Source: a virus
IMG/VR virus record: IMGVR_UViG_3300045988_162923
DNA length: 64,000 nt
Reading direction: 5' to 3' (one strand)
Part shown: positions 1 to 64,000 of the stretch, one piece after another
How positions within the stretch are numbered: the stretch's first letter is position 1
How the letters are laid out: the number at the start of each line of letters is the position of its first letter
Program-made: the position numbers and the translations under genes
Notes under the pieces: model-generated
Told to the model about the DNA's origin: nothing
The model's input: only the letters and a program-made list of their open reading frames with translations
Databases searched by the model: none

Positions 1-397
1 ATTGAACTTGGTATTGAAATGTTTGAAATCCTTGATTATTTTTTGTAGGTTCTGTTCTTAATGTAATTTGTTTAGAAGTAGTAATATCTTTAATAGATAT
101 TAACCACATTTTTAAATTCTTATTAACACAGAATAAATAATCAAGCTTAGAATGATTTAATACATTATCATAGATAGAACCTTTTGTTCCTCCAGTTGAT
201 CGTAAATCAATTGAATCATTTTCAGTCTAAGTAGCTTTACACTATACTGTAAAAAACTAATTATCTTTTTCAATAATTAAATCATACCACTAAGTATCAT
301 TAATTGGTAAAGATACTGTATAACCCTAAATAGTAAAATAATTTATTGCCATACTTAATCCAAGTCTACCAATCTATTTTCTGTTAACTTCATTCAT
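1..397 (-). CDS. Hypothetical protein, 5'-partial in window (runs off left edge); contains >=6 in-frame TAG codons (recoded)
   Basis: Minus-strand ATG at 397. Continuous protein-like translation (MNEVNRKQIGRLGLSMAINYF...) only if TAG is read as sense. No standard-code ORF here. Confidence 0.45.
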
Positions 398-538
398 AAC
401 AATTTATCCTTTATACAACCAGTCCGCCGCAATTGACCACTCTGCCACTCTCCCATATAAATAACTTTAGGTAGTTGAACCACACATCCCGAATGAATAT
501 TTTATTTGCCCATTGGATCATTTGTTCTTCTGGCACAA

Positions 539-679
539 TGGCACTGGTGGCTGGATTTGAACCAACGAATACAGGAGTCTGGCCGTAAATAATAGATTTG
601 AACTATTATCTTCCTATTGGATGTAATTCTTTATACTAATCTACGAAAGTCCTGTGCCTTACCGCTTGGCGACACCAGT
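539..679 (-). tRNA. tRNA gene interrupted by a ~66-nt insertion in the anticodon loop (type I tRNA; mature anticodon unresolved)
   Basis: 5' half ACTGGTG-TC-GCC..GGC-A-CAGGA (acceptor, D arm, anticodon 5' stem) at ~640-679. 3' half TCCTG-TATTC-GTTGG-TTCAAAT-CCAGC-CACCAGT-G-CCA at 539-~575. The halves pair perfectly but are separated by an insert that itself folds as a mini tRNA-like unit (CGTAGAT...AATAG-TTCAAAT-CTATT-ATTTACG-G-CCA). Confidence 0.5.
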
Positions 680-975
680 ATAATTAAACAAGACTCTTAA
701 AAACAAAATTACAAAAAATTCTTTAAAAGAGAATTAAACAGTTATTATGTTAAATAATTTGCTGTTACAGAGTCTTAAATACGAGGGAATCCATATACCA
801 CGTAGGTAATATGAATACGAACAATGCCTAATTGTTTAACCCAGACTACATATTAGGAAAAGGGATGGTTCAGGGGAGGTTATCTGTGTCATCTAGACCT
901 CATTTTTTCATTCTAATACCAATCTACTCAGGGAGATCAATCCTTTTCAATTAAATATCTTTAACAGAACCCTGA

Positions 976-1052
976 TGGTCCGGATGACAGGATTTGAACC
1001 TGCGGCATCTTGAACCCAAATCAAGCGCGATACCAAACTTCGCCACATCCGG
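976..1052 (-). tRNA. tRNA-Pro (anticodon UGG)
   Basis: Minus-strand cloverleaf. Acceptor CCGGATG/CATCCGG, anticodon stem CTTGA/TCAAG with loop TTTGGGT, T-loop TTCAAAT, encoded CCA. Confidence 0.65.
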
Positions 1053-1356
1053 ATATAAACTATTTTAATTAAAATAGTTTAAATATTAAATTAAACTTCA
1101 GGATGCCTAATGAAAAATTCAATAAATAATCCTTCATCCTGCTTATCGTCACAGAAAAGCTCAAGTTCATCACCATGCTGACCAAGCAAAGCTCCAAGAG
1201 CAATATACTGAGAAAGCGCAGATTTCATATTATATCTATCACCCTGCGGACTTACAAGCCACACATTACTATGCGCACGATTAACCGCAGCAATAAAATC
1301 TTCAACCTGAGAAATATTTGTAAGTTTCATTGTAAAATTCCTTTCTATTGGAATAA

Positions 1357-1431
1357 TGGTGCCAAAGGTTGGAATCGAACCAACATGACGGAATTATCAG
1401 TTCCGCATACTAACCGTTATATGACTTCGGC
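1357..1431 (-). tRNA. tRNA-Ile (anticodon GAU)
   Basis: Acceptor GCCGAAG/CTTTGGC (one G-U), anticodon stem CGGAA/TTCCG with loop CTGATAA, T-loop GGTTCGATTCC, CCA encoded. Confidence 0.7.
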
Positions 1432-1480
1432 TTATACAAGACAGATTTTTTAACGGCGTTTTATCCATTTAAACTAATCC

Positions 1481-1530
1481 CCGAAATTGGTCGAGGATAT
1501 AGGATTCGAACCTATAATTTCCGGCTCCCA
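1481..1530 (-). ncRNA. tRNA-like 3' fragment (T-arm + acceptor 3' strand) following the conserved promoter/leader; no matching 5' half found
   Basis: Minus strand ...TATAGG-TTCGAAT-CCTATA-TCCTCGA-C. Lies immediately downstream of a consensus promoter and the conserved leader AAGATAAAGAAAGACA. Confidence 0.3.
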
Positions 1531-1580
1531 AAGCAAATATTATTAATTGCTGATACTGTCTTTCTTTATCTTATATAAAT

Positions 1581-1609
1581 ATTATATCATAAAATTTTTA
1601 TAAAATCAA
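1581..1609 (-). promoter_or_regulatory. Sigma70-type consensus promoter (minus strand): TTGATT-17 nt-TATAAT with TGn extended -10
   Basis: Reverse complement of 1581-1609 reads TTGATTTTATAAAAATTTTATGATATAAT. Member of a >15-copy near-identical promoter family. Confidence 0.6.
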
Positions 1610-1613
1610 AAAT

Positions 1614-1690
1614 TGGCACTTCATTGAGGACTCGAACCTCAAACCCTCTAATTAGAAATCAGATGCTCTCGTCCATTGAGCTAATGAAGT
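1614..1690 (-). tRNA. tRNA-Arg (anticodon UCU)
   Basis: Acceptor ACTTCAT/ATGAAGT, D stem GCTC/GAGC, anticodon stem TCTGA/TTAGA (one G-U) with loop TTTCTAA, T arm TGAGG-TTCGAGT-CCTCA, CCA encoded. Confidence 0.65.
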
Positions 1691-1777
1691 ATATACTAGA
1701 CATAATTAAATGGTACGTCATTTACTTTAAAAAAAATGGCAAAATATTTAATGTTTGCTGTTTATGCCTTTTTAATA

Positions 1778-1925
1778 TGGTAGGGCCGGTTGGATTCGAA
1801 CCAACGATTTGGCAATTTGGCCTAAGACGTTAGATTTGAACTTACATCTTTCTTGCGCACAGACTATTCTACCATTTAAACTAGTCTTAGATAAGTTGCC
1901 GGCCTTACCCCTTGGCCACGACCCC
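1778..1925 (-). tRNA. tRNA gene with a ~85-nt anticodon-loop insertion that itself is a CCA-terminated tRNA-like unit (nested tRNA-like element); mature anticodon unresolved
   Basis: Outer tRNA: GGGGTCG-T-GGCC-AAGGGGTAA-GGCC-G-GCAA(c) ... TTGCC-AAATC-GTTGG-TTCGAAT-CCAAC-CGGCCCT-A-CCA. Inserted unit: CTAAGAC...GTAAG-TTCAAAT-CTAAC-GTCTTAG-G-CCA, a perfect 7-bp acceptor-like helix plus T-arm-like hairpin. Confidence 0.45.
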
Positions 1926-1928
1926 ATA

Positions 1929-2525
1929 TTATTCTAAAATTATTTCCTAAGATAATTGAAATTTTTTACTATTTAAATATTTATAATTAGAAGTTAATGA
2001 ATGACAATTAGGACATAATAATTCTAAATTATCCAATTCATTATGGGTTTTATCTCCATCTTTATGATGAATTTCTAATGGACATTTACCAGTAATAGGA
2101 TTTATTTCTCCCCAACCACATTTCTAACACTTATTATCATATTTCTATAATAAATAAGATCTAATATTATCAGAAATTTTATAAGTATTACCAGTCTTTT
2201 TTAATCCATTTTCTTCACCATTATTAACTTTTTCAATATAAATATTTCTTTCATATTCTCGCTAGCATTTTATAGAACAATATTTATACTATCCTTTTTG
2301 AAGTTCTACTTTACAATTTAAGCAAAATTCTTCTTTAGGTTTTATTCTGTTTAAACATCCACAAGATTTAGTCTATCCTAAAGTTAAATGGCTAGTTTGA
2401 ATTTCTTTTTGATTACCACAATCACACTAACAAAGCCAATAAGTATTACCTTTACGACTTTCTACTTTTTTAAGTGCTACTAACTTTCCAAATCTTTGAC
2501 CTGTTATATCTAATGCTTTTGGCAT
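1929..2525 (-). CDS. HNH homing endonuclease with N-terminal Zn-ribbon DNA-binding repeat (RFGKL...YWLC-Q-CDCGN...SCGC); 6 in-frame TAG codons (recoded)
   Basis: Translation with TAG=Q gives ...LDNLELLCPNCHSLTS plus HHKDGDKTHNELDNLELLCPNCH, a classic HNH motif. The ORF is unreadable in the standard code. It abuts the 5' end of the insertion-containing tRNA at 1925. Confidence 0.7.
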
Positions 2526-2645
2526 ATTAAATTCTCCTTTAATTTAAAAATTTTTCTATTAAATATAAAATTTTAATTTACTGAATTAAAATTTTATGTC
2601 CAAAATTTTCAGCTCCTATTTTTTAAATTATTGGAGTATTTAATT

Positions 2646-2720
2646 GGGGTGACTGGTGGAAATTGAATCCACGACCTTCTGAGCCACAATCAGACGTTCT
2701 ACCAACTGAACTACAGCCAC
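2646..2720 (-). tRNA. tRNA-His (anticodon GUG)
   Basis: GTGGCTGTAGTTCAGTTGGTAGAAC...anticodon loop TTGTGGC...T arm GTGGATTCAATTTCCAC...CAGTCACCCCA. Close to the bacterial tRNA-His consensus. Confidence 0.7.
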
Positions 2721-2721
2721 A

Positions 2722-2798
2722 TGGCATCCCTTGAGAGACTCGAACTCCCAATCTTGTGATTCGTAGTCACACGCTTTATTCCATTAAGCTAAAGGGAT
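2722..2798 (-). tRNA. tRNA-Arg (anticodon ACG)
   Basis: Acceptor ATCCCTT/AAGGGAT, anticodon stem TGTGA/TCACA with loop CTACGAA, T arm GGGAGTTCGAGTCTCTC, CCA encoded. Confidence 0.65.
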
Positions 2799-2803
2799 AA
2801 ATT

Positions 2804-2889
2804 TGGTGCCGGTGGCGGGACTCGAACCCGCACGGTGTTGCCACCGAGGGATTTTAAGTCCCTTGTGTCTGCCATTCCACCACACCGGC
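2804..2889 (-). tRNA. tRNA-Leu (anticodon UAA), type II with long variable arm
   Basis: Acceptor GCCGGTG/CACCGGC, anticodon stem AGGGA/TCCCT with loop CTTAAAA, long variable arm, T-loop GGTTCGAGTCC, CCA encoded. Confidence 0.7.
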
Positions 2890-2930
2890 ATATAAGGGAG
2901 AGATTATTTATCTCTCAACCTTACATATAT

Positions 2931-2959
2931 ATTATATCATAAATTTTTTATAAAATCAA
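2931..2959 (-). promoter_or_regulatory. Consensus promoter TTGATT-17-TATAAT (minus strand), upstream of the His/Arg/Leu tRNA cluster
   Basis: Reverse complement reads TTGATTTTATAAAAAATTTATGATATAAT. Confidence 0.6.
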
Positions 2960-4074
2960 ACAAGATACTTCGTTGTAAAATCAGGAGTATTTTTCTGGAA
3001 AGTAACTTCTTTAATACTCTGAGACTCAGCCTTTTTAATTACAGCCTTGCGCTCATCTTCGTCTTCAATCTGCCAATAATCATCAGGATCAACATAAATC
3101 TTAGTATTTTCACCTTTGATATAAAGCTGTCCATCTCTAAAAGTGATTTTGCTAGGAATAATCGCAAACCGCAATCTATTATCACTCTTAGTATCATATG
3201 CGTCATACCATTCATAAGAAGTCTCAGCCAAATCAATATGACGACCATAAGTTGTATATACTTTACCAGAAGCGAGAGTAACTGTCATATTGAAAGTAAC
3301 AGAACTGCTCTGAGTAATATTAAGATCATTTAGAGTTTCTTCAAGGCTATAACCCTGATTAATTTCAAAAACAATAGCACGCAGATAATCATAAGTCATG
3401 TTAATTGTACGAGAGAAATTAACAATGGAATTAATTACTTCATAATAAGCTGGCAACAACTTATCTTTGAGATATTCTCTAATTTCATTTTCTGTTGGAT
3501 AATTAATCATAAAATGATAATGGAAACGACCGGGACGATTAAGAAGATACTCATTCAACTTACGGGTTTCATTACAAGTAATGACAAAAAGTTTCTTGCC
3601 ATTATCAAGTCCATCGAACAAAGAAAGCATTTCTTCCTGCGGATCACTATGCTCAACTTCGCCAAAAGTCTTTTCAAATTCATCAAAAATAACTACGACT
3701 TCCTGTTCAATAGAGCTAAGAAAATTAGCAATACCCGGAATATATTCATTAACAATGATTACCGGCAATCCATTTTCAATAGCCTTTGCCGCAAGGACGC
3801 GAGCAAATAGAGACTTGCCAATACCTTTCTGACCACTTAAAATAATACCAAAATTACGAGTTGAACACTTATAAGATTTAATTACTTTATTTACTTTTGC
3901 TTCATGATTACCGTAAATCTTTTCTTCATTAATCGACAAATCAGGACGAGAAACCAAGAAAAAGCCAGCCATTTTATTAAAGCTAACTTCAAAAGACATA
4001 GTTGGAAGACGCTTATATGTTTTTACATCTTCACCATAAATTTGAAATCGGCTGCCAGCATTAACAACATTCAT
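2956..4074 (-). CDS. AAA+ ATPase (Walker A GQKGIGKS, Walker B VVVIFDEFEK); standard code
   Basis: 372-aa ORF with no in-frame TAG. P-loop and DExx motifs visible. Embedded between tRNA clusters. Confidence 0.7.
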   Translation of the reverse strand: MNVVNAGSRFQIYGEDVKTYKRLPTMSFEVSFNKMAGFFLVSRPDLSINEEKIYGNHEAKVNKVIKSYKCSTRNFGIILSGQKGIGKSLFARVLAAKAIENGLPVIIVNEYIPGIANFLSSIEQEVVVIFDEFEKTFGEVEHSDPQEEMLSLFDGLDNGKKLFVITCNETRKLNEYLLNRPGRFHYHFMINYPTENEIREYLKDKLLPAYYEVINSIVNFSRTINMTYDYLRAIVFEINQGYSLEETLNDLNITQSSSVTFNMTVTLASGKVYTTYGRHIDLAETSYEWYDAYDTKSDNRLRFAIIPSKITFRDGQLYIKGENTKIYVDPDDYWQIEDEDERKAVIKKAESQSIKEVTFQKNTPDFTTKYLV

Positions 4075-4099
4075 AATTTATATTATCCTTTCTTTCTGT

Positions 4100-4190
4100 T
4101 GGCGCTGGGGGTGGGATTCGAACCCACGGGAGTAATTAGCTCACACAAGTTTTCAAGACTAGGCGCTTATGACCACTTGCGCACCCCAGC
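4100..4190 (-). tRNA. Type II tRNA, probably tRNA-Ser (anticodon UGA) - anticodon stem has one mismatch
   Basis: Acceptor GCTGGGG/CCCCAGC, long variable arm, T-loop GGTTCGAATCC, CCA encoded. Anticodon-loop candidate CTTGAAA. Confidence 0.5.
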
Positions 4191-4367
4191 ATATTCAATT
4201 ACTAGACTCGCAGGACTAGAAAATAAATATTAGAAAAGCAAATAAATCACTTTCCTTATTGAAATACAAAGTTTGTCCAATTACTTACTTTAGATTTTCA
4301 TAATATTTCATCTATCTATTATTAGAAAATATTATTAGTAGTAAATTTTTGCAGTTATCAAGTCTAA

Positions 4368-4459
4368 TGGCGCGGAGGGAGAGATTCGAACTCTCGGACC
4401 GGGTTGCCCCGGTCAAGGGATTAGCAATCCCCCGCACTCGGCCTCTATGCGACCTCCGC
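4368..4459 (-). tRNA. tRNA-Ser (anticodon GCU), type II
   Basis: Acceptor GCGGAGG/CCTCCGC, anticodon stem GGGGA/TCCCT with loop TTGCTAA, long GC-rich variable arm, T-loop GAGTTCGAATCTC, CCA. Confidence 0.7.
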
Positions 4460-4727
4460 ATATATGAAAAATAGAGAGTAAAAAAACGATTTGCTTTACA
4501 GAAAGAGGAGAGAAAACAAAACATGACCACCCATCGAAAGGATGCAAAACAGGAAGTTAAAGAAAAACATAAAACAAACTAGATGTAAAAAACTCTCTCT
4601 ATTGAATAGTTTTTTGTTCCTATATATTCAAATATATAGAAAAGAGTAGTCCTTATTCTTTCAAAGGAATCCCAGCAGCCATACAACATCATTATTCCTA
4701 TATGGATCCTCTCGTGCTGTTCTTCAA

Positions 4728-4804
4728 TGGTGGGCAGAGAAGGTACCGACCCTTCACCCTCTGGTTTTTCAGACCAGTGCTCAGACCTCATAAGCTATCT
4801 GCCC
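4728..4804 (-). tRNA. tRNA-Phe (anticodon GAA) with a non-canonical T-loop (GTCGGTA instead of TTCRANN)
   Basis: Acceptor GGGCAGA/TCTGCCC-A-CCA, D stem GCTT/GAGC (one G-U), anticodon stem CTGGT/ACCAG with loop CTGAAAA, T stem GAAGG/CCTTC. Confidence 0.5.
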
Positions 4805-5150
4805 ATAGAGACAAAAAACAAGACACAATTACTTTCAAATATCATTAGAAATATTTAATGGCTGTTTGTGTCTTTTAATCAATTATAAAGCTATTTAAAT
4901 GTACTTAACCGACTTATTAAAATCACTAGACGTAAAAAGATAATATATAGGACTCGAACCTATTCGTTTTAATTTGCAATTAAAATGTGAAACCAAATCA
5001 CGAAAATTATTCTTAAAGAATATTTGCTGAATACGTCTAACATTATAATGCCTTAGAAGAAACGCAACATCTAAGGACTTACATATTATATTTTATGAAC
5101 AAAATAAGACAATCAAATGAAAAATTGGAGACTGTTCAAATGAATTGAAC

Positions 5151-5224
5151 TGGTTGCGGTCGGCGGAATCGAACCGCGTCTCCGGGTTATGAGCCCAGTA
5201 TCCTACCGTTAGAAGACCACCGCA
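5151..5224 (-). tRNA. tRNA-Met/fMet (anticodon CAU)
   Basis: Anticodon stem CTGGG/CCCGG with loop CTCATAA, T-loop GGTTCGATTCC, CCA encoded. Acceptor has one mismatch. Confidence 0.6.
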
Positions 5225-5225
5225 A

Positions 5226-5302
5226 TGGTGCCTGCCTTTGGATTCGAACCAAATATCTCTAGGGTATGAGTCTAGCGCTTGTTCCTCATAAGCTCCACAG
5301 GC
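5226..5302 (-). tRNA. Second CAU-anticodon tRNA (Met or Ile2-lysidine type); imperfect stems
   Basis: Loop CTCATAC flanked by CTAGA/CCTAG, T arm TTTGGTTCGAATCCAAA, CCA encoded. Adjacent to the other CAU tRNA (typical Met/fMet/Ile2 trio in phages). Confidence 0.5.
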
Positions 5303-5409
5303 ATATTTAATTGTGATGGTTATAAAACTTAATCTAATGCAGGCATCAGACTAATAGAACGCTCCATCAAGTTCTATGCTTCAAAATCGCTTATATCGGG
5401 AAAAGCGAA

Positions 5410-5486
5410 TGGCGATGCTAAGGGGACTCGAACCCCTGACCTTCGGAGAGACAGTCCGACATTCTAGCCAACTGAACTATAGCACC
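5410..5486 (-). tRNA. tRNA-Asp (anticodon GUC)
   Basis: GGTGCTATAGTTCAGTTGGCTAGAAT...stem TCGGA/TCCGA with loop CTGTCTC...T-loop GGGGTTCGAGTCCCC...CCA. Confidence 0.6.
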
Positions 5487-5489
5487 ATA

Positions 5490-6169
5490 TGGTCAGCGCA
5501 AGGGGGATCGAACCCCTACATTCTACCTTTGGTGTTAAGTATAAGATTTGAACTTACATCTTTTCGTACTCTTCTTTTAATCGTTTTATATTTTTACCAT
5601 TTGTAGTATCTAATTGTTGATTGCAATTAGGACAAACCCATCGAAGATTTTCTAATCTATCATCATGATTATGACCATTGACATGATCTAAAATCAAAGT
5701 CAGAGGTTTATCCTACCAAAAAGGTTCTTGCCCGCAAATAGAACATATATAAGGAGTATATTCTCCTTGTAAATAATATTTTCTTAATATTTTCTAATCT
5801 GCGGTAGAATTTTCAATAAAGATATTAGATGGATTTCGTTTTATAGGACGTCTATTTCCTAAAGAAAAATGGTCAGTTGATATATTCAACTAATCTATTC
5901 TTTTTCTAATACGAGTTCCATTATCTCCACTATGAGAACTATATCCTAATTTCTTAGCAACTTCTGCCATAGAACCACTGGATATTACAATTTCTTTAAA
6001 CTATTCATTAGTAAAAGTATCAATTTTTGCTGGCATTTTAAAAATCTCCTATCATTTTTTCTATTATATTTGATTTTTAAGACGCCATCCTTAAAAGAAA
6101 GTGTCCAAAATATTCTTCTTAAACTAACCTAACGAAAGGGTAGTGACTATACCTATTTGTCTATGCGCC
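5490..6169 (-). tRNA. tRNA gene split by a ~610-nt anticodon-loop insertion that contains a complete HNH endonuclease gene plus a tRNA-like mini-helix
   Basis: 5' half CGGCGCA-TA-GAC..GTC-A-CTACC-(ctttcgt...) at 6113-6169. 3' half (..ccaaa)-GGTAG-AATGT-AGGGG-TTCGATC-CCCCT-TGCGCTG-A-CCA at 5490-5530. Anticodon stem CTACC/GGTAG and acceptor CGGCGCA/TGCGCTG pair. The loop begins with the same CTTTCGT as the 539-679 insertion-tRNA. Confidence 0.45.
5554..6036 (-). CDS. HNH homing endonuclease (LDHVNGHNHDDRLENLRWVCPNCN), 4 in-frame TAG codons (recoded); located inside the tRNA anticodon-loop insertion
   Basis: MPAKIDTFTNE-Q-FKEIV... with HNH motif H-x-NGHNHDD...N...CPNC. Continuous only with TAG as sense. 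Confidence 0.65.
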
Positions 6170-6238
6170 GTTAAAAATGTGGGACTTTTGGCGGGAGGCT
6201 CCCACGGGACCTCAGCCTTTTGGTGGTGTAAAAGGCAT

Positions 6239-6314
6239 TGGTGACCCCAGACGGATTCGAACCGCCATCTTAACCTTGAGAGGGTTACCACCTAGCCAAT
6301 TAGTAGATGGGGCC
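6239..6314 (-). tRNA. tRNA-Glu (anticodon CUC) - tentative
   Basis: Acceptor GGCCCCA/TGGGGTC, anticodon stem TAACC/GGTTA with loop CTCTCAA, T-loop GCGGTTCGAATCCGTC, CCA. Confidence 0.55.
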
Positions 6315-6317
6315 AAA

Positions 6318-6500
6318 TTAATTATCAGAAACTAAATTTCTTGACTTTTCTTTTTCTTGTGCGCGTTCATATTTCATTCCCTTACCTTTTTTCGCAGGAG
6401 TTCGAGAACCGCGCCGTTTAAACATCATATATTCTTGAAGTTCATCAGGGCTTTTCTTAAAGATGCGTCTATCAATTTTCTTCTTGGTATTCATTTCCAT
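6318..6500 (-). CDS. Small basic protein (60 aa, K/R-rich)
   Basis: ORF from the track. Composition plausible for a nucleic-acid-binding peptide. No homology claim. Confidence 0.3.
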   Translation of the reverse strand: MEMNTKKKIDRRIFKKSPDELQEYMMFKRRGSRTPAKKGKGMKYERAQEKEKSRNLVSDN

Positions 6501-6618
6501 ATTCCTCCTTCATAAGTCTACACCATTCAAGGAACTGCCATTCAAATTCATCGGATTGGATTTGAGTATCAAAGTCATTGAACATCTTTTTAAATTCCTT
6601 TCTTAACTTTGTAAAAAT

Positions 6619-6648
6619 ATTATATCATATTTTTTTAAAAATGTCAAA
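6619..6648 (-). promoter_or_regulatory. Consensus promoter TTGACA-17-TATAAT (minus strand)
   Basis: Reverse complement reads TTGACATTTTTAAAAAAATATGATATAAT. Confidence 0.6.
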
Positions 6649-6673
6649 AAGAATTTAATATGCTAAATCCTTT

Positions 6674-6757
6674 TGGTGCTCAGAGTGGGACTTGAACCCA
6701 CACGTCTTTCGACAATCGGGTTTGAGCCGATCGCGTCTGCCATTCCGCCACCAGAGC
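6674..6757 (-). tRNA. tRNA-Leu (anticodon CAA), type II
   Basis: Acceptor GCTCTGG/TCTGAGC (one mismatch), anticodon stem ATCGG/CCGAT with loop CTCAAAC, long variable arm, T-loop GGGTTCAAGTCCC, CCA. Confidence 0.65.
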
Positions 6758-7087
6758 ATATCACATTTCGGCGGTTCCGGACCCGCCAAGGCAGTATCAC
6801 CTTAAATAACTTTTATGTCCCCTCTTAAAAAGTCATTCACAAAAAAGCTGGCTTTATGGTTAAGCCTTACCCTCTTTTCCATTTTTCCTTTTGCGTAAAG
6901 CAGTCCAAACAATCAAAAGAGTAAGCATAAAAGATAGCTCCAAGTGATTTATAGACTAACTTGATAAGTCTCGCAGCATCACATATTTTCCAAGTAACTA
7001 ATAAGGTTTAGCTGCCATTTTTCATAAATATAATCTATAATAATAATCCTATATTACATTATGGGCGATTATCATTCCCGTTCTAAT

Positions 7088-7165
7088 TACCATTACCTCA
7101 TTTGGATTCGAACCAAAAACTCCACCCTCTACTGGGCGGCGTGTTTCCATTACACCATAAGGCTT
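7088..7165 (-). pseudogene. tRNA-like sequence with intact T-arm but unpairable acceptor/anticodon stems and no U33 (probable tRNA pseudogene or non-canonical tRNA)
   Basis: T arm TTTGG-TTCGAAT-CCAAA present. Anticodon region CAGTAGA/AGTAGAG ambiguous. No CCA. Confidence 0.25.
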
Positions 7166-7230
7166 ATTAGCAACTTATTTACATAACGATGGAGTTGCCA
7201 ACCACCGGATAGTACAAAGATATCGGCTTA

Positions 7231-7306
7231 TGGTACCGGCGAAAGGACTCGAACCTTCAGATTAATGATCCTAAATCATTCGCCTATGCCATTCGGCTAC
7301 ACCGGT
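7231..7306 (-). tRNA. Type I tRNA with anticodon UAG (would decode CUA, a Leu codon, despite lacking the long variable arm of bacterial tRNA-Leu)
   Basis: Acceptor ACCGGTG/CGCCGGT (one G-U), anticodon stem AATGA/TCATT with loop TTTAGGA, 5-nt variable region AATCT, T arm GAAGG-TTCGAGT-CCTTC, CCA encoded. Confidence 0.55.
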
Positions 7307-7527
7307 ATATGGTGGAAAGAAGTATTTCACCTTTTATAGCGCGCTTCTCCCCGTTCCCGCGCTACCCCTCTCCCAATTAGCTTGATTATGAGAGGATTTT
7401 ACTATGAAGTTCATCATAGTTACCCGATTTCCCTTTGCCTCAGTTTATTTTTAATTGGTCTATTGCCAACGGCAGGTGACTAATCTACCTAGTTCAAACC
7501 GGAAACCCCATGTATAAGACCAATAAT

Positions 7528-7602
7528 GGCGGATACAGAAGGGCTCGAACCTTCGACCCACGGTTTAACAGACCGTTGCTCTGCCAACTGAGCTATGCAT
7601 CC
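7528..7602 (-). tRNA. tRNA-Asn (anticodon GUU)
   Basis: GGATGCATAGCTCAGTTGGCAGAGC...stem ACGGT/ACCGT with loop CTGTTAA...GGTTCGAGCCC...CCA. Confidence 0.7.
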
Positions 7603-7900
7603 ATATTAAATCGCCCTTTTCTTTAACGGTACTTCACAAGTAGGCTAACTCCCGACTTCCTCTTCAAGTTCCAACCAGAATTACTGATGCTCACTGTGTC
7701 TATTTTTCCTCCCATACAGTTTGGATGAATTTTATTTTAGATGACAAAAATAAAATTTAGTTTTAATTGGATTTCACCAAGGAGAGCTTTTTTGTTATTC
7801 GTTCTTTTCATCACTAAGTATGAAGCATCCATCACTCTCGCACAACGTCATCAGCAAGTTTATTGACTCCATCTGAACTGTCATAAAGAAAATTTTCATT
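7603..7900 (-). ncRNA. ~300-nt non-coding region between a consensus promoter (7921-7949) and tRNA-Asn; candidate structured ncRNA or long tRNA leader
   Basis: No ORF in either code. Contains a long A/T hairpin (AAATTTTATTTT...AAAATAAAATT). Transcribed from the promoter on its right. Confidence 0.25.
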
Positions 7901-7920
7901 TTCTTTCATTTGATATAAAT

Positions 7921-7949
7921 ATTATATCATATTTTTTATAAAAAATCAA
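7921..7949 (-). promoter_or_regulatory. Consensus promoter TTGATT-17-TATAAT (minus strand)
   Basis: Reverse complement reads TTGATTTTTTATAAAAAATATGATATAAT. Confidence 0.6.
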
Positions 7950-7989
7950 AAAAGATTTTTTAACTAAACAAAACAAGACAACTTTTTTA

Positions 7990-8065
7990 ATTACGCTGCT
8001 CTACCACTTGAGCTATCGTTTGTAAATTAATACGCACGAGTTGGACTCGAACCAACAACACACGG
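7990..8065 (-). ncRNA. Two juxtaposed tRNA fragments in non-cloverleaf order: a 3' half (T-arm + acceptor 3' strand, 8040-8065) followed by a 5' half-like piece (acceptor/D-arm AAACGATAGCTCAAGTGGTAGAGC, 7990-8030)
   Basis: T arm GTTGG-TTCGAGT-CCAAC-TCGTGCG on the minus strand directly after promoter and leader. D-arm consensus GCTCAAGTGGTAGAGC follows it. The two pieces cannot pair as one tRNA. Confidence 0.3.
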
Positions 8066-8126
8066 ATTACCAATCAATTTAAAAAATTAAAATTGCTGTA
8101 ATTGTCTTTCTTTATCTTACATATAT

Positions 8127-8155
8127 ATTATATCATAAATTTTTTATAAAATCAA
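8127..8155 (-). promoter_or_regulatory. Consensus promoter TTGATT-17-TATAAT (minus strand) followed by conserved leader AAGATAAAGAAAGACA
   Basis: Reverse complement reads TTGATTTTATAAAAAATTTATGATATAAT. Identical to the 2931 and 8388 copies. Confidence 0.6.
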
Positions 8156-8171
8156 AAAATAACTTTTTGAC

Positions 8172-8245
8172 TGGCAGGGGCGCTCCGACTCGAACGGAGA
8201 GTCCCGGTTTTGGAGACCGGTGGTTTACCATTAACCGACACCCCT
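8172..8245 (-). tRNA. tRNA-Trp (anticodon CCA)
   Basis: Acceptor AGGGGTG/CGCCCCT (one G-U), anticodon stem CCGGT/ACCGG with loop CTCCAAA, T-loop CCGTTCGAGTCGG, CCA encoded. Confidence 0.7.
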
Positions 8246-8271
8246 ATAAAATCAAGACTTATAAATTATTT

Positions 8272-8343
8272 TTCCAGAGCGTGGATTTGAACCACGGTCT
8301 TCAGGATTTTACTCTGATAGGCTATCCTCTACCCCACTTCGGA
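8272..8343 (-). tRNA. tRNA, anticodon unresolved (loop AGTAAAATC; 4-bp anticodon stem)
   Basis: Acceptor TCCGAAG/CTCTGGA (one mismatch), T arm CGTGG-TTCAAAT-CCACG. No encoded CCA. Confidence 0.45.
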
Positions 8344-8387
8344 TGACTATTGCTGTAAAAGTCTTTCTTTCTTTATCTTACATATAT

Positions 8388-8416
8388 ATTATATCATTTA
8401 TTTTTTATAAAATCAA
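8388..8416 (-). promoter_or_regulatory. Consensus promoter TTGATT-17-TATAAT (minus strand)
   Basis: Reverse complement reads TTGATTTTATAAAAAATAAATGATATAAT. Conserved leader follows. Confidence 0.6.
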
Positions 8417-8475
8417 AAATAATCTTATAGACTAGAATTGACCAGTATTAAATAGTTTTATTTAATAATAAATAA

Positions 8476-9435
8476 TCAATATCTATCATAGTCTGTATAA
8501 GGAATTCTTAATAAAGGAATATTATTTTTTTTACAATATTTATCCTTCATTTTATCATGTTCAATAACTTTATCTGTATGCCATATACTTGATTGATTAA
8601 AATGCTATTTACCATCATATTCAATTAATTTTAAAACTTTTCCGTTATGATCTAAAATAGCAAAATCAAATCGTAAATAATTTTTATCTTTTAAATCATT
8701 AAAAGTATATTCCTAAATAAAAGAAATATTATTATTTATTAAAATTTTTTTTATTAAATTTTCTCCTAATGAATTCCCTATGCATCCACAGGACTAAGTA
8801 AGTCCCTATAATAGGCTTGATTGCCGAATACTTTTAATATTTCCACAATCACATTGACATACCCAATATGCCTTGTCTTTTTGTTCTTCATCTTTATGTA
8901 GAGCAATTAATTTACCGAATCTTCGTCCAACTAAATTTAATCTTTTAGATTGAATTCCTAAAGGCTAAATATTTTCTATCATATTTATTTTTGCTTTTTC
9001 TTTCTATAAACATCCACAAGACTGAGTATGTTCTGATTTTAAAGATGAAGTAGTAACATTTACAATATTTCCACAGTCACATTTACATTCCCAATAAGAA
9101 GCAGTATTATTTAATTCTTTTCGCTTTAAAATAGTATATTCTTTATTAAAAGATAATACTGTTAATTTACCAAATTTTTGTCCCGATAAATCATCATAAA
9201 AGCTCGGATTATCTTTACGATTTCGATTAATATTTCCTTTTAAACGATTCTCTTTTCCTAAACAACCGCAAGATAAAATTTTTCCATTACGCAAATCAGC
9301 ACCACGAATATTTTTTATTATCCCACAATCACACTAGCATTTCCATAAAAGCTTATTAGAATTATCATGTCCAGCTTCTTCTAAAACTATTAATCTACCA
9401 AAACGCTAATCTATTAAATTTATTTTTTTACCCAA
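8476..9435 (-). CDS. Homing-endonuclease-like protein: three Zn-ribbon repeats (RFGKL..W.C.CDCGN..SCGC) + C-terminal PD-(D/E)XK / DUF559-like nuclease domain (RFDFAI..IEYDGK-Q-HF); TAG-recoded; start approximate (TTG at 9435)
   Basis: ORF-track fragment 9004..9294 is the middle repeat. Full reading frame continuous with TAG=Q. TAG sits at the Q of the DGKQH motif, which is CAA in the paralogue at 22523-23323. Confidence 0.6.
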
Positions 9436-9448
9436 AAATAGACCTTCT

Positions 9449-9500
9449 TTCTGTTCTTCTTTTAATATTATTAAGAAATCTACTTAGAAGAAGAACAGAA
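9449..9500 (-). terminator. Hairpin (12-bp stem TTCTGTTCTTCT/AGAAGAACAGAA) + U-tract on minus strand; terminator after gene 9511-9807
   Basis: Perfect inverted repeat seen in sequence, followed on the minus strand by TCTATTTTT. Confidence 0.45.
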
Positions 9501-9510
9501 AATGACCAAC

Positions 9511-9807
9511 TTAAAGACCTAATTTTTCCATTAAATCCTGGATATGTTTTTTCTCATCTTCAGTAATTTCTTTCTTCTCCTGAACTACTGGAGCAGAATC
9601 TTCAAAATTCATTGCCTTAGAACCAACAGTAGATACATCGCCAACTGGATTCTTAGGACAAGTCATAGAAATAGCAATCTACAGGCGTTCTCCATTCTCG
9701 GTAGCCCAAACATATAATTTACCATCATATTCTCCTATATAATCTTTACCAAATGCTGATGATATTCTACTTTTAACTTCTACTTTCGCAACGCTACCAC
9801 GAGCCAT
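9511..9807 (-). CDS. Small hypothetical protein (98 aa), one in-frame TAG (recoded)
   Basis: MARGSVAKVEVKSR...; ATG overlaps the stop of the upstream nuclease gene (TAATATG). Confidence 0.45.
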
Positions 9808-9808
9808 A

Positions 9809-10546
9809 TTAACTTTCTCCTTTTTTTACAAGATATTTATCACTAAATATCATTTCTATTGTTATATTATTTTTTTCCCAATAAGGAATTCGAACAAGAG
9901 GAATATTATGTTCAAAAGCAAAATAATTTTTTATTAAATCAGATTGCTAAGTCCGTTCAAAAGATTCTCTTCCCCATTTAGCTGGCTTAAAATGCTATTC
10001 ACCATCAAATTCAACCAGTCTAATTAAATTATTATCTTTATCAAAAATAGCAAAATCATATCTTTTATTTTTTAATTCAGAAAATTTAAATTCTTTAGCA
10101 AAAGAAATATTATTTTCTTCTAAAATATCTATAATTTTCTATTCCCCTAAAGATATTCCATTTTTACATCCACAGCTGCTAGTATTTCCACTTCTTAATT
10201 CTGCCCCAGCAACAGATACGATATTTCCGCAATCACATCTACAAATCCATTTTACTTTTCCATTAATACTTTTTGATACTGTATCTTTATATAAAACAGT
10301 TAATTTACCATATTTATTACCAGTCTCATCTTTTCCAATTGCTTCAAAAACTTTTTCATTTCGTAAGCATCCACAACTTTTTGTTGCTCCATTTTTTAAA
10401 CTTAAAGCAGCAATACTTTTTTGATTCCCGCAACTACACTAACAAATCCAATATGTTCTATGATGCTTCTTAGAGGCTTCTTCATCTTTTTTTAAAACAG
10501 TTAATCGTGAAAAAACTTTTCCAATTAAATCTTCAGATTTTGGCAT
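9809..10546 (-). CDS. Homing-endonuclease-like protein: two Zn-ribbon repeats + DUF559-like PD-(D/E)XK domain ([21 protein letters not shown]); TAG-recoded
   Basis: [18 protein letters not shown]...YWIC-Q-CSCGN...SCGC. RBS AAGGAAGAATTTATATG. 4 in-frame TAGs. Confidence 0.6.
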
Positions 10547-10637
10547 ATAAATTCTTCCTTTCTCTATATCTTCTAATTATATTAAATTTTAAGATAAGAA
10601 AATTGAAAAATTTTGTCCATCTTTTTATCTAAAAATT

Positions 10638-12083
10638 TTAATTTGTCCCTTCGCCATTATTAGCCTCCATTATTTTCTTCTCTAATTTATTACATTCATC
10701 AAAAACTAATTGCTTTAAATCAAATGGTTCTCCTCGTTCCATATCTTCTGAACACCAAGGACATAAATATTTATGATATTCCTCATTATATTTCATAGAA
10801 CTGCGATAATATCCATTACCGCATCTATCACAAGTCATACATTCATTTTTAAAGCAATCACTACAAACTATTTCGTCTGAATCAACATAATAAGCTTCAT
10901 CTAATAATATTCTGCGACCACAACAGTCACAATATCCAAAAATATCATTTTCACTATCACCATATGCTAATTCACAACTATCACATCGCATAAAATCACT
11001 ATGCTCAATTAATGATTTACCACAATTTAAACAATTAATTTCTCCGCCAATATCCCAATGCCATTCATCAGCATCACTAGCATAAAATCCTCTCGATCGG
11101 ACTGCTATATAAGGTCGATAGCATGAAGAATTTATCAAATCATCAAATTGTAAAGAATTTTTAGCATCTGCTACTTTATCTCTAATTGGATAAATTTTCC
11201 CACCAATTGCAATATAATCAGTATCTAAAGGATATTGCTTACCAGAAATTTTATCAGTATAGCCAGTAATATTACTATCTTCCCATTTATGAAACTCTAC
11301 TCCCATATTATTTAAACACATAGAAATAGTCTCTAAGGCGCTTAAAGTAGAAAGAGGATATTGCCGACCCGCAAAAATTGCTCTCCAATTCTTTTCAAAG
11401 AAAATTAATACTCTCCATTTTTTAGAATTCCAAAGCACATCTTCAGGAAAATTAGGTAATCTTACCCCATCAGCACCTTTTAAATAACAAATTACAGTTG
11501 ATTTATCAACCATATATGAAAGATTTCCTGCGCGATACTCACCGTCAAGCGCATGGCAAGACCGCCAATTATAAGTATTCTCACTTGAACTTAAAAAATC
11601 AAGTGGATGAACTGATATACATAACTTACCCTCAATCTTATCCTCTTGGATAACACGGCTTGCGCTATTTTGAATATCATTCAATAAGTCTTTATCAGAA
11701 ATAAAATACTTAAATGCTTTAACTAGTTTCATGCCTATTGGAATAATTTTACCATCAGGTAATTTATATTCTTCAATAACTTGATTAGTAAAAAATCCAT
11801 CTCTATTAATTTCAATAAAATCAATTAAATCATAATTGCTATATAAGCAATCAATTGTATCCAAAAAATTATTTAAATTCTTTTGTTTTTCTCTTTTATC
11901 AAGCTTTAAATGTAATACATACGGATATTCATAAATTAGATTACCACCAAATAATTCAATAAAATCTCTTTTAGCGTCTAAAAATCTATTAAATAATTCT
12001 TCTGTTTTAGGATTTTCAATTCCTTGTGAATAACGAATTACTTCATCGAATTGTTTTTTAATTTCTCTGATGTCGAATGACAT
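10638..12083 (-). CDS. Cys-rich protein, paralogue A (conserved N-domain + C-terminal multi-CxxC zinc-ribbon cluster); standard code
   Basis: 481-aa ORF. Shares ...C-SxHP-DF/Y...W.SC....E.R.G......WNxKKWR with 14938..16566. C-terminus CLNCG..CDSC..CDCCG..CSDC..CDRCG..CPWC. Confidence 0.65.
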   Translation of the reverse strand: MSFDIREIKKQFDEVIRYSQGIENPKTEELFNRFLDAKRDFIELFGGNLIYEYPYVLHLKLDKREKQKNLNNFLDTIDCLYSNYDLIDFIEINRDGFFTNQVIEEYKLPDGKIIPIGMKLVKAFKYFISDKDLLNDIQNSASRVIQEDKIEGKLCISVHPLDFLSSSENTYNWRSCHALDGEYRAGNLSYMVDKSTVICYLKGADGVRLPNFPEDVLWNSKKWRVLIFFEKNWRAIFAGRQYPLSTLSALETISMCLNNMGVEFHKWEDSNITGYTDKISGKQYPLDTDYIAIGGKIYPIRDKVADAKNSLQFDDLINSSCYRPYIAVRSRGFYASDADEWHWDIGGEINCLNCGKSLIEHSDFMRCDSCELAYGDSENDIFGYCDCCGRRILLDEAYYVDSDEIVCSDCFKNECMTCDRCGNGYYRSSMKYNEEYHKYLCPWCSEDMERGEPFDLKQLVFDECNKLEKKIMEANNGEGTN

Positions 12084-13060
12084 TCAAGTAGGCCTCCTGC
12101 GCAATCATTACAAATTTTCTTAGGATTATTTGGATCAATTTCAAATGGTTCTCCACAATTATCGCACCATTCAATATTTTCTACCATACAATCAGGGCAG
12201 TAAAAACAAGTCTTACCATCTAATCCTTTCACAGGAAAGACCTCATAACCAGAAAATAATCCCTTACATTTCTTACAATGAACATAAAAATCATTATCAC
12301 CTGCGGCTCCATTACTATTATATAAATCTTGGAACCATCTTTTAGCAGATAAACTAAATTCAATATATTTAAAATCTGGGATAGATTCTTTTTGAAGCAT
12401 CTTTTTAACTTTTTCAATAGTATTTAAAAGAGCACTAATATTTAGAGTTTCAATATATGTGTGTTCATTTTCATAACCAACTGATAAATTTGTGCTACAA
12501 ACCTGCCAAGCTGGTCCTAAAATACTAATATCAGAAAAACTACCAAAATCTTCAATAAATCCAAAAGATTCAATATATGCTATAAAATCGTCATTATCAC
12601 ATGAATAGAATACACAATCATTTTTTCCTTGTCTATCCAATTCAATCATATACTTTAACTGCGGAAATGGACAATTCTCTTGAGCCAATACAGATGCTCC
12701 AATGCCGCCTTGTTCTTCATCAGTAGTAAAAATGATATGTGGACGCAAATTTGTAGAACGTAATATCTGAATAATCGCATATACGCCTGCTCGATCATCA
12801 GCTCCAAGGCCCTGCGGACTCCACATAACATTTTTTCTTGTATCATAATATAATTCAGAAACAGGTTTAGGAAAAACTGTATCCATATGGGCTACAAGAG
12901 CGATCGGAATATCACCGACGGCATAAATATAATCCGCAGTAGTTTTTACTGTTTTGTATTTACTCTGAAGAAAATAAGACATAGTTTTAAGTAAGCTGCC
13001 CTGTTTCATTTTAAATAGCTGCTCTAATGTCTCATATTCTTTTGCTTTCAACCCACGCAA
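12038..13060 (-). CDS. M42/M20-family metallopeptidase-like domain (HMDTV...GADDRAG...TDEEQG) fused to C-terminal zinc ribbons; standard code
   Basis: 340-aa ORF. Motifs typical of co-catalytic metallopeptidases. C-terminal CKKCKG..CFYCPDC..CDNCG..CNDC. Overlaps upstream gene by 46 nt. Confidence 0.55.
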   Translation of the reverse strand: MRGLKAKEYETLEQLFKMKQGSLLKTMSYFLQSKYKTVKTTADYIYAVGDIPIALVAHMDTVFPKPVSELYYDTRKNVMWSPQGLGADDRAGVYAIIQILRSTNLRPHIIFTTDEEQGGIGASVLAQENCPFPQLKYMIELDRQGKNDCVFYSCDNDDFIAYIESFGFIEDFGSFSDISILGPAWQVCSTNLSVGYENEHTYIETLNISALLNTIEKVKKMLQKESIPDFKYIEFSLSAKRWFQDLYNSNGAAGDNDFYVHCKKCKGLFSGYEVFPVKGLDGKTCFYCPDCMVENIEWCDNCGEPFEIDPNNPKKICNDCAGGLLECHSTSEKLKNNSMK

Positions 13061-13096
13061 TTAAAAATTTCTCCTTATATTCTATTTTGTAATTAT

Positions 13097-13125
13097 ATTA
13101 TATCATATTTTTTAATTATTGTCAA
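13097..13125 (-). promoter_or_regulatory. Consensus promoter TTGACA-17-TATAAT (minus strand) driving 12038..13060
   Basis: Reverse complement reads TTGACAATAATTAAAAAATATGATATAAT. Confidence 0.55.
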
Positions 13126-13915
13126 TAATGCTCTCTGGGTGCGTAAAACCAACACCTTTAGTCCAGTAATCTTTATTCTTATCTACTTCTCGACTAAACT
13201 TTAGCGCAGTTTCACAAAAGCTACAAGCACTTCCACTTTGGCATCTTTGCTTACATTTAATACGCATCGGCGCAAATTCATCAGGGATGCCGCGATTATC
13301 GACATTATATTTCAAATTAGTCAATAAGAGATTTAAATTACCGGGCCATAATTCTTCTTTATAAATTCCTAATAAAGTTGCCTCTTTTTCTAAACTATCG
13401 GTATCAAATTGAATAGTATCCACATATGCGCTATAAACTTTTACATCTTCTGGACGAATATAAAATCCACGGATTCCATTTTTACGAGGAATAAAGCCAT
13501 CATAACATACATTAGCAATTACTCGAATCGGTAATCCTATCTTCTTCACTTCTGGAAGTTGAAAAGTTAGTGGAACACCTAAAAATAATTGTTTTACACC
13601 TAAATCAACTAATCCATTTAATTCATACCATGTAGTAATTGGATAAGCCCAATAATAATTAATTGAACGTGAATTACACTCACTTGCCATAAATATATTT
13701 TCAATAGCAAGAGTAAGTTTTACTTTTTCAGAGAACATTTTTAATTCGTCCCAATCAATCTATGGAGTATTCTTTGGAATACGAATTACATACTCTTTAT
13801 CATAAAAATCATCAATAATATTATATAAGCCTTCAATATCTTTATAATCAAGCATAATTTCATCAGCTACGCGCTTATTTGCCGCAGACTACCGAATTGA
13901 TACGGAATATTTCAT
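13112..13915 (-). CDS. Hypothetical protein (267 aa) with C-x3-C-x5-C-x2-C cluster; N-terminal 59 codons include two TAG codons (recoded) upstream of the track ORF 13112..13738
   Basis: Consensus promoter at 13925-13953 and RBS AAGGAGTG sit directly in front of the ATG at 13915. The frame is continuous into MFSEKVKL... only if the two TAGs are read as sense. Confidence 0.45.
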
Positions 13916-13924
13916 ATTATATCA

Positions 13925-13953
13925 CTCCTTATATATATTATAACTTATTTTTG
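13925..13953 (-). promoter_or_regulatory. Consensus promoter TTGACA-17-TATAAT (minus strand)
   Basis: Reverse complement reads TTGACATTTGTGCAAAAATAAGTTATAAT, followed by AAGGAG and the ATG at 13915. Confidence 0.55.
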
Positions 13954-14043
13954 CACAAATGTCAATAAAAATTAGTAAGCAATCTTTTATTTTTGGTTTT
14001 ACGAGTGATGCGTCCATCGCTGGCCGGAGCAGACCCTATAAAA

Positions 14044-14072
14044 AAAGGACTGGGAAATTTCCCAGTCCTTAA
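14044..14072 (-). terminator. Rho-independent terminator for minus-strand gene 14082..14498 (AGGACTGGG-AAATTT-CCCAGTCCT + U-run on minus)
   Basis: Perfect 9-bp stem. A7 tract on the plus strand to the left, which is a T-run on the minus strand after the hairpin. Confidence 0.55.
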
Positions 14073-14081
14073 TACGCTATA

Positions 14082-14498
14082 TTAGCCGTTAATTCGACGA
14101 TAGCCATTAACGGTTCTCTTCTTAGAAGTCTCAGTCGCAGGAATCGTAATTTCAGACTTCTCAACCTCGCCGGCCTTAACCAGAGAAGACAGGCGGTAAG
14201 AAACCTTCGCCGCAGTAGCATCCGGCTCCTCTTCAGCAACCATCGCAGTTACATCAGCAATAGACTTAAACTCATCGGTAGCCAAAGCCGCACGAACCAG
14301 AGCAGTCAGAATATCACCCTCAGCAGCCTTCGCCGCAGCACGTTCCTTAGCCTTTGCTGCCTTCTTATCAAGCAGGTCAATTTCATTCTCACAGAACGAA
14401 ATAACCTCAGCCGGATCATAGCGGCATTCGCCAGTCTTCATAGCCTCAGCAATTGCTTCATACATTTCACGCTTCGTAATCTTTTCCATAATTAACAC
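14082..14498 (-). CDS. Ala/Lys-rich small protein (138 aa), possibly histone-like/DNA-binding; standard code
   Basis: ORF from the track. Locally GC-richer. Preceded by two tandem consensus promoters (14543-14571, 14640-14668). Confidence 0.5.
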   Translation of the reverse strand: MLIMEKITKREMYEAIAEAMKTGECRYDPAEVISFCENEIDLLDKKAAKAKERAAAKAAEGDILTALVRAALATDEFKSIADVTAMVAEEEPDATAAKVSYRLSSLVKAGEVEKSEITIPATETSKKRTVNGYRRING

Positions 14499-14542
14499 CT
14501 TTAACCTTTCATTTTTAAAGTTTATTTATTCTTTGTATATTT

Positions 14543-14571
14543 ATTATATCTTATTTTTTGTTAAAAATCAA
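14543..14571 (-). promoter_or_regulatory. Consensus promoter TTGATT-17-TATAAT (minus strand)
   Basis: Reverse complement reads TTGATTTTTAACAAAAAATAAGATATAAT. Confidence 0.55.
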
Positions 14572-14639
14572 TTAAGATTTAAAGTCGGGGTAAAAGTTTT
14601 TTCTTTATTTCTCTTACCCTTTCTTTATCTTACATATAT

Positions 14640-14668
14640 ATTATATCTTATTTTTTATTAAAAATCAA
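14640..14668 (-). promoter_or_regulatory. Consensus promoter TTGATT-17-TATAAT (minus strand), tandem with 14543
   Basis: Reverse complement reads TTGATTTTTAATAAAAAATAAGATATAAT, preceded by the conserved leader. Confidence 0.55.
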
Positions 14669-14850
14669 ATAACTTTTTTGAAATCGACAAATTGTTCATA
14701 ATGTTCCTTTAAAGTATCTGCTGCTTTTTCAGTCATTTCTTCTTCTGGAATAGTTACTAATCCATCTTTTAATTGTTGAAAAGTAGTCCCTATTGCTCTA
14801 TAAGATTCAATAGCTTCTTGTAAAGCTTTATTTAAACTATCCCATAACAT
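14665..14850 (-). CDS. Small hypothetical protein (61 aa)
   Basis: ORF from the track. Confidence 0.35.
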   Translation of the reverse strand: MLWDSLNKALQEAIESYRAIGTTFQQLKDGLVTIPEEEMTEKAADTLKEHYEQFVDFKKVI

Positions 14851-14937
14851 ATCTTCTAGAGGATTAGTTATTTTTGCTTCTTGCTAATAATCAGAGGCTC
14901 TATATACTAAAGTAGATCCACGCGCCTAAGACTAAGA

Positions 14938-16566
14938 CTAATCTTTCAAACTGTCAAGGAACCATTGCCGGCCTTCTTTACTATTAATGGAAAAAATATC
15001 ACGTAGTCTATCAGCAGCTTCACTATCCGATTCAATCAAAGTTTCAAAATCTACTCGATAATGAACTCCAAAAGATGACTGGATAGGATCACTAATAATT
15101 AATCCAGTTTCTTCATAATCACTCTTACAATTGTAACAAAGATAAGCAGAACGCCAAGTTAATTTATTATCTTTATAAAGACGAATTTCATTCAAATACT
15201 CATTATAAAAAGCGTCGCCACAGTCTTCACACGTGCCAGCTTTTTCAGTATAACAGTCATAGCACAAACAAGTATCATCGTCAATCCAATAGTAATCATC
15301 ATTATGAATAATATCACCACAACATTTACATCTTATGGCATTAGAGCAATTATCACAAAGCAACATACAAGTATCACTAATATCACAAATCTCTTCGCCA
15401 CAATTCATACATTCACTATAGCCAGAATAATCAATATCAATTTCGTGCGGTGCTTCGATGCCAATAAAACATTTTTGATTTTTGGAATAAACATCATTAT
15501 ACATCTTATCACAATAGATGTTAATTGAATAGGGCTTATCATTCAATTCCAAACAAAAATTATTATAATCAGCATCACGGAAGTTATTATAATAAGTACA
15601 AAGATTACTATATTGCCAACCAAGATTAGTAGCCGCAAGATCTCTAATCCATTTCATACAAAGACCATTTAATTCATCATTATGCCAAGGATACTGACGA
15701 ATATCACTAATCAAATCTTTGGTGATAATATAAAGCTGACGCCATTTCTTATTATTCCAATGTGAAAGCTTCTCACCCCAGCCAAATTCCATATCTTCTT
15801 TTGCGCGAAGATAAGCAACAAGGACGCAAGGAGAGTTCATCATTTCAACAGTGCCAATACGATAATCGCCTTCATTACGCCAATTCATACAACTGTCCCA
15901 ATCGCAGTCATTATCACTCATGGTCACATAATCCATAGGATGAATTGACAAACAAAGTGTACCTTTAATAGTATCTTGATTTAAAAATTGAGAATGGGCA
16001 ATTCTAAATTCTTCATATTTTGCTTCTGACAGCTCAAAGAATTTTGTCAACTTACCAAGTAATTTACTGATTTTGGCACCTTTATTGACTAACATTGTTT
16101 GTCCATCATCACTACGAGTAATAGTAAAAGTATCACCCGTATAAATATTATTATGAAGGCTTTCAAAAGTAGTTAGCTCTCTCAAAGCCATAATGTCTTC
16201 AAGCCGATTTACTTTATAAAGAGGATCATGATAGCTTTCTGGCGTCTCAAGATTTCTTTTATCAGCAGTAAAGTCTTGATATTCACGAATAAACTTATAA
16301 CCAATCCGCCAATAACCAAGACAATCTTCAAAATCAGATCTAGACTGGCGCTCAGAACGTTTAAAAGTTACATCTTTGGAAATAGTAAATTTTTCACCAA
16401 GCATCTTCCAAAGAGTTACTTTCTCCTTATCCCAAAACCGTAAAATATGATCGACATTTTCTACATCAAGATCAGGATCTTTATCGTCACTCATACCGCC
16501 ATACATATTGATCCAATTACAAAATATTGATTTATCTTCATTACTTAAATAATTGCATAAAGCCAT
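14938..16566 (-). CDS. Cys-rich protein, paralogue B (N-domain homologous to 10638..12083 + C-terminal multi-CxxC cluster); standard code
   Basis: 542 aa. Shared GTLCLSIHPMDY...WNNKKWRQLYIITKD block. C-terminus CMNCGEEIC..CDNC..CKCCG..CYDC..CEDCG..CYNC. Confidence 0.65.
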   Translation of the reverse strand: MALCNYLSNEDKSIFCNWINMYGGMSDDKDPDLDVENVDHILRFWDKEKVTLWKMLGEKFTISKDVTFKRSERQSRSDFEDCLGYWRIGYKFIREYQDFTADKRNLETPESYHDPLYKVNRLEDIMALRELTTFESLHNNIYTGDTFTITRSDDGQTMLVNKGAKISKLLGKLTKFFELSEAKYEEFRIAHSQFLNQDTIKGTLCLSIHPMDYVTMSDNDCDWDSCMNWRNEGDYRIGTVEMMNSPCVLVAYLRAKEDMEFGWGEKLSHWNNKKWRQLYIITKDLISDIRQYPWHNDELNGLCMKWIRDLAATNLGWQYSNLCTYYNNFRDADYNNFCLELNDKPYSINIYCDKMYNDVYSKNQKCFIGIEAPHEIDIDYSGYSECMNCGEEICDISDTCMLLCDNCSNAIRCKCCGDIIHNDDYYWIDDDTCLCYDCYTEKAGTCEDCGDAFYNEYLNEIRLYKDNKLTWRSAYLCYNCKSDYEETGLIISDPIQSSFGVHYRVDFETLIESDSEAADRLRDIFSINSKEGRQWFLDSLKD

Positions 16567-16606
16567 TTAGAGTACCAACTCTCACTTTCTTTTATCTTCT
16601 ATATAT

Positions 16607-16635
16607 ATTATATCAAATTTTTATATAAAAATCAA
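16607..16635 (-). promoter_or_regulatory. Consensus promoter TTGATT-17-TATAAT (minus strand) driving 14938..16566
   Basis: Reverse complement reads TTGATTTTTATATAAAAATTTGATATAAT. Confidence 0.55.
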
Positions 16636-16675
16636 TTCCCCTCTCTGCGGCCAAACAAAGAGGGGAATCTTTTGA
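16635..16675 (-). terminator. Hairpin terminator (ATTCCCCTCT...AGAGGGGAAT + CTTTTG)
   Basis: 10-bp inverted repeat seen in sequence, between gene 16698..18113 and the promoter at 16607. Confidence 0.45.
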
Positions 16676-16697
16676 AAGGGGTTCTATATATATTAAC

Positions 16698-18113
16698 TTA
16701 CTTCTGCTGATTACTAAGCAACATCATCGGAAGGAGCTTATCCTTCATCGAAGCGCCGTCCGCTTCATCAGAAGCAAGAAAATACAACATCATAGGATTC
16801 ATATTGCTCATATTGCCACCATTTGCCAGCATAGACATCATAAGAATATCCTTCATATCCATGTCCTTATTGTCATCGCTCATCATCATCAACGGCAGCA
16901 TATTACCAAAAGGCATATCAGAAGACGGCTGAGTTACACCATTCATATCGAACAAAGAAACAATCTTTGTAACAAAATCGAAATGGAACATATTACGCAT
17001 CGGCATAATAGTTTTCTTCTCACCAGCACGGATATCAACCGCGATCAAATCACCAGTGTTCTCAGCAAAACCAACTACAAACATCGGGGTTCTATTATGG
17101 ATAATAACATCGCCGACCTTAACATCCTTAATAGCGACCGGCAGCTTAAACATATACTTAGCGCCATCAAAGTTGAACACATCAACGTCGATAATTTCAC
17201 CGCTCGCCGCATCATAAGATACATAAGTGCCGGCGGCATTCTTAATAGCGATACCATACATAGACATTCTCACATTATCATTTGCACACGGACCAAAATC
17301 AAAATTACCAAACTTCATTTTATTATTTTCCTTTCTTTTATCCCATTCTTCGTTAAAAATTTTTCGTGCTGTATCTTCAATACTATCAGCAAGAGAAATA
17401 GTACTTGTTGTGATAGGAGAAGAGCTGATAGAATATCCATCAATAGCTTTCCCAGAACCAATATTATAATCTCCTACTTGAATAGTTGTTGCTGAGCTAG
17501 TACTACCAACAGTAACAGTAGCACTTGTAGTGCTAGAAGTAGAACCAATATTTTCTGATTGAGAAGCAAAAGCTGTGGGCTGAACACTATTATAATAATC
17601 CGATGTTGCTAATTTTACTTTATTTAAAGCCTCTTTAACTTCTTGAGAACTCATAATATATTCAGTGCCTTGCTTTACAACATCATCAACAAGTTTAAAA
17701 TTATTAATAATTTCTTTATTATTATCAATATTCTTGATATATTCTTTATGCTTAATATACTTATCTTCTGTATCATCTTTAGAGGTGGAAGTCCAAAGTG
17801 CTTTATCGAGATAATCATTAGTACAATAAATCATCTCTAGTTTATCATCATCCCAGAACAAATCATACAGAAAATCGCCAAATGAACTATCATGGCGTTC
17901 AAAAGAAATCATTGTGCGAGGCTTCCCATTACGATCCTCACCCAAAGTAAGATATGCTCTACCATGAATATTAAGAATAAACATTCTGCCATCTTCAATA
18001 GCAGTTTTAATTTTGCGCCAATCATCTCGTGGCATTTTCTGATAATATTTAGCACTTACTTGATAGCTAAATTCATCAAAAATGCGCTTCATTTGATTAG
18101 TAGTAATAATCAT
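16698..18113 (-). CDS. Hypothetical protein (471 aa) with Met/Asp-rich low-complexity C-terminus; standard code
   Basis: Long ORF from the track. No recognisable motif. Confidence 0.55.
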   Translation of the reverse strand: MIITTNQMKRIFDEFSYQVSAKYYQKMPRDDWRKIKTAIEDGRMFILNIHGRAYLTLGEDRNGKPRTMISFERHDSSFGDFLYDLFWDDDKLEMIYCTNDYLDKALWTSTSKDDTEDKYIKHKEYIKNIDNNKEIINNFKLVDDVVKQGTEYIMSSQEVKEALNKVKLATSDYYNSVQPTAFASQSENIGSTSSTTSATVTVGSTSSATTIQVGDYNIGSGKAIDGYSISSSPITTSTISLADSIEDTARKIFNEEWDKRKENNKMKFGNFDFGPCANDNVRMSMYGIAIKNAAGTYVSYDAASGEIIDVDVFNFDGAKYMFKLPVAIKDVKVGDVIIHNRTPMFVVGFAENTGDLIAVDIRAGEKKTIMPMRNMFHFDFVTKIVSLFDMNGVTQPSSDMPFGNMLPLMMMSDDNKDMDMKDILMMSMLANGGNMSNMNPMMLYFLASDEADGASMKDKLLPMMLLSNQQK

Positions 18114-18124
18114 TTATCTAACTC

Positions 18125-18349
18125 CTAATTCATTCTTCGTTCAACCTCTTTTTTAATGTAATCAAGGTCACTTTGCGACAAGGAACTCGAAATAGTAATT
18201 TCAGTCTCACCTGCGCAAATTTTATCAATAATATTTTCAATCTCAGAAGTATGAAATGCGTAAGCAGAAAATGCTCTATTTTCTACAGCGCAATCATTAA
18301 CTACTGGACTCCATAAATCAAATGCGCAATGATTGCTATGGTGATACAT
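18125..18349 (-). CDS. Small hypothetical protein (74 aa)
   Basis: ORF from the track. Confidence 0.35.
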   Translation of the reverse strand: MYHHSNHCAFDLWSPVVNDCAVENRAFSAYAFHTSEIENIIDKICAGETEITISSSLSQSDLDYIKKEVERRMN

Positions 18350-18360
18350 ATTACCCCTCC

Positions 18361-18591
18361 TTAGAAATTAACTGCGTTCTTAAAATCTTCCAAAGCGCTC
18401 TTAGTCATTTCAAGGCAAGCGCGATTATCAAAATCTTCAATGATAATCTGTGTAATATCCTTAGTACAATATTCCTCATAAACATTGCCCATAGCATCGC
18501 TATAATCTTCGCCAGTCGTAATACCATAAAAATATTCAACTTCATCGCCATGACGGACACCAACTGTGTAAGTAAAATAGCAATATTCCAT
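18361..18591 (-). CDS. Small hypothetical protein (76 aa)
   Basis: ORF from the track. Consensus promoter 18644-18672 immediately upstream. Confidence 0.4.
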   Translation of the reverse strand: MEYCYFTYTVGVRHGDEVEYFYGITTGEDYSDAMGNVYEEYCTKDITQIIIEDFDNRACLEMTKSALEDFKNAVNF

Positions 18592-18643
18592 ATCTACGCA
18601 CTCTCCTTTATTTCATTTATCTCTTTCTTTATCTTACATATAT

Positions 18644-18672
18644 ATTATATCATTTATTTTTTATAAAATCAA
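18644..18672 (-). promoter_or_regulatory. Consensus promoter TTGATT-17-TATAAT (minus strand) + conserved leader
   Basis: Reverse complement reads TTGATTTTATAAAAAATAAATGATATAAT. Confidence 0.55.
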
Positions 18673-18676
18673 AAAA

Positions 18677-18700
18677 GGGAGGATTATCTCCTCCCTTTTA
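18677..18700 (-). terminator. Hairpin terminator GGGAGGA-TTATC-TCCTCCC flanked by A/T runs
   Basis: Perfect 7-bp GC stem. Terminates the small membrane-peptide genes at ~18700-18850. Confidence 0.5.
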
Positions 18701-18892
18701 TTATTTCATTCGGTGCCAACAATCTAAAGCGAAAGCAATTCCTATAATACAAATACAGGCAAGAAGTCCAAGAACCGCAGGATCACAATCCATAATTAAC
18801 CTCCTTATCGCAATATCAAAACTACAATAGCAGCAATCATAACTGCGAACACAAAAGCATCTACAAGATGACTAGTTAATTTTCCAAATTTA

Positions 18893-19348
18893 TTATCCAA
18901 AATACAACCACCATTTCGCAGTAGAGATTTCAGCGATCTCCAATTTTAGATTTTTAATTGAAATTAAATACTCATTATAAATATTTAATTGCTTCTGAAC
19001 AATTTCATTACTAGACAGTTCAGGATAAATAGAAGCAAAAATAACAGCATTATCAGGAGCCAACGCAGTATAAGTCTCTTTTTCATGGTCTAAATAATTC
19101 TGAACAACAGGATTAATACTATTTTCAATATTAGTCATTTCTTCCTGATATACAGTAATTTTTTGCTCAAGCGTATTAGCCTTAACAATTTTATTTACAT
19201 TAAAAAGACAACAAATTATTACAACAACAAGCATAACAAGTGAAATGGCAAACACTGTAGAACCGGCATCAGAATAAGGCTTCTTAAACCAGAGGATAAC
19301 ACCCAAACTAATACAAACAAGGGAAATTACAAAAAATACAATAAACAT
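18893..19348 (-). CDS. Membrane protein (N-terminal two TM helices), 151 aa
   Basis: ORF from the track. Hydrophobic N-terminus. Confidence 0.45.
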   Translation of the reverse strand: MFIVFFVISLVCISLGVILWFKKPYSDAGSTVFAISLVMLVVVIICCLFNVNKIVKANTLEQKITVYQEEMTNIENSINPVVQNYLDHEKETYTALAPDNAVIFASIYPELSSNEIVQKQLNIYNEYLISIKNLKLEIAEISTAKWWLYFG

Positions 19349-19359
19349 ATTAATTCTCC

Positions 19360-19806
19360 TTAAATAGTACGATACACAGTTTTATCAGCATAGACATTAA
19401 TATCCTTATTGCGCCAAACATCGCAATCATCTATAACAAAAGAATTTAATCTTTCCCATACTTTATAGCCATTGAACATAGTAAAATCAAAATCATTAAA
19501 AATAACCGTAGAAACCTGTCCAGTAGCTAAATCACAAAAAGTTAGGTAGGTCCAGCCATAAGTGCCACTACCATCACTATAATTAGCATATTGAATAGCA
19601 TCACAGGTTACATAAAAACGCCCACGCCACAGATTGTCATGAAGAACGCTGTCATTTAGATCTTTAATTACCTTTACAATTTTCCGCTTCAGATTCTGCT
19701 TACTCTTGGAGCTATGAGATCCTTCCCAATAAGTTTTGTCCTTATTCCGAATACAATCACAAAAATAATTTTTACGCTTTGACATTTTCCTTCCATCCTT
19801 CCTCAA
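19360..19806 (-). CDS. Hypothetical protein (148 aa)
   Basis: ORF from the track. Confidence 0.45.
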   Translation of the reverse strand: MRKDGRKMSKRKNYFCDCIRNKDKTYWEGSHSSKSKQNLKRKIVKVIKDLNDSVLHDNLWRGRFYVTCDAIQYANYSDGSGTYGWTYLTFCDLATGQVSTVIFNDFDFTMFNGYKVWERLNSFVIDDCDVWRNKDINVYADKTVYRTI

Positions 19807-20182
19807 TCACAGTAATAAAAATAGCCTTATTTTCAGTCCAAGCAAATACATAACTATTCCAAAAATTGGGATACCATGTAAAATCAACCCCATATTTATA
19901 CCCATAACTATCCAGCGTTTCCATAAGGTCAGAAATTGCTCCATTGCGGCATCTATGAGTCTCATAATGAGAATTATTCTCCATGCTGGTTACTTCATAT
20001 TCTTTAAAAATATCTTGCATAATAGTATAGATATTTTTCTTGTGTCGAATTACGCCAAGAGCTTTCAACATATCTTCGTCAGTGTAATATTCTTTTACTT
20101 TTCCCATATTAAATCTCCATACATCTTGAAAGAATAGTTTCCTTACAATTTCTAAACATTTTATGATCTTTAACTGTACCAC
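19772..20182 (-). CDS. Hypothetical protein (136 aa)
   Basis: ORF from the track. Confidence 0.45.
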   Translation of the reverse strand: MVQLKIIKCLEIVRKLFFQDVWRFNMGKVKEYYTDEDMLKALGVIRHKKNIYTIMQDIFKEYEVTSMENNSHYETHRCRNGAISDLMETLDSYGYKYGVDFTWYPNFWNSYVFAWTENKAIFITVIEEGWKENVKA

Positions 20183-20837
20183 GAATATGATGAACAGTGC
20201 CTACTTCCCATTTCTTAGAAGCAGTTGTCCAAAGGAAAATGTTATCATTTTCATCTTTGAAAGTATGCATCGTAGCCACACCGAACTGTCCATCAGTATC
20301 ATAAGTCTTTATGACAGTGACAGTAAGCTCAATACGCTGACCAATTTCACCAACATATTCGCTCGGATCTTCATCATAAAGCAGAGTATCAACAAATGCC
20401 TTTACCTTGGCATCAGGGAACAACTTACCATCCTCGCCACCAACATCTTCCCACTTTAACTGAATAGGAGTTACATCAGTCGGCAAATCCGTAGGCAGTT
20501 CTTCAGTAGAAATAAAATACCAGCCCCACAAACGAGTATAGCGAGCAGAAGACTGCTTAAACCATTCGCGATCCTCATAACAATTACCCTTGAAGATAGT
20601 AATATAACCCTTTTCAAAACCAAGAACTTCTTTCTGAGTTTTGCCCGCCTTAATTACTTTGACTTCTGGATAATACCGCGCATACTCAGTATCGCTATAC
20701 CAGCGGCACTTACGAATTGTACCAGTCGAAGGATTCTTCATATTTACATACTGCTTACCACCCGACAGGAAAATGTCACCAACCTGAGTATAAGACTGAA
20801 AACTCTTAGCAACCGGCATAATATCAATTCCTTTCAT
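20109..20837 (-). CDS. Hypothetical protein (242 aa)
   Basis: ORF from the track. Promoter 20858-20886 upstream. Confidence 0.5.
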   Translation of the reverse strand: MKGIDIMPVAKSFQSYTQVGDIFLSGGKQYVNMKNPSTGTIRKCRWYSDTEYARYYPEVKVIKAGKTQKEVLGFEKGYITIFKGNCYEDREWFKQSSARYTRLWGWYFISTEELPTDLPTDVTPIQLKWEDVGGEDGKLFPDAKVKAFVDTLLYDEDPSEYVGEIGQRIELTVTVIKTYDTDGQFGVATMHTFKDENDNIFLWTTASKKWEVGTVHHIRGTVKDHKMFRNCKETILSRCMEI

Positions 20838-20857
20838 TTCTTATCTTTTATAATAAT

Positions 20858-20886
20858 ATTATAATATATTTTTTATAAAAAATCAA
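20858..20886 (-). promoter_or_regulatory. Consensus promoter TTGATT-17-TATAAT (minus strand)
   Basis: Reverse complement reads TTGATTTTTTATAAAAAATATATTATAAT. Confidence 0.55.
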
Positions 20887-20915
20887 AGCTATTCTTTTGA
20901 ATAGCTTTGATTTTT
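20885..20915 (-). terminator. Hairpin terminator AAAGCTATTC-TTTT-GAATAGCTTT + T-run
   Basis: 10-bp perfect stem, just downstream (minus sense) of the lipoprotein gene. Confidence 0.5.
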
Positions 20916-20922
20916 ATATATA

Positions 20923-21594
20923 TTAATTAAAAACGCTCAAATCAACAATGGCGAAATTTGCGCGATGGACATAAACTGGCATACCATCAATCATAATTTC
21001 AGTGGTCTTCGGTAAATTACGAGAGACTTCCCAAGAAACATTATCGCCATTGAACATACAAATCGGATTACCATTCTGTGACTGAATAATAACCATACGA
21101 GAGCGCACAGTAGTATTACTTTGATTTTTAGTAATAAACCACCAATTCAAACTCCAATAATCACTAGCACGCAGATCACTCGGAGCAGTAACGCTATAAC
21201 CATTCTCAGTAGTTAAATCAACATTCTGCGGAATATCAATATCAATTTTTTCAAGTCGAGTATCATAGAACAAAACAGTCGAACCGCACGACTCAATCTT
21301 ATTACCATCAATATCAATAGACATTACAGAAGAAGTAGTCCAATTAGAAATCCAACTTCCGTCACTATCATAAGCGTATTCCTTAATCTTATTAGGAGAA
21401 ATATTAAAACTATTACCTTCAACACTCAACCACTGATCGCCGTAATTATCATAAAAATCAGCGACATAAGAAATCTTTACCGCATCACCGGTCTCTGAGC
21501 TTGAAGCATCCATAGTAATGGTGCTAACATCGGCACAAGCACAAAGGTTGAGAAGAAGAACAATCGTAAAAATTACCGCCATAATCTTTTTCAT
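20923..21594 (-). CDS. Putative lipoprotein (signal peptide + lipobox LLNLCAC), 223 aa
   Basis: MKKIMAVIFTIVLLLNLCACADV... Candidate superinfection-exclusion or surface protein. Confidence 0.55.
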   Translation of the reverse strand: MKKIMAVIFTIVLLLNLCACADVSTITMDASSSETGDAVKISYVADFYDNYGDQWLSVEGNSFNISPNKIKEYAYDSDGSWISNWTTSSVMSIDIDGNKIESCGSTVLFYDTRLEKIDIDIPQNVDLTTENGYSVTAPSDLRASDYWSLNWWFITKNQSNTTVRSRMVIIQSQNGNPICMFNGDNVSWEVSRNLPKTTEIMIDGMPVYVHRANFAIVDLSVFN

Positions 21595-21606
21595 TTTATT
21601 TCCTCC

Positions 21607-21885
21607 TTAATCCTGATTAAATTCAATGGCTTCATAAACATCAAGCAGGCATCGCTCACTAAGATAAACAAACATTTCATTCTTAGTCATTCCATACCAC
21701 CAATCGTAGGGGAAGATATCGCCTTCATACTCCAATTGCTGAGAATACATAATAGATTCTTCAATTTCTTCATTGATATAATCGCAAGCAAGTTCCATCA
21801 AATCTTCCCATGAAACATTGGTAAACACCTGCCGATTATACATATCGCCATAATTATCATCAATTTCAAGAATACCAACTGTCAT
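21607..21885 (-). CDS. Small acidic hypothetical protein (92 aa)
   Basis: ORF from the track. Confidence 0.4.
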   Translation of the reverse strand: MTVGILEIDDNYGDMYNRQVFTNVSWEDLMELACDYINEEIEESIMYSQQLEYEGDIFPYDWWYGMTKNEMFVYLSERCLLDVYEAIEFNQD

Positions 21886-21886
21886 A

Positions 21887-22156
21887 TTAATCCTCCCCGT
21901 ACCAAATCCCAGTATTTACATCGAGTCTATACTTCTCAGTATCGTTTTTTTCCAAAGAATGAAGGGTATATTCATCAATAAGGTTTTGTGCTTTTTCGTA
22001 ATAATCTTTATTTTCAAAGCGATAAACATCAGTAAAATTCATTGAACCAATAATAATTTTATAAGCATAATTTTCTTTAAAAAAACGTACTGTAATAGCC
22101 TGTGATAAATTTATATAAATGTACTCTTCTTCGCTAATCTGTATTTTTACTAACAT
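21887..22156 (-). CDS. Small hypothetical protein (89 aa)
   Basis: ORF from the track. Promoter 22184-22212 upstream. Confidence 0.4.
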   Translation of the reverse strand: MLVKIQISEEEYIYINLSQAITVRFFKENYAYKIIIGSMNFTDVYRFENKDYYEKAQNLIDEYTLHSLEKNDTEKYRLDVNTGIWYGED

Positions 22157-22183
22157 TTATTATTTCCTCACTTTCTATATATA

Positions 22184-22212
22184 TTATATTATATTTTTCA
22201 TAAAAAATCAAA
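22184..22212 (-). promoter_or_regulatory. Consensus promoter TTGATT-17-TATAAT (minus strand)
   Basis: Reverse complement reads TTGATTTTTTATGAAAAATATAATATAAT. Confidence 0.5.
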
Positions 22213-22522
22213 GAAGGTCTTAATTTTCATTAAGACCTTCTGAAGCGCGGCAATATAACATAATGAGGGGCCAAATAATTTTAACCAAGTCAGGATACGC
22301 AGTTTGCGCACATAATGTTTCTATCTTTTTGTCTTCTACTATTGGATCATAAGCATTTTGATTTTGAGATAATTTAATTTTAATTAAATTTTTAGATAAA
22401 TCAATTCTTGTTTCCAAGAGTTCAAGAATTTTATTATCATAATCCGCAATCTAATGCCGCAAATCACTACAAGTATCAAGATATTCAGAAATATCCATTA
22501 CTTTTTCTTTCCCTTCTTTCTT

Positions 22523-23323
22523 TTATACAATATTATACATTGAACTTATTATTTCATTATAATTTAAATGAGACAAAGATGTATATGGAATACGCTTTAA
22601 AATAATATTATTCTTTTTACAATATTCATTTTTTAAATTATCTCTAAATTGAATATCTTCTAATGTGTCTTTAGTATGGCTCCAAGTATTTGTATCTGGT
22701 CCAGTATAATGTTGTTTACCATCAAATTCAATTAAATATTGTAGATTATCGTCTTTATCAAAAATAGCAAAATCAAAGCGTAATCTATAATTAGTTAATG
22801 GATTTCGTAAATCTGGAAAAGTATATTCAGTTTTATAATTTATATTATAATTATTTAATATATCTTTTATAATTTCTTCTCCTCGAGAAGAAATACACCC
22901 ACAAGAGATAATGGCTCCAGAATTTAAATCATTTCCTCGAATAGATTTAATATTTCCACAATCACACTAACAAATATACCAACTTTCATTTTTATCTCTA
23001 CTAGCCTGTTTTCTTAATCCTTCATACTTTATAACTACTAATTTACCAAATCTATCGCCAATCTAAATAGTTCTTTGATTTTCATTATACTTTTTCATTC
23101 GAGTGCTTGCTTTAATTCTATTCTAACATCCACATGATGGGTCTTTTGCTTTTGTAAAGTATGGCATTGCCATTGGTTTAATAGTCCCACAATCACATTT
23201 ACATACCCACATAGTTTGAGTTTTATTATTTACAGTACGATACAAAGCAGTTAAATGACCAAATCTCTAATTAGTTATATCTTTAGCTTGCCCTAAAGGT
23301 ATTTTTTTATATATTTTTTCCAT
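22523..23323 (-). CDS. Homing-endonuclease-like protein: two Zn-ribbon repeats + DUF559-like PD-(D/E)XK domain ([22 protein letters not shown]); TAG-recoded (4 TAG)
   Basis: MEKIYKKIPLGQAKDITN-Q-RFGHLTAL...WVCKCDCG...SCGC-Q-NRIK...YIC-Q-CDCGN. The DGKQHY here uses CAA for Q where paralogues use TAG. Inserted among standard-code early genes. Confidence 0.6.
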
Positions 23324-23402
23324 AATTTAATAATTACCTCCTATTATTTATATTATATATAAATAATAGGAGGTATCATTTAACCGTTTTTGTCCATGAA
23401 TG

Positions 23403-24137
23403 TTACGGCAGCTTCTTTTTCTGTTTTCTTTTTCTACTTCTTACAGTCGCAGCATTAATTACAGCTCTATGAATAGATTCAACTTTAGCTAAATACCCTT
23501 GGGTCACCCATCCTTTAAGATTAATAGGTGTATAGCCAATAACATCAGCGCAAACATTATAATGAAATTTATCTTTATAGATAGGACCAGAGTGATTATG
23601 ACCGTGTAAATTTACAGCCCACTCAATGCCTTCAAGCGGCTCATGAGACAGAATAAGTTTCGGTCCAATGGTAAGAACACCTTCATACACTTCATCGAAC
23701 AAACAGTTATCGGCACTTACAGTCCAATACTCAAAAGGTGACTGAAAGCCATAACCTTCATCAACTTCATACTTACAATGAGGATAAAGCCGTTTCATTT
23801 CAAGGAGTGCTTCATCCTTCTGATATTTTTCTTTATCGAATTTTTCAGTTACAATTTCGCGCTCATAGTTGGATCGACCGGTATCATGGTTTCCAAGAAT
23901 AAGAATCTTATATCCTTTGAGCTTGCGCACGCAAGAAATATCACCTACATCGCCGAGTAGAATAAAAGTATCATGCTTACCAACTTTGTTATTAATGTTT
24001 GTAATTAATTCTTCATCTGTTGGACGCTTTGTAAAGCCAGATTTAATATCACGATCGCCAAAATGCGTATCGCCCATCAGCCATACAGCGCCCTTTTTGC
24101 CCCAATTATCAAAACAATTATAAAGACCGGGAACCAT
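23403..24137 (-). CDS. Calcineurin-like metallophosphoesterase (GDTHFG, GDVGD, GNHD, HGHNH motifs); standard code
   Basis: 244-aa ORF. Canonical phosphoesterase signature GDxHG...GDxxD...GNH[DE]...GH. Confidence 0.7.
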   Translation of the reverse strand: MVPGLYNCFDNWGKKGAVWLMGDTHFGDRDIKSGFTKRPTDEELITNINNKVGKHDTFILLGDVGDISCVRKLKGYKILILGNHDTGRSNYEREIVTEKFDKEKYQKDEALLEMKRLYPHCKYEVDEGYGFQSPFEYWTVSADNCLFDEVYEGVLTIGPKLILSHEPLEGIEWAVNLHGHNHSGPIYKDKFHYNVCADVIGYTPINLKGWVTQGYLAKVESIHRAVINAATVRSRKRKQKKKLP

Positions 24138-24384
24138 ATTATACCTCCTTTTAATTATTTACCAGAGATAAAGTGGAACTCCTCCAAGGAAAAGACTAAA
24201 TTCTTTATCTTTGTTCTCATTGTTCCACTTTTCTACATACCTTTCCGCACTTTTATGGGTCAAAAAATATTCAGACAAATTAAGATTTTCGTCCTTAAAA
24301 CGGACACCGACTTCATATACACAAATAGACGGATTTTTCAACCAATTCTTAATACGATTAAACATTTTTGCCCAAGCGCCCCTT

Positions 24385-24621
24385 TCACCAATTCACATTA
24401 TCTTCAATTTCTCTTAGCGCGTCACTATCAACAATGAGACATGAGCTATCGGATAATTCCGCAAGAGTGATCTCATTAATATTATCATAATGACGCCACA
24501 CTTTCATAATAGCATCTTGATAGCCTGTACCGCTATCCTCTTCACTATGAACGATTCCGCATTGAGAGTCATCTTTATGATTTACTTCATCATAAAACTT
24601 AACTTTATATCTATAAAACAT
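24385..24621 (-). CDS. Small hypothetical protein (78 aa)
   Basis: ORF from the track. Confidence 0.35.
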   Translation of the reverse strand: MFYRYKVKFYDEVNHKDDSQCGIVHSEEDSGTGYQDAIMKVWRHYDNINEITLAELSDSSCLIVDSDALREIEDNVNW

Positions 24622-24632
24622 CTTAATTCTCC

Positions 24633-24899
24633 TTAGCCCAGATCAATAAGGATACCTTCGTAATGAGGAAAAACCTTTTTCAGATAATTATAAATCTTTT
24701 GACCATCTTCCGGAGTCAAATCATTATCGTATTCTTCTCCGGTATATTCGATACAGTCATCAAAATATAACATTTCAAAAGATTCAGTATTATCACTGAA
24801 AAATGTTTCTTTTACATCAATATCAATACCAAGTTCATCTCTGATGGCATCTTCAAAATCATAGTATCCAACAACTGGCACAAGAGTATAAATTAACAT
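24633..24899 (-). CDS. Small acidic hypothetical protein (88 aa)
   Basis: ORF from the track. Confidence 0.4.
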   Translation of the reverse strand: MLIYTLVPVVGYYDFEDAIRDELGIDIDVKETFFSDNTESFEMLYFDDCIEYTGEEYDNDLTPEDGQKIYNYLKKVFPHYEGILIDLG

Positions 24900-24911
24900 A
24901 ATTATTCTCCT

Positions 24912-25367
24912 TTAAGTAATGGGTTTAGAAATACCCGTTGGTAATGTAATAAAAGTTCTTTCAGGAATAAGAGGAATCATATTAAATGCGACTCTAAAAT
25001 CAGAATAAGAAGTTACTTTTTTATTATAAATATGTGGAACTTCATCGTCTTCAACCGCATCAATAATACAATTTTCAAGATTATAAGTTGCGATATTGCC
25101 ATCATCATATTTTACTACAATAGTGTTATTTTTATTAAAATGAACGAATTCCTCTTCACTAATAGGGATAAGGTCATAATCATATTTGATATAAGCATTA
25201 ACACCTACATCATCAGAGCCAAGCAGACAAAAAAGACCGCAAACAAAATTTAGAAAAAGCGCAAATATTGCGAAAACACCAATAAGCGCAATACAATCAC
25301 CAAAATGTGGACGGACAGTACAAATAAGATAAACAACTATAGCAGATGCCAAAAAAATCCAAATCAT
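24912..25367 (-). CDS. Membrane protein (151 aa)
   Basis: ORF from the track. Hydrophobic N-terminal half. Confidence 0.4.
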   Translation of the reverse strand: MIWIFLASAIVVYLICTVRPHFGDCIALIGVFAIFALFLNFVCGLFCLLGSDDVGVNAYIKYDYDLIPISEEEFVHFNKNNTIVVKYDDGNIATYNLENCIIDAVEDDEVPHIYNKKVTSYSDFRVAFNMIPLIPERTFITLPTGISKPIT

Positions 25368-25482
25368 TTATTTCATCCTTTCCCACTAATATATAAAACA
25401 AGAGCAATAACTGCAAGTACAAGTAAAACTGCGACAGCCATTACTGCGGCAACACTCAAAATAACACAAAAGAGCATATCAA

Positions 25483-25749
25483 TCATTTATTTTCCTCTTT
25501 CTTATAAACATAATCAACACCATAAGTATGAAGATGGTTGTCATCATCAATCCAAGAGAAAACGCCAAATCCGCCTTCCATATTGGGCCAATCAGAATAG
25601 TCAAATCTATATTCTGCGGAAGTCTGATATTCAAAGTAATTTAAGACTTCTTCAATCATATCAGCATAGCAGACATGAGCTTCATTACTTACACGATATT
25701 TATTTGCACTTTGAAGAATGTAACGAAAATGAGTTAATTTATTTTCCAT
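25483..25749 (-). CDS. Small hypothetical protein (88 aa)
   Basis: ORF from the track. Confidence 0.4.
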   Translation of the reverse strand: MENKLTHFRYILQSANKYRVSNEAHVCYADMIEEVLNYFEYQTSAEYRFDYSDWPNMEGGFGVFSWIDDDNHLHTYGVDYVYKKEENK

Positions 25750-25752
25750 ATT

Positions 25753-26055
25753 TTAACCCTTCTTATGAGCAAATACATGATTATTCAATAAAACAAATTC
25801 TTTATTTATTTCTTCTGGATGACGATCATAATACATTTCAATGGCAGAATCCCCTCTTACAGGGAAACGACTTTCTATTTGATCAACATACAAGATTGCA
25901 CCATCACATTCTTCCATTACGTCATAGAAAAAGACTGGAAGTTCAGGGTCACACTTTTGAAGCTGCTCAATAAGTTCCTTAACCTTCATCTTCTTCCTCC
26001 TCATAACCATAAATTTCGCCATCCTGAATACTGCGGAAATGATTCTCGCCGGCAT
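25753..26055 (-). CDS. Small hypothetical protein (100 aa)
   Basis: ORF from the track. Confidence 0.4.
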   Translation of the reverse strand: MPARIISAVFRMAKFMVMRRKKMKVKELIEQLQKCDPELPVFFYDVMEECDGAILYVDQIESRFPVRGDSAIEMYYDRHPEEINKEFVLLNNHVFAHKKG

Positions 26056-26332
26056 AAAGACGATCCAAATAAGTCCGATGCTGTGCTATGGCTTCTTCGC
26101 GATTCTTAGTGCGATAAAGGATACACCATTCAGACTGATCTTCAACGAAGGAAACCGCGGTTTCATAGGCCTGAACATCATTAACAAATGCAGTATCAAG
26201 AGTAATGTAAGTCTTACCTTTCATAAAGGTAACATTACCAATTACCTCGCCTCGAAGAGCTTCAAGAAAATTATTCGTAATAAAGTTCGTAAACATTTCA
26301 TAATCACTCAAAAAAGTAGTAGTTTCCTTCAT
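25979..26332 (-). CDS. Hypothetical protein (117 aa)
   Basis: ORF from the track. Promoter 26374-26402 upstream. Confidence 0.45.
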   Translation of the reverse strand: MKETTTFLSDYEMFTNFITNNFLEALRGEVIGNVTFMKGKTYITLDTAFVNDVQAYETAVSFVEDQSEWCILYRTKNREEAIAQHRTYLDRLYAGENHFRSIQDGEIYGYEEEEDEG

Positions 26333-26373
26333 AAATCGTATCTCCTTTATTATTTTCTTTATTTTATATAAAT

Positions 26374-26402
26374 ATTATAATATATTTTTTATAAAAAATC
26401 AA
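26374..26402 (-). promoter_or_regulatory. Consensus promoter TTGATT-17-TATAAT (minus strand)
   Basis: Reverse complement reads TTGATTTTTTATAAAAAATATATTATAAT (same as the 20858 copy). Confidence 0.55.
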
Positions 26403-26403
26403 T

Positions 26404-26434
26404 AAAGGTCTTTTGGTATAACCAAAAGACCTTT
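26404..26434 (-). terminator. Hairpin terminator AAAGGTCTTTTGG-TATAA-CCAAAAGACCTTT
   Basis: 13-bp perfect inverted repeat. Confidence 0.5.
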
Positions 26435-26439
26435 AATAG

Positions 26440-26847
26440 TTAATTAAAAGGAATTAATTCGATATTCTTCCAACAAGATGGAACAAACCAACTTGTCCAA
26501 AGATTCTCTGCCATTGCTTGCTTACCGCGTACACGCTCATTAAATTCTGTGATCTGATTAAACAATTCATTTGCGCCATAATTAATATCATTAAGATAAA
26601 GCTGGTTATTATACTGATAAATAAGTGAATCGCGTTGAACTTCAAGAGCTTGAGCAGTAGCAATACCGGTAATCTGATTTCCAATAATCGCTACTAGACA
26701 AACGATAACACAAATAACCATGAGAATGAACAAAATGGTAAAAATGACATTTAAAACAAGGACTGGTCCTTTATACCCATCTTCAGTGGCTTTCATAATA
26801 AAATATGAAATAATACAAAGAACAATTGCGCCAATAAACAGTAACAT
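26440..26847 (-). CDS. Membrane protein (135 aa, two TM helices)
   Basis: ORF from the track. Confidence 0.4.
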   Translation of the reverse strand: MLLFIGAIVLCIISYFIMKATEDGYKGPVLVLNVIFTILFILMVICVIVCLVAIIGNQITGIATAQALEVQRDSLIYQYNNQLYLNDINYGANELFNQITEFNERVRGKQAMAENLWTSWFVPSCWKNIELIPFN

Positions 26848-26905
26848 ATAATTCTCCTTATATTGATTTTATAGATTTTTTTATGTATAATAATATTATA
26901 AAAGA

Positions 26906-27229
26906 TTAACAATCATAATCTTTATTAGGATCAAAAGGCTCTGCCCACCACTCTGTCCAACTTTCTTTTTCCTCTTGGTAATGAGCATCTACATCCGCAT
27001 CAGTGATATTGTCATCAGGGAAAGAATCAATAAGATCTTCGCGGCATTCTTCCCAACTCATAATACCATACATTCCTTCATAAGACTCATAGATTTCCAT
27101 GGCGAGAGTGTATGCTTCTCGATCGGCCTCATCATCGTCTTTACAATCAGCGAAAGTCTGGAAGGTCGCTCCGCCAAAACTACCTGTCATACCAGCGTAA
27201 AGTGCGTAAGTCTTTTTATTGTAAGTCAA
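26906..27229 (-). CDS. Acidic hypothetical protein (107 aa)
   Basis: ORF from the track. Confidence 0.4.
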   Translation of the reverse strand: MTYNKKTYALYAGMTGSFGGATFQTFADCKDDDEADREAYTLAMEIYESYEGMYGIMSWEECREDLIDSFPDDNITDADVDAHYQEEKESWTEWWAEPFDPNKDYDC

Positions 27230-27797
27230 TTGTAAATCCTCCTATAATTGTGCCTTTTGGAACATAAATATAATAATATGGAGCGTTGTCATTGAAAAAA
27301 TGCTTACGCAGAAATTCAGATTTATAAGTTATTTGATGTGTTTCTACACTTGGTGCTTTATCATCAGTTTCGATAATATAGGCGCGATTTGCTAAGACGC
27401 TTTGAGTGAGATAACCGCGTTCTGTCTTAATCATATAATTGTATCTAATATTATTATTTTTATCGGCAGAACGATACAAATAAGTTTGACTATTATCTGC
27501 TAATGCGATGATTTCATTATCAGATTCGATAGTATCTATCATAATATTTGAATTATTACTAATAATACAACCGATAAAGAATGCGAAAATCCCGCAAATA
27601 ATGGCGCCAAACACTATTCCGCCAATAGCATTTAAAATAACAGGGCCGATGCCTTCTTCCCAATAAATTGTATGACCTACTAGGAGAATAATAATTATGC
27701 CAGTAATAACAAACCAAAGCCACATTTTAATACTCCTTCTCGCTATAATCGCTACATACTTTATAATTTCTATTACATTCTTTATTTTCTTTGTCAA
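27216..27797 (-). CDS. Membrane protein (193 aa)
   Basis: ORF from the track. Confidence 0.45.
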   Translation of the reverse strand: MTKKIKNVIEIIKYVAIIARRSIKMWLWFVITGIIIILLVGHTIYWEEGIGPVILNAIGGIVFGAIICGIFAFFIGCIISNNSNIMIDTIESDNEIIALADNSQTYLYRSADKNNNIRYNYMIKTERGYLTQSVLANRAYIIETDDKAPSVETHQITYKSEFLRKHFFNDNAPYYYIYVPKGTIIGGFTIDLQ

Positions 27798-28185
27798 AAC
27801 AAGAACATCCTTTTTGGCAAGTAATCTCGATTCGTTTCGGATTCATTACTGTTGTCACGGCAATACCTTGTGGCACACGCACTTGCTGTTGGATAAGTTT
27901 TGGAATTGGATTTGGATCTTCTTCAAAGGCGCAATTGCCAGAAAATTTACAGTGCGCGCAACTACCAAATTTGGCTGCGCATTCTTTACAAAAAGGCTTA
28001 TCATTATAGAATAAAACTTCTTTATGATAAATCTGCTTGCCGCATGAAGTACAATTATATTTAATACGATAAAATTCACCACAACTGGGAGAATCTAATT
28101 GAACATTTTTGCCCAAGAGCACGCACAATGAATATGCGCCAGTTTTATCTTTTGAATATGCGCATTGATGACAAGTTGTAATCAT
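27727..28185 (-). CDS. Cys-rich zinc-finger protein (152 aa)
   Basis: Multiple CxxC pairs (CHQC, CTSCG, CKEC, CAHC, CQKGCSC). Confidence 0.45.
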   Translation of the reverse strand: MITTCHQCAYSKDKTGAYSLCVLLGKNVQLDSPSCGEFYRIKYNCTSCGKQIYHKEVLFYNDKPFCKECAAKFGSCAHCKFSGNCAFEEDPNPIPKLIQQQVRVPQGIAVTTVMNPKRIEITCQKGCSCFDKENKECNRNYKVCSDYSEKEY

Positions 28186-28196
28186 GCGGTTCCTCC

Positions 28197-28538
28197 TTAT
28201 GAGATTTTTACACCTAGGTAAGTGTGAATTTCAGCGTCTTTTTTATTGGGGAAGTAACGTAATAAAAGGTCTTTGATAAAGAGATCTTCATCAGTGTAAT
28301 GTGAAGGATTAATTTCTGCGGGATAGCTATCTTCATCACAGTAATCCATAGTAATGCCAAGAATACCGTACCAATTTTCATTATGTTCCCAATCAGCGCT
28401 ATTAAAATTATAGTCTTTAAGAAATTCGGTATCATAGAGTTCTTGAATTTGGTCATGGGTAAGAGACTTCATGTCTGCGGCATTGAGGCGGTAGCCGCGT
28501 GTAATAACTGCGGAATATTCAATACTCATTTTTATCAA
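28197..28538 (-). CDS. Hypothetical protein (113 aa)
   Basis: ORF from the track. Promoter 28567-28595 upstream. Confidence 0.45.
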   Translation of the reverse strand: MIKMSIEYSAVITRGYRLNAADMKSLTHDQIQELYDTEFLKDYNFNSADWEHNENWYGILGITMDYCDEDSYPAEINPSHYTDEDLFIKDLLLRYFPNKKDAEIHTYLGVKIS

Positions 28539-28566
28539 TACCTTTCTTTTTTCATTTTCTATAAAT

Positions 28567-28595
28567 ATTATATATTATTTTTTATTAAAAATCAA
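28567..28595 (-). promoter_or_regulatory. Consensus promoter TTGATT-17-TATAAT (minus strand); rightmost promoter of the 10.6-28.5 kb minus-strand gene block
   Basis: Reverse complement reads TTGATTTTTAATAAAAAATAATATATAAT. Confidence 0.55.
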
Positions 28596-28628
28596 ATTGG
28601 TAAATTTTTAATTAGTTATATTTTAATT

Positions 28629-28968
28629 AAATTAGGTAATTTTTCATAGTTTCTAATAAAAATATAAAATGGTCGTTTTAAATAAAAATGGTTAAAATTT
28701 TCTGATAAATGGTCAAAATTTTCTATATTTTTGTCCGAAAATTTCTATTGTTTTGGTCAAAAATTTCTATTAGTTGGTCATAAATAAGTGTTTAGAACCA
28801 AATTAGGTAATTTTTCATAGTTTCCTATTTTTATTTAAAGTGGATAAATTAGGTAAAATTTTTAGGTAATTTTTCATATGTTCCTCTTTTTATTTAAAAT
28901 TTTAGGTAATTTTTCATAGTTACTGATCGGGAAATCGAAGTGCTGATTAGGTAATTTTTCATAGTTCC
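28629..28968. repeat. Iteron array A: 5 direct copies of ~20-bp TTAGGTAATTTTTCATAGTT
   Basis: Copies at ~28631, 28803, 28862, 28902, 28948. Three more copies at 29676-29755 on the other side of the recoded wHTH gene. Confidence 0.6.
28669..28790. repeat. Iteron array B: ~5 direct copies of TGGTCAAAA(A)TTTTCTAT (degenerate)
   Basis: AATGGTCGTTTTAAAT / AATGGTTAAAATTTTCTGAT / AATGGTCAAAATTTTCTATAT / TTGTCCGAAAATTTCTATTG / TTGGTCAAAAATTTCTATTAG. Confidence 0.5.
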
Positions 28969-29028
28969 CTATTTTTATTTAGTTGGGTAAAAATCGTTAA
29001 TTTTACCTATTTAGATTTTAAATAAAGT

Positions 29029-29682
29029 ATGAAAGGAGGCAATATTAAATTGGCTGAAGATAAAAAACGCTTTCCGGCGAATACTACTATGGAAGTTCTT
29101 ACTTTTTTAAATGATAAAAAAATTAATGGTGAGTTATATGCTTATTTATAGACTTTATCTACTTATGAAGTAATAGATAAAGATAATAATTTATTTAGAA
29201 CTTTTGTGTTAAAGAAATCATTACCTTCATAGTCTTAGATATGTAAGACATTAGGTATCAAAAGCCCCAAGACTTATAAATCACATTTAAGTTATTTAAT
29301 TGAGTAGGGTTATGTTATTGAAGAAGAAGATAAATATATGTTACCTGAAATGGAGAATATATATTTTTTAATTCCATTAAAGACTTTATAGTATATAAAT
29401 GATAACTGTAAAGAGCATATTATAAAGATTTATGTATATCTTGGTTAGAGATATAAATGGGCATTGGAACGAGGAATATAGTATGAATTTACTTTAAAAG
29501 AGTTAGGGGAACATAGTGGTATTAAAGTAGAGAATAATACTCGTGGTTATGAAATTGTTAATAATGCTTTAACATTTTTATGTAATTCTGAATTAATAGA
29601 TTATGTTAGTTTTTTTGATGGTAAAAGTTAGAAGAAGCGATTAACGAAATTTTGCTTTGATTATAAAGATTTAGTTAGGTAA
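29029..29682 (+). CDS. Winged-helix DNA-binding protein (217 aa) flanked by iterons; candidate replication initiator or regulator; 8 in-frame TAG codons (recoded)
   Basis: ATG at 29029 (or TTG at 29050 after AAGGAGG). Translation ...LKELGEHSGIKVENNTRGYEIVNNALTFLCNSELIDYV... continuous only with TAG as sense. Ends TAA at 29680. Confidence 0.5.
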
Positions 29683-29755
29683 TTTTTCATACCCACTTTA
29701 GGTAATTTTTCATAGTTGCTTCGTATTAAATTAGGTAAAAAATCATAGTTTATCT
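29676..29755. repeat. Iteron array A, right-hand copies (3 copies of GGTAATTTTTCATAGTT variant)
   Basis: Copies at ~29676, 29700, 29733. Confidence 0.55.
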
Positions 29756-29861
29756 AAGTAATAAGTAATATAAGTAGGGATGGTATAGGCTTTAAATGTC
29801 CCTTCGGGCCATTTAAATCCTATACAAGACTTTTTTCGAGGGAGTTAAGGGAGGAATAATA

Positions 29862-30128
29862 ATGGTAATAGATGGTAAAGTAGTAAATGAATTAAAGCAC
29901 TGTGGATTAAAGTTATATTTATTTTTAAGTTGCTTTTATAATGAATAGGAATGGATAGTAAATCCGTAGGAATATGCTAATTGGTTAAATATAGATTATA
30001 AAGTAAAAAGTAGAACAGTTAGAAAATCTATGAATGATGCTATTATTAATTTAATTGAATGTGGATATATGAAAATAATAGATGAAGATAAATATTATTT
30101 TTCAATAGATAAATTAAAGGAGAAATAA
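29862..30128 (+). CDS. Small wHTH-like protein (88 aa), 2 in-frame TAG (recoded)
   Basis: RBS GGAGGAATAATAATG. MVIDGKVVNELKHCGLKLYLFLSCFYNE-Q-EWIVNP-Q-EYANWL... Confidence 0.45.
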
Positions 30129-30129
30129 A

Positions 30130-30399
30130 ATGATACAATTAGATGAAAATAAATTAAGTGATTCAACAATAATGAATATAGGATTAGATTTAGGTATTTA
30201 TCCATATGATGATGAAGGTATTAAAGCATATAGATAGAGAATAATTGGATATATAAATCCAACCGCATTATGTAAAGAAAGTTAGAAAACATATAATATA
30301 TATACAGATGGTAATCCTAATGCTTGGTTAGATGGATATAATACAGCTAAATATAGTATGTATGATTATTACCATGAAGTATATGGTGATGAGTTATAA
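30130..30399 (+). CDS. Small hypothetical protein (89 aa), 2 in-frame TAG (recoded)
   Basis: RBS AAGGAGAAATAAAATG. ATG overlaps the previous stop. Confidence 0.4.
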
Positions 30400-30533
30400 G
30401 AGTGTATTTGATTTATATTTATAATTATGTTATAATATAAATATAATAAGAAAGGAGTAAGGAACATCCTATATAATGAGGGCATTTTAATGCCCGAGTT
30501 GAAAATTTAAAGGGACCCTTAGAGAAAATTGAA

Positions 30534-30899
30534 ATGGAATTTTGCTATGAAACTTTAAAGGATAATGATGAAAGAGTAGGCACTTATAAAGGATTGCCTG
30601 TATATGCTCTTTCTACTTATAATTATAAAGATTATGATGATATGGTCTTTATTATGTATGATGATGGCATGAAGCTTGTTTATAAGGGCTTTGTTGTTGG
30701 TACTATTCAGCGTGATGGTGGTATTAAGTCGGTAAGTCAATATAGATATACTCCTAAAAAGAAAGGCGCAGTAGTGCCGCAGTCTATGGGTGATATTCTT
30801 TATGATAAGCATGAATGTATGTTAGAAGATAAGCATACTCTCGCAGAAGCTATGATTAAAGAATATAGTGCTTTGAGTATTGATGATTTGTTAAGATAA
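30534..30899 (+). CDS. Hypothetical protein (121 aa), standard code
   Basis: ORF from the track. Followed immediately by a strong bidirectional terminator. Confidence 0.5.
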   Translation: MEFCYETLKDNDERVGTYKGLPVYALSTYNYKDYDDMVFIMYDDGMKLVYKGFVVGTIQRDGGIKSVSQYRYTPKKKGAVVPQSMGDILYDKHECMLEDKHTLAEAMIKEYSALSIDDLLR

Positions 30900-30905
30900 A
30901 AAAAA

Positions 30906-30935
30906 TAACCGCTGAAATAGCGGTTATTTTTTTTA
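30906..30935. terminator. Bidirectional rho-independent terminator (TAACCGCT-GAAAT-AGCGGTTA, A-run left, T-run right)
   Basis: 8-bp GC-containing stem with T9 on plus and A9 on the left. Confidence 0.65.
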
Positions 30936-31012
30936 TTTAATTGTAATACAAAGCAAGGTAGTAGAAAGAATAAAATTGAAAGGATGGAGGTTGTTCCTCA
31001 CTTTGTAATTAT

Positions 31013-31041
31013 ATTATATAATAAATTTTTTCTTTTGTCAA
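31013..31041 (-). promoter_or_regulatory. Consensus promoter TTGACA-17-TATAAT (minus strand) firing toward the 30906 terminator (~100-nt transcript, no ORF)
   Basis: Reverse complement reads TTGACAAAAGAAAAAATTTATTATATAAT. Confidence 0.45.
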
Positions 31042-31432
31042 GATTTTGTTAAGAATTTTTTATAAGTGTTAATTGTGCGGGAGGGCATTCGGCAATTCCT
31101 TCTCTATTGGATCATAAGCTTGAAATAGTTTATTTGATTGCTATTGGATTAGTGGGAGAGAGATAAAAATATAGGAATTATATAGGAAGAAAGATTATAG
31201 AGGTAATAAGAATTATAATGAATTGTAGATAGCTATAGAAAATTGTGGGGAAACTGTGGAAGTGTCGTGCCGATCGGTCCTATACAATTATCTCAACAAT
31301 CCATCCTCATCGTCACCGTAATAAAAATAAAAAAAAGAGTGAAACTCAACGTTTCACTCTTTAATATCTCGATTTCTATTCAGATTTCCAATTCTTAGGA
31401 TGAAAATTGTCCCACCCGAAGAAGTGTCCGTT

Positions 31433-31810
31433 TTAATCTACGAATACCTTCAAAAAGTCCGAAATTGCCTTATCCGAAGTCTTAGCAGTCGTGCGCGCAG
31501 AAGCACCCTTGTCATCATACTTCTCCATGACCTCAATCAAAGGCATAACGGCCTCAATAGTATCAAGGAACTGATCGGTCAGGCTGGTCATTTCATCGGT
31601 AGTACAAGTGTCATCTACATCAAAATACTCCAATAGCAGATTCACGAGATCAGTTGCCTTTTCATTGATAGCCGTGCGCAGGTTAGTCTTATCATCCTGT
31701 TCCTTGGTCTCCTGGACTGCCTCATTCAGAGTCTTAGCCATTTCATCTGCGATAGACTGAGCGTCCTCACCCTTAGCAAGACGAGCAATAATATCTTCCT
31801 TAGTAAACAT
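31433..31810 (-). CDS. Acidic hypothetical protein (125 aa)
   Basis: ORF from the track. Promoter 31862-31890 upstream, hairpin terminator ~31330-31362 downstream. Confidence 0.5.
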   Translation of the reverse strand: MFTKEDIIARLAKGEDAQSIADEMAKTLNEAVQETKEQDDKTNLRTAINEKATDLVNLLLEYFDVDDTCTTDEMTSLTDQFLDTIEAVMPLIEVMEKYDDKGASARTTAKTSDKAISDFLKVFVD

Positions 31811-31861
31811 ATATGTTACCTCTTTATCTAATAGTAAAGTGATCTCTCACTTTCTAAATAT

Positions 31862-31890
31862 ATTATATCATTTTTTTTTATAAATGTCAA
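31862..31890 (-). promoter_or_regulatory. Perfect consensus promoter TTGACA-17-TATAAT (minus strand)
   Basis: Reverse complement reads TTGACATTTATAAAAAAAAATGATATAAT. Confidence 0.6.
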
Positions 31891-32201
31891 ATGGGCGGAT
31901 TGTCTAAATGGGCCGCGCTTTAAAAATGCTTTTTTTTAATATTATAACAAATTTTTTTAATATTGTCAAATGCCGGGCATATGATATAGTACCGATCGGC
32001 GCCCTGCGGGGGGCATCACTTTCGGGAGAACCAGGTCGCATATGGAGGCCACTGGATTGAGCAAAAATTTTCCATATGGGATAAAGGATCGGGAATTCGG
32101 TCCAACACCTCCGGCGTCGGCCCGCTAAACTATCCCTTATAAATATTGTACCACCCCAGGTCGCATTTGTCAATAGGCAAAATGAACAAAAAAAAGAGGG
32201 G

Positions 32202-32363
32202 TTATTCCCCCTCTTTTTCTCGCCGCTCTTTTTCCATTTCCGCAAGACGTCTGCGACGCTCCTTTTCTTCTTCCTCGCGTCTCCGGGCATTTCGTCGCAT
32301 GGTATTCATAGCAGTCGTACAAGCGACTTGAGTAGCAATCATAGCGCCTACATTGATAATCAT
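32202..32363 (-). CDS. Small Arg/Glu-rich peptide (53 aa)
   Basis: RBS GGAGGTAAAAAAATG. MIINVGAMIATQVACTTAMNTMRRNARRREEEEKERRRRLAEMEKERREKEGE. Confidence 0.35.
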   Translation of the reverse strand: MIINVGAMIATQVACTTAMNTMRRNARRREEEEKERRRRLAEMEKERREKEGE

Positions 32364-32375
32364 TTTTTTACCTCC

Positions 32376-32657
32376 TTAACAATCATAGGTGAAACAACCG
32401 GCGTAAGGGTCAAAGCCCTCATCGCTGTCAATGTCATCTGGTTCATCATCTTCATCAAGTTCATCAGGTTCATAAGCCAGAAAGAAAATTTTTGCGCCTT
32501 CATGTTGAGCTGCGAGGTCACGAGCTTCCCCGTAACTCGCACACGGCACACCCGCAAAAGTTCCGTCTCCCTTAACAACTGCCCACCGCACATCAGTCCA
32601 GTCAAAATTTTTCATGTTATCAGTTCCTTTTCTCTTGGATTGTCTATAGTATAGCAC
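32376..32657 (-). CDS. Hypothetical protein (~85 aa from internal Met), acidic C-terminus
   Basis: ORF from the track. The first ~8 codons of the track ORF are probably 5'UTR (promoter 32648-32676). Confidence 0.45.
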   Translation of the reverse strand: MLYYRQSKRKGTDNMKNFDWTDVRWAVVKGDGTFAGVPCASYGEARDLAAQHEGAKIFFLAYEPDELDEDDEPDDIDSDEGFDPYAGCFTYDC

Positions 32658-32676
32658 AAAAAGGGGCTTTTGTCAA
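32648..32676 (-). promoter_or_regulatory. Consensus promoter TTGACA-17-TATACT (minus strand), GC-rich-module type
   Basis: Reverse complement reads TTGACAAAAGCCCCTTTTTGTGCTATACT. Confidence 0.5.
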
Positions 32677-32686
32677 GCCCCTTTTT

Positions 32687-33274
32687 TCAAAATGGCAAAT
32701 CTTCTTCGTTGGAAAGTGTGGAATTGTAGTCGCTGGTAATTTCAGGAATGTCGATGAAATTTCTGGAAGCAATGTAATCCGCAAGATGGACAAGCCTGTC
32801 AATATTTGTAAAAGGTCTGTCCTCGCGGTCGGTACTCCATTGCCCCATGTGGGATTTAATGGCTTGCGTGAGCAGAAACGGAGCAGGTTCGTCAAAGTAT
32901 TCGCACCAGGCAGAATCTACCAATTTTGCGGCATTTGCGGCATGGTTGGGATATTCTTCCTTGTCAAAATCTTCTAAACCGTATTTTGCGGTATCGTGAC
33001 AGATACAAGCGACACGCGCAAGGTCTTTATATTCGTCTTTCATGTAAGCCCACTGAGACATTCTCAAAAGTTCTTCACAGAACGCGCAAACGGCTTTAGT
33101 GTGCCGAACTAGACCACCTTCGCCCTGAGAAAAAACAGGATGAAATTTTCCAGAACTTGAAGCGCCGATTTTCCAGAAATAGGACGGAACTTTTTCGTCA
33201 AGATAGAACTTAACGAACATTCGCAAATCTTCACTTTCGATCTGGTCGATTTCCTTGGAAAAATATTCAAACAT
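32687..33274 (-). CDS. HD-domain phosphohydrolase (CICHDTAKYG ... HLADYIASR)
   Basis: 195-aa ORF. H...HD...H...D metal-binding pattern of the HD superfamily. Confidence 0.6.
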   Translation of the reverse strand: MFEYFSKEIDQIESEDLRMFVKFYLDEKVPSYFWKIGASSSGKFHPVFSQGEGGLVRHTKAVCAFCEELLRMSQWAYMKDEYKDLARVACICHDTAKYGLEDFDKEEYPNHAANAAKLVDSAWCEYFDEPAPFLLTQAIKSHMGQWSTDREDRPFTNIDRLVHLADYIASRNFIDIPEITSDYNSTLSNEEDLPF

Positions 33275-33328
33275 ACGCTTTACCTTTCTGCGGTTGGTTG
33301 GGTTGTCCGCTCCCTTAACTGTATAGAC

Positions 33329-33357
33329 ATTATACCATACAAAAAAGCCGTTGTCAA
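33329..33357 (-). promoter_or_regulatory. Consensus promoter TTGACA-17-TATAAT (minus strand)
   Basis: Reverse complement reads TTGACAACGGCTTTTTTGTATGGTATAAT. Confidence 0.5.
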
Positions 33358-33412
33358 GCCTAACTTTTCCGCAGTTTTTGCCTAGGAAAAGGGCGATTTC
33401 TCGCCCTTTTTC

Positions 33413-33817
33413 TTAACTTTTTGGCTTTCTTTTCTGCGTGAGCGTCAATTCGTAGCAATTTTCACCAACTTTGAACGCAATCATGCGCTCTTTGTTCGTA
33501 ATTTCCACGTTTTCGCACGCATTTTCGCTGTTTTCAGCCAAAAAAGTTGCTAATTCCGCGATAATTCCGGCTTTAGTCGGATTTTCTTTGCGCTTGCGCT
33601 GGTCAAATTTGTAATTTGTCGGCACTTTGCGCGTTCCCGCGTTCATATATTTTTTAGCTTCTTTTTCCTGTTCTGGTGGCAAGTCAAACTCAACACGTTC
33701 ACCCTTGTCGATAGCGCGGTCGGCTTCCCACACGCTTTCCGCTTCTTCCTGCGTCCAGCCCATGAGCTTCATATTTTTGTCAATCCACGCCTGTTTGTCT
33801 TTTTCCTTTAATGCCAT
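33413..33817 (-). CDS. Hypothetical protein (134 aa); paralogue of 38668..39024
   Basis: Shared block FDLPPEQEKEAKKYMNAGTRKV / FELPPELEAGAKKARQTGTRKV. Confidence 0.5.
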   Translation of the reverse strand: MALKEKDKQAWIDKNMKLMGWTQEEAESVWEADRAIDKGERVEFDLPPEQEKEAKKYMNAGTRKVPTNYKFDQRKRKENPTKAGIIAELATFLAENSENACENVEITNKERMIAFKVGENCYELTLTQKRKPKS

Positions 33818-33869
33818 TTAATTCCACCTTTCTTCTGGATGGGGCGGATTGCTCCGCCCCGATTGGCAA

Positions 33870-34310
33870 TTACTGGTGAATACGGAAATAAGCTTTCCGC
33901 TTTTCCTCAACGCGGTCGAGCGTGCCATCCTTTACCATCTGCCGGACGATAGCAGAAACACGCTGGTTCGTCAGGTCTACGATTTCCGGAACGGACTTAA
34001 TCAGTTCCGTGATAGTGAACAGACGGGTCGGCTCTGCGGACATCACCGCCGCAATCGAGGTCTTGAAACCGTCGTTCGCCACCTGCGTGGCAGTCGGCTT
34101 CTTGTCAGCCGCGTTCTTCTTGGAAAGCAGTTCCAGCTCATGGTCGATGAAACCGATAACTGCGTCATAGTTGTCCGCGGTCTGCGGATACGCTTCACGG
34201 AGAATGTTGAAGTAGTCGCGCTTGGTCAGCTTGGAAGTAGTCTTAGTCATAGTATCAATTCCTTTCTGGTTTTTTAGTGTGTCCTTCACTTGATGAATAT
34301 ATTGTATCAC
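33870..34310 (-). CDS. Putative DNA-binding protein (~125 aa from internal Met MTKTTSKL); paralogue of 39068..39469
   Basis: Shared KKPTATQ.ANDGFK......LFTITELIKSVPEI.DLTNQRVSAIV.QMVK.G.L. Confidence 0.5.
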   Translation of the reverse strand: MIQYIHQVKDTLKNQKGIDTMTKTTSKLTKRDYFNILREAYPQTADNYDAVIGFIDHELELLSKKNAADKKPTATQVANDGFKTSIAAVMSAEPTRLFTITELIKSVPEIVDLTNQRVSAIVRQMVKDGTLDRVEEKRKAYFRIHQ

Positions 34311-35253
34311 AAACCTTGCGATTTGTCAATACCTAACTTGAATTTTTTTTGCCATCCTATCAGCCGCTACCTTCCAGCAAATGGTAGCTGTTGGTTCACA
34401 TTTATATCCCGCAACAATAGGACTCCGTGCGGAAGATTCTAACGAGAAAGTCTTACATCGCTCTCATGGGCTACGGTCATATTCACCGTTGCTTTCTCTC
34501 TCTTTTGTACCCTCATTGTATCACATCTGAGGGGCTTTGTCAAGAGGAAATTTTCAATTCCCAAAAATTTTTTTCGCCCCTTGGGAACTCTCCATTCCCT
34601 CTTGACATTATGTAGTATAACAGATACGCCTTAAAAAGTCTATTGGCAAAATGACGAAAATGGGATAAAATAAAAAGATTATTTTGTATAACTTTTCTCT
34701 TGACAAATTGCTGGCGGGGTGGTATAATGGAAATTCGGCGCCTCACATACGTGGGCGCCGCGCCCAAAAATTCCCAAGTAAAAAGGCGAAAAAAGTTGAG
34801 GAAATTTATTCCTCAACTTCGCACGCGGTTTCCAGAAGTCGGCAGAGCATGATAATATCATAAAAGTCAATACCTTCCAGTTCTTCTTGCCAGCAGAAGC
34901 AACCGCAGTATTCACCATTGACATTTACTGGATAGCAGCACCAGTTATTTTCAATTTTACGGACTTCGTTCATCTCAGGTGGAAAATAATGTTTCTTTGG
35001 TTCAGTGTTCCAATAGCTGATTGGCATACCGTCTGCCCCATACAGGGCAAACGGTTGACAATAATCTTCACACCACTTTCTCACAACTTTTATGAAAAAT
35101 TCCATTTTTAACCCTCCACCAGATTTTCCCTGATAAATTCATCATCTTCATAGAAGAATTCGCCCCATGAAAATTTACAAATCCAAAGGGCTTCATAATG
35201 GTCCCACTGGACAGCTTGGGCGATGTAACCGCCCTTTCTGAACTTTTTCCCTT

Positions 35254-35529
35254 TCATGCGTTAAAATCCTTCTTTCCATCAAGAATTGCTTCAATTTCAG
35301 AAGTGGTTAGGCGGTCAACCTTTTCTTCAATCTCGTGAAGAATTACTCCATCATCTCCACAAATTTCATCGGTGATGTTCAGCCATCCATTGTAGATGTG
35401 AAGCAGGACAAAATCACCAGATTCAACTGTTGCGCCACAACAACCGCAAATGATTTCGTCTCTGTCCTGATTCCAAATGCCGCTACAGACATTGCCCTCG
35501 TTGTCCATGAAAATAACCTGTTTATTCAT
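35254..35529 (-). CDS. Small Cys-containing protein (~91 aa; true start at second Met, MNKQVIF...)
   Basis: The track ORF starts MIYQKKGIDTM. The first 10 codons are the conserved 5'UTR (AAAGAAAGGAATTGATACA-ATG) shared with 37292..37573. Confidence 0.45.
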   Translation of the reverse strand: MNKQVIFMDNEGNVCSGIWNQDRDEIICGCCGATVESGDFVLLHIYNGWLNITDEICGDDGVILHEIEEKVDRLTTSEIEAILDGKKDFNA

Positions 35530-35583
35530 TGTATCAATTCCTTTCTTTTGATAAATCAATTATACCATACCACAGAGGCTTTG

Positions 35584-35988
35584 TCAAGCCTCTGTGGAAA
35601 ATTTATTTTTAATTTCATTTAGTTTTTCATGTTCTTCAATCCAGTATTTCCATGTTCCGTACCCATCTTCACAGAAATAATACAATCCGGGCGAATTAAA
35701 TACACCATTGATAATTTTAACAGGCTTTTCATAGCCCATTTCTTCAAAGAAATCATCAATAAATTGCGCGTCCGCATAGCTGTTAACGCGGATTGCCCAA
35801 ATACAATCAGGATCAGTATTGGAATTAAATGCCAGTAAATTTCCTGCCCGATTATAGATTTTCAAGCGGTTATCATCATCCGCCATTAAATCATTATAGC
35901 GGCAACCCCACTCATGACGGCGGCAGTCATCATAATCGTCAAATTCCTGTCCGCAATAATCGCACTTATAAATATTCAATTCTGTCAT
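35584..35988 (-). CDS. Hypothetical protein (134 aa) with N-terminal CxxC..C..C zinc ribbon
   Basis: ORF from the track. CDYCGQEFDDYDDCRRHEWGC. Confidence 0.45.
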   Translation of the reverse strand: MTELNIYKCDYCGQEFDDYDDCRRHEWGCRYNDLMADDDNRLKIYNRAGNLLAFNSNTDPDCIWAIRVNSYADAQFIDDFFEEMGYEKPVKIINGVFNSPGLYYFCEDGYGTWKYWIEEHEKLNEIKNKFSTEA

Positions 35989-36826
35989 GGTATCAATTCC
36001 TTTCTTTATTGTATAATTATTATAACATATTTTTATTTATTTGTCAAGCCGGTCGGGAATTTCTTTTTTATAATTTTCCCTAACCGGCTTACGCTTATTT
36101 CTCCCAAATGTCTTGTGCCAACCAGAAGAAACCAGTTCTTAAACGGGACTGAATCTCAAAAAGGTTATCACTCAGCTCTTGGATGTCCTCGCGGTCATCT
36201 TCAGCCGCGTCCTTTTTAGTAGCCGCAACATCTTCAGATAACTGAAGAATTTCTTCGGCAATTTTATTAAGTCTTTCAGCAATACTATTTGTCATTGTTC
36301 ATTCTCCTTACTTGTTCTCTCTTGGAACAATTATAGTATAACAAGTATCGGGAAAAATGTCAACTGTCATTTTACACAAATTTTGCCCGAAAAAATTGTG
36401 TAATGTGTTTAAAATCTAAAAATCCTCGCGCTTGGGCCGTGGGCGCGAGGCTGAAAGATTAACAGATTTTTAAAAAATCCAGAGAGCATAACCCTCTGGA
36501 TTTTATTTTTAGCCGTCAACATAAATAATAAGGGTATTGTCTTTGGTTTTCAAACCAGTAACAGGCAATCCCAATACCCATTCTTCGCTTGCGTCCAGAA
36601 GGTCTCCATTCAAGGTCATGCGGCCTTTGCGGTTTTTGAGATAGCGACCACAGGTATTTTCATTTATCACTTCAACGCCATTTCCATCATAAAACATCAG
36701 CGCTCCTTTTACAGTGCCGATTACATTTTTAATCATGCTCAAAGTCATTTTTATCAATTCCTTTCTTTTGATAAATAAATTATAGCACAAGAGGTTGATT
36801 TTGTCAAGCCCCTTGTGCTATTTTTT

Positions 36827-37279
36827 TTAACGTTCAGATGCGATACTAAGATATCGAACAATCATGTCCATTTCGCAACCCATGTCCTGCTGGTCGCAAA
36901 CCGCATAACCCACAAGGTCGCCGTCCGCACAAATCGGATAAACGCCATAAGTGTTATTGAAAACAAACGGCTTTCTTTTAAAATCCCACTGGGTCGAAAC
37001 ATAAGGCGGAAAGTTTTCCATACCACGCAGTTTTACGGTAGTGTCATAGATTGCGATGGGACGCAGACCAGAATTTGATGCCATTGTAATGGCAACCCGC
37101 AGAGCTTCTTCGGTCAAAGAACCAAGTACTGAATACCTCTTAAAGCAAACACAGTTATCATCTTCAATAAAGATTTCAAGAGGGTCTCCCTCGCGAATCT
37201 TCAAACTACGGCGGATTTCTTTCGGAATAACAACACGTCCAAGGTCATCAATTCTGCGAATAATGCCAGTTGCTTTCAT
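36827..37279 (-). CDS. AbrB/SpoVT-family transition-state-regulator-like protein (N-terminal swapped-hairpin DNA-binding domain GIIRRIDDLGRVVIPKEIRRSLKIREGDPLEIF)
   Basis: Textbook AbrB/SpoVT N-domain motif. 150 aa with extra C-terminal domain. Confidence 0.6.
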   Translation of the reverse strand: MKATGIIRRIDDLGRVVIPKEIRRSLKIREGDPLEIFIEDDNCVCFKRYSVLGSLTEEALRVAITMASNSGLRPIAIYDTTVKLRGMENFPPYVSTQWDFKRKPFVFNNTYGVYPICADGDLVGYAVCDQQDMGCEMDMIVRYLSIASER

Positions 37280-37291
37280 TGTACTTCCTCC

Positions 37292-37573
37292 TTAAAGATA
37301 AATAGTGCCTTGATCGCAAGCAGGCGGATTCAGTCTATCTACTGTAATATCAGTTTCTGCGTTCTGACCATCTTTATCTTCATACTCGACATGGAATGTC
37401 AAGTCTCCAACATTATCCAGATAGTCCTGAATAGCCTTGACGATTGTGTTCAGATATTTTCTTTCTTTGGCTTCATCTCTGTCTTGCTGTTCTCTGTAAG
37501 CAAGACCAATCAATGTGGCGATTTCTCCATCAGTCAAGCCTTTCAACATTTCTTCCATATTATTATCTAACAT
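37292..37573 (-). CDS. Small acidic protein (~93 aa; start at second Met)
   Basis: Same conserved 5'UTR + RBS as 35254..35529. Promoter 37603-37631. Confidence 0.4.
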   Translation of the reverse strand: MLDNNMEEMLKGLTDGEIATLIGLAYREQQDRDEAKERKYLNTIVKAIQDYLDNVGDLTFHVEYEDKDGQNAETDITVDRLNPPACDQGTIYL

Positions 37574-37602
37574 TGTATCAATTCCTTTCTTTTGATAAAT
37601 CA

Positions 37603-37631
37603 ATTATATCATATAAGGGCTTGTTTGTCAA
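37603..37631 (-). promoter_or_regulatory. Consensus promoter TTGACA-17-TATAAT (minus strand)
   Basis: Reverse complement reads TTGACAAACAAGCCCTTATATGATATAAT. Confidence 0.5.
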
Positions 37632-37885
37632 GCCTTTAAATTAAATTTTCTTCATAAAGCATTTCGCCTTTACTCCATCGTTGAAAATGTACATTCATAA
37701 GCTCCAGGTGTCTTTCATAATAATCGGCATCAGCAGGGTTCTCAAAATCATGCTCTATAACTACACCTGTCTTATCGTTAATCATACGAATAACTTCACC
37801 CTGATAAATTGGCTTATCCATAATTAGCACTCCTTTCTTTTGATAGCCCTATTATATCACAATAGGGCTATCTTGTCAACTCTTA

Positions 37886-38323
37886 TTATTTGATAGATAC
37901 GCAGTTAATACCGCGATCTTTAATCCATTCAATGAAATCTTCACCGCTGAGATTTTTTGCCAAATCTTCCATAGTAGGATGAACTTCACTAAATTTGTAA
38001 GTAATTGTAACCGGCTTGTAATTTTTCCAACTAAAAGTATAAATCTCAAAGCCAATTGCAGCGCGGACGCGAGGTTTTTTAAGGAAAAGCGTTTGTTGTA
38101 CTTCCAGACAAGGGATGGTATATTCATCCAGCAAATCCAAAAGGTCACCAAATGATTTACAGTAAAATTCGCGATCTTGCGGCTTCTCATCTCTAACAAG
38201 CAGATTATAGCCCCGCCATGTTAAAAGTTTGCTTTCTTCTTTGCCCCAATCCATAAAAATATTCATATCATAAATCTTTTTCATTGTGTTAATCCTCCAT
38301 CCAATCTTTAATTCTTTCAGCAC
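37886..38323 (-). CDS. Hypothetical protein (145 aa)
   Basis: ORF from the track. Confidence 0.45.
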   Translation of the reverse strand: MLKELKIGWRINTMKKIYDMNIFMDWGKEESKLLTWRGYNLLVRDEKPQDREFYCKSFGDLLDLLDEYTIPCLEVQQTLFLKKPRVRAAIGFEIYTFSWKNYKPVTITYKFSEVHPTMEDLAKNLSGEDFIEWIKDRGINCVSIK

Positions 38324-38667
38324 AATCTATACAATCAATGTCTCTTTCATCACACTGAGAATACAGTGGACAACAAGCGCAATCATTAAATGTCTCAACC
38401 CAACTTTCCAAGCACTCAGTTAGACGCTCGGTATTTACTTCAATGTTCATTAGGTGTTTCCTCCCTTAACCTTGTACCAACATTATAAAGCTTTTTGGGA
38501 GAAAAGTCAACCGTCAAAATACACAAAAAATGTGCGGAAAATTTGTTGAATGTTACTCTTGACAAAAATGACGCGCCCACTGGATTGTGGTCGCGCGGCC
38601 GAATTTCCATCTATTTCCAAATAATTTGGGTAAAAAAATTCCTCCCATTTTTTGGGAGGAACTTTTG

Positions 38668-39024
38668 TCATTTTCTGGGGCAAGCCAACGTCAGCCGGTA
38701 CTTTTTACCATTGTAAGTAAATTCCATTTCTCGCTCTGGATTTGTAATGGTAATGTTATCCAAATCCAAATCGGGGTAGGCGTCTTCCAAAGAGCTTTCC
38801 AAATACTGGATGAGTTCGCGCTTGTCCTCGTCGGGTTTGCGCTCTCGTTTAACCTCTGTGACCTTGCGCGTTCCAGTTTGTCTTGCCTTTTTCGCTCCTG
38901 CTTCAAGCTCCGGCGGCAATTCAAACAACTTTTCACCGCGGTCAATGCGTTTGTCGTCCTCTTGGACTTGTCGCGCTTCATCGACTGAAATATTCAACCG
39001 CTTGGCGAGTTCTTCGACTGTCAT
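38668..39024 (-). CDS. Hypothetical protein (118 aa); paralogue of 33413..33817
   Basis: See 33413..33817. Confidence 0.5.
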   Translation of the reverse strand: MTVEELAKRLNISVDEARQVQEDDKRIDRGEKLFELPPELEAGAKKARQTGTRKVTEVKRERKPDEDKRELIQYLESSLEDAYPDLDLDNITITNPEREMEFTYNGKKYRLTLACPRK

Positions 39025-39067
39025 TTTTTACCTCCTTTCGGAAGTGGGGGCAAAAGCCCCCATCCGG

Positions 39068-39469
39068 TCACGCCACCTTGAAGAAAGCCTTTCTCTTGTC
39101 GTCAACACGGACAAGGCTTCCAGCCTTTACCATCTGACCGACAATCGCGCTGACGCGCTGGTTGGTCAGGTCGGCAATCTCCGGCACGGACTTAATCAGC
39201 TCAGTGATAGTGAAAAGCTGGTCAGGGGTCATGCCCATGTGGGCAAGAATCGCGGACTTGAAGCCATCATTGGCGAGCTGGGTCGCAGTCGGCTTCTTTT
39301 CGGCGCTGTTCTTCTTCGCCAGCAGTTCGAGTTCGTGGTTAATGAAATCCACGATAGTCTGGTTGGACTGGACTTCGTTCATCTGGAGCAGAGCGGTGAA
39401 GCAATCCTTCTTAGTCATCTTAGTAGCCATAATATCAATTCCTTTCTGGTTTTTCAGTGTGTCCTTCAC
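39068..39469 (-). CDS. Putative DNA-binding protein (~120 aa from internal Met); paralogue of 33870..34310
   Basis: See 33870..34310. Duplicated two-gene cassette. Confidence 0.5.
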   Translation of the reverse strand: MKDTLKNQKGIDIMATKMTKKDCFTALLQMNEVQSNQTIVDFINHELELLAKKNSAEKKPTATQLANDGFKSAILAHMGMTPDQLFTITELIKSVPEIADLTNQRVSAIVGQMVKAGSLVRVDDKRKAFFKVA

Positions 39470-39613
39470 TTGATGAATTTATTGTATCACAAATCTTTCG
39501 ACTTGTCAATACCTTTTTAAGATTTTTTTTCGTATCCTTGGGGAGAAGTTCATCTCCCCTTGGAACATTTACATTGTATCACACTTTGCGGCGATTGTCA
39601 AGCGTTAATTTTC

Positions 39614-40120
39614 TCAGCCGACAATTTTTTTCAGAGCCGCGATTTCCTTGGAAAGCTGTTCCAGCTTTTCCTGCTTCTTACAGAGGGCAATTTTCCACTC
39701 AGTCACGCGGTTACTCAGATACTTTTCATAGGCTTCCGGGTTGAACTGGTAATAATACCGCTTACAGGTAATTGTTTCCACGTCGCGGTATTCGATGTGG
39801 ATACCGCCTGCCGCCTTGGTAATCATTTCCTGAACAGACTGCGGCAGAGCCTTGAAATCGTTCAGCTTCATGATACTTTCATTGTTGGCGTTCAGAACGT
39901 ATTCCGCGCCATAGCAAGAATCAACTTCTTTTTCAAAAGTTTCAGTCTTGACGATGGTTACAATGTGATGATTTTCAAGAGTGCTGAGAAGTGCCATACC
40001 CTTGGGGCGGTTAGTGTTGTATTCCTTGGAGGTAAAGGGGTTAGTGCCAAAGAGTTCCTTAACGCGGCAAACAGCTTCGGCGAGGTTAGCGGCATCGGTA
40101 AAGTTAATTCTAGTCATGGT
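39614..40120 (-). CDS. Hypothetical protein (~168 aa from MTRINFTD...)
   Basis: Track ORF 39614..40288. The upstream part is probably UTR (conserved KKGIDTM leader). Confidence 0.4.
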   Translation of the reverse strand, partial: TMTRINFTDAANLAEAVCRVKELFGTNPFTSKEYNTNRPKGMALLSTLENHHIVTIVKTETFEKEVDSCYGAEYVLNANNESIMKLNDFKALPQSVQEMITKAAGGIHIEYRDVETITCKRYYYQFNPEAYEKYLSNRVTEWKIALCKKQEKLEQLSKEIAALKKIVG

Positions 40121-40184
40121 ATCAATTCCTTTCTTAATTTCTGTATTGATTATATCACATTCGGTCGGGTTTGTCAAGTGGTTT

Positions 40185-40844
40185 TTACCACTTGGGGAAC
40201 ATTTTATTTTCGTGGCAATTCCACTGGTGGCAGTTTTTGGTAAAGCGCTTATGGAGCGAATAGCACTTAACAAAAATTGCCATTTCATTCAGTGCGTCAG
40301 AAAGCGCGGTGTGTTCTTCTTCAAAGTCGGGGTTTCTGGTGATGTAGGCATAGACCGCTTCAACACCTGTTGCGCAAGACCTACCGCCATTCTTAGAACG
40401 CATACCATGTTCATGGCAGAATTTGTCAAAGCCTTTCTGGTGCGTGATGGTCTGTAAAGCCATCAAATAAAGGTCGATAAACTCAAATTCGTCCAGAAGC
40501 GCGGCAAAAGGTGTCTTAATGAAATCAAAACAGCTATTGTATGCCATAACATACTTTACACCATAGAACCGGCAGAGGTTGCGTACAATGGACACGGCTT
40601 CGGCTTCGGTAGTTACCGCAGAAATTGTGCCATTTATCAGACGGGCTTCATAGACCGGAAAATGCTTCTTGGCATAATCGTCTTTGTTGATGTTGTCATA
40701 ATGTTCCATGATGAGGATGGAAGTTGTTGCCAAAATGTTACCATCCTTGTCGTGAATGACAGCACCCGCGTTATACATTCCGGTCGGGTTAGAACTGCCA
40801 CCGACTGTCTCAGTGTCCAACGTACAGTAGATATTTTTGTTCAT
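40185..40844 (-). CDS. DnaQ-like 3'-5' exonuclease (DEDDh: CTLDTETVG / AYNSCFDF / HTALSDALNEMAI)
   Basis: 219 aa. Exo I-III motifs recognisable. Confidence 0.6.
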   Translation of the reverse strand: MNKNIYCTLDTETVGGSSNPTGMYNAGAVIHDKDGNILATTSILIMEHYDNINKDDYAKKHFPVYEARLINGTISAVTTEAEAVSIVRNLCRFYGVKYVMAYNSCFDFIKTPFAALLDEFEFIDLYLMALQTITHQKGFDKFCHEHGMRSKNGGRSCATGVEAVYAYITRNPDFEEEHTALSDALNEMAIFVKCYSLHKRFTKNCHQWNCHENKMFPKW

Positions 40845-41333
40845 TTTTGGTAATTCCTTTCTTTTGGATGGGGCTTACCATCGTTTCCCCTATCCTTAAT
40901 TTCTGTATTGATTATAGCACATCAGGAGCTGTTTGTCAAGAGGAAATTTTATTTTTTTTTACACACGAACCGCGGAAGTTGTGTAGCCCAGCTAATGATA
41001 CCAAGCACTTTTAATCGCTATTCCCTCTTGACATTATAAAGTATATCACATGATGGGCGATTTGTCAAGAGGTTTTATATATTTTTTCAAGAAATCTTAT
41101 CTCAAAATGAGCGTATAACGTTTCTTTCCTCTTGACATTATAGAGTATATCACATTTCAGGATTTTTGTCTATTGGCAAAATACACAAAAATCCGCTCAA
41201 AAAATTAGTGAACATTCCCTCTTGACAAAATGGCGCGGCCACACAATCGTGACCGCGCGGCTGTCATTTTACAACTATTTCCAAAAAATGAATCAAAAAA
41301 AATTGGGAATCCAGATTTTGGATTCCCATTTTT

Positions 41334-41624
41334 TCAATCAATAGGAAGCGAATTGTAAGAAACGGGAGAAACAGTAATACCAACATTTGACTTCAACAAG
41401 AACTTGGCATCTTCTCCGATGTAATCAAAACTGTAAACAGCCCATTCCGTTTCAATATCTTCATCATCCAGCATCAGATTTTGCCAAGCTGGGTTAACAG
41501 CGGCAACCTTGTCAAAAATTGTCTGGACTGCTTCTTTTGCTTTTTCAAATGTGTCAAATGCACAATCCAAGTCTGTAAAATCAGCTTCTTCAAAATGAAC
41601 TACCCAAATAATCTTTGTTTCCAT
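41334..41624 (-). CDS. Small acidic protein (96 aa)
   Basis: ORF from the track. Confidence 0.4.
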   Translation of the reverse strand: METKIIWVVHFEEADFTDLDCAFDTFEKAKEAVQTIFDKVAAVNPAWQNLMLDDEDIETEWAVYSFDYIGEDAKFLLKSNVGITVSPVSYNSLPID

Positions 41625-41639
41625 TTTTTGTCAATCCTT

Positions 41640-41891
41640 TCAGAGTTCAGTAATATAATTATCTTCCATTGTCCAGACGGCACACAGATTATCGAATGAA
41701 AAATCTTTATCCATTTTTTTAAGTTTATTTCCGATATCTGTCAAAAAATTTTCGATATTTTCATCAAAATATATGTCTTCTTCTTCTGATGTTCCATCGA
41801 CATGATTACCATAATCTTCCATTGGCTTCCATTTATCATCAACTTCTACTTCAACTGGAACACATTTCGTGACATAAGCGATAAATTTCAT
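41640..41891 (-). CDS. Small acidic protein (83 aa)
   Basis: ORF from the track. Confidence 0.4.
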   Translation of the reverse strand: MKFIAYVTKCVPVEVEVDDKWKPMEDYGNHVDGTSEEEDIYFDENIENFLTDIGNKLKKMDKDFSFDNLCAVWTMEDNYITEL

Positions 41892-41906
41892 TTTTTACTA
41901 ATCCTT

Positions 41907-42161
41907 TCACATTTCAAAAATTGAATTTCCATTTACTGTATCTACGCACAATCCATCATAGGGAAATTCTGCCCGAATTTCTTCAAGAAACTCTGAAGCA
42001 AATTTATTGTAATAGTCAACTGCTTCATCTGGAGCATCATAAAATTCTGGATATTTTTCACAATCGCTTACCAGTTTATCCCATTTTCTATCAACTTCAA
42101 TTTCTTTTTCAATTCTTGCCGGATAAGACACAATAACTTTCATACCATCACCCCAAGGCAA
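41907..42161 (-). CDS. Small acidic protein (84 aa)
   Basis: ORF from the track. Confidence 0.4.
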   Translation of the reverse strand: MPWGDGMKVIVSYPARIEKEIEVDRKWDKLVSDCEKYPEFYDAPDEAVDYYNKFASEFLEEIRAEFPYDGLCVDTVNGNSIFEM

Positions 42162-42433
42162 TCAAAATTTTAATATCGGTCGCTTCTTCCATCAAGATTT
42201 CAAGCTGTTCGTCATTCATCTGTTATCCCTTCCTTTTTTCCCCAAGTGATAATTTTTGTGTAAGACTTTAATCCGAACATAAGTTTTTTCATGTCCAGAA
42301 TAAACAGGTCAGCGTCTCGTTCTGTGCGGAACTCTAATGTATTGCTATAATACAATCCCCTTTTATCAAAACCTGAATATTTGACAATAATATTTTTAGG
42401 AACCATTTTCTTATTTCCTTTCTTTGGAAGCGC

Positions 42434-42910
42434 TTAGCGCGCTTCCAGAATATTCCGCAGGATTTCAATGATATTTTCTTTTGTGGGGTCGATTGCTTCA
42501 CCAAGCGTCCAAGCGTTCCGCACTCGCGCATCATCATCGAAAATCAGTGCTGTTCCATCTTCTGGAAGTTCCCGCTTGACTACCTGATGTTTCGGTGTTC
42601 CATACTTGACTCCGTGGAAATGGTCAAAGGGAAAATCATGATTGCTCAGCCATTCTTTTTTTGCTTCTCTCACCGCTTTATCATAGTCGGGAGTGGAAAC
42701 CTTGCTCAGCCAAGTTACAACGGAAATTTCAATCCCGATAACGCGACACTGAGAAAGCAGGTTGGCAAGTTCTGCCATGTCGGTTAGAGGTTCTGCGATT
42801 TTATACGGGGTCGGGTCGGATGTTCTCAGCATTTCCAGCCAGTTCTCAACGCCATACAGGTCAGCGATAGTTCCATCCATGTCGAACACGATTTCTTTAA
42901 TCATTTTTTT
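42434..42910 (-). CDS. HAD-superfamily hydrolase / 5'(3')-deoxyribonucleotidase-like (FDMDGTIADL motif I); start probably at internal MIKEIVFDMDG
   Basis: Track ORF 42434..43180. Motif I DxDGT plus C-terminal FDDD motif typical of HAD phosphatases. Confidence 0.5.
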   Translation of the reverse strand, partial: KKMIKEIVFDMDGTIADLYGVENWLEMLRTSDPTPYKIAEPLTDMAELANLLSQCRVIGIEISVVTWLSKVSTPDYDKAVREAKKEWLSNHDFPFDHFHGVKYGTPKHQVVKRELPEDGTALIFDDDARVRNAWTLGEAIDPTKENIIEILRNILEAR

Positions 42911-43091
42911 TTCATTCCTTTTCGTTTTTGTATCTTGATTATAACACGCTTTTGCTTGTTTGTCAAGAGCCAGTTTTGAATTTCTGCGATATTTCCGCAC
43001 GAATTTTTTTCTCAGTTTGTTGTCAGGTTTTACACAGCGGGGACAATTTAAGTCCCACGCTGTAAAATCCTTACAAGTCCCTTTTTTCAGA

Positions 43092-43406
43092 TCATCCATG
43101 GAAAAAGCCCCGGATAATCTTTTCAAATGCGGGTTTGTAGTTTTCGGTCCAACGGCGCTCAAGTTCGGAGTTAGTGCCATTCACATAAGCGTCCCACTCG
43201 ATAGCGCCAAGGGCGTTGTGCTCGAACAGTTCGGCATCAGTAGGCATAGTCTCAGCAAAAATCAACTGCTGTTTGATATAAGCGTCAATAGTGAAGTTCT
43301 TCATTGTAATTACCTCGTTCCTTAACTTTGTACCCTTATTATACACCCTATTATTCTCTTTGTCTATTGGCAGAATACACAAATTCGGGATCAAATATTT
43401 TTTCAT
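43092..43406 (-). CDS. Hypothetical protein (104 aa)
   Basis: ORF from the track. Confidence 0.4.
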   Translation of the reverse strand: MKKYLIPNLCILPIDKENNRVYNKGTKLRNEVITMKNFTIDAYIKQQLIFAETMPTDAELFEHNALGAIEWDAYVNGTNSELERRWTENYKPAFEKIIRGFFHG

Positions 43407-43579
43407 TTTTGTTCAATTTTTCGCTTGACAAAATGGTTAGCCGGTGTTATAATGGAAATACCGGGGCTGGCAAACGTCGGCGGGCGGCCGCAAATCCTTT
43501 ATCCTTTAATTATAGCATACTCAGTTGAAAATGTCAATAGGCAAATTAAATAAAAATTAAAGCCCATTTGGGCTTTAAT

Positions 43580-43837
43580 TTACAAAATGTGGATTTCTGC
43601 GTCATAGGGATAAATGATCTGGTCACCTCGAACAAACTCCCAGTCCATTGTTTCAACATCTATGGCTGTTACATAAGTTCCATCTTCATCCATTAGCGGC
43701 ATAAGCTCATTAGCAATTTTCAAATAAATGCGTTCCGCATTATTAGACGGAGCAAAACAAGTGCCAATTGCTACATTCTTAAAGACAATAGGAGATTTCT
43801 TATTACATACAACTTTCATGTTATCAGCTTCTTTCAA
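43580..43837 (-). CDS. Small protein (85 aa); paralogue of 43834..44064
   Basis: Shared ..G.CF......D.LY.K.. Confidence 0.4.
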   Translation of the reverse strand: MKEADNMKVVCNKKSPIVFKNVAIGTCFAPSNNAERIYLKIANELMPLMDEDGTYVTAIDVETMDWEFVRGDQIIYPYDAEIHIL

Positions 43838-44064
43838 TACTCGGCGTGAATTTCTGCCCTTACTGGAAAAACATGGTGTTCATCATCAATCGCAGTATAA
43901 CCCATCACTTCAAGATTAACTGCGTTGATTGGTCCAATACTCTGTTCATAGAAAGATGGCATTTTCATGTAAAGAACATCAGAATTTCCAGTGGAATAGA
44001 AGCAATCACCAACCCTCAACTTGCTAAATTCAACTGCTCTAGTACCATCGCGAATAATTTTCAT
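43834..44064 (-). CDS. Small protein (76 aa); paralogue of 43580..43837
   Basis: ORF from the track. Confidence 0.4.
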   Translation of the reverse strand: MKIIRDGTRAVEFSKLRVGDCFYSTGNSDVLYMKMPSFYEQSIGPINAVNLEVMGYTAIDDEHHVFPVRAEIHAEY

Positions 44065-44645
44065 AGTATCAATTTCCTTTCTTTATTGTATAATTATTAT
44101 ATCACATTTTTATTATTTTGTCAATAGAGAATTTTATTGTCCAGTAGTTAAAACCACTGGACAATAAAAGGTACGGTAAAGAGAACGAATGAACGGATGA
44201 TAACATCGACAATGCTTTTCTTGTTTCCAGTAGCGAATTTCAGGACAGCGACCAGCCAGTCAATGACAAAAATAGCAATTACCAGAGTGAAGATAACCAT
44301 TTTCATTTTAAGTACCTCGCTTTCTTTTATATCATTATTCTATCATAGACTGGCTAGTTTGTCAACCCTTTTGTTCAGCTCTCTGCCAAAAAATTTTCAT
44401 AATACAGGTCAAAGTCATACGCATGGCAAAGATTTCCATGTACTCGAACTGGGGCAGATCAAAGTGCCAAGCAAAAATGTTCCAGCCCCACCAAATCAAA
44501 GCGGCAGTTGCGAACCACTTGCCAACTGTGTAGATAATCATGCTGATTGCCGCGCCTGCGGTCATGTTCTTGAAATCCATTGTTTTCATTTCCTTTCTTA
44601 ATTTGTACATTTATTATATCATGTAAGGGCTTGTTTGTCAAGCCC

Positions 44646-44960
44646 TTATTTCATAATCGCAGAAAATTCTTCTGTATGACCGCATTTATCGCAAGTGTAA
44701 TAATAATCTTTTGAGCCACGATAATTAGTAGCGCTAGAGAACTGATACTGACCACCGCATTCACAGTAACCATTATTCCAGCGGTCATGATTTCCTTCCG
44801 CGTCTTTATACAAAAGAGTCGCAACGCCAAAAGCGATAGCAAGCGCAACTAGAATGGCAATGATTTTGCCACGGCAAGTTTCAGGGGCAAGAAAAGCAAT
44901 CATCAGAGGGAAAATAGCCATAACTGCCCATACGATGTAAAAGCTCGGATTTGTAAACAT
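44646..44960 (-). CDS. Membrane protein with C-terminal zinc ribbon (104 aa)
   Basis: ORF from the track. Confidence 0.4.
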   Translation of the reverse strand: MFTNPSFYIVWAVMAIFPLMIAFLAPETCRGKIIAILVALAIAFGVATLLYKDAEGNHDRWNNGYCECGGQYQFSSATNYRGSKDYYYTCDKCGHTEEFSAIMK

Positions 44961-46051
44961 TGTAGTTACCTCATTCCTTAATTTCTGTATTGATTATACC
45001 ACATGGTAGCGGCTTTGTCAAGCCCTTTTATAAGAAAATTATTGCGGCAGAGAAAACTACCAGTACATAACCAATAGTTCCCATTATTACAGTGTGTCTA
45101 AACGCGCCATTTACATTCGCGTCAATGATAGCAAATCCGGCAAGGAATACCAGAAAAGCTATGAAGTATTGAAGTATTTTCATGTTAGAAACTCCAATGA
45201 CTTTCATGGTCAGCAAGCAAGGCTTCCCACATTTTGTTATAAAGCGGATAACCGCCCTCTTTGATACATTTTTCTCTGATAGATTCCCGAACCGCGAAAA
45301 TGCGGGCTAGTTCTTTATCCTGTTCTTGAAGCATAACTAAGTTAGCATCAAATTCCTTTTTGGTCATTGTAGTAACCTCTTTCTTAATTTCTACAGTTAT
45401 TATAGCATGGAATGGGGACTTTGTCAATCCCCATCACGCATTTTTTTCAGTTCTTCCAAAACTTCCCAAATCGCATTGTATTCTTCGTGGGAAGTCGCAT
45501 GGATGTTGGCAAAATTATTCAGGCTTTCATCATCCCAGCCATAGCGGTCGAGCCATGCGGACAATTTCTCAGCAAGTGTGTTCATAGTCATTGTGAATTA
45601 CCTCGTTCCTTAACTTTGTATCTTTATTATAACACCATGCTATTCTGTTTGTCTATTGGCAAAACGCACAAATTTCGGGAGAATTTTTTGTATAATATTT
45701 GTTCGATTTTTCCCTTGACAAATTGGCTGGCAGTATGTTATAATAAAATGCCGGCTAGTGGCGATTGTGGCCGGTGCGCCCATTTTATCATATTCTATTG
45801 GATTTGTCAATAGGCAAAATACACAAAAAATAAGGGGAATTTTCATTCCCCTTTGTGCGTCTTTTCGTATTCTTCAATCATGCGGCGAACCATCAGCCCG
45901 CCAACTGAATAGGTAGGCGCGGGATGCCCATTTACATAATCCTTAATGATGATTTTTTCATCCTCGGTCAGCGCGTCGAGCGTCTCTTTGAGTGCGTCAA
46001 GCTTTTTTACATCGAACATTTTTTATCAATTCCTTTCTTTATTGTATAATT

Positions 46052-46080
46052 ATTATAGCACGTTAAGTGCTAGTTGTCAA
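46052..46080 (-). promoter_or_regulatory. Consensus promoter TTGACA-17-TATAAT (minus strand)
   Basis: Reverse complement reads TTGACAACTAGCACTTAACGTGCTATAAT. Confidence 0.5.
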
Positions 46081-47334
46081 GTGTTTATTTCAGAAGTCCA
46101 AAGCCACAACGGAAAATAATAATAATTTCGCCGGTTGTATTGTCAACAACAATGTACTTGTTGCGCCAATGGTGCTTTCTACCAGTAGAACAACGCTGAG
46201 CAAATGTCATAGCATCATCCAGAGAATCCCAGTGAAGCGGAAATTCATAATCATTTTCATAAACATGATACATAATTTTTACTTCCTTTCTCCGGGACTT
46301 AATAGCCCCGGTTTTCCAAGCGGCACAGCCGACCAGCAAGGACGCCAGCCAGCCAAGTCTTAGACTGTTTCATCAGCCAAGCGGCGGTGCTCTGGCAGTT
46401 CGCCCAAATGTCCCAAGTCTGACCCTCGCGGATAATGTCCGCTTTCTTCATGCCCATGAGCTTGTTGTAGTAGGTGTTGTAGTTGTCAGCCATTGTTGTT
46501 ATCTCCTTCGTTCTTTGTGTCTTAATTATAGCATGAAGATTGCGGTTTGTCAAGCCCTAATTTTATTTTATTTCACCATTTTTAAAATACCCTGCGACGG
46601 GAATAAGTTTATAAGCTTCGGGATTTAGTCCATTATCATAGATAAATTTTTCAGCTGTTTCTTTGTCCTCAAAGACACAACCAGTGAATTCCAGACCGCG
46701 TTCGTATTTCATCAAACCAACCATTTTATTTGTCCCTTTCTTAATCAACGTATTCAGAATACAAAACTTTCCATTCAGCCGCATCCAGCTTACTTCTGTG
46801 GAAAGCATCAATTTCATTGTATCCAAAAATGATTTTTTCTTCCTGAGTGTTAATGTTCAAAATACCAAACTCAAACATGATTATTACCTCTCTTTATTTT
46901 GTATCTGTATTATAACACATCTGATAGCTGTTGTCAAGAACTAATTTTGCTTAATTCCACTCACGGCTGTTATAGTAGTCACGCACAGCATCCCATGCCT
47001 GAGACATAGAACCAGTAGCAAAACAGTAACCAGCTCCAAAAGAAAAAGAAGAAGCGGACACTTTGCGGCTAGGCACATGGCTATAATAGCCACGATCTGC
47101 GGAAAATGCTTTCTTCTGCTCATCAGATACGATGATAGATACTGTAGTCTTTGCCATGGTGTGTTACCTCATTTCCTTACCTTGTATTTGTATTATATCA
47201 TTTCGGGAACGCTTTGTCAAGCCTTTTTGCGCAAATATTTTACAGAATTTTTCTTTAGTACTTTAGCTTGGCGAAGTTCCGGAAACTCACTATCGTGTGC
47301 GGAAACTAACAAACGCAGAAAGAGCACGCTTTGC

Positions 47335-47643
47335 TTAGCGTGCTCTAACCTCGATGATTTCATCATCACAGATGGGTGATGTTCCCATGGTATTCATTAC
47401 CAAAAGAACCTTATCTCCAACGGACACATTTTCGTCTGTAGTACTCCATTCATTGCCCGCGCCATCTGTGTAGAATTGGACATTGCCATTGACTTCACAA
47501 ACAGTTGCGCTTCTCGCATAGATGTTATTGACATCCTGAGCTGGGTGTGCCTTAATGTACTGGCAGAGTAAGATAATGAGTAGGACAACAATGACTGCGC
47601 TGATAGCGCTGAAGATGTTCATGCGGCGTCTGATTTCTTCCAT
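47335..47643 (-). CDS. Secreted/membrane-anchored small protein (102 aa)
   Basis: ORF from the track. N-terminal hydrophobic helix. Confidence 0.4.
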   Translation of the reverse strand: MEEIRRRMNIFSAISAVIVVLLIILLCQYIKAHPAQDVNNIYARSATVCEVNGNVQFYTDGAGNEWSTTDENVSVGDKVLLVMNTMGTSPICDDEIIEVRAR

Positions 47644-47761
47644 AGTGAATACCTCTTTTCTTTACTGTATCTATAGTATAACACATTGCGGGAAACTTGT
47701 CAAGGGATAATTTTACACAAAAAGCACAAAAGATTTTTGTGACATTTGTATAATACGCAAA

Positions 47762-47791
47762 CTCGGCGCGCCACACCCGCCAGCGCGCCGA
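47762..47791. terminator. GC-rich perfect hairpin CTCGGCGCGC-N10-GCGCGCCGAG at the right boundary of the GC-richer module
   Basis: 10-bp all-GC stem seen directly. Marks the compositional transition. Confidence 0.5.
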
Positions 47792-47921
47792 GCAGCCTAT
47801 TGATGTGATGATTGTGTGTTATTTATTATGTGCTATTCATTATGTGTATAAATTATTATACTTATTGCGTGCTTGCGCACGTGTTCGCAGTCTTTGAGCA
47901 GCTTGAGATTGTGAGAGTTGC

Positions 47922-48233
47922 TTATTCAATTATGTTCTCGACTTTCTCTGCTAACTCTTCTGGTACATCAAGATCTAGGTCGAGCAGCACCTACATTGCT
48001 ATCTTGTATTTCACTAAGTCTTCGTTAGTTTTACTGATGCCCACATACTGCTATCCATCATTATTAAGAATAGAGAAATAAACTTCATCTCCAATATTCA
48101 ATTTGTATGTATCTCTGATTCCTTTTGGAATAACTACTCGGCCTAATGTATCAATCTTACGTGATACATTCATTGGCATTATTGATAACATTATCATTCT
48201 CCTTCTGGATAGATAGATTAGCTGATAGCACAA
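47922..48233 (-). CDS. AbrB/MazE-like swapped-hairpin DNA-binding protein (IDTLGRVVIPKGIRDTYKLNIGDEVYF), 103 aa, 2 in-frame TAG (recoded)
   Basis: Track ORF 48051..48233 continues through TAG to TAA at 47922. C-terminal acidic tail. Confidence 0.5.
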
Positions 48234-48454
48234 AGCGGGGCATGAGTTTGTATTGATAATGAAAGGTTAAAGATGTAAGGAAAACTCTTTGTGCTTTATT
48301 TGACGGGGGTGTATAAATGAAGCTGTACTTGCTCTGTGAGAATCAAGACAACAGACTGCTAATATTTTCTCAGGACAGAATCAGAGAGAAATACCCCGGG
48401 GTGTATTATGGGAAAAAATTTTTTTATTTTTAATTTTTGAGTATGTGCTGAGCA

Positions 48455-48585
48455 AAACTCTCTCCAAAACATTTTTCAATTCTGGATCACGAAAAACATT
48501 TTTCGATTTCAAATTACGGAAAAACATTTTTCGATTCTAAATCACGAAGATTCTAAATCACAAAAAATATTTACTTATAACAAAA
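48455..48585. repeat. Direct-repeat array: 3-4 copies of ~27-bp AAAAACATTTTTCGATTCTAAATCACG
   Basis: AAAACATTTTTCAATTCTGGATCACG / AAAAACATTTTTCGATTTCAAATTACGG / AAAAACATTTTTCGATTCTAAATCACGAAG / ATTCTAAATCAC. Confidence 0.5.
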
Positions 48586-49149
48586 ATAAGTAGTACTTTC
48601 CCACCAACCAGTATTTACATAACTACTTTTCCAAATACCGCTACCTTGTGTAAATTGAGCCTGATATACTACGTTCAAAGGAACATCAACGTATCCTTCT
48701 AAAGCCAATCGCGCATTTTCATAACATCTATCTTCAATATCAGTAGGATTCGCACGCGCATACCATTCCAAATAAGCGCCCGGTTGAGTAATTACGCCTT
48801 CAATAGTATCTGGAAAATCTTTATCTAACATTCTATTAATAACAATTCGAGCAACTACTTGCTGATGCCAATCAGGGCAACCCTTACTTTCATAATGAAC
48901 AACGTTAGCCAGCATTTTCAATTCCGCATCTGTATAGGGAACCGCATACCGCACTTCACTTACGCCATCATAAATCTCTTGTGCTCTTACAATAATAGGA
49001 TCATCTTCTGAAAGTCCAATAGAACGAGCTAATTCAGCAATTTGATGGGCTTTATCCTTAACATCATCTACATCCTTGCCGACATAAGTAAATCCGCACA
49101 AAGATAAAATTAAGCATAAAGCTAAACAAATAACAATAAATTTTTTCAT
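48571..49149 (-). CDS. SleB/CwlJ-family cell-wall hydrolase with lipoprotein-type signal peptide; candidate lysin
   Basis: MKKFIVICLALCLILSLCGF... plus VARIVINRMLDKDFPDTIEGVITQPGAYLEWY, resembling the Hydrolase_2 signature. Confidence 0.55.
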   Translation of the reverse strand: MKKFIVICLALCLILSLCGFTYVGKDVDDVKDKAHQIAELARSIGLSEDDPIIVRAQEIYDGVSEVRYAVPYTDAELKMLANVVHYESKGCPDWHQQVVARIVINRMLDKDFPDTIEGVITQPGAYLEWYARANPTDIEDRCYENARLALEGYVDVPLNVVYQAQFTQGSGIWKSSYVNTGWWESTTYFCYK

Positions 49150-49543
49150 TTTTCTTTACATCCTTTATCATAAAATTTACATTCTAGCATACATTGTCCA
49201 TCAAAAAAACAAGGTCTACATTTCATTAAAAGAAAAGTCTATAATTCTGTAGGATTACTATAATTATTACAATAATTCCATGCTTTTTCAAAGCCATATT
49301 CTTGTGCTACTCGCACAATTACATATTCATTTTTTAAACAACACCACTTTTTTTTATCTTCATCAGTAAAGTGCTTGCGCTTCTAAGTGCCATCAAAAGT
49401 ATAAGCAATAGTGCCGTCTTCGCGTTCAATGGGAGTAAAAGTAGTCTAAATCTAAAATGGATTTTCTAAATTTAATTTCTTACTTTCATATAAAGTAAAT
49501 TCGCGTTCCCAAAGACTTATTTTCCATTCAAAACCAGTAATCA

Positions 49544-49990
49544 TCATGCCCATCTTGCCTCTAACGCATTCAGAATATCTTTATAAGCATCTTCGCGCTC
49601 TTTATCAATTGGTCGATATACTTTGCGCAATTCTGTATTAAAACAGTTATTTCCAATATCAAGAATGCCGCGATTTTTTGTCGCCCATCCTCCAAGAGCA
49701 AAAGGATAACAATTAATGATATGCTCACCTTCCGGGAAATCAATGATGGTCAAAGTTGATTCAGAGATCATATCAAAAATATCTGGAGTATGCTTATTAC
49801 ACAGATGAACGGTAATGTCATGCGCCAACAGCACATTGAGAAGCGGTGCAAGATATTCATTGTTACGGTAGTCTGTACAAAAACATACTGTGCTACGTGG
49901 AGAGAGCGCTTGGGCAATTCTTGTTAGAGGATCTATCCAATTTTTCTAGTTATCTTCTTTTAGTTTATTTGTCAAATTTGTCACTGTCAT
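49544..49990 (-). CDS. Hypothetical protein (~148 aa) - track ORF 49544..49834 extended upstream through one TAG to the ATG at 49990
   Basis: In-frame continuation MTVTNLTNKLKEDN-Q-KNWIDPLTRIAQALSPRST... Would overlap the upstream gene end by 26 nt. Confidence 0.3.
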
Positions 49991-50198
49991 CTTCATCATT
50001 CCATCCTTCAGGCATTAATATATCTAAAATATAATTAAAAATATTAGTGATAGCAAAAAATGGACCACTAATTAAAAATATTAATAAAACAATAAATTTA
50101 TCATTATTTGATTCTATCTCTTTAATAAAAGGAACATATTCTATAAATTCAAGAGCGGAAATTATTCCCCATAATAAAATTATTATAGTTCCTCCCAA
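49965..50198 (-). CDS. Small membrane protein (77 aa)
   Basis: ORF from the track. Confidence 0.4.
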   Translation of the reverse strand: MGGTIIILLWGIISALEFIEYVPFIKEIESNNDKFIVLLIFLISGPFFAITNIFNYILDILMPEGWNDEDDSDKFDK

Positions 50199-50551
50199 TC
50201 AAAATATCCTCCTTCATATTCATAAACTATACAATTTGGAATGAACGTTAGCATTTCAATACCTGCTAAATCTTCAGGAGGATCTTTTGGTTCATAACTT
50301 GTGAATACAATTAAATTATAATCTTCATATTTTGAAAAATCTGTAATTATACCATCAAAATCAGCGTTAAATACAATACTTAATCCAATAGTACAAGGAT
50401 ATTTATTTATAACTTTACCTAATATTATTTCTTTTTGACTTAATGCGGTATTATTAGAACCATTAGAAAAAATAAATACAGCACAATTTAATCCTTCAAA
50501 AATTACCATAATTATTAAAAAAATAATATTTATAGTACTTAATACTTCCAT
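50183..50551 (-). CDS. Membrane-anchored protein (122 aa)
   Basis: ORF from the track. Last gene of the minus-strand block. Confidence 0.45.
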   Translation of the reverse strand: MEVLSTINIIFLIIMVIFEGLNCAVFIFSNGSNNTALSQKEIILGKVINKYPCTIGLSIVFNADFDGIITDFSKYEDYNLIVFTSYEPKDPPEDLAGIEMLTFIPNCIVYEYEGGYFDWEEL

Positions 50552-50741
50552 ATAATCCTCCTATCTTTTTATTCTATAAATATTATAATAAATTTTTTTA
50601 AAATTGTCAAATTTCTGTAAATGGGCAATTTCTATTAATTTATCTAAAAAAATTTTTAATCTTTTATTTAAAAGATTAAAAATTTTCTTTGACAGAAGAG
50701 AAAATTTGCGATATAATATTTATATAGACTGGAGGTAAAAA

Positions 50742-51806
50742 ATGATAAAGTTAGATTATTCTTTACAAACTCCAGAAGAGAGAAATGAATTAGTCGAAAA
50801 GATTCTTGCTGAGAATTCTGAACCAAGTGAAAAATATTTAGAAATCTTGGCTGACTATTTAGTTCTTTGTATGGAGAAACAAGAGAAAAAGGAAAAAAAA
50901 TTATTAACTGAAAATCGTATGGCTACAGTTAATAAAAGAGAAACTTCTTTTGAAGGTCTTGTCTCTCAACTAGAAAATGGCGAAGATGGAATTTATAATT
51001 TAATTACTGAAAATAAAAATACAATATTTTAGCCAAAAGTTACAATTACAAAAAAAGATGTTGAAGAAATACCTTATTTAAAATAGTTAAAAGAAGCCAT
51101 TTCAGCTTGGGAAGCCAAATTGAAAGTGACAGAAGGTAAAGATGCTTTTATAATTAAAAAAGCATTAATTGAAATGCGGAAAGATTAGTATGTTATTAAA
51201 AATGCTTACCGTAAACCAATTATTCCTAATAAATTAACTCGCTCAAGATGTTTAACTCCTTTAGATGGAGAAGTAAAAATGTTAGATGATGAAGATGGAT
51301 ATGTTTATCCAATTCCAGAAGGAGTAAGTTTATTAGATCCTGTCGTTTGTTCTGCTATTTTATGCAACTATTCTCGATTAAAACAAGATAGTCAAGGCGA
51401 GTATGAAAAAGATTTATGGTATTTAATGGAAGATTTTGATAAATTATGCGACCAAGCCTTGAAAGACTATCCATTATATGACAGAATAGTTGAATATAAA
51501 ATTGATGGATTACAAAATATTGACATTCAAGAGAAAATCCAAATGGAATTTGGTATTAAACATAGTCTTGAGTATATTTCTAGTCTATGGAGAAACAAAA
51601 TTCCAAAATTAATTGCATCTACTGCGGAAGATGAATATTTAAGTTGGTATTATTTAAATGTTGAAAAAGGACATTATAAACGTTGTAGTAGATGTGGTGA
51701 AATAAAATTAGCTCATAATAAATATTTTAGTAAAAATAAAACTAGTAAAGATGGATTTTATAGCATTTGTAAATGTTGTCGAAATTCTAAGGCCAAAAAA
51801 TCATAA
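50742..51806 (+). CDS. Hypothetical protein (354 aa) with C-terminal zinc ribbon (CSRCG...CKCC); 3 in-frame TAG (recoded); first gene of late block
   Basis: Track ORFs 50742..51032 and 51279..51806 are in the same frame and joined by a TAG-containing segment. Possible late regulator or small-terminase candidate. Confidence 0.45.
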
Positions 51807-51850
51807 TCCTTTCTATGAATTACTAATAATCTAATGAAAGGAGAAATTTT

Positions 51851-53026
51851 ATGGCAGAAACTTATTATTGCGAGAAATGTAATCGCACAATGAATGCTTC
51901 TGAATTTTATGGTAGTAATAATTTAGAAAAGTATCCTACCGGTAAATTAAATCAATGTAAAAAATGTATTACAATGCACGTTGATAACTGGAATCCAGAT
52001 ACTTATCTTTGGATTTTACAAGAAGCTGATGTTCCTTATGTTCCTAAAGAATGGCAAAGTCTTATGATGAAATATGCCACTAATCCAAGTGAAGTAACAG
52101 GAACTACTATTTTAGGACGTTATCTTTCTAAAATGAAATTAAAACAATATAAAGATACTCGTTGGAAAGATACTGAACGACTTCAAGAATTAGAAGATGC
52201 TAAATTAGAGCAAACTATGAAACGTCAAGGTTATGACGCAGTTCAGATTATGGAAGCAAAAGAAAAAGGCAGAGTATTTACAATGCCTGATAAGCCCCTT
52301 GAGGAACCTGTATATGAAGATACTACTATAGTTCCGCAAGAAGATTATTTTGCTTAGCAAAACGGTCCAGAAGAAGATTTAGATTTAACTGAAGAAGACC
52401 GTACGTATCTAAGATTAAAATGGGGCAAAACTTATAAACCTGAAGAATGGGTTAAATTAGAATAGTTATATGAAGAAATGATGGCTTCATATGATATTCA
52501 AGGCGCAGGTCACAAAGATACATTAAAATTAATATGTAAGACATCTTTGAAAGCGAATTAGCTGATCGATATTGGTGATATCGAAGGATTCCAAAAGATG
52601 AGCAAAGTTTATGATAGTTTAATGAAATCTGGTAAATTTACTGCTGCTCAAAATAAATCTGAGTCTTCTGGAGAATTTGATTCTATTAGTGAATTAGTTG
52701 AAATGTGTGAACGCGAAGGATTTATTCCTCGCTATTATACTGAAGGTCCTATGGACAAAGTTGATGAAACTTTAAATGATTTAAAGAATTATACTCATAC
52801 ATTAGTCACTGAAGAAATGAATCTTGGTAATCTTATTGAAGCTGCCGTTAAAAATATGGTTGATTAGGAAAACCGTGAAGAAGATGAAGATATTGAAGAT
52901 ATGGATAATTTAGATGAAGAAGTATTAAAAGATGAAGATTTTATAGAACATAATTAGTTCTTAGAAGATGAAAGTGATTTAGATGAAATAATTTATGAAA
53001 ATATGGCGAAAGGAAAAGAAGTCTAA
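51851..53026 (+). CDS. Hypothetical protein (391 aa), N-terminal CxxC..CxxC zinc ribbon and very acidic C-terminus; 6 in-frame TAG (recoded); stop overlaps the terL start
   Basis: Track ORFs 51851..52357 and 52598..52867 are in the same frame. Its position immediately upstream of TerL suggests a small-terminase/packaging role. Confidence 0.4.
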
Positions 53027-54759
53027 TGGCACTTAAAGACTTATTAGATTTAAGTGCCTCTCGCCGTAAAGTTGGTCTTTCAGAAGAGCGATTAAGAGGT
53101 ATTATTCCAGAAGCACGTAAGTATATTGCCTTCTGGAGAGAATATCCTGATTTATTTATTGATTTCATGGCGGGACCGGATGGTGGTCCCCAACACTTTC
53201 ATTTATTCTTTTATTAGAGAATCTTTTTGCGTGCGGCAATGCGACATAAATATATTTATGCCGTATTTCCTCGTGCGTATTCTAAATCATTCTTATCTAT
53301 GATGGTACTTATGTGTCGAGCTATTCTTTATCCTCGTTGTAAATTATTTATTACTTCTGGTGGTAAGGAACAGGCCGCAGGTATCGTTAAAGAAAAAGTA
53401 CAAGAAATTTGTACATTAATTCCAGCATTTAATAAAGAAATTGATTGGCGGCGTGGTCAAACACTTGAAGGTAAGGACTATGTTAAATATGTATTTAAGA
53501 ATGGTTCTTATTTTGATAATATTGCTGCTAGAGAATCTTCTCGTGGTAAACGTCGTCATGGCGGCCTTATTGAGGAATGCGTTGGTGTTGATGGAGATAT
53601 TTTATCTTAGGTTATTATTCCTACGATGAACATTTCTCGTATGTGTATGGATGGCACAACGCATGATGAAGAAACTCTTAATAAATCTTAGATTTATATT
53701 ACTACTGCTGGATATAAAAATACATTCCCTTATGATAAGTTAATTCAGTTACTTGTCTGGGAAATTATTAAACCTTAGCAGTCAATTATAATGGGTGGTA
53801 CTTGGCGTATTCCTGTGTTAATTGGCTTACAATCTAAATCATTTATTCAAGATTTAAAACAAGATGGTACTTTCAATGAAAGTTCTTTTGATCGTGAATA
53901 TGAAAGTAAATGGTCTGGTACTGTTGAAGACGCATTTTTCAATGCGGAAATTTTTGATAGAAACCGCATTTTAAATTAGCCTGAATATGAAGCAAGTGGT
54001 CGTTCTTCTAAATTAGCTTTTTATGTTTTAGCGGCTGATATTGGACGTAAAGGTTGTGATTCTGTTATTTGTGTATTTAAAGTAACTCCGCAATCTCAAG
54101 GCGGCGCCACAAAAAGTCTTGTTAATATTTATACTTTGTCAGATGAACATTTTGAAGATTAGGCTATTAAATTAAAGAAATTATATTATAAATATAATGC
54201 TCGTTAGATTGTAATAGATGGTAATGGTATGGGTATTGGCTTAATTGACTATATGGTTAAATCTTAGACTGATCCTGATACTAATGAAACTTATCCTGAT
54301 TTTGGTGTCTCTAATGACGAAGAAGGATACTACAAAAAATATAAGACCTCTGTTACCGAATTAGATGCTATGTATATTTTAAAAGCGAATGCGCCAATCA
54401 ATACTGAAGCGCATGCTATTGCGCGTTCATAGCTATCTTCTGGAAAAGTAAAATTCCTTATTGATGAACGTATTGCTAAAAATAAATTAATGGCAACTAA
54501 AGTTGGTCAATCTATGAAACCTGAGTAGAGGGCAGAATATTTAAAACCATTTACTTTAACTTCCATATTAAAAGAAGAAATGATGAATTTGCGTGAAGAA
54601 ACTGAAGGAGTAAATATTATCCTGAAGCAGGCAAATCGTGGTATCCGAAAGGATAAATTTTCAGCTTTTGAATATGGATTATATTATTTAAAACTCGAAG
54701 AAGATAAAAAGAAAAAACGTAAGAAATTTAAAGCATCTGATTGGTGCTTTATGAATTAA
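53026..54759 (+). CDS. terL: Terminase large subunit (ATPase + RNase-H-like nuclease domains); ~11 in-frame TAG codons (recoded)
   Basis: Track ORFs 53026.., 53227.., 53791.. are all in one frame. Nuclease-domain motifs LAADIGRKGCDSVICVF and IVIDGNGMGIGLIDY. Followed by the portal gene. Confidence 0.7.
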
Positions 54760-54771
54760 GGAGGGAAGTCT

Positions 54772-55128
54772 ATGCGTGCTTCTAGAGGAGAAATAAAAAT
54801 AGAAGAAATCTTAGAAGAAGCTGGACTTCCTTTTAAAATGGAATATATATTTCCAGATTTAAGAAGTCCAAATGGACGTCCTTTGAGATTTGATTTCGTT
54901 ATATTTGATGATGATGGTAAAATTGATTTTATCATTGAGTATTAGGGCAAGCAACATTATGAAGCAAGTTCTAAATTTGGAGGTAAACGCGGTTTATATC
55001 AATAGCAATATAATGATAATCAAAAGAGACGTTTTTGTGCTTTGCACGATTTTAAATTAATAGAAATTCCATACACTGATGAAAACCTTATTTCTTATGA
55101 TTATATAATGAAACTAGCAGGTTATTAA
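54772..55128 (+). CDS. Freestanding PD-(D/E)XK / DUF559-like endonuclease (LRFDFVIFDDDGKIDFIIEY-Q-GKQHY); 2 in-frame TAG; homing-endonuclease-like insertion between terL and portal
   Basis: Same nuclease-domain family as the C-termini of the Zn-ribbon proteins at 8476-10546 and 22523-23323. Confidence 0.55.
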
Positions 55129-55140
55129 GGAGGTGGAATT

Positions 55141-56826
55141 TTGGATAATCAAACTCAGACCCTAAATCAAGTCCGTGCTGAAGAAATTCATAATAAAGGA
55201 TTTGATATGACTGATTCTTATCGAGAATATAGAACTGCGATTGCTAATGAATATAAAAAAGTTAAGGTTGGTAATAGAAGTCTAAATGATGTTATTTTAG
55301 ATTTAGATTATTACCAAAAAATAAACATTCCGGGTCAAAAAGGTTTTTGTAAAGCAGATATTTATAAAGCAATAGCTGATCATGATTTACCGGAATTGCG
55401 TCGTATATCTAATTTATTTTATAGTGTAAATGGTATATATGAGCGCACTTGTAATTATTTTGCTTTTTTATATAGATATGATTGGTATGTCGCGCCAGAG
55501 ATTCTAGATGATGCAGTCAAAGAGGAAAAGATATTAAAAGATTTTTCAAAGACTCTTAATTATTTAGATAGTAGTTATATTAAGAAAATTTGTGGAGATA
55601 TATCTTTAAAAGTAATTAAGGAAGGTTGTTATTATGGATATATAGTTCCTTCTAATGACCATTTAATTTTACAAGATTTGCCGGTTAACTTCTGCCGTTC
55701 TCGATACAGCGTAGATAATATGCCTGTTATTGAATTTAATATGAAGTTCTTTGATACTTTCCGCGATATTAATTATCGTATGAAGGTATTGAAATTATTC
55801 CCTGATGAATTTGCCAAAGGTTATATGTTATATAAGCAAGGTAAATTAAAATCAGAAGAAATTGTATTAGGCAGAGATTCTACTATTGGATGTTGGTATA
55901 TGTTAGATCCACAGTATTGTGTGAAGTTTAATTTAAATAATGATGATATGCCATTATTTGTTAGTTCTATTCCTGCTATTATGGATTTAGATGCTGCACA
56001 AGAATTAGACCGTAAAAAGCAAATGTAGAAGTTGTTAAAAATCATTGTTCAAAAACTTCCTATGGATAAAAATGGAGATTTAATTTTTGACTCTGATGAA
56101 GCATTAGATATTCACCATAATGCTGTAGAGATGTTGCGTAGATGTATTGGTGTTGATGTTTTAACTACATTTACTGATGTTGATACTATTGATTTAGCAG
56201 ATAGGAATACTACAACAACTACTGATGACTTATCTAAAGTAGAACGTACTGTTTATAATTCTTTAGGTATTTCATAGAATTTGTTTAATACTGATGGTAA
56301 TATGGCATTAGAAAAATCAGTATTAAATGATGAATCATATTTGCGCAATCTTTTATTACAATACAATATTTTCTTTAATAGAATTACTGCTATGCGTAAT
56401 AGCAATAGTCGTAAATATAATTTTAAATTTTATATGCTTGAAACTACACAATATAATTATTAGAATTTAGCAAAATTATATAAAGAACATGTGTAGTTAG
56501 GATACTCTAAAATGCTTCCTCAAATTGCTTTAGGCCATTCTTAGAGTTTCATTCTAAATGCTGCTCATTTTGAGAATGATGTACTACATTTGAGTGAAGT
56601 TATGATACCTCCTCTTATGAGTTCTACTATGGGTAGTGAAGATATTTTGGGCTTAAAAGGTTCAGGAAATAAAACTGAAACTCAAAATAATTCAGGAACA
56701 TAGAAAACAAATGTTACTACAACAACGGCTAAAACATCAAGCGGTTCTGGTACGGCCGGACGACCTGAGAAAGCCGATGATGAAAAGAGTAGTAAAACTA
56801 TTTAGAATAAAGAATCAATGAGTTAA
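55141..56826 (+). CDS. Portal protein (~561 aa); 6 in-frame TAG (recoded)
   Basis: Track ORF 55141..56028 extends in frame through TAGs to TAA at 56824. Size and position (after TerL, before scaffold/capsid) fit a portal. S/T/G-rich C-terminus. Confidence 0.55.
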
Positions 56827-56833
56827 GGAGGAC

Positions 56834-58462
56834 ATGATGAAACATACAAGTATTAAATTAGAAACACCTTGTGAGTTTATAAATATTACTCCTGTTAATC
56901 CTTTAATTTCTAAGTGTTAGATTAAAGTGTGCTATGTCGGAGATACACCTAACCGCAATGGTAGTATTATTACTAAAGAAGTTGCGCGTTAGATGGCTAA
57001 TTCTTTGCCAGGTAGTCCCATTGTTGGTTATTACAATGATGCTACTGGAGATTTTGAAGAGCATAATCGTGTAATTGATATTTCAAATGGTCAATTTAAA
57101 ATCCAAGATACAACTAAGCCTTATGGTTTTGTTGATTTAAGTGCGCGTGCATGGTTTTAGAAATTTAATGATGATGGCATAGAGCATGAATATCTAATGA
57201 CTGAGGGTTATATTTGGACTGGCCAGTATCCTGAGTGCCAGCGCATTATAGACCAAGGTAATAATCAATCCATGGAATTAGATGAAAAAACTTTAAATGC
57301 AACATGGACAAAAGATGATAATGGTAAGCCAAAGTTTTTTATTATAAATGAGGCAATAATCTCTAAGCTTTGTGTTTTGGGAGAAGAATGTGAACCTTGT
57401 TTTGAAGGCTCTCAAATCACAAAATTTAGTCTTACATTCGATGAAGATTTTAAGCAAAAGCTATTCTCCATGATGAATGATTTAAAAGAATTAATTAAAG
57501 AAGGAGGAACCAAAGTGTTTTCAAGATATGCTGTTGAAATTGGCGATAACTTATGGAACTCTTTATGGAATTACACTTTAGAGAAATATCCTGATGCTGA
57601 CAATGCTTATAGTTCAGTATATGCTATCGAAGGTGTATGTGAAGAGGATTCTCAGAAGTTTGCTGTCTTACAGAATCGTGCTGATAATAAGTATTATCGT
57701 TTAAATTTCTCTTTAAATGAAACCGATGGTTTTGTTCCTGCTGATGCTTTAATTGAAGTAACTGAGTCTTATACTCCTGCCGCTGAACCTCAATTTTCTT
57801 TAGAGGCAGTAAAGACTTATGAAACTGAATATGCTTCTAAAAAAAAGGCAGAAGAAGAGGACAAAAATAATAAAGATAATAAGTCTAATTCTGATAATAA
57901 ATCAGAGGGCAAAGATAATGATTCTGATAATCCAGAAGATGGCAAAGACAAAAAGCCAATCGGTAAAAAAGATGATCCTGATGATGGTAAGGGTAATAAC
58001 TCTGACGATGATGGTAACAAAGATGATGAAGATAAGAAAAAGAAGAAAAAGTATTCATTAGAAGATGTTACTGAATATCAAGAACTAAAAACTGAATATG
58101 AAGAATTAAAATCTAAATATGCCGCTTTAGAAACAGAAAAGAATTCTTTAACAGAAGAAATTGAACCTTTAAGAAAGTTCAAACTTGCTTCTGAAAAGAA
58201 AGATAAGGAAGCTATGATTGCTCAATTCTATATGTTATCTGATGACGATAAGAAAGATGTCATTGATAACATTGATAAGTATTCTGTTGATGATATTGAA
58301 GCAAAGCTTTCTGTTATTTGCGTTCGCAACAAGGTAAGTTTCGACCTTGACGAAAATAAAGAAACCAAGCCTACTACTTATAATTTAAATAATGGTGAAG
58401 ATGATGATGAATCTATTCCGGCTTGGGTAAAAGCTGCGTTGAAATATGAAAACGCTAGATAA
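56834..58462 (+). CDS. Head scaffolding protein (possibly with N-terminal prohead-protease-like domain); acidic/Lys-rich repeat region and coiled coil; 3 in-frame TAG
   Basis: RBS AAGGAGG. Track ORF 57197..58462 extended upstream. YQELKTEYEELKSKYAALETEKNSLTEEIEPLRKFKL coiled coil. Confidence 0.5.
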
Positions 58463-58485
58463 ATTTAATAAGGAGGACATACTAA

Positions 58486-59397
58486 ATGTTTAAAGACTTT
58501 TGGACTCGAAATATGGACCCAAAGTATCACAAGTCTCAGGCTAAGTATGTTGAGTTTGGTTACGGTCAGGTCGAACCTAATCACCTGTCAGCACAGAGAA
58601 CCGCTCAAATTTATGCTCAGTTGCCTGCTAAACCAGAGATTGAGATTCTTGAAAACGGTCAATATGTAAAGTATGATTATGCTGCTAATGGCAATGGCAT
58701 TGGCGAAGTTAATTTCACTGGCGCTGGCGAGTGGATGTTAGTATATAATGAAATTAAGTTATATCGTAACCATCTTGATGGTACAAAACAGTGGGATTGC
58801 GAATTCGCAATGCTAAAGGACGATTATCAGGCTCGTGTATATAGCCCATTGGATTGGGAACATCCTGAGCAGGAATATCAGACCAAGTGGCTTAATGGCG
58901 TTGATGCTGATGGTAAGAGTTCTTACACTTGGAAGATGAATGTTGATATCAATCGTGATGGCAAGACTGTTACTATTGATGGTCAGGATTATGATGTTGC
59001 TGATAATAAATTTACTTATAATGGTACTGAATATACTCTTGTTGATGGTAAAGTAACTATTGACTTTGTTCGTACTTTTGATGATGTTACTACTAATGTT
59101 CGCGATATCTATGAAATGAATTGGACTAATGATCCATATCATAAGTTAGGTATTTATCGTGAAAAGCGCATGAATCCAGGTACTGCTATGGTTCCTCGTG
59201 TTTTCAAGACTAATGTTGGTGATATTTATACTACCAATATGATTAATGAAGAAACCTTAGAGATTGGCGATATCCTTTCTCCTGATGCTACTGGTATTTT
59301 AAGTAAGACTGGCGACGCTACTATGAGTTGGCAGGTTGTTAAGCTTTATACCATGCCTGATGGACAAAAAGGCGCTAAGATTATGCGTATTAAGTAA
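58486..59397 (+). CDS. Structural (capsid-associated/decoration?) protein, 303 aa, no TAG
   Basis: RBS AAGGAGG. Strongly biased 'highly expressed' codon usage (GGT/GCT/CGT). Confidence 0.45.
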   Translation: MFKDFWTRNMDPKYHKSQAKYVEFGYGQVEPNHLSAQRTAQIYAQLPAKPEIEILENGQYVKYDYAANGNGIGEVNFTGAGEWMLVYNEIKLYRNHLDGTKQWDCEFAMLKDDYQARVYSPLDWEHPEQEYQTKWLNGVDADGKSSYTWKMNVDINRDGKTVTIDGQDYDVADNKFTYNGTEYTLVDGKVTIDFVRTFDDVTTNVRDIYEMNWTNDPYHKLGIYREKRMNPGTAMVPRVFKTNVGDIYTTNMINEETLEIGDILSPDATGILSKTGDATMSWQVVKLYTMPDGQKGAKIMRIK

Positions 59398-59414
59398 GAA
59401 AGGAGAGAAGAACA

Positions 59415-60521
59415 ATGTTAGATAGAAAAAATTTAGTCGCTTTAATGAAGACTGTTGCTAAAGCTGATCCTTCTGCTCCTACTGCTTATAGTTTTGGTGG
59501 TCAGAATCTAAGTTATGATGCTTTGAATGACACTCTTCGCGCAGAAATGAATGAATTAGCTGGTACTTATTCACTTTATCGTGATAATAAGAATCAGATT
59601 TTCTCTATGATTGAAGAAACTCTTGATGAAGTTCTTCCAAAGAAAGTTATTCAGCAATATGATCAGTTTGCTGAAGTTAAGACCTTTGCTCAGGGCGATA
59701 AGCCAATTTTCCGTCGTCCATTACAGACTCGTGCTCGCGCAAAGCAGTTCGTAACTCGTGTCGGTCTTGCTGGTATTTATGAAGTATTTAAGCTTGGACC
59801 TGCTGAGAACGAATGCTTCGAAGTTCGTACATCTGCTATCGGCGGAGCCGCTCAGATCGGTTTCGAAGAATTCCTTGATGGTCGTGTTGATTTCGCTGAA
59901 ATGACTAAGATCATTATGGAAGGCATGGACGAACTTATTTACAAAGAAGTTGCTCGTGCTCTTGTTTCTTCTATCAATCAGTTACCACCTGCTAACCGCG
60001 TTGCTGTTGCTGGTTTCGATGAAGCTGCTATGGATAAGTTAATTACTATTGCTCGTGCTTATGGTACTCCTACTATTTATTGTACTTATGAGTTTGCTGT
60101 TAAGATGATTCCACAGGAAGCTTGGAGATACACTGAGGCTATGAAGACTGAGCTTTGGAATACTGGTCGTCTTCCTACTTATAAGGGAACTCAGGTTATT
60201 ATTCTTGAGCAGGGCTTTGAAGATGAAACCAATAGTCGTAAGGTAATTGATCCTGGTTATGCTTGGGTTATTCCTACTGGTGCTGATGGCAAGCCTGTTA
60301 AGATTGCTTTCGAGGGCAATACCATTGTTGATGAATTCCATGGTTATGATCGTTCTCGTGAAATTTAGGTTTATAAGAAGGTTGGCGTTGTTTGCATGCT
60401 TGCTAACAATATTTGCGCTTACTGCGATACTTCACTTGTTGGTCAGATGGCTACTTGGAATTATGATGGTGTCACTGGTAAGGTCGTTACCTATGATGGT
60501 AGATTAGATGGTACAATCTAA
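59415..60521 (+). CDS. Major capsid protein candidate (368 aa); 1 in-frame TAG near C-terminus
   Basis: RBS AAGGAGAG. High-expression codon bias. Followed by the strongest terminator in the window. Track ORF 59415..60368 continues through TAG to TAA at 60519. Confidence 0.5.
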
Positions 60522-60550
60522 TTCATAATTAATATATAAATTTACCTAAT

Positions 60551-60590
60551 GGGGAGAGGGAAATAACTCCCTCTCCCCATTATTTTTTTT
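60551..60590 (+). terminator. Strong rho-independent terminator (GGGGAGAGGG-loop-CCCTCTCCCC + T8)
   Basis: 10-bp G/C stem followed by TTATTTTTTTT. Confidence 0.7.
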
Positions 60591-60611
60591 AAGAGATAAA
60601 GGAGATATAAA

Positions 60612-61205
60612 ATGATTAATCAAACTGATATGTATAATGTTAAGAATAGAAGTTCTAGTGTTGTTGTCTATTCAATTCCAGAAAGTAATTTACGTAGAAC
60701 ATTTGCCCCAGGCGAGTCTAAAAGAATTCCTTTTAGTGAATTAGAGAAGCTAACTTATCAGCCTGGTGGCCGTGAATTAATTGCTAATTTTTTACAGATT
60801 ATGGAAGAAGAAGTTACTCAGGATTTAAATATTCACAGAGAGCCTGAATATAATATGTCAGAAGACCAAGTCCGCGATTTAATTTTAAATGGTTCACTTG
60901 ATGCTTTCTTGGATGCTCTTGATTTTGCTCCAATTGGAGTTATTGATTTAATTAAGAGTCTTTCTGTATCTCTTCCTATTACTGATTTCCAAAAGCGTCA
61001 AGCTCTTTTAAAGAAAACTGGATTTGATGTAGATAAAGCTATTGCTAATGATAAGGCTAGTAAGGAGAGCAATGAATCTTCTAGTATCCTAGAAGATGTA
61101 AGTCCTAATAAGAGAAGAGTTGTTCAGGAAGAAGCTCCTCAAGGCCGCCGCACTGCAGGCAATAACTATAAGGTAATTAATAAAACCGCGGAAACTTCTA
61201 AGTAA
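60612..61205 (+). CDS. Hypothetical structural protein (197 aa)
   Basis: RBS AAAGGAGAT. ORF from the track. Confidence 0.45.
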   Translation: MINQTDMYNVKNRSSSVVVYSIPESNLRRTFAPGESKRIPFSELEKLTYQPGGRELIANFLQIMEEEVTQDLNIHREPEYNMSEDQVRDLILNGSLDAFLDALDFAPIGVIDLIKSLSVSLPITDFQKRQALLKKTGFDVDKAIANDKASKESNESSSILEDVSPNKRRVVQEEAPQGRRTAGNNYKVINKTAETSK

Positions 61206-61225
61206 TAAAAGAAGGGAGCGATTAA

Positions 61226-61807
61226 ATGGGAACACTATTCTCTACTGTATATAATCGCTTTCTAGGAAAAGTTACTGATGATATGTATCTGGAATTAACT
61301 CCATAGGATACTTTAAAAGATTTATAGAATTTGATTATAGATGCTATACCGGGATTTGAATTTCCGCGTAAAAATCTATATGATTATACAATTCAAGTTG
61401 ATACTGTTGATGAAGATAGTACAACTTCAAATGATTTTATTGTAGGTACTTTATGGGGAACTATTCCAGAACCGGGCGAAAAACCTCAAGTCCTAGTAGA
61501 TCGTTCTACTTTTGGATGTGATTTAACTGAAGAAGAAATTAATATTTTAGCTATTTTGATGATGTGCGGTTGGGTACAACGTCAAGTCACTTCTATTGAA
61601 AACACTCGAATGAAATATAGTGGTTCAGATTTTAAATTTACTTCATAGGCAAATCATTTGTCTAAATTATTAAATTTATTATCTGACTGTCAAAGATAGT
61701 CCCATCATTTACAACGTCTTTATAAACGTAGACGTTTAAATGATAAAGGTGAATATGAATCTACATGGGATATGTTTAAACCTGATGAATACAAGTTATG
61801 GTATTAA
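61226..61807 (+). CDS. Head-tail connector/head-completion-like protein (193 aa); 4 in-frame TAG
   Basis: RBS AAGGGAG. Track ORF 61331..61648 extended both ways through TAGs. Confidence 0.4.
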
Positions 61808-61933
61808 TATCCCAAAAGAGAGTGTTGAAAAAAATTGTTTACGCTTAACCAACCAATTATGGAAATTAATTCCAATGCGTGAACATGATGAAGATTGGCA
61901 AAAATAGCTAGAAACTGTCATAAATGAAATCGT

Positions 61934-61970
61934 GGGGTTCAGTGTAATTTTTAGTACTGAACCCCTTTTC
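61934..61970 (+). terminator. Hairpin GGGGTTCAGTG-N10-TACTGAACCCC + TTTTC
   Basis: 11-bp perfect inverted repeat. Alternatively lies inside a small recoded ORF (61875..62093). Confidence 0.4.
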
Positions 61971-62076
61971 TTATAGCTTTTAGGAAAACTTGAAGGCTTA
62001 GATAATCAGGAGACAGAATTTAATTTCTATCGTAAAACTGTTTTTGAAGCTATTAATTTATTATAGGAAATAAATC

Positions 62077-63141
62077 ATGGCATCAGGATATGATTATAGT
62101 AGTTAGCATCCATTTAGATTGATATAGGGACGACTGGGTACATATGATAAACGTCCGTATGAAGGTAACTCTGTTGAAGGCGTGAATGATACTGCGGCAA
62201 GACTGCGTTAGATGGGTGGTAATCTCCAACAAGAACGTATGATAATGTCTAAGCGCAGAAGTTTAGATTAGGCAGTATGGAATTCATATTAGGCTGCTGA
62301 GATTATAAAACCAAAAGCAGCATTAAAAAAACCTATACGTGCTTTAATAAATCCTAATAAATTAAAGCAAGATTATGATGATAAGATTCTTTCTGTTGGA
62401 TATGAATATAATTTTAAACCAGGGGATGTATTTGAGTGGCGTGGTACTCATACTTATTGGCTTATTTATTTACAAGATTTAACTGAACTTGCATATTTTA
62501 GAGGAGATATACGTAAATGTTCTTTTGAAATTAATTGGCAAGATGAAGAAGGTAATGAGCAAAGTACTTATGCGGCTATTCGCGGACCAGTTGAAACTAA
62601 AATTGATTATATTTAGAAACATGGTATTAGTGTAGATAATCCAAATTATACATTAAATATATTAATGCCTAAGACAGAAGAAACTTTGAAATATTTTAAA
62701 CGTTATAGTAAATTTTATCTTTCTCCATATATAGAAGGCGCTGATAAAATATGTTGGCGAGTTGAAGCAATAGATTCTATTAGTATGCCGGGAATATTAG
62801 AAGTTAATGCTACAGAATATTTTGCTAACAAAATTGAAGATGATTTAGAAAAAGGTATTGTTGGAGCATTAATTACTAAACCTATAGATCCAAATGAAAA
62901 TCCTGATTTATATGAAATTTAGGGAGAAACTTTTATTCACCCTAAAAAAGAATATAAATATAATTTTTCTGGTTGGGAAGCTGGAGAGTGGAGTATAGAT
63001 AAAAAATTCCCTGTTAAATATAAAATAGATGATTTTGACCCTCGTGAAATTACAATATATTGGGAGGCAGGATTTAGCGGACAATTTGATTTAACTTATG
63101 GCAATTATAAAAAAACTATTGTAGTTGAATCATTGTTTTAA
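62077..63141 (+). CDS. Tail/structural protein (354 aa); 7 in-frame TAG
   Basis: Track ORF 62665..62922 extended in frame. Continuous with TAG=Q. Confidence 0.45.
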
Positions 63142-63156
63142 AGGAGATAAAGGTGT

Positions 63157-63741
63157 ATGAAAATTGATGGAGTAAAAATACCAAAGTCAAGTTTCTTATC
63201 TATTGAAAAAGATGCAGGCATTATAGTAGATAGAATTTGTGCCAATGAAAGATTAAAACGATTATTATATTATACTACTCCAGATGCAATGGAAAGACCT
63301 AATTTAACTGATGATTAGATGTATGAATTATTTAAAAAGAATATTAAATTAGTACCAAAAGTTTATGTTGATGGTTCTGTATTAAATTATTTAATTATTT
63401 CTTTTGATAAATTTGTAACTAATGAGACTAATCCAGAATTTAGAAATAATCTTATTGAATTTGATATTGTTTGTAATTTTGATTAGTGGCATTTAAAAGA
63501 TTATTAGTTAAGACCTTTCAGAATTGCAGCAGAATTAGATAGTATATTAAGTGATACTCATTTAACTGGTATTGGTAAATTAGAGTATGTTGATGCTGAA
63601 CTTTTTGTTTTAAATGATTATTATGGTGGAGTCTGTTTAACTTATTAGGCTATCCATGGTGAAGAAGATAAAAAGAGAATGCCTAATCCAATAGATGATG
63701 AAAAATTTTTAAAAGATTTTGAGGAAATGAATAGTAAATAA
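63157..63741 (+). CDS. Structural protein (194 aa); 4 in-frame TAG
   Basis: RBS AAGGAGATAAAGGTGTATG. Stop TAA overlaps the next ATG (TAATG). Confidence 0.4.
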
Positions 63742-64000
63742 TGGATATACGATTGGCACTTATGTGTGGAACTGATATTCCAGTTCCTGAAATACAATCA
63801 ATTATTCATTAGCCTAAAATCCGTGAAATTGCTTATATTGGAGAACAAGACTTTTTTATAGGGATGTAGTGTTTTTGTATTAACAAAGATAATTTACATA
63901 TAAACGAGGGCGAAAGTCTTTTAAGGAATACAAGTAATTTTTAGATATTTATGACAATGATGTAGGAAAAGGAAATGGCAGATAAAAAATATGCTACTCG
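63741..64000 (+). CDS. Structural protein, 3'-partial (runs off window end); TAG-recoded
   Basis: MDIRLALMCGTDIPVPEIQSIIH-Q-PKIREIAYIGEQDFF... Confidence 0.35.

Follow-up and report, generated by a model that had tools for sequence, protein, structure and literature searches.

The tRNA gene at 7231-7306 is very likely a functional leucine tRNA of type I, which would be charged with leucine and read the codon CUA, and the recoded TAG would be read as glutamine by a separate tRNA(CUA) that very probably lies to the left of the window (the whole stretch of DNA analysed here, 64 kb in length).

Fold and anticodon of the tRNA at 7231-7306

The preliminary description of this DNA had reported a clean cloverleaf (arm AATGA/TTTAGGA/TCATT, 5-nt variable loop) with the anticodon 5'-UAG-3', pairing with CUA rather than with the recoded UAG, and had proposed tool-based folding as a check. 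Fold and anticodon were both borne out by the sequence and by ARAGORN, which assigned the same anticodon as the first reading. The Rfam tRNA model RF00005 (gathering score 29) matched the minus strand at 7234-7306 with 61.4 bits (E = 1.4e-11). The gene reads ACCGGTG TA GCC G AATGGCATA GGC G AATGA TTTAGGA TCATT AATCT GAAGG TTCGAGT CCTTT CGCCGGT A CCA and comprises an acceptor stem of 7 bp, a D-stem of 3 bp with a large D-loop, an anticodon stem of 5 bp, and a canonical T-arm (Table 1). The anticodon loop is UUUAGGA, with U33 and G37, and the discriminator is A73; the first pair of the T-stem is G.U, and one U.G pair occurs in the acceptor stem. Minimum free energy folding (z = -1.7) returned no cloverleaf and weak z-scores for either strand, and is thus uninformative for this tRNA. 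The evidence for it is the covariance-model score together with the covariation seen among relatives, and the gene is a genuine tRNA, well above chance.

An amber suppressor carries the anticodon 5'-CUA-3', whereas the tRNA-scoring strand of this gene has UAG. The reverse complement of a cloverleaf is again a cloverleaf and that of UAG is CUA, which is why a plus-strand gene with the loop UCCUAAA could be taken for the missing suppressor. Such a misreading of the strand is vanishingly improbable, since the plus strand gave neither an Rfam tRNA match at E <= 1 nor an ARAGORN call, and a gene read from it would have C33 and lack both a GTTCRA T-loop and CCA. The minus strand, on the other hand, offers U33, GGTTCGAGTCC, A73, and CCA within an array whose genes all lie on one strand.

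Table 1. Features of the tRNA array in the window, with positions, strand, and the basis of each assignment.
Feature	Position	Strand	Basis
Type I tRNA-Leu(UAG) gene with a short variable loop, 76 nt with the encoded CCA	7231..7306	-	ARAGORN, Rfam, covariation
Anticodon 5'-UAG-3' of this gene (plus strand: CTA), between U33 and G37	7271..7273	-	ARAGORN, anticodon at position 34
5-nt variable loop AAUCU of this gene, last nt U48 being the partner of A15	7259..7263	-	Sequence
Type II tRNA-Leu(CAA), 84 nt	6674..6757	-	ARAGORN
Type II tRNA-Leu(UAA), 86 nt, third leucine tRNA in the array	2804..2889	-	ARAGORN
5' half of tRNA-Tyr(GUA)	421..455	-	First 35 nt identical to the uninterrupted Tyr of L001
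Insert in the anticodon loop of Tyr-GUA, >420 nt, running off the left window edge	1..420 (gene 1-455)	-	Comparison with L001
Gln-UUG with a 66-nt anticodon-loop insert (extra Rfam tRNA match)	about 539-679 (Rfam 542-679)	-	Comparison with L001; Rfam
Trp-CCA-like tRNA with a 73-nt anticodon-loop insert	1778-1925	-	Insert removal or uninterrupted allele
Glu-UUC, split by a 604-nt anticodon-loop insert	5490-6170	-	Insert removal or uninterrupted allele
Extra Rfam tRNA match in the array	5155-5223	-	Rfam

Conservation and leucine identity

An ATPase gene within the array (2956-4074) was used to retrieve 52 related viral loci together with their tRNA arrays, and 16 distinct tRNA(UAG) of 75-77 nt, from these loci and from the contig L071, were aligned. 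The variable loop has the same length in all 16 and is free of gaps. Standard pairs occupy 98.1% of the cloverleaf pair cells, as against 34.9-48.9% in a control with the 3' partners slid by 1-3 columns, and compensatory changes on both sides occur in 18 of the 20 pairs. U8, A14, A15, G18, G19, U33, the anticodon UAG, A38, U48, the T-loop positions, and A73 are invariant in all 16 sequences. Further distinct members of the family, obtained with a pattern that set no condition on positions 73 or 48, carry A73 in 227 of 228 cases and U at position 48 in 225 of 228.

Leucine identity in E. coli is set by A73 together with U8-A14, A15-U48, G18-U55, and G19-C56 (PMC2377443, PMC6614811). In Aquifex it depends on A73 and the tertiary core, and removal of the variable arm chiefly reduces affinity (PMC2377443). 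A comparison of identity elements, suggested earlier as a way to tell leucine from another synthetase, gave a clear outcome: the leucine set of bacterial LeuRS is completely present in the gene at 7231-7306 and is invariant in the alignment. Moreover, when 794 distinct tRNAs of the relatives were compared without anticodon loop and variable region, leucine tRNAs filled most of the top ranks, and the closest tRNA beyond the short-armed group was a type II Leu(UAG) (L024). Judged by its conserved positions and covariation, the gene is a leucine tRNA of type I that is under selection.

It could be argued that this is a decaying tRNA-Leu gene which has lost its extra arm and is out of use. The array does contain damaged or odd members (a tRNA with an 8-nt loop at 7093-7164, a Phe(aaa) with mismatches, and the insertion-bearing tRNAs), and the two G-U wobble pairs in the T-stem and acceptor stem of the gene would suit decay. 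Yet decay is very unlikely in view of the compensatory changes and invariant tertiary positions among the 16 relatives, and because cultured phages and chromosomes, as well as at least 120 viral contigs, have the same architecture. The gene also differs from its copy in the close strain L001 (described below) at two pairs, 1:72 (G.U in L001, A-U in the window) and 6:67 (U-A in L001, U.G in the window), and both positions remain paired in both copies.

Meaning of CUA and TAG

In some of the genes of this phage, TAG is read as sense. Its terminase (52999-54759), portal (55129-56826), and other late genes on the plus strand are open only with TAG read-through, and when TAG is translated as Q, the first two match the PHROG families for terminase and portal over their full length. 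Terminases of the Enterococcus phages EF1, VRE9_4, and H1, of Geobacillus virus E3, and of the code-15 phage Phass-1 share 44-52% identity with that of the window, which indicates a Firmicute-type host. A megablast search with 24 kb of the window against GenBank phages gave no match, indicating that there is no close cultured relative, and blastn with the tRNA at 7231-7306 against the same phages likewise gave none. As for the hallmarks of code 15, in-frame TAG occurs in essential late genes and aligns with Gln, and a phage tRNA(CUA) was found in strain L001 only.

The meaning of the two codons was read from window proteins aligned with homologues from 73 related loci, leaving out matches of more than 85% identity and counting the majority residue at sites covered by at least three homologues. 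Leucine was the majority residue at 22 of 28 CTA sites, and at 209 of 309 TTA, 82 of 113 CTT, and 44 of 62 TTG sites. Glutamine was the majority residue at 29 of 63 TAG sites, with 52 of 115 for CAA and 33 of 59 for CAG. These residues imply that CUA means leucine and TAG glutamine; for CTA, this meaning holds whether the codon is decoded by the tRNA at 7231-7306 or by a host tRNA-Leu.

In yeast mitochondria, tRNA-Thr(UAG), likewise of type I, reassigns CUN codons to threonine. By the same route, the short-armed tRNA(UAG) of the phage might accept a different amino acid in place of leucine, giving CUA or all CUN codons a new meaning. A type I body with a leucine anticodon is what such a tRNA would be expected to look like, and the phage already recodes TAG. 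Sense-codon reassignment is extremely unlikely here, however. The codon alignment of window proteins with homologues in 73 loci gave no sign of it at CTA sites, which align with leucine as often as do the other leucine codons. A73, A14, A15-U48, and the leucine-type 3-bp D-stem with large D-loop are conserved, the nearest relatives are leucine tRNAs, and the tRNA is interchangeable with type II Leu(UAG) at the same slot (in the contigs L070 and L071, see below). The mitochondrial tRNA-Thr(UAG) differs from the window tRNA, whose body is leucine-like and whose codon CTA aligns with leucine.

One part of the genome stands apart in composition. The block at ~32000-50000 has a G+C content of 38-46% vs ~30% elsewhere, many short minus-strand ORFs, and hardly any in-frame TAG; it is probably an early-gene block. 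A search for TGA recoding within this higher-GC block (32-50 kb) revealed no convincing long ORFs joined by TGA.

The slot in the tRNA array and exchange of cassettes

ARAGORN at default settings found 19 tRNA genes between 976 and 8343, all on the minus strand. Together with two extra Rfam matches, the Trp-like tRNA, the split Glu, and the half Tyr, the array holds more than 20 tRNA genes. A 'tRNA-Stop(tta)' at 8031-8122 and YrlA-like matches appeared at relaxed thresholds only, with low scores, and were not counted as tRNAs. Besides the gene at 7231-7306, which is the sole clear CUN reader, the array encodes the type II tRNAs Leu(CAA) and Leu(UAA); the D-arm of Leu(CAA), GCG-GAATGGCAGA-CGC, resembles that of the UAG tRNA, GCC-GAATGGCATA-GGC.

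The gene order Trp-Asn-Leu(tag) is common to the window and to relatives that have a Leu(tag) of 83-85 nt. The metagenome contigs L070 and L071 share 100% and 98% identity in the 300-nt flanks of the slot, but the slot contains an 85-nt type II Leu(UAG) in L070 and a 77-nt type I Leu(UAG) in L071. The latter is 92% identical to the window gene, while the tRNAs of L070 and L071 share only 63.5% identity. As far as flanks and slot content can tell, type I and type II Leu(UAG) are swapped as equivalent cassettes. The canonical type II tRNA-Leu(UAG) resembles the window tRNA in its anticodon, A73, 3-bp D-stem, GAAU(U)GGCAGA-type D-loop, A15-U48, and array position, and differs in having a variable arm of 13-17 nt where the window tRNA has 5 nt.

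The short arm might itself be an adaptation, by which a functional leucine tRNA would escape recognition by type II-specific toxins or enzymes of the host, or otherwise outlast the host tRNA-Leu. Type I leucine tRNAs are indeed frequent in phage and mobile tRNA arrays and replace type II copies as cassettes, and tRNA arrays have been discussed as possible anti-defence systems (PMC12803027). We nevertheless consider this explanation quite unlikely: no defence system directed at the arm of tRNA-Leu came up in our analysis, type II Leu(UAA) and Leu(CAA) persist in the same array, and many Actinomycetota carry a type I gene as a single chromosomal copy for which no phage-defence argument is needed.

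Several other members of these arrays are peculiar in their own right. The neighbouring tRNA-like gene at 7093-7164 (minus strand) has an 8-nt anticodon loop, CAGUAGAG, and was called '?(Tyr|Leu)(gtag)' by ARAGORN with an Rfam score of 37.5 bits. It has a Gln/Glu-like D-arm and an A1.A72 mismatch in the window, which is a U1-A72 pair in L001. Other tRNAs with 8-nt loops (taaa, taga, tgtt) occur in relatives at conserved places adjoining tRNA-Met. At 8272-8343 (minus strand), a tRNA with the anticodon AAA (Phe, A34) and two A.C stem mismatches scored 42.6 bits with Rfam; a Phe tRNA with A34 is unusual, and the gene may be degenerate. Furthermore, a tmRNA with the tag peptide DNNYFDSHMAA or similar lies between tRNA genes in the arrays of L011, L012, L013, L015, L017, and L024.

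The amber suppressor probably lies beyond the window edge

The preliminary description had noticed no tRNA with a CUA anticodon, and this holds for the entire window: neither ARAGORN in default, relaxed, and intron modes nor Rfam over all 64 kb found one, and a scan of the window for hairpins consisting of a stem, a NUCUARN loop, and a stem had its sole match within a tRNA in a D-arm. Three whereabouts had been considered for the suppressor, i.e. outside the window, in an insertion-containing tRNA after processing, or in the host. The insertion-containing tRNAs can be discarded, as removal of the inserts, or comparison with uninterrupted alleles, identifies them as Gln(UUG), Glu(UUC), Tyr(GUA), and Trp(CCA), none of them CUA.

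The first of these places is supported by a close strain, IMGVR_UViG_3300045988_151351 (L001), which is ~97% identical to the window across the array. Past tRNA-Pro, its gene order is Gln(ttg), Tyr(gta), Val(tac), and then a 75-nt tRNA(cta) at L001:15696-15770, which fits a glutamine-type amber suppressor by its U1.C72 mismatch, G73, and loop CUCUAAA. A suppressor encoded by the host is not needed. The match between window and L001 stops exactly at the Tyr anticodon, from where an insertion extends to window position 1. Because the cut of the window falls inside this Tyr insertion, the rest of the array, including the suppressor, would lie outside. A Gln-like tRNA(CUA) thus very probably sits to the left of the window, after Tyr and Val and at a distance of a few hundred bases to ~1 kb, a position taken from a close strain whose array differs from that of the window by several insertions. 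An exact 40-mer of the window had no match in IMG/VR, so that the sequence to its left was visible in L001 alone.

Amber suppressor tRNA-Gln(CUA) are known from code-15 phages such as Phass-1 and crAss-like phages (PMC10607447, PMC9523058). They are found in the same arrays as the type I leucine tRNA, one of them in L001, but are characterised by the CUA anticodon, G73, an unpaired 1:72, and a Gln-like body, none of which the window tRNA has.

Suppressor tRNA(CUA) occurs in relatives in two forms (observed in L009, L011, L013, L021, L024, L028, L036, L039, L044, L046, and L070), a normal one of 70-77 nt and one of 88-97 nt with a long insertion in the variable region. The longer form keeps the Gln-like ends, with position 1 unpaired, G73, and the loop CUCUAAA, and represents a class switch opposite to that of the arm-less leucine tRNAs; in L009, both forms are adjacent. 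The short suppressors nearest to the window phage (L001:15696-15770, L071:1949-2021, L073:1269-1341) have an unusual T-loop, NUCGRCA, with G, C, or A replacing U at position 54.

Insertions and endonuclease-like ORFs in the array

Of the four inserts that interrupt tRNAs in the window, three are missing in L001, the strain with ~97% identity. The three that lie completely inside the window have in common a closing stem of 7 bp, a 5' motif (TAGTTTAAATGG or TAGTATAAAGA), and a 3' hairpin resembling a T-arm (GTAAGTTCAAATCT...), and are thus mini-tRNA-like in shape; a similar 5' motif, GTATAAAGGA, occurs in the Tyr insert, which is truncated by the window edge. Rfam gave no match to group I or group II introns on the inserts, and those of 66-73 nt are too short for a group I ribozyme. 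The two long inserts contain ORFs in which TAG is read as sense. The ORF in the Tyr insert (2-397) encodes a PD-(D/E)XK endonuclease (PF11645 PDDEXK_5, 58.9 bits), and the one in the Glu insert (5554-6036) is HNH-like with a weak score. The mobile element at 1-426 was also found in four other phage contigs in a metagenome scan.

Two further ORFs within the array, both on the minus strand and containing TAG, are free-standing. The one at 1929-2525 adjoins the insertion-bearing Trp-like tRNA and has HNH motifs (Pfam HNH 21.9 bits, HNH_3 23.2 bits). The other, at 8476-9483, has eight in-frame TAG codons and repeated CxCxCG motifs.

Distribution of short-armed leucine tRNAs

The distribution of this tRNA was assessed with the pattern GGMAKA-N9-YTTAGRA-N13-RGTTCRA, which combines a Leu-type D-loop, a YUUAGRA anticodon loop, a 5-nt variable loop, and the T-loop. 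Across IMG/VR it occurred in at least 120 contigs, and all matches listed were Leu(tag) of 69-79 nt according to ARAGORN, mostly within tRNA arrays. Using one genome per bacterial species, 114 of 120 among the matches listed were such tRNAs. Dense tRNA arrays (Nostoc, Microcoleus, Acidobacteriota, Kribbella, and others) contain about half of the bacterial matches listed, and 44 are single genes; among the first 60 bacterial loci inspected, the single genes all come from records named as Actinomycetota or after a family or genus of that phylum, or from a MAG with an identical tRNA sequence.

Short leucine tRNAs are also present in cultured phages. Escherichia phage mistaenkt (MN850587.1) has Leu-tag of 77 nt and Leu-caa of 78 nt, and Mycobacterium phage BeanWater (MF919494.1) has Leu-cag, Leu-gag, and Leu-caa of 74-76 nt, all annotated as tRNA-Leu; short tRNA-Leu genes were likewise seen in Cronobacter, Vibrio, and Streptomyces phages and in Lactobacillus phage LP65. 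Phass-1 (OQ749652.1) carries Leu-tag (77 nt) and Leu-cag (78 nt) in type I form within an array at 96-115 kb, the first 50 kb of its genome being free of tRNAs. The short tRNA-Leu genes of mistaenkt, BeanWater, and Phass-1 share with the window gene their architecture, A14, A15, U48, A73, and the setting in a phage array, but their similarity to it is below the reach of blastn. Phass-1, moreover, likewise reads TAG as Gln, and its terminase shares 44% identity with that of the window.

The preliminary description had called a bacterial leucine tRNA without the long arm unusual. This is true of textbook bacteria but overstated in general: such tRNAs are common in phage arrays, bacterial arrays, and Actinomycetota, and a study of Streptomyces coelicolor describes one of type I (PMC6614811). 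That Streptomyces paper was the only one located; we found no published description of type I tRNA-Leu in phages. By its matches across these collections, the tRNA at 7231-7306 belongs to a known but little-discussed kind that is common in phage arrays, and is no oddity of one genome.

Expression, charging, and decoding

The tRNA at 7231-7306 would be transcribed together with the remaining minus-strand array and then trimmed at its 5' and 3' ends, the CCA being encoded. The host LeuRS would charge it by recognising A73 and the elbow and core (U8-A14, A15-U48, and G18G19 with U55C56) instead of the anticodon. Through U34 it would decode CUA and CUG, and perhaps the whole CUN box. It would have no role in reading the recoded TAG, which a separate Gln-like tRNA(CUA) would read as glutamine.

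We infer charging by the host LeuRS from the precedent of S. coelicolor, in which a single LeuRS leucylates both types, including a type I tRNA-Leu whose variable loop is 5 nt long (PMC6614811). On the other hand, E. coli LeuRS and one Streptomyces LeuRS failed to charge the type I tRNA-Leu(CAA) of S. coelicolor (PMC6614811). Bacterial LeuRS therefore does not take every type I tRNA-Leu, and acceptance by the host is not to be assumed. The S. coelicolor tRNA-Leu(CAA) is alike in its 5-nt variable loop, its coexistence with type II tRNAs served by one LeuRS, and the importance of U8-A14. It differs in its anticodon (CAA vs UAG here) and at position 48, the last of the variable loop, which is C there and an invariant U facing A15 in the phage family. 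Moreover, A73 is no identity element in the S. coelicolor tRNA but is invariant in the phage family, and the S. coelicolor gene is chromosomal in a high-GC actinomycete, while the window gene sits in a phage array. Felix O1 group phages of E. coli carry type I tRNA-Leu, though E. coli LeuRS reportedly charges type II only.

Implications

A broader and more speculative idea is that phages and mobile arrays favour arm-less leucine tRNAs since these would be invisible to toxins, nucleases, or nucleotidyltransferases recognising type II tRNAs. We regard this as unlikely; if true, the type I copy would sustain CUN decoding during infection, and the cassette swap between L070 and L071 would be a trace of selection.

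For the phage itself, two apparent anomalies of the genome disappear: the tRNA with the UAG anticodon would be an ordinary leucine decoder, and the lack of a suppressor an effect of the window edge. Annotation by anticodon gives the correct isotype for the gene at 7231-7306, and a short variable loop alone is no sign of codon reassignment. The textbook rule that tRNA-Leu of bacteria and phages is always of type II often fails in phage tRNA arrays.

Follow-up and report, generated by a model that had tools for sequence, protein, structure and literature searches.

Candidate homing-endonuclease genes combining Cys-rich repeats with Vsr-like or HNH nuclease domains in a TAG-recoded gut phage

We analysed a 64,000-nucleotide stretch of the virus record IMGVR_UViG_3300045988_162923 (hereafter the window), which represents about one third of the genome of a large gut phage with related genomes of about 200 kb. 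Judged from sequence and from comparison with relatives, five of its genes (1929-2525, 5554-6036, 8476-9435, 9809-10546 and 22523-23323; Table 1) are likely homing-endonuclease genes, and a sixth, 54772-55128, is a fixed gene that has the same nuclease domain without a repeat array. The initial annotation had treated all six as one mobile, repeat-bearing family. The results showed that four of them carry the repeat, that 5554-6036 lacks it and that 54772-55128 consists of the nuclease alone. With two nuclease types, and with one HNH gene unrelated to the repeat genes, the six do not form a single family.

Table 1. Nuclease genes and tRNA-gene insertions in the window
Feature	Coordinates	Strand	Description
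Putative free-standing HNH endonuclease gene	1929..2525	-	198 aa; one Cys-rich repeat, extra CxxC finger, HNH domain; 7 TAGs
Putative HNH endonuclease gene	5554..6036	-	160 aa; no Cys repeat; inside insertion 5530-6133; 4 TAGs
Candidate free-standing homing-endonuclease gene	8476..9435	-	TTG start; 319 aa; three Cys-rich repeats, predicted C-terminal Vsr-like (EDxHD-type) nuclease; 8 TAGs
Candidate free-standing homing-endonuclease gene	9809..10546	-	245 aa; two Cys-rich repeats, predicted Vsr-like nuclease; 4 TAGs
Candidate free-standing homing-endonuclease gene	22523..23323	-	266 aa; two Cys-rich repeats, predicted Vsr-like nuclease; 4 TAGs
Predicted Vsr-like nuclease domain alone	54772..55128	+	118 aa; motif IEYQGKQH; between terL (53026-54759) and portal; 2 TAGs
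604-bp insertion	5530..6133	-	Anticodon loop of tRNA-Glu(UUC), between nt 36 and 37; carries 5554-6036
66-nt ORF-less tRNA-shaped insertion	580..645	-	Anticodon loop (nt 35/36) of tRNA-Gln(UUG), 539-679; ends GCCA
73-nt ORF-less tRNA-shaped insertion	1818..1890	-	Anticodon loop (nt 36/37) of tRNA with anticodon UAU, 1778-1925; ends GCCA

The Cys-rich repeat, RFGKL..W.C.C.CGN..SCGC, is a tandem module of roughly 60 aa that occurs in 8 copies in four minus-strand genes, fused to a Vsr-like nuclease domain in three of them and to an HNH domain in one (1929-2525). The pattern W.C.C.CG...CGC recovered the copies given in Table 1 and had no match outside these four genes in any of the window's six frames. 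Following W.C, four copies have the codon TAG, two have AAA, one has CAA and one has AGA; TAG, CAA and AAA had been correctly read before, and the Arg codon is AGA, never CGT. The N-terminal repeats are Cys-rich beta-strand repeats, and the N-termini had no Pfam match to a NUMOD or HTH family. We found neither two CxxC-type knuckles on beta hairpins nor any zinc-ribbon family or fold that matched, and the earlier label 'zinc ribbon' was abandoned. As had been proposed, the repeat is present in HNH proteins of Bacillus, Staphylococcus and other phages; the form W.C.C.CG..SCGC was found in 243 cultured-phage records, and a wider count gave 114,700 cluster representatives, in which a single protein carries as many as 13 copies. 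Its position, tandem arrangement and partner proteins suggest that the repeat is a DNA-binding module. It belongs to no curated family and has no solved structure, and such tandem modules for reading sequence could be of interest in protein engineering.

The nuclease domain of the non-HNH members had been described as a PD-(D/E)XK domain of the DUF559/Vsr type. At the level of sequence families this did not hold: neither DUF559 nor Vsr matched as a Pfam family at E values up to 0.1, and the domain matched DUF2726 (PF10881; 20-28 bits, cut-off 24.7) as well as DUF5889 and DUF3581, with scores near or below the curated cut-offs. For 8476-9435, the DUF2726 score was 27.7 bits, and the protein also matched PHROGs 374, 559 and 9084. 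PDB sequence searches reached neither Vsr nor 3R3P, whether the query was a single protein or a 4-sequence profile. The Vsr endonuclease fold was recovered by fold comparison only (structure of P0001, a database protein 97% identical to its window counterpart), and on this modelled structure the Vsr-like part of the description is retained. Across 98 homologues, E179, H185, D203 and K206 were invariant and D164 and D181 were conserved in at least 90%; the motifs S.GE, RFDF, E.DG.QH and D..K were invariant or nearly so in these homologues and in all four window copies. When residues were mapped by motif order, rather than by superposition, to E170/D196/N208/H213/D222 of I-Bth0305I (listed in PMC3239194), the E, D, H and D active-site residues of the EDxHD type were intact in the window copies.

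I-Bth0305I of Bacillus phage 0305phi8-36 is the prototype of the EDxHD (Vsr-like) homing endonucleases (PMC3239194; PDB 3R3P). It uses two NUMOD2 helix-turn-helix motifs to bind DNA, and its gene lies in a recA group I intron, whereas the window genes carry two or three Cys-rich repeats instead and are free-standing between genes; with HMMER, sequence similarity of the window genes to 3R3P was undetectable. Proteins annotated as 'homing' or 'HNH endonuclease' in Herelleviridae and in further phages of Gram-positive bacteria (PHROGs 374, 559, 9084 and 7140) share the overall architecture and have the same nuclease domain; the family is represented in 565 phage records at 29-36% identity. Unlike these proteins, for which we found no biochemical characterisation in the literature, the copies in the window are TAG-recoded. 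Since phages of Gram-positive bacteria commonly have this architecture, the window genes are additions to a known kind. They offer a natural example of modular homing endonucleases, in which the same Cys-rich array is joined to either a Vsr-like or an HNH cutter.

Both HNH genes of the window show an HNH motif with flanking CxxC pairs. In 1929-2525 the motif reads HH..N..CPNCH (Pfam HNH, 21.9 bits; cut-off 21.4), and in 5554-6036 it reads DH..N..CPNCN, with a Pfam HNH score of 19.3 bits that lies below the cut-off (21.4) and a match to phrog_10822 'HNH endonuclease' at E 1.8e-40. The latter protein belongs to another PHROG family, and its N-terminus differs from that of the repeat genes. A further 27 phage contigs have homologues of 5554-6036, nearly always within tRNA arrays and in several cases inside split tRNAs.

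Relatives were retrieved from IMG/VR by protein, and the junctions of large indels were defined by direct comparison of the flanks; a megablast search of 50,697 phage records with the region and with the late genes gave nothing useful. The close relative, IMGVR_UViG_3300045988_151351 (L081), has a terL that is 98% identical and lacks all five genes, each at clean junctions. The close-relative evidence comprises two contigs, the second of which, IMGVR_UViG_3300026522_000023, was compared only at 22523-23323. Presence and absence against near-identical relatives thus bore out mobility for five of the six genes for which it had been claimed. The gene 8476-9435 lies in a 1077-bp cassette (8433-9509) that is missing from the close relative, with a junction right after the stop codon of gene 9511-9807. 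The gene 9809-10546 lies in an 882-bp cassette (9758-10639) where the close relative has 32 bp, and a 6-codon remnant (MAKGQI) of the original start of the downstream gene remains at 10640-10657. At the third site, 22521-23517 (998 bp) in the window corresponds to 90 bp in two relatives; the insertion point is in the last codons of a phosphoesterase gene, whose original tail persists downstream as a remnant, and identity is 69-85% in the first 200 bp of the flanks and about 95-98% further out. For these three genes, presence is patchy at a defined site, which is not so for 54772-55128. In the tRNA region, the gene 1929-2525 sits between tRNA-His and the interrupted tRNA(UAU), within an 874-bp segment (1771-2644) that stands in place of a different 439 bp in the relative, the neighbouring tRNA being replaced as well. 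Elsewhere in these regions, relatives have different nuclease genes (GIY-YIG), for instance in the tRNA array of the close relative.

We propose that the repeat array would read a long DNA target, one module per stretch of DNA, that the nuclease would cut the gene-less allele of a co-infecting relative, and that recombinational repair would then copy the gene together with adjacent donor sequence. Such copying would explain why the flanks diverge and why gene ends are duplicated. It is unlikely, though worth weighing, that the proteins instead serve the phage as nucleases or DNA-binding proteins (in competitor exclusion, attack on host DNA or gene regulation) and spread by ordinary recombination without cutting their own empty site. 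Ordinary recombination could in principle produce presence and absence without the gene's own nuclease, and the window-specific segments 24660-26245 and 26958-27215 hold no nuclease gene, so indels also arise without nucleases. In P0024, six repeats stand alone with no nuclease, some cultured-phage repeat proteins are annotated as regulators or AP2-domain proteins, and one copy (54772-55128) is clearly fixed. However, the nuclease-bearing indels have clean junctions and keep both neighbouring genes by providing substitute gene ends, and divergence is highest directly beside the inserts, where flank identity falls to 69-86%. In addition, a distant phage has 9809-10546 at the same intergenic position; there the gene is 63% identical and the flanking genes only 38-44%. 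Clean junctions, divergent flanks and a shared site are typical of homing with co-conversion, which has been shown for T4 SegB in a tRNA cluster (PMC2330249). Homing is also the annotation given to cultured-phage homologues, one of them between terL exons. Sequences of both alleles, empty and occupied, are available, which makes the target sites directly testable.

In contrast to these five, 54772-55128 belongs to the fixed core genes and is not a mobile element. The initial annotation had taken it as a homing insertion at the classic terL/portal site, and had itself named an identical position in all isolates as the sign of a gene that does not move. The results revealed the gene at the identical position in 78 of the 80 relatives' loci, the other two loci ending before or within it, and its identity among relatives (68-98%) tracks that of terL. 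In Enterococcus phage EF1, the order is likewise terL exons, a 122-aa homologue (50% identical) and portal (only 29% identical). A recent wedging of a free-standing homing endonuclease into this site is very improbable in view of this conserved position and of the missing DNA-binding array, even though the nuclease domain is that of the mobile copies, the terL/portal junction gains mobile GIY-YIG genes in some relatives, and cultured-phage homologues are annotated 'homing endonuclease'. Among the proteins from phages of Gram-positive bacteria described above, BE24_0055 of Staphylococcus phage vB_SepM_BE24 lies between terL exons and has the motif IEYQGQQH, like 54772-55128, together with a repeat of a different Cys4 type (CG.E[FY]...C..C). 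The fixed gene keeps E, D, H and D, and has Q where I-Bth0305I has Asn208 and Vsr has His64. This Q of IEYQGKQH was considered as a mark of inactivity and dropped, the position being Asn in the active I-Bth0305I and His in Vsr; a Staphylococcus phage protein that is intron-borne and annotated 'homing endonuclease' has the Q as well. We infer that 54772-55128 has long resided in the packaging-gene module, as a domesticated or an ancestral component. A stand-alone Vsr-like nuclease fixed from gut to Enterococcus phages suggests an unstudied accessory nuclease of that module.

Insertion into tRNA genes had also been claimed, and this was confirmed for 5554-6036, the only one of the six genes within a tRNA gene; 1929-2525 lies between tRNA genes. 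The halves of the interrupted tRNA-Glu(UUC) are at 6134-6170 (5') and 5490-5529 (3'), and the insertion is precise, as the relative has 0 bp there and an intact tRNA-Glu(ttc). The insert starts with a 7-nt acceptor-like strand followed by a D-arm-like TAGTTTAAG, and closes with a T-arm-like GTAAGTTCAAATCTTAT followed by the complementary 7 nt and by ACCA. A group I intron was rejected as the carrier of 5554-6036: there was no Rfam Intron_gpI match at E values up to 1, the exon ends in C and the insert in A (versus U before the 5' splice site and a terminal G), and the non-coding part is only about 120 nt, with ORF-less siblings of 66-73 nt. For the sibling 580-645, the relative's tRNA-Gln(ttg) is uninterrupted, the covariance model gave 68.6 bits and the helix shows covariation; for 1818-1890, two pairs of the 7-bp helix differ by compensatory changes in the copy of the relative. 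When 380 kb of related loci were scanned with the covariance model of the tRNA-shaped element, no additional copy turned up.

In the Lak megaphages, 'enigmatic' tRNA introns have been described, one of which 'itself may encode a tRNA' (Devoto et al. 2019, PMC6784885), and our literature search found no explanation for such tRNA insertions. Like the Lak introns, the window elements are tRNA-shaped, lie in anticodon loops of phage tRNAs and are present or absent between related TAG-recoded phages; unlike them, they occur in another phage clade (about 200 kb per genome), include one copy with an HNH gene, and have helices that are backed by covariation. Tentatively, and with considerable doubt, the three insertions may form a distinct class of mobile tRNA intron that would include the Lak introns. 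Each element is tRNA-shaped, lies in the anticodon loop of a host tRNA, has a 7-bp acceptor-like helix and D-like and T-like arms, and ends exactly in NCCA. It could be excised by tRNA end-processing enzymes rather than by self-splicing, with the 5' end cut by RNase P and the CCA end by an endonuclease, after which an RNA ligase would rejoin the host tRNA halves; at the DNA level, the element would be spread by the HNH enzyme of the long form. A motif search of the window, only about one third of the genome, found no RtcB, Rnl or Pnkp signatures. The tRNA-shaped insertions extend the unexplained observation in Lak megaphages and tie it to a homing endonuclease. Nuclease genes among phage tRNA genes have a precedent in T4 SegB, a free-standing homing endonuclease in a tRNA gene cluster that drives preferential inheritance of the tRNA region (PMC2330249). 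The gene 1929-2525 with its replaced neighbouring tRNA resembles this case, although SegB is a GIY-YIG enzyme, whereas the tRNA-region genes of the window are of the HNH type and one lies within a tRNA gene.

All of these frames depend on the reading of TAG, which the sequence comparisons indicate is a sense codon for Gln here (genetic code 15). With TAG as sense, all six frames are open at the coordinates in Table 1 and each uses in-frame TAGs (2 to 8 per gene), both as initially annotated. That the six are instead decayed relics, pseudogenes of former endonucleases in which TAG is a true stop, is extremely improbable: the standard code does break all six frames (first TAG at codons 10-58) and no tRNA with a CUA anticodon lies inside the window, but the frames are free of TAA and TGA stops and of frameshifts, TAG swaps with CAA/CAG at the same positions (48 distinct orthologue sequences) and encodes conserved Gln positions such as the nearly invariant Q184 of FDGEQH (FDGEqH in the window), the essential late genes terL and portal require read-through of 10 and 7 in-frame TAGs, respectively, and the array of the close relative includes a tRNA(CUA) about 500 bp past the window edge. 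TAG density was 2.21 per 100 codons in the five mobile genes, compared with 0.18 in the neighbouring genes and 1.08 in the late genes. The five genes are thus unusually rich in TAG read as Gln, and these codon counts suggest that they are probably translated in full only once TAG suppression is active, late in infection. The apparently selfish genes are the most TAG-rich genes of an otherwise TAG-poor early region, which bears on recoding as an expression timer. The stretch at 32-48 kb, which had been suspected to be non-coding or in a different code, is instead a block of small early genes with a consensus promoter before each.

All six frames that the initial annotation had assigned to nuclease genes translated as it described when TAG was read as sense. 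The Cys-rich signature W.C.C.CG...CGC occurred eight times, confined to four of these genes and absent from all other frames of the window; the proposed family of repeat-bearing homing genes held for these four, and 5554-6036 proved repeat-free, with membership of another HNH family. The codon following W.C was TAG in four repeat copies, AAA in two, CAA in one and AGA, not the CGT previously given, in one. Pfam searches of the nuclease domain matched neither DUF559 nor Vsr, the identity originally put forward; the matches were instead borderline ones to DUF2726 (20-28 bits, cut-off 24.7) and DUF5889. The proteins fell into PHROG families 374, 559, 9084 and 7140, annotated as 'HNH endonuclease', 'homing endonuclease' and 'intron encoded nuclease'. 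The EDxHD group is defined by E170, D196, H213 and D222, with N208 at the position of Vsr His64 (PMC3239194); matched by motif order, these residues corresponded to S.GE, RFDF, E.DG.QH and D..K, motifs that varied little or not at all among 98 homologues and all window copies. A profile search (E up to 0.001) detected the repeat module in 114,700 cluster representatives, a single protein having as many as 13 copies, and some proteins, such as database protein P0024, consisted of repeats only. Among cultured phages, 243 records contained the module, under the labels HNH endonuclease, AP2-domain protein or regulator, and the entire repeat-plus-nuclease architecture was present in 565 phage records, mostly from phages of Staphylococcus, Streptococcus, Enterococcus, Bacillus, Lactococcus and Clostridium. 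The window encodes new, recoded representatives of a branch of Vsr-like (EDxHD)/HNH homing endonucleases that is widespread but unstudied biochemically and employs an uncurated Cys-rich repeat array; minor errors aside, the original observation is real.

The close relative IMGVR_UViG_3300045988_151351, whose terL is 98% identical, was collinear with window 646-31963 at ~95% identity and lacked all five minus-strand nuclease genes, in agreement with their proposed mobility. The cassette at 9758-10639 provided a diverged new start (MARGSV...) for the downstream gene, whose original first six codons persisted as the remnant MAKGQI at 10640-10657. At 22521-23517, the C-terminal tail of a phosphoesterase gene was exchanged for a substitute, the original (..KKGKKK*) persisting downstream of nuclease gene 22523-23323. 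Within 100-200 bp of several inserts, identity to the relative fell to 69-86%, compared to ~95-100% further off. A 187-kb phage carried an orthologue of 9809-10546 (P0005, 63% identical) at the same site, and the three genes flanking it were just 38-44% identical to those of the window. Together, the patchy occurrence, the unchanging site and a gene of younger age than its neighbourhood form the classical homing and co-conversion signature, and homing endonucleases are a well-supported interpretation of these five genes. GIY-YIG endonuclease genes of relatives occupied sites empty in the window, at the tRNA-Trp 3' end near 8175, at 2804-2833 and, at the terL/portal junction, on either side of the small gene. 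The tRNA array and the terL/portal junction are general landing zones for different nuclease families, like the known precedent of T4 SegB (PMC2330249). Two window-specific segments absent from two close relatives (24660-26245 and 26958-27215) held small TAG-free ORFs without a nuclease signature, so some indels here are unlinked to an endonuclease. Compared to the close relative, the window also had a 236-bp insertion (17545-17779) inside gene 16698-18113, in the Ser/Thr-rich middle of its 472-aa protein.

Features of the window and of related loci (window positions unless an L-number, denoting a locus of a relative or another phage, is given)
Feature	Position	Strand	Size or score	Details
Nuclease gene	1929-2525	-		One repeat + HNH
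Nuclease gene	5554-6036	-		HNH, no repeat; phrog_10822, E 1.8e-40
Nuclease gene	8476-9435	-		3 repeats + C-terminal nuclease domain
Nuclease gene	9809-10546	-		2 repeats + C-terminal nuclease domain
Nuclease gene	22523-23323	-		2 repeats + C-terminal nuclease domain
Nuclease gene	54772-55128	+	118 aa	Same nuclease domain, alone
Insert	1771-2644		874 bp	HNH gene 1929-2525 and neighbouring interrupted tRNA; replaces a different 439 bp
Insert	5530-6133	-	604 bp	Precise insertion; 0 bp in relative
Insert	8433-9509		1077 bp	Absent from relative; junction directly after stop codon of gene 9511-9807
Insert	9758-10639		882 bp	Stands in for 32 bp of relative
Insert	22521-23517		998 bp	In place of 90 bp in two relatives
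ORF-less tRNA-shaped insertion	in tRNA-Gln(UUG) 539-679	-	66 nt	Ends GCCA
ORF-less tRNA-shaped insertion	in tRNA(UAU) 1778-1925	-	73 nt	Ends GCCA
Further tRNA-shaped insertions	L084-L119, L124, L138, L142, L144
GIY-YIG genes in relatives	L081 8708-9358 and 2582-3523 (reverse complement); L026 8150-8836; L080 7790-8533
YrlA match	7971-8080	-	38.2 bits	Gathering score 69; E 1.3e-5
YrlA match	1433-1543	-	26.9 bits	Gathering score 69; E 0.025
tRNA array	0.5-8.3 kb	-	~21 genes	Then a block of mostly TAG-free minus-strand genes
Small genes	32-48 kb			Each preceded by a perfect TTGACA-N16-18-TATAAT promoter
Late block	from 50.7 kb	+		terL (10 in-frame TAGs), portal (7), other structural genes

The recoded homing endonucleases are a solid finding that would not surprise a specialist; the part most worth following up is a set of tRNA-shaped insertions. 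The 604-bp insertion (locus 5490-6170) parted tRNA-Glu(UUC), intact in the close relative, between nucleotides 36 and 37. At its start were a 7-nt strand and the D-arm-like TAGTTTAAG; at its end came a T-arm-like hairpin whose loop is TTCAAAT, then the complement of the 7 nt, then ACCA. The stop codon of 5554-6036 was located within the T-arm-like stem. A group I intron as carrier of this gene was rejected: Rfam gave no match up to E = 1, the non-coding part was just ~120 nt, and the last base was C in the exon and A in the insert. Two ORF-less versions were found in the array, one of them in a tRNA-Gln(UUG) that is uninterrupted in the close relative. All three insertions shared a 7-bp acceptor-like helix, D-like and T-like arms and an NCCA end, were nested in anticodon loops and varied in presence between 98% relatives, one carrying the HNH gene. 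A 17-nt motif from the T-arm-like region retrieved more nested copies in other large phages, within tRNA-Gly(UCC), tRNA-Glu(UUC) and tRNA(UAU) at loop positions 32/33, 35/36 or 36/37. Across nine sequences, the two helices were 96% paired, compared to 35-51% with partners slid; both sides had changed in 9 of 12 pairs, and the observed values were not attained in any of 500 shuffles. This covariation supports the insertion helices as real. Homologues of the 5554-6036 HNH protein in 27 other contigs lay almost always within tRNA arrays, several inside split tRNAs sharing the same 5' motif. The tRNA introns of Lak megaphages look similar (Devoto et al., PMC6784885); they are described there as 'enigmatic', one of them as a possible tRNA gene in its own right. 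We found no explanation of such insertions in the later literature. We speculate that the elements would be excised by tRNA-processing enzymes and the tRNA halves religated, which would fit the exact acceptor-start and CCA-end boundaries; a motif search for RNA ligase signatures in the 64-kb window was negative.

Other oddities were noted in the tRNA array. Two sub-threshold Rfam matches to YrlA, a Y RNA-like, tRNA-mimicking RNA, appeared by eye to be permuted tRNAs with the T-arm ahead of the D-arm. The tRNA at 7093-7164 (-) had a non-standard anticodon loop (4-base anticodon GTAG per ARAGORN) and tRNA-Phe at 8272-8343 (-) the unusual anticodon AAA; both were kept in the 98% relative.

The sixth gene, also proposed as a homing insertion, occupied the same position in every relative whose locus reaches it (78 of 80 loci), at 68-98% identity in step with terL. 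The order in Enterococcus phage EF1 was likewise terL exons, a 122-aa homologue (50% identical) and portal. A gene found at one position throughout the relatives was what the initial annotation had named as grounds against mobility, and the homing interpretation is refuted here: judged by position and divergence, 54772-55128 is not mobile and is a putative resident nuclease of the packaging-gene module. Its motif was IEYQGKQH, compared to IE[YF]DG[KE]QH in the mobile copies. Active I-Bth0305I has Asn at the Gln position and Vsr has His, and the same Gln occurs in BE24_0055, a Staphylococcus phage protein between terL exons annotated 'homing endonuclease'; the substitution is thus no argument for loss of activity. 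In the EF1 record (MF001358.1 76323-83667), terL was in at least four pieces with an annotated HNH homing endonuclease between them, and the terL pieces and small Vsr-like gene were labelled only as hypothetical proteins. Between terL and the small gene, relatives L016-L018 carried a 1.5-kb insertion (L016 7735-9269) with two ORFs, the second containing GFTSVVGDFLHAGH, which resembles the HxGH signature of cytidylyltransferase-type nucleotidyltransferases; this cargo is non-nuclease.

Among 48 distinct orthologue sequences of the small gene, TAG interchanged with CAA/CAG at the same positions, and in 9809-10546 TAG stood at the nearly invariant Gln of FDGEQH; by these alignments, TAG is glutamine in this phage. 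The 64-kb window held no CUA-anticodon tRNA. The 98% relative carried one in the same array (L084 9032-9106; ARAGORN label 'Pyl'), after tRNA-Tyr and tRNA-Val and ~500 bp past tRNA-Gln(UUG) (equivalent to window 539), which places it just outside the left edge of the window. TAG density per 100 codons was 2.21 in the six genes, 0.18 in 21 neighbouring minus-strand genes and 1.08 in late genes, and half of the Gln codons in the six genes were TAG. In each of the five mobile genes the first TAG came between codons 10 and 36; with this TAG load, full-length nuclease can be made only while TAG is suppressed. The load may be a selected delay, or may simply reflect no selection against TAG in selfish genes.

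The window (G+C 34%) gained sharply in coding capacity when TAG was read as sense. Block 31000-50700 had a G+C of 38-46%, compared to 27-35% in the remainder, and contained 29 perfect TTGACA-N16-18-TATAAT sites (0.09 expected by chance), mostly on the minus strand and mostly with an extended TG -10 element, each followed by a strong ribosome-binding site and its small ORF. These results suggest early genes read by a Bacillota-type sigma-A polymerase, and the promoters point to a Gram-positive Bacillota host. terL was found at 70-98% identity in 80 IMG/VR contigs, the longest of 190-200 kb, and was 36-62% identical to that of EF1 (portal, 29%). On this evidence, the source is an uncultured, TAG-recoded phage of ~200 kb, distantly allied to Herelleviridae, the family to which some of the cultured-phage homologues belong.

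Follow-up and report, generated by a model that had tools for sequence, protein, structure and literature searches.

The window analysed here is a stretch of viral DNA of 64,000 nucleotides (IMG/VR record IMGVR_UViG_3300045988_162923). The three open reading frames of the initial annotation, named P1, PEP and P3, were all found, and all are encoded on the minus strand. Together with two neighboring genes and the predicted transcription signals, they are arranged as follows:

10638..12083, minus strand: P1, 481 aa, ATG start, SCM-domain paralogue
12038..13060, minus strand: PEP, 340 aa, TTG start, predicted lid-less clan-MH dinuclear zinc peptidase
13097..13125, minus strand: perfect sigma-70 promoter with extended -10 element (TTGACA-17-TGATATAAT), located 37 nt before the start codon of PEP
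13112..13921, minus strand: P269, syntenic conserved protein
13937..13965, minus strand: perfect sigma-70 promoter (TTGACA-17-TATAAT), before P269
14045-14070: strong terminator-like hairpin, just upstream of the P269 promoter
14082..14498, minus strand: P138, small syntenic conserved protein
14938..16566, minus strand: P3, 542 aa, ATG start, SCM-domain paralogue (by its paralogy to P1)
16607-16635, minus strand: promoter-like site for P3 (TTGATT-17-TGnTATAAT)
16634-16669, minus strand: terminator-like hairpin after the gene upstream of P3, overlapping the P3 promoter-like site

The start of P1 and the end of PEP overlap by 46 nt, and P3 lies 2 kb upstream of PEP. The trio belongs to a six-gene block that is conserved across many gut-metagenome phage contigs: the order SCM gene, P138, P269, PEP, SCM gene was observed in 15 or more of the 32 metagenome-assembled contigs that a genome scan identified, and also in contig L002, with P138 always located between the P3-type gene and P269 (21 loci). 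In P269, beta and alpha elements alternate and the motif R-x2-C-x3-C-x5-C-x2-C near the C-terminus is invariant, and comparison of its profile to PDB and Pfam gave no significant match to a known family. Searches of Pfam, NCBIfam, PADLOC and PHROG returned no functional name for P1, P3, P138, P269 or P471; none of four proteins matched a PADLOC model of a known anti-phage defence or anti-defence family at E<=1, and no matches to the region were found in a phage collection by megablast.

The placement of the trio among the early genes, as proposed in the initial annotation, is supported by perfect sigma-70 promoters, of which the window contains 29 against 0.09 expected by chance, and by the lack of TAG codons in P1, PEP and P3 (0 in 1363 codons, against 18 expected in this TAG-recoded genome). 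These sequence features support early expression of the three genes. The peptidase is also a conserved early-region ORF of PhiM1-like and KP34-like phages (PMC6115819).

The catalytic domain of PEP (nt ~12356-12943) contains the motifs HMDTV at residue 58, GADDRAG at residue 86 and TDEEQG at residue 113, which had been read as those of co-catalytic zinc peptidases. This reading was confirmed by an alignment with peptidase T (PepT, MEROPS M20B; PDB 3gb0 and 1vix), in which the metal-ligand and catalytic motifs HxD, GADD, EE, LD and EH correspond one-to-one. The metal ligands are H58, D88, E116, D142 and H200 and the catalytic residues D60 and E115; none of the aligned active-site positions varies among 27 homologues or in the Enterococcus phage protein. 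The fold and the metal ligands, for which structure prediction had been suggested as a check, proved to be those of a peptidase with an intact active site. PEP has the features of clan MH, namely an alpha/beta fold, the ligand series His, Asp, Glu, Asp/Glu, His, the Asp of HxD and the Glu of EE. The TTG start is supported by the homologues, which begin with the same N-terminus, MR.L...(D/E)Y.

As to the family, the label "M42/M20-like" proved to be about right. PEP scores just above the Pfam threshold for M28 (PF04389, 24.0 bits, cut-off 21.3, with only profile positions 15-99 of 193 matched) and below those for M20 (PF01546, 23.7 against 24.6) and M42 (PF05343, 21.1 against 23.2), and it is far below that of the NCBIfam PepT model. 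Its nearest structures belong to M20B, but PEP lacks the M20 lid. Several homologues carry a precomputed PF04389 annotation, and both PHROG 4191 ("peptidase") and PHROG 34186 match PEP. In the comparison with M20, only some 215 of 373 residues align. Whereas PepT has a lid/dimerisation domain of ~150 residues between the fourth and fifth ligands, this domain is missing from PEP, whose residues 147-172 occupy the place of PepT residues 170-319; conversely, PEP is extended by two helices at the N-terminus and by a tail of LIM-like zinc fingers. The PDZ-like oligomerisation domain of M42 enzymes (TET/PepA) is absent from the PEP model, which contains no extra domain. PEP has neither the signal peptide nor the pro-region of the secreted M28 aminopeptidases of Aeromonas and Streptomyces, and its sequence identity to M28/M42 aminopeptidases is only 13-19%.

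P1 and P3 had been proposed as paralogues, and this was borne out by an alignment of 359 residues (27% identity, E=9e-30) that includes the Cys region and the motif block LC.S.HP.D...W.SC...Y...WN.KKWR. The common "N-domain" is indeed a shared domain, here called SCM, but its position is central rather than N-terminal (P1 residues ~110-330, nt ~11079-11771; P3 residues ~160-380, nt ~15442-16083), and the N-terminal 100-160 residues of P1 and P3 are unrelated to each other. The SCM core has an invariant Asp, a Ser-Cys and a Tyr-Arg pair, several Lys, Arg and Trp residues and an R-x-Y-P/G turn; in P1 the invariant residues are D162, S175-C176, Y183-R184, W218, K221, W223-R224 and Y242-P243. About 2000 homologues of P3 were found, none with a functional name, and no known family matched the domain in family, profile and structure searches. 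An exhaustive search of representatives gave close relatives only among the best 150 matches listed, with no remote links or fusions.

The AlphaFold2 model of P1 is confident (pLDDT 87, pTM 0.78), and the SCM domain is alpha/beta, with a topology that weakly resembles GNAT. The GNAT acyltransferases are characterized by the GNAT fold and a Q/R-x-x-G-x-G/A CoA-binding loop; no GNAT family matches SCM by sequence, the scores lie far below those of true members, and the invariant Ser-Cys motif has no counterpart in GNAT. Other folds were considered and rejected: the domain has neither the Cys at a helix N-terminus with a conserved His (and Asp/Asn) on later strands of papain-like enzymes nor the HPN-Cys after a four-strand meander of E2-like ones, and papain-, E2-, PTP/rhodanese- and ATE/L-F-transferase-like readings of the motif failed for want of the necessary residues, of the topology or of hits to such structures. 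With their invariant Cys, P1 and P3 resemble enzymes or multi-domain adaptors and not only zinc-ribbon accessories.

The Cys-rich tails contain six CxxC pairs each in P1 (nt ~10746-11045) and P3 (nt ~15121-15423) and four in PEP (nt ~12095-12289), so that the tails reported for the paralogues are present but the count of six to eight pairs is not. The tail of PEP is related to those of the paralogues, as suggested before (hhalign probability 82%, E=1e-5), although it is LIM-like and not a simple ribbon. The family profile matches the LIM domains of CRP2 (E=4.8e-6) and hits many LIM structures, and hits to LMO2/LIM proteins were obtained in BFVD; Pfam LIM (PF00412) gave no match in the tails. 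The LIM consensus is C-x2-C-x16-23-H/C-x2-C-x2-C-x2-C-x16-21-C-x2-C/H/D, with an inter-finger spacer of two residues. Like eukaryotic LIM proteins (CRP1/CRP2, PINCH, FHL), the phage tails have tandem four-Cys fingers with LIM-like spacing inside each finger, but the inter-finger spacers are of 14 and 7 residues (7-14 in the phage tails against 2 in canonical LIM) and, unlike in LIM, three zinc sites are predicted in P1 and P3 and two in PEP. Judged by these sequences, the tails are LIM-like tandem zinc fingers and not canonical LIM domains. Prokaryotic LIM/B-box/AN1 treble-clef domains have reportedly been described as partners of peptidases by Burroughs, Iyer and Aravind in 2011, and plant DA1 combines LIM with a metallopeptidase. 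The association of LIM-like modules with peptidases is common to these systems and the present one, whereas the peptidase is a membrane or zincin peptidase there and a cytosolic clan-MH enzyme here.

Co-occurrence of the peptidase and its partner, proposed earlier as a check in related phages, is strong in both related and unrelated ones. In Enterococcus phages, PEP is accompanied by several SCM paralogues, which flank it in phage H1. A large SCM-motif protein is the immediate neighbor of the peptidase in the following phages: Klebsiella CX1, Vibrio MGD1, Pectobacterium Nobby, Cellulophaga phi38:1, Bradyrhizobium BDU-MI-1, Pseudomonas C171 and Shigella Buco. The phyletic counts of the two families are almost the same (Klebsiella 232 and 231, Vibrio 42 and 42, Pectobacterium 39 and 44, Escherichia 10 and 10). 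In Autographiviridae, the KP34-type peptidase (PHROG 4191) belongs to the same family as PEP according to tblastn and PHROG, and the gene immediately upstream (PHROG 6980/13313) encodes a large hypothetical protein that carries a G/P-S-SCM motif and an R-x-Y-G turn, with a zinc ribbon at its C-terminus; this pair lies in the early region. The Autographiviridae peptidases have no zinc-finger tail and a single partner, whereas PEP has a tail and two partners. In Foldseek comparisons with partners from these or related phages, the P1 model had confident matches in Klebsiella KpV48 and Shigella Buco (E ~1e-6, probability 0.99-1.0), one with a probability of 0.97 in Vibrio DE17 and a weak one in Pectobacterium Nobby (E 2.8e-3, probability 0.44). 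The hhalign alignment of the trimmed SCM core of the window with the partner core was full-length, covering 174 columns, and non-significant (probability 2%, E=0.024), and only the zinc ribbon aligned when the untrimmed families were compared. Because this sequence-profile link is weak, the relationship is based on Foldseek, the short motif and the gene context. The peptidase-plus-partner pair appears to be present in many unrelated phages. Literature searches covering the peptidase, its pairing with the partner and LIM-like domains in phages returned genome-annotation mentions only.

The reading that we tentatively prefer is that of an early module in which peptide or protein substrates are acted on jointly by the peptidase and the SCM proteins; we infer catalysis, cooperation, the substrate type and a purpose in host takeover or counter-defence. 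The roles suggested in the initial annotation, a host-takeover protease or a processing system for the many small early proteins, are likewise hypothetical. The core would be PEP, a predicted clan-MH dinuclear zinc exopeptidase with a single domain, closest to M20B and M28/M42, lacking the M20 lid that encloses small substrates and probably co-transcribed with P1. The peptidase may trim N-terminal residues of substrates that the SCM domain would either modify, by acyl or aminoacyl transfer via its Cys/Arg site, or deliver. The zinc fingers could serve as docking modules for peptides or partners, and the N-terminal regions, which diverge between the paralogues, could provide different target specificities. 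Several observations argue against such a module: small-molecule deacylases (ArgE, DapE) are among the nearest structural relatives of PEP, fingers of the LIM-like kind can bind nucleic acids too, no SCM protein is encoded near the peptidase of Bacillus phage Izhevsk or Lactococcus phage LW31, and metagenomic locus L031 has an SCM gene without PEP.

In a more specific and rather speculative version, SCM would be a hitherto unrecognized GNAT-derived Cys-dependent transferase acting on protein N-termini or side chains; together with the lid-less aminopeptidase, it would edit the N-termini of particular proteins of the host or the phage at an early stage of infection by trimming and then re-tagging or blocking them. 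Proteins would in that case be redirected to, or shielded from, host proteolysis or defence sensors, by an N-terminus-editing module common to phages of gut Bacillota, phages of Enterococcus and podophages of the KP34-like, Vibrio and Pectobacterium groups. Hundreds of phage genomes have an annotation of the peptidase, among them those of KP34-like Klebsiella phages used in therapy research. The analysis unites a very large metagenomic family (~6900 clusters at a 50% identity level), the paralogues of the Enterococcus phages and the hypothetical protein next to the peptidase in Autographiviridae in one candidate conserved two-component module. The candidate active-site motif (Ser-Cys) and the predicted early expression offer an experimentally tractable entry point, and the module could reveal new host-takeover or counter-defence chemistry.

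Another reading is a small-molecule pathway. SCM would then act as an acyl or aminoacyl transferase of GNAT-like type and PEP as an amidohydrolase similar to ArgE, DapE and PepT, the substrate being a metabolite, a signalling molecule, or a nucleotide or DNA-base adduct, for example by a protecting-group logic or to destroy a host defence signal. We consider it unlikely, as PEP lacks the lid/dimerisation domain, which in M20 small-molecule hydrolases closes around the substrate and completes the active site, LIM-like modules, which typically bind peptides, are present in all three proteins, and paralogue expansion with divergent N-termini fits target diversification better than metabolism; moreover, Pfam and PHROG-type family searches found no other biosynthetic genes in the block.

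Somewhat less probable still is that the SCM proteins are non-enzymatic zinc-finger factors, either DNA- or RNA-binding regulators or scaffolds, adjacent to the peptidase through shared early regulation, and that the peptidase works alone, for instance as a general aminopeptidase raising the amino-acid supply or maturing nascent proteins. The solitary peptidases, the lack of a confident enzymatic homologue of the SCM core, the common binding of nucleic acids by zinc ribbons and the position of the Autographiviridae pair just upstream of primase and helicase genes are consistent with it; strict adjacency, gene overlap and a near-identical phyletic spread in eight or more phage lineages, the SCM core's invariant Cys and polar residues, typical of an active site, and the homology of the PEP tail to the partner tails argue for joint action instead. 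A late protease for virion maturation or structural-protein processing is very improbable: many phage peptidases are prohead proteases and the partner is called "putative structural protein" in one Klebsiella and one Vibrio record, but clan-MH exopeptidases are not known as prohead proteases, the Autographiviridae pair is located in the early region, and the trio, which has perfect host-type promoters and is free of TAG while the structural genes between 50 and 63 kb are rich in it, is remote from the genes for portal and capsid.

Further signs of recoding were noted. P3 ends at a TAG that is followed by more in-frame TAGs, and read-through calls of 631-633 aa are present in the database. Another recoding was rejected as the cause of the lack of long open reading frames at 32-48 kb, a region of many short genes. 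Under the standard code, P269 is an open reading frame of 208 aa, and its N-terminal part contains two in-frame TAG codons, the first of which aligns with a Gln of the L002 homologue.

In the window, P1, PEP and P3 form a conserved early-type module, which combines an intact lid-less dinuclear zinc peptidase with one to three Cys-domain proteins; in this lineage all proteins of the module carry LIM-like fingers. All three ORFs lie on the minus strand exactly where the initial annotation had placed them; on the whole, that observation is confirmed and its interpretation finds partial support. The features considered are listed below.

10638-12083, minus strand: P1, ORF of 481 aa, paralogue of P3
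12038-13060, minus strand: PEP, peptidase ORF of 340 aa with a TTG start
13125-13097, minus strand: perfect sigma-70 promoter before PEP, with a TG extended -10
13965-13937, minus strand: perfect sigma-70 promoter before P269
14938-16566, minus strand: P3, ORF of 542 aa
16698-18113, minus strand: P471, 471 aa, Met-rich low-complexity C-terminal region

The TTG start of PEP is backed by homologues, in which the N-terminus is conserved. The peptidase motifs noticed initially, HMDTV (residue 58), GADDRAG (residue 86) and TDEEQG (residue 113), align with those of the closest PDB sequence, peptidase T (3gb0), with residue-for-residue agreement in HMDTV, GADD(R/K)AG, (D/G)EE, LD and (N/E)xHT. Moreover, H58, D60, D88, E115, E116, D142 and H200 do not vary among 27 homologues and the Enterococcus phage protein. 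The suggested M42/M20-like affiliation agrees with the match to peptidase T, but at the level of Pfam it is M28 that passes (24.0 bits, gathering score 21.3), whereas M20 and M42 each fall just under their gathering scores. PEP also matches PHROGs 34186, 4191 and 21791, two of which are named "peptidase"; the phage peptidase family to which it belongs is known and widely annotated. M20 enzymes possess a lid/dimerisation domain of about 150 residues that is missing from PEP. This absence, together with the invariant motifs aligned with 3gb0, makes PEP a dinuclear zinc hydrolase of clan MH that lacks the lid and whose active site appears to be intact. Neither missing metal ligands in PEP nor a known family for the domain common to P1 and P3, findings that would have spoken against the initial annotation, were observed.

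The alignment of P1 with P3 spans 359 residues (27% identity, E=9e-30) and includes the motif block and the Cys-rich region. The proposed paralogy is thus confirmed, but the common domain (SCM domain) is central rather than N-terminal, because P1 and P3 cannot be aligned over their first 100-160 residues. No name or Pfam domain was found among the approximately 2000 homologues of each protein (90% clustering) or the 6917 clusters at 50% identity retrieved with a joint profile. Residues D162, S167, N169, W173, S175, C176, G181, Y183, R184, G186, Y200, W218, K221, W223, R224, Y242 and P243 are invariant in both paralogue families. The structure of P1 was predicted with confidence (pLDDT 87.4, pTM 0.78), and the single low-confidence loop directly follows the invariant Ser175-Cys176. 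Papain-like and E2-like folds were considered and rejected, owing to the lack of a conserved His after the Cys and to the wrong topology. This Cys-containing alpha/beta domain appears to be undescribed.

The tails contain six CxxC pairs in P1, six in P3 (6-8 had been counted in the paralogues) and four in PEP. The tail of PEP is related to those of the paralogues (hhalign probability 82%, E=1e-5), as originally suggested, but the tails are LIM-like and not simple zinc ribbons. The P1/P3 family profile matched the CRP2 LIM domain in the PDB (E=4.8e-6), followed by CRP1, MLP, PINCH and FHL, and LMO2/LIM-annotated proteins were also among the Foldseek matches of the C-terminal part of P1 to viral models. 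As the spacers between fingers comprise 7-14 residues, compared with 2 in canonical LIM domains, and Pfam LIM did not match the tails, we call these putative tandem zinc fingers LIM-like. Such decoration of the module appears to be undescribed. The BFVD match A0A6J7X5D3 of an uncultured phage, annotated as "amidoligase enzyme", has the LIM-like finger part in common with P1 (109 columns, 26% identity); this finger module may be present on further phage enzymes that modify peptides.

The co-occurrence of these genes extends to related phages. A scan of species-representative genomes yielded 32 loci, every one on a MAG contig (several of 150-176 kb), from bins mostly of Clostridia, Lachnospiraceae or Acutalibacteraceae. 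According to HMM scans, a P3-type gene, a gap, PEP and a P1-type gene follow one another in at least 15 of the 32, and in about 20 loci the gap holds the genes P138 and P269. In 13 loci a P471-type gene is the immediate upstream neighbour of the P3-type gene, so that the conserved block comprises six genes; P471 itself had no family match. The complete order, P471, P3 type, P138, P269, PEP and P1 type, is seen in a 126-kb ENA contig (L002; P471 copy at 4820-5827), and MAG contig CANQLH010000040.1 (L031) retains P471, P138, P269 and the P1 type, with no PEP or P3 type detected.

Among cultured phages, sequence relatives of the SCM domain were found only in Enterococcus phages of 134-142 kb. Phage H1 has three paralogues (H1_1, H1_5 and H1_7), with the peptidase H1_6 between H1_5 and H1_7. 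The module is experimentally tractable in cultured phages. The peptidase family occurs in 416 phage records. In seven phages, Klebsiella CX1 (Drulisvirus), Vibrio MGD1, Pectobacterium Nobby, Shigella Buco, Pseudomonas C171, Bradyrhizobium BDU-MI-1 and Cellulophaga phi38:1, it directly adjoins a hypothetical protein of 440-715 aa, and in Bacillus Izhevsk and Lactococcus LW31 it stands alone within 4-5 kb. In all seven partners, a (G/P)-x-SCM motif precedes a Tyr, a GR-A-hydrophobic strand and an R-x-Y-G turn; all partners except that of Cellulophaga have at least one conserved Cys in the C-terminal region, where the Klebsiella, Vibrio and Buco partners show clear CxxC-type zinc-ribbon pairs. 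The phyletic counts of the Klebsiella partner family and the peptidase are nearly equal (Klebsiella 232 and 231, Vibrio 42 and 42, Pectobacterium 39 and 44, Escherichia 10 and 10, respectively). With the P1 model, Foldseek retrieved the partners of Klebsiella KpV48, Vibrio DE17 and Shigella Buco at E ~1e-6, two proteins of Dickeya JA29 comparably well and, weakly, Pectobacterium Nobby and CB5 (E ~3e-3, probability ~0.4). Homology between the window paralogues and the partners is likely but not proven, since the profile-profile match was below significance, although SCM was aligned with SCM. Gut Bacillota phages, Enterococcus phages and several genera of podophages may have one peptidase-partner pair in common; this relationship appears to be undescribed. 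In PhiM1-like phages the peptidase is one of six conserved early-region ORFs, with no function given, and is listed among the proteins in common with KP34 (PMC6115819); beyond this mention, nothing on the peptidase or the pair was found in the literature.

We infer that PEP and the SCM proteins act jointly on peptides or proteins, because the open active site of PEP is suited to the ends of polymers, peptide binding is typical of LIM-like modules, and the divergent N-terminal regions of P1 and P3 point to more than one target. A role as peptidase partners has been proposed for prokaryotic LIM/B-box/AN1 domains. The SCM domain could be an adaptor or a transferase, the latter in view of a hint of GNAT similarity, of the invariant Cys/Arg and of the R-x-Y-G/P turn. 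The main alternative is a small-molecule acylation/deacylation pathway, which is favoured by ArgE/DapE among the structural neighbours of PEP and by the conserved four-Cys protein P269, but against which the missing lid and the peptide-binding fingers speak.

The early label given to these genes is supported by the host-type promoters before PEP and P269 and by compatibility with the standard code: TAG is a sense codon in the late genes of this genome, and P1, PEP and P3 contain none in 1363 codons, compared with ~18 expected at the rate of TAG-containing genes. A late or virion role of the module is accordingly unlikely. PEP shares 46 nt with P1, both genes lying in one unit, and terminator-like hairpins lie ahead of the P3 and P269 units. 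The window contains 29 perfect TTGACA-N16-18-TATAAT sites (0.09 expected by chance), most of which precede short genes at 31-47 kb; the array looks like dense early promoters for the host RNA polymerase and, in combination with the MAG bins, suggests a host among the Bacillota. These sites, many with a TG extended -10, lie mainly at 31013-47220 (minus strand), with others at 6619, 50582 and 50689; at 32-48 kb, where GC content is higher, they occur every 0.3-1 kb before short ORFs.

TAG, as a sense codon probably for Gln, is found at 50700-63200 (plus strand) and at 8476-9483, 9809-10576 and 13112-13921 (minus strand). With TAG read through, the portal (55129-56826) has 565 aa and 7 TAG, and late genes near it encode 355-586 aa with 3-10 TAG each. 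P3 terminates at TAG-TCT-TAG-TCT-TAG and a fourth TAG follows in the same frame (14665-14940, minus strand), which runs on into a 61-aa ORF (14665-14850, minus strand) that has no homologue in more distant loci. Database gene calls for relatives 85-97% identical to P3 have 630-633 aa, equivalent to P3 with TAG read as Q; P3 may therefore have two forms, a short one and a long one that depends on TAG. P269 (13112-13921, minus strand), with its own perfect sigma-70 promoter, an invariant C-x3-C-x5-C-x2-C motif and TAG-free neighbours, contains 1-3 in-frame TAG, mostly in the N-terminal third, in the window and in 8 of 20 tabulated homologues (L012, L016, L017, L020-L022, L024 and L029); one of them is aligned to a Gln of a homologue. 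Production of full-length P269 may depend on the decoding of TAG. The TAG-rich ORFs at 8476-9483 and 9809-10576 (minus strand; 8 and 4 TAG, respectively), located between the module and the tRNA array, are possibly homing-endonuclease-like: both contain repeats of a W-x-C-x-C-D-C-G-N ... S-C-G-C zinc-finger unit, and their C-terminal regions are like small phage endonuclease domains (FDFAI.D ... EYDG..H). No suppressor tRNA with a CUA anticodon was found in the window. The tRNA array (542-8343, minus strand) holds about 21 genes; Rfam detected two that were missed by ARAGORN, an interrupted one of 138 nt (542-679) and one with a CAT anticodon (5155-5223). In the tRNA at 7093-7164 the anticodon loop is unusual, and ARAGORN gives it as a four-base "gtag" anticodon.

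Follow-up and report, generated by a model that had tools for sequence, protein, structure and literature searches.

Near 29 kb of the window, the whole 64-kb stretch of DNA analysed here, a gene for a tandem winged-helix protein lies on the plus strand between two sets of direct repeats. The frame 29029–29682 is open through only with TAG as a sense codon: it contains eight in-frame TAG codons and neither CAA nor CAG, and every Gln codon of the gene is TAG. Q41, Q68, and Q140, which are TAG here, occupy Gln columns that are invariant or nearly invariant among 38 homologues. When examined for code 15, the gene showed TAG at conserved Gln positions and full length only with TAG as sense, in agreement with an earlier note on this DNA that described it as readable only in this way. 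The N-termini of the homologues suggest that the real start is TTG 29050. The all-TAG Gln codons are conserved across the recoded relatives. No tRNA with a CUA anticodon was found in the window, and an Rfam scan returned tRNAs only. The earlier note also considered it unusual that a putative initiator is written in a recoded "late" code. This paradox was overstated because the left minus-strand block also has TAG-containing genes, but the gene is unusually TAG-saturated. The features of the locus are as follows.

28545–28630, no strand: 90–95% A+T tract, the least stable duplex of the locus and a candidate unwinding region; also contains the leftward promoter
28567–28595, minus: leftward sigma-A-type promoter TTGATT-17-TATAAT; lies 37 bp from R1 and is the first of the promoters that serve the left minus block
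28632–28651, plus: R1, full site TTAGGTAATTTTTCATAGTT (motif scan)
28668–28790, plus: second array TGGTCAAAAWTTTCTAT, period 21–22 bp, ~4.5–6 units, phased A/T tracts, lineage-specific
28803–28822, plus: R2, full site, then CCTATTTTTATTTA (motif scan, locus alignment)
28850–28861, plus: lone half-site TAGGTAAAATTT, abutting R3; kept in 7 of 7 aligned loci
28862–28881, plus: R3, full site, CATATG variant (motif scan, locus alignment)
28902–28921, plus: R4, full site (motif scan)
28926–28938, plus: G+C-containing element ATCGG-N4/5-TCGA between R4 and R5; recognisable in 5 of 7 aligned loci
28947–28966, plus: R5, full site (motif scan)
28976–28997, no strand: inverted pair of GGTAA-W4 half-sites alone, GGTAAAAAT-CGTT-AATTTTACC; putative operator for autoregulation
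29023–29039, plus: putative −10 TAAAGT, then Shine–Dalgarno GGAGG; block conserved in aligned loci
29050–29682, plus: tandem winged-helix protein gene; alternative start ATG 29029; eight in-frame TAG
29675–29694, plus: R6; the stop codon of the gene lies within its GGTAA
29698–29717, plus: R7, 23 bp after R6
29731–29750, plus: R8, degenerate copy TTAGGTAAAAAATCATAGTT / GGTAAAAAATCATAGTT, 33 bp after R7
29751–29775, plus: A+T-rich short repeats TATCTAAGTAATAAGTAAT, 7-nt unit TAAGTAA, abutting R8; conserved
29783–29836, plus: 18-pair hairpin then T-run, terminator-like or palindromic; −23.4 kcal/mol, z = −1.8
29862–30128, plus: accessory 88-aa single winged-helix protein, two TAG codons

Direct repeats and their covariation with the protein

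The 64-kb window contains seven matches to TTAGGTAATTTTTCATAGTT within three mismatches, all on the plus strand and all in 28632–29717, against 0.05 expected by chance; none of 100 shuffles reached seven. With the degenerate R8, eight same-strand copies extend over 28632–29750, five of them on the 5′ side of the gene (R1–R5) and three on its 3′ side (R6–R8), which upholds the earlier count of eight direct copies of a ~20-bp unit flanking the gene. A loose search for the motif gave only one further match in the window, at 60547. The 5′ half-site GGTAA is constant in the sites, and the 3′ half is variable. The lone half-site at 28850–28861 and the inverted half-site pair at 28976–28997 are elements beyond the list of the earlier note.

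Two promoter-like interpretations of the repeat unit were rejected. It is not a TTAGGT-17-TATTTT promoter because the −10-like part is missing from three of the eight units and no other locus has the motif. The unit also has some likeness to the SP6 or K11 single-subunit RNA polymerase promoter (TTAGGT...CTATAG); this was dropped because of a 3-nt difference in spacing and because a promoter of general use should occur at more than one locus. As to the second, different repeat previously counted five times upstream, an array is indeed present (Tandem Repeats Finder: 28689–28785, period 22, 4.5 copies, 74% matches), but only three copies lie within three mismatches of the consensus claimed for it. 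The second array is restricted to the closest relatives. It is absent in locus L004, whose protein is 82% identical, and locus L006 has a different array at its position.

Relatives with 44–99% identical proteins retain the sites, their strand, and a near-constant spacing (59/69, 40–41, 43–46, gene, 23–24, 33), and all the relatives examined have the repeats together with the gene. In each of three 181–201 kb IMG/VR contigs, the exact motif occurs at this one cluster only. The inverted half-site pair is kept in all seven aligned loci, with an imperfect right arm in three. The two half-sites vary in step with the two winged-helix domains of the protein (WH1 and WH2). In WH1, SPKTxxxH pairs with GGTAA and STRTIxNQ with GGAAA. 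The 3′ half-site changes together with the recognition helix of WH2: all eight loci with "NN" have MATAGTT, all three with "NH" have GGATAGTT, and other WH2 recognition helices pair with ATCTAC or GTGCTAGTAT. Because half-site and recognition helix change together, the repeats are taken as the cognate sites of the winged-helix protein, a relationship that this sequence covariation supports and that may amount to a readable DNA-recognition code.

More distant members of the family, in 18–25 kb siphophages, a 7-kb plasmid, and a standard-code phage, have two or three direct repeats, spaced 23 bp apart, immediately 3′ of the stop codon, and short A+T-rich repeats then follow the sites in three of four of these loci. 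Analogous to the TAAGTAA repeats of the window, short AATAGT repeats come after the sites in L039, L040, and L042. No other feature of the family is as widely conserved as these two or three sites directly 3′ of the stop codon. This feature would suit an activator of a promoter just 3′ of its own gene, with R6–R8 serving the next plus-strand genes or a short hairpin RNA. The late activators Alt, RinA, and ArpU sit upstream of terS, and in L040 and L041 the family gene is found one to four genes upstream of terS; in the window, L001, L004, and L007, a plus-strand gene starts ~110 bp after the last site. We nevertheless regard such an activator as improbable. No conserved −10/−35 follows R8, and a hairpin with a T-run (its position kept, its sequence swapped between lineages) intervenes between the sites and the next gene. 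In L006, L042, and L043, there is no plus-strand gene after the downstream sites, and where genes do follow they are not conserved between relatives; the accessory 88-aa winged-helix gene is present in the window and L010/L021 and absent in L001–L003. The window protein matches no late-activator family in Pfam or NCBIfam, and the five upstream sites would be left unexplained.

Fold and family of the protein

The AlphaFold2 model (pLDDT 82) consists of two tandem wHTH domains, which bears out the earlier identification of a winged-helix protein and supports, at the level of a predicted structure, a DNA-binding function. WH1 resembles the MarR, ArsR, LexA, and Crp regulators. WH2 is closest to the WH1 domain of Rep_3 initiators and to DUF6945, not to regulator families. 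In hhalign, family residues 130–187 (WH2) aligned to Rep_3 residues 37–92 (WH1) with a probability of 93% and an E value of 3e-7 over 57 columns when the family was compared with a Rep_3 alignment; the comparison of the close-family profile with a single Rep_3 sequence was not significant. The profile alignment supports a remote homology between WH2 of the family and Rep_3 WH1.

The window protein itself is below the threshold of every replication-initiator family. It has no match to Rep3_N at E ≤ 1 in Pfam; 6 of 84 family members give sub-threshold Rep3_N matches at E ≤ 0.01 (best 1.3e-4), and the one bit score obtained, for P0246, falls short of the 22.4 cutoff at 21.4. Rep3_C has no Pfam match to the window protein and is outside the 25 families most often matched by the 84 members, of which 31 match HTH_36. 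Weak PHROG matches to replication initiators were found, the O-like ones at E 0.05–0.17, and the structural neighbours in BFVD include proteins named replication initiator or replisome organizer. Foldseek against the PDB gave nothing below E 1e-3, and the sequence profile retrieved only generic wHTH regulators from the PDB.

The family comprises 608 clusters at 50% identity. NCBIfam has no match and no name for it, and a literature search on family names returned nothing relevant. A single 3.8-kb MAG contig carries a member among GTDB genomes, PLSDB has one distant match, and blastn/tblastn searches of INPHARED phages with the locus or the protein gave no match.

Genomic setting

The locus is a plus-strand island. 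The left minus block begins at the TTGATT-17-TATAAT promoter 28595–28567, and the right one ends at a terminator at ~31362–31325. It lies between two minus blocks and not, as the earlier note had it, at the end of a single one. That the flanking blocks are transcribed in the same direction, and not in the divergent pattern often seen at origins, argues against an origin here. The promoter class changes at the locus: of 29 perfect TTGACA-17-TATAAT promoters, 24 lie in 31.0–47.3 kb, and 13 minus-strand TTGATT-17-TATAAT sites lie left of 28.6 kb. The leftward promoter is one of 15 of the latter type in the window (0.32 expected) and is found at the same place in L004, L006, and L007. Sigma-70 promoters in general are not enriched at the locus (27 versus 22.3 expected).

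This setting gives some force to another explanation, that the protein is an autoregulated transcription factor or boundary element without a role in replication. Bound to both arrays, it would hold its own gene in a loop and repress or insulate transcription where the early block on the right (TTGACA) meets the left block (TTGATT). R1 and the −35 of the leftward promoter are 37 bp apart, the locus lies exactly where the promoter class changes, an inverted half-site just 5′ of the gene fits autoregulation, WH1 is regulator-like, and TAG saturation suits a factor made later in infection. In addition, the plasmid pRGI00117 carries, besides a family member, a canonical Rep_3 protein (Rep3_N + Rep3_C; 63.7 bits for Rep3_C) with three 22-bp iterons of its own before the gene, so that the family member is not needed there as the initiator. 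On the other hand, the motif is absent at the other 14 TTGATT and all TTGACA promoters, and the protein would control at most one of the 15; control of that promoter alone would be a weak reason for such a complex. Eight same-orientation bipartite sites at fixed spacing exceed what autoregulation needs, no gene follows the downstream sites in L006, L042, and L043, and WH2 is nearest to Rep_3 WH1 and DUF6945 and not to regulators. We consider this explanation unlikely, although it deserves to be taken seriously.

The GC-skew check proposed in the earlier note, taken literally, speaks against an origin at this place: over the window, the cumulative curve reaches its minimum near 50 kb and shows only a local inflection at 28 kb. 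Every skew switch in the window coincides with a switch of coding strand, and because GC skew follows the coding strand it is uninformative on the origin. The divergent region at 50.5 kb contains no iteron-like array. DnaA-box-like sites are not enriched in the window (26 versus 21.9 expected); a local group of four is mostly inside the downstream genes, and the one within the array is not conserved in L001. The A+T tract at 28545–28630 has a 40-bp nearest-neighbour ΔG of up to −35.2, beyond the 99th percentile of the window, but is not unique because the window has ~30 such tracts.

In L001, L004, L006, and L007, no polymerase, helicase, or primase family is annotated within 10 kb and no helicase-loader-like family beside the gene; reading of the 20 largest ORFs of the window recognised no polymerase, helicase, or primase. 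In L042 and L043, genes for gyrase B and RNase H are located ~5–8 kb from the family gene. L040 has the gene in a slot between the lysogeny and packaging modules, and in L041 it comes directly after a DnaD-like replication-initiation gene (phrog_4707, 7e-20).

The parC and tubC centromeres are direct-repeat arrays flanking a promoter or gene, and the arrays flanking the gene here resemble them; TubR and AspA are among the weak sequence-profile matches, and one homologue is on a plasmid. A partition centromere with a ParR-, ParG-, or TubR-like binding protein for plasmid-prophage maintenance is nonetheless very improbable. The window protein has no Pfam match to ParBc, which goes against the ParB-like alternative named in the earlier note, and the TubR match (E 0.004–1) reflects the generic wHTH only. 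No ParA, ParM, or TubZ is annotated within 8–10 kb in the eight contexts L001, L004, L006, L007, and L040–L043, and bacterial genomes and plasmids hardly ever carry a member of the family (one MAG contig, one plasmid). Of still slighter probability is a pac- or cos-like packaging site recognised by a small-terminase-like protein. P1 pac and lambda cosB have repeats flanking or within the gene of their recognition protein, a comparable layout, and the gene is written in the TAG-containing code common to packaging genes. However, the TerL-like gene (53026–54759) is 23 kb away with its own candidate partners directly upstream, L040 and L041 have separate terS genes, the tandem-wHTH monomer fold is unlike oligomeric TerS, the window protein matches no Terminase_2 or TerS family in Pfam or PHROG, and contig ends are not consistently at the locus.

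Proposed role and comparison with known systems

Here, we propose that the cassette is an iteron-type replication origin with its initiator, comparable to mini-F or P1 and to oriλ and not a member of Rep_3, and we put the probability of this reading at roughly 0.5. The 210-aa protein would bind each 17–20-bp direct repeat as a monomer, with WH1 reading the invariant GGTAA and WH2 the lineage-specific (C/A)ATAGTT, which lies beyond an A/T tract at a distance of one helical turn. The eight sites, fixed in their spacing, with five on the 5′ side of the gene and three on the 3′ side, may assemble a nucleoprotein complex adjoining A+T-rich DNA, namely the tract at 28545–28630 and the TAAGTAA repeats and palindrome after R8, where the duplex would be unwound. 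Two protomers on the inverted GGTAA half-sites at 28976–28997 would repress the gene's own promoter. The pair is a putative autoregulatory operator at the −35 of that putative promoter, whose −10 would be TAAAGT; its counterpart in relatives is TATAGT or TATAAT, and the sigma-70 consensus scan made no call for it. With TAG at every Gln codon, synthesis of the protein would have to await TAG decoding, which may time or license the event. The earlier note had likewise offered an initiator with an iteron origin as one reading of the layout; the arrangement and the Rep_3 WH1 homology fit iteron replicons, and from these we infer the replication function. The spacing of the upstream sites, 40–69 bp and not the 22 bp typical of plasmid iterons, weighs against it, as does the match of the protein's small-phage relatives to a PHROG labelled ScpB.

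It is a doubtful extension of this proposal that the switch in genetic code licenses origin firing, through a translational TAG lock on the only protein that would assemble on the iteron locus. If true, replication from this site, or a switch in its mode, would wait on the TAG-decoding machinery of the phage, and the locus would be the first origin defined by sequence in a recoded clade of ~200-kb phages with uninformative GC skew. In the large TAG/TGA-recoded Jade and Sapphire clades, GC-skew analysis left the origins unassigned (10.1101/2021.08.26.457843). These clades may include the phage of the window, and for the origin and initiator of large TAG-recoded gut phages the cassette is a concrete candidate. 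The tandem winged-helix family, which has no name, is always found with its own direct repeats, from 7-kb plasmids through ~20-kb phages to 200-kb phages, and the full replacement of CAA/CAG by TAG in one gene provides a sharp case for what recoding controls.

Among other families, ScpB and related kite proteins are not known to bind specific DNA repeats, whereas members of the window family always occur with cognate repeats. Pfam gives no SMC_ScpB match for the window protein, the neighbouring genes include no annotated kleisin or SMC family, and the Foldseek hit to ScpAB has an E of 0.015 and a TM of 0.23; phrog_3396, labelled "ScpB", matches the L041 member and not the window protein. The family also differs from the RepA_N/DnaD-like replisome organizers found in Firmicutes plasmids and phages: of the 84 members, one matches DnaD_N and one Phage_rep_org_N. 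In L041, the family member and the DnaD-like protein are different components because a separate DnaD-like gene lies beside it.

In oriλ, a palindrome comes after the A+T-rich tract. Iterons bound by the phage initiator adjoin this tract, which is needed for unwinding (PMC7466680). The locus is similar in that R6–R8 are followed by the A+T-rich TAAGTAA repeats and a palindrome, the sites are within the transcription unit of the initiator, and weak O-like PHROG matches exist. It differs from lambda, where O dimers bind iterons that are inverted repeats within the O gene; the sites here are direct repeats outside the coding region. Lambda O also has an adjacent partner, P, and no conserved partner gene is found here; the window protein has no Pfam match to Phage_rep_O.

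Mini-F RepE/ori2 (incB, incC), P1 RepA/oriR (incC, incA), pPS10 RepA, and R6K Pi are Rep_3-type iteron replicons, in which an inverted partial iteron lies at the gene's own promoter (RepE/RepA/Pi logic). The window family differs from these in matching neither Rep3_N nor Rep3_C in the case of its own protein, in a domain order that appears swapped, with the Rep3_N-like domain C-terminal, in the wider spacing of its upstream sites, and in its host genome, a recoded phage of roughly 195 kb and not a plasmid. As in the Rep_3 replicons, the initiator would consist of two winged-helix domains only, the direct repeats (17–22 bp) are in one orientation in sets before and after the gene, WH2 aligns to Rep_3 WH1, and an inverted partial iteron is kept at the putative promoter of the gene. 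With about even odds, the cassette works like the known iteron replicons without belonging to Rep_3.

A repeat cassette around a winged-helix gene

The 20-mer TTAGGTAATTTTTCATAGTT had seven matches with up to three mismatches in the 64-kb window, all on the plus strand and within 28632–29717, compared with a mean of 0.05 in shuffled sequence (none of 100 shuffles contained seven). Together with a degenerate eighth copy, these matches confirm the main repeat claimed by the earlier note. The copies (R1–R8) flank the ORF at 29029–29682, whose stop codon falls inside R6. Seven loci were aligned to find additional conserved elements of the cassette (the gene and its sites).

Elements of the cassette
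Starts 28632, 28803, 28862, 28902, and 28947, plus: R1–R5, 5′ of the ORF
28689–28785: second array (TGGTCAAAAWTTTCTAT), period 22, 4.5 copies, 74% matches
Abutting R3: lone half-site, conserved in the alignment
Between R4 and R5: ATCGG-N4/5-TCGA, partly conserved (five of seven loci)
28976–28997: inverted repeat confined to the GGTAA-W4 half, conserved; a −10-like box and the ribosome-binding site come just 3′ of it
Starts 29675, 29698, and 29731, plus: R6–R8, 3′ of the ORF (R8, 29731–29750, is the degenerate copy)
3′ of R8: block TATCTAAGTAATAAGTAAT, then a long hairpin, conserved in position and varying in sequence between lineages

The second array, also reported earlier, is real yet weaker than the main repeat and lineage-specific. 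It is absent at the L004 locus (protein 82% identical), and a different array occupies its place in L006; both are large recoded phages. The hairpin of the window (29783–29825) is nearly identical to that of L006 (10718–10760; 57% protein identity) and quite different from that of L004 (10745–10795; 82%), and from these sequences the hairpin module seems to have been exchanged independently of the gene.

Homologues of the protein formed 240 clusters at E ≤ 0.01, and a profile search gave 608 representative clusters at 50% identity; the contigs bearing them reach 190–201 kb and come from gut metagenomes. The motif GGTAA-W4-NN-ATAGTT is retained with its strand and spacing in loci with 57–99% identical proteins (R2–R3, 59 or 69 bp; R3–R4, 40–41 bp; R4–R5, 43–46 bp; R6–R7, 23–24 bp; R7–R8, 33 bp). 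When IMG/VR was scanned with an exact 18-mer of the motif, a single cluster was found in each of three 181–201 kb contigs. The cassette is a cis-acting locus that occurs once, unlike a dispersed promoter or operator.

The TAG-saturated gene and its protein

As the earlier note had stated, the gene is readable only with TAG as sense: the ORF contains eight in-frame TAG codons. The N-termini of homologues and a conserved −10-like box and Shine–Dalgarno block suggest TTG 29050 as the true start. All eight Gln codons between 29050 and 29682 are TAG (no CAA or CAG), and Q41, Q68, and Q140, which are TAG-encoded, fall in columns where Gln is invariant or nearly so among 38 homologues. TAG/(TAG + CAA + CAG) in recoded relatives is 7/8, 9/11, 11/14, 8/8, 10/11, 8/8, 9/10, and 8/9, and TAG makes up 79–100% of the Gln codons in most recoded relatives of the gene (L001–L038); relatives with the standard code use CAA. 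This saturation is conserved and striking. Of the window's large genes for structure and packaging, most have a TAG fraction of 0–0.5, and a 194-aa gene (63157–63741) is likewise saturated (4/4). Recoding alone does not make the winged-helix gene an exception, because the minus-strand block on its left also holds TAG-containing genes. That block is otherwise mostly TAG-free; its Cys-rich paralogous genes (8476–10546 and 22523–23323, minus), with repeated W.C.CDCG motifs, carry eight, four, and four in-frame TAGs and share a 42-nt repeat family (8827–10453 and 22940–23212). None of the ~21 tRNA genes of the window was found to have a CUA (suppressor) anticodon, so the factor that decodes TAG must come from a gene elsewhere, and synthesis of the winged-helix protein depends strictly on TAG decoding. 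In the tRNA array (539–8343, minus), a tRNA-Glu(UUC) (539–679) is interrupted by a 66-nt intron, and an odd tRNA (7093–7164) has an ambiguous anticodon call, the 4-base 'gtag'.

The AlphaFold2 model (38 homologues; pLDDT 82.3, pTM 0.72) has two tandem winged helices, WH1 and WH2 (residues 34–104 and 117–208). The N-terminal KRFPA...TFLNDKK segment is disordered in the model yet highly conserved: within the clade, conservation is highest at residues 13–38 of the 217-aa protein (29065–29142; KRFPA..TFLNDKKINGELYA; pLDDT 38–60). The subfamily of small phages and the plasmid lacks this segment, which may be a peptide for interactions or an arm placed in the minor groove across the A/T tract. A Foldseek search of the PDB gave nothing significant, the tandem winged-helix matches being ScpB and Stn1, and the BFVD matches were uncharacterised gut-phage proteins and several that carry the label replication initiator or replisome organizer. 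In Pfam, HTH_36 on WH1 was just below the threshold and DUF6945 matched WH2; over 84 members, HTH_36 was found in 31, DUF6945 in 14, and Rep3_N, sub-threshold, in six. Under the Pfam criteria, the protein does not belong to the plasmid initiator family Rep_3, and no NCBIfam model covers it. When the family was compared, profile to profile, with a set of 38 bona fide Rep_3 proteins, its WH2 aligned with Rep_3 WH1 (probability 93%, E 3e-7). An accessory 88-aa single winged-helix protein (29862–30128; weak phrog_3396 match; Gln codons TAG 2/2) has the LIExGY..EDKY motif in common with the main protein. It is present in the window and L010/L021 and absent from L001–L003, whose main protein is 99% identical; this variable protein is possibly a competitor for one half-site.

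In relatives at 44–54% identity, repeats still lie on both gene flanks with the 3′ half altered to ATCTAC or ATCTAA, GTGCTAGTAT, or GGGTAATTTTATCTACC. The motifs were lined up against the predicted recognition helices.

Helix and half-site pairs
WH1 SPKTxxxH: GGTAA
WH1 STRTIxNQ: GGAAA
WH2 NN(S/T)RGYE: (C/A)ATAGTT, eight of eight loci
WH2 NH..(Q/G)Y: GGATAGTT, three of three loci

The remaining WH2 helices pair with other 3′ halves. The covariation is supportive, short of statistical proof because the sequences compared are themselves related. The two invariant blocks of the bipartite site are 11 bp apart, and the pattern fits a candidate recognition mode in which one monomer would read one bipartite site.

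Genomic setting and promoter classes

The locus is a short plus-strand island with minus-strand blocks on both sides. The right block (31.4–50.5 kb) has many small genes and a G+C content of 0.38–0.45 (~0.30–0.35 outside it), and the ORFs called there, up to 49 kb, are all free of TAG. Perfect TTGACA-N16-18-TATAAT promoters number 29 in the window versus 0.09 expected; most lie in the right block, with 24 within 31.0–47.3 kb, 21 of these on the minus strand. Those of 31013–47220, mostly with a TG-extended −10, occur about once per small gene, and this stretch looks like an immediate-early, host-takeover-type block. A strong minus-strand terminator ends the right block, and three tandem 27–28-nt repeats (AAAACATTTTTCGATTCTAAATCACGAA; 48466–48548) lie close to its start. 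A candidate small RNA (31041–30903, minus) has a perfect TTGACA-17-TATAAT promoter and, ~100 nt on, a strong hairpin with a T-run (30930–30903), with no ORF in between; it is 90–96% conserved only in the closest relatives (L001–L003, L010/L021) and has no match in Rfam.

The left block (1–28.5 kb) has 13 minus-strand TTGATT-N17-TATAAT promoters spanning 1581–28595 (15 such sites in the window versus 0.32 expected), with near-identical A/T spacers (TTTATAAAAAAT..TGATATAAT); they form a second class of promoter, restricted to this block.

Boundary elements
28595–28567, minus: rightmost left-block TTGATT promoter, 37 bp from R1, conserved at L004, L006, and L007
~31362–31325, minus: terminator of the right block

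With this promoter next to R1 and the TTGACA class to the right, the promoter class switches exactly at the cassette. The main rival to an origin, an element with a solely transcriptional role (boundary or autoregulation), is nevertheless rather unlikely: the motif is missing from all other promoters of both classes, and several genomes have no gene 3′ of the downstream sites. The GC skew, a check named in the earlier note, has its cumulative minimum near 50 kb, away from the locus. Its sign switches at every change of coding strand, and the skew is thus uninformative, neither supporting nor independently refuting an origin here.

Distant relatives and the proposed function

The 7.2-kb rat-gut plasmid pRGI00117 (HG796263.1) has two iteron-type modules (1186–2099 and 5963–6692). 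One has a canonical Rep_3 gene with three 22-bp iterons 5′ of it; the other has a family member (24.5% identical) with three GGAAATTTCAACCAAC repeats immediately 3′ of it, spaced at 23 bp and succeeded by CTAATAGTAT short repeats. This case weakens the claim of the family member as sole initiator and is compatible with a second replicon. Small siphophages (18–25 kb) again have three repeats at 23-bp spacing 3′ of the stop codon. In one (L041), the family gene, which matches a PHROG labelled ScpB, is directly 3′ of a DnaD-like replication-initiation gene (phrog_4707, 7e-20). In another (L040), it lies between integrase/small-regulator genes and terS; a pac site is the least probable reading of the cassette. 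In a standard-code phage (L042, L043) whose genes include gyrB and those for RNase H, PhoH, and RNA ligase, the family gene again stands alone on the plus strand within a minus-strand block, with sites 3′ of the stop codon; in L042, the −35 of the gene's promoter also carries a half-site. In the four large recoded phages, annotation up to 10 kb from the gene gave no polymerase, helicase, or primase family.

The iteron- and initiator-like character suggested by the earlier note stands, and its partition alternative does not, since no ParA, ParM, or TubZ family was annotated beside the gene in any context examined; a centromere is very improbable, scarcely above the pac site. An activator of the downstream promoter is improbable to a lesser degree, and all three readings suit the evidence less well. 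Here, we propose, with a probability of about one half, that the cassette is an iteron-type origin with its initiator. This model is favored because of the two-winged-helix protein, which would bind the direct repeats as a monomer, the partial site that lies inverted at the promoter of its gene and would serve autorepression, the second site set 3′ of the gene, and the adjoining A+T-rich DNA and palindrome. If the protein is the initiator, its TAG dependence would time origin firing. The interest of the cassette is moderate to high, given an unnamed widespread family and this TAG lock. The mini-F, P1, and pPS10 replicons are organized likewise, with repeats, an inverted partial site at the promoter, and a second site set. 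The cassette also resembles oriλ, in which iterons are combined with an A+T-rich tract (PMC7466680), in having repeats with neighboring A+T-rich DNA.
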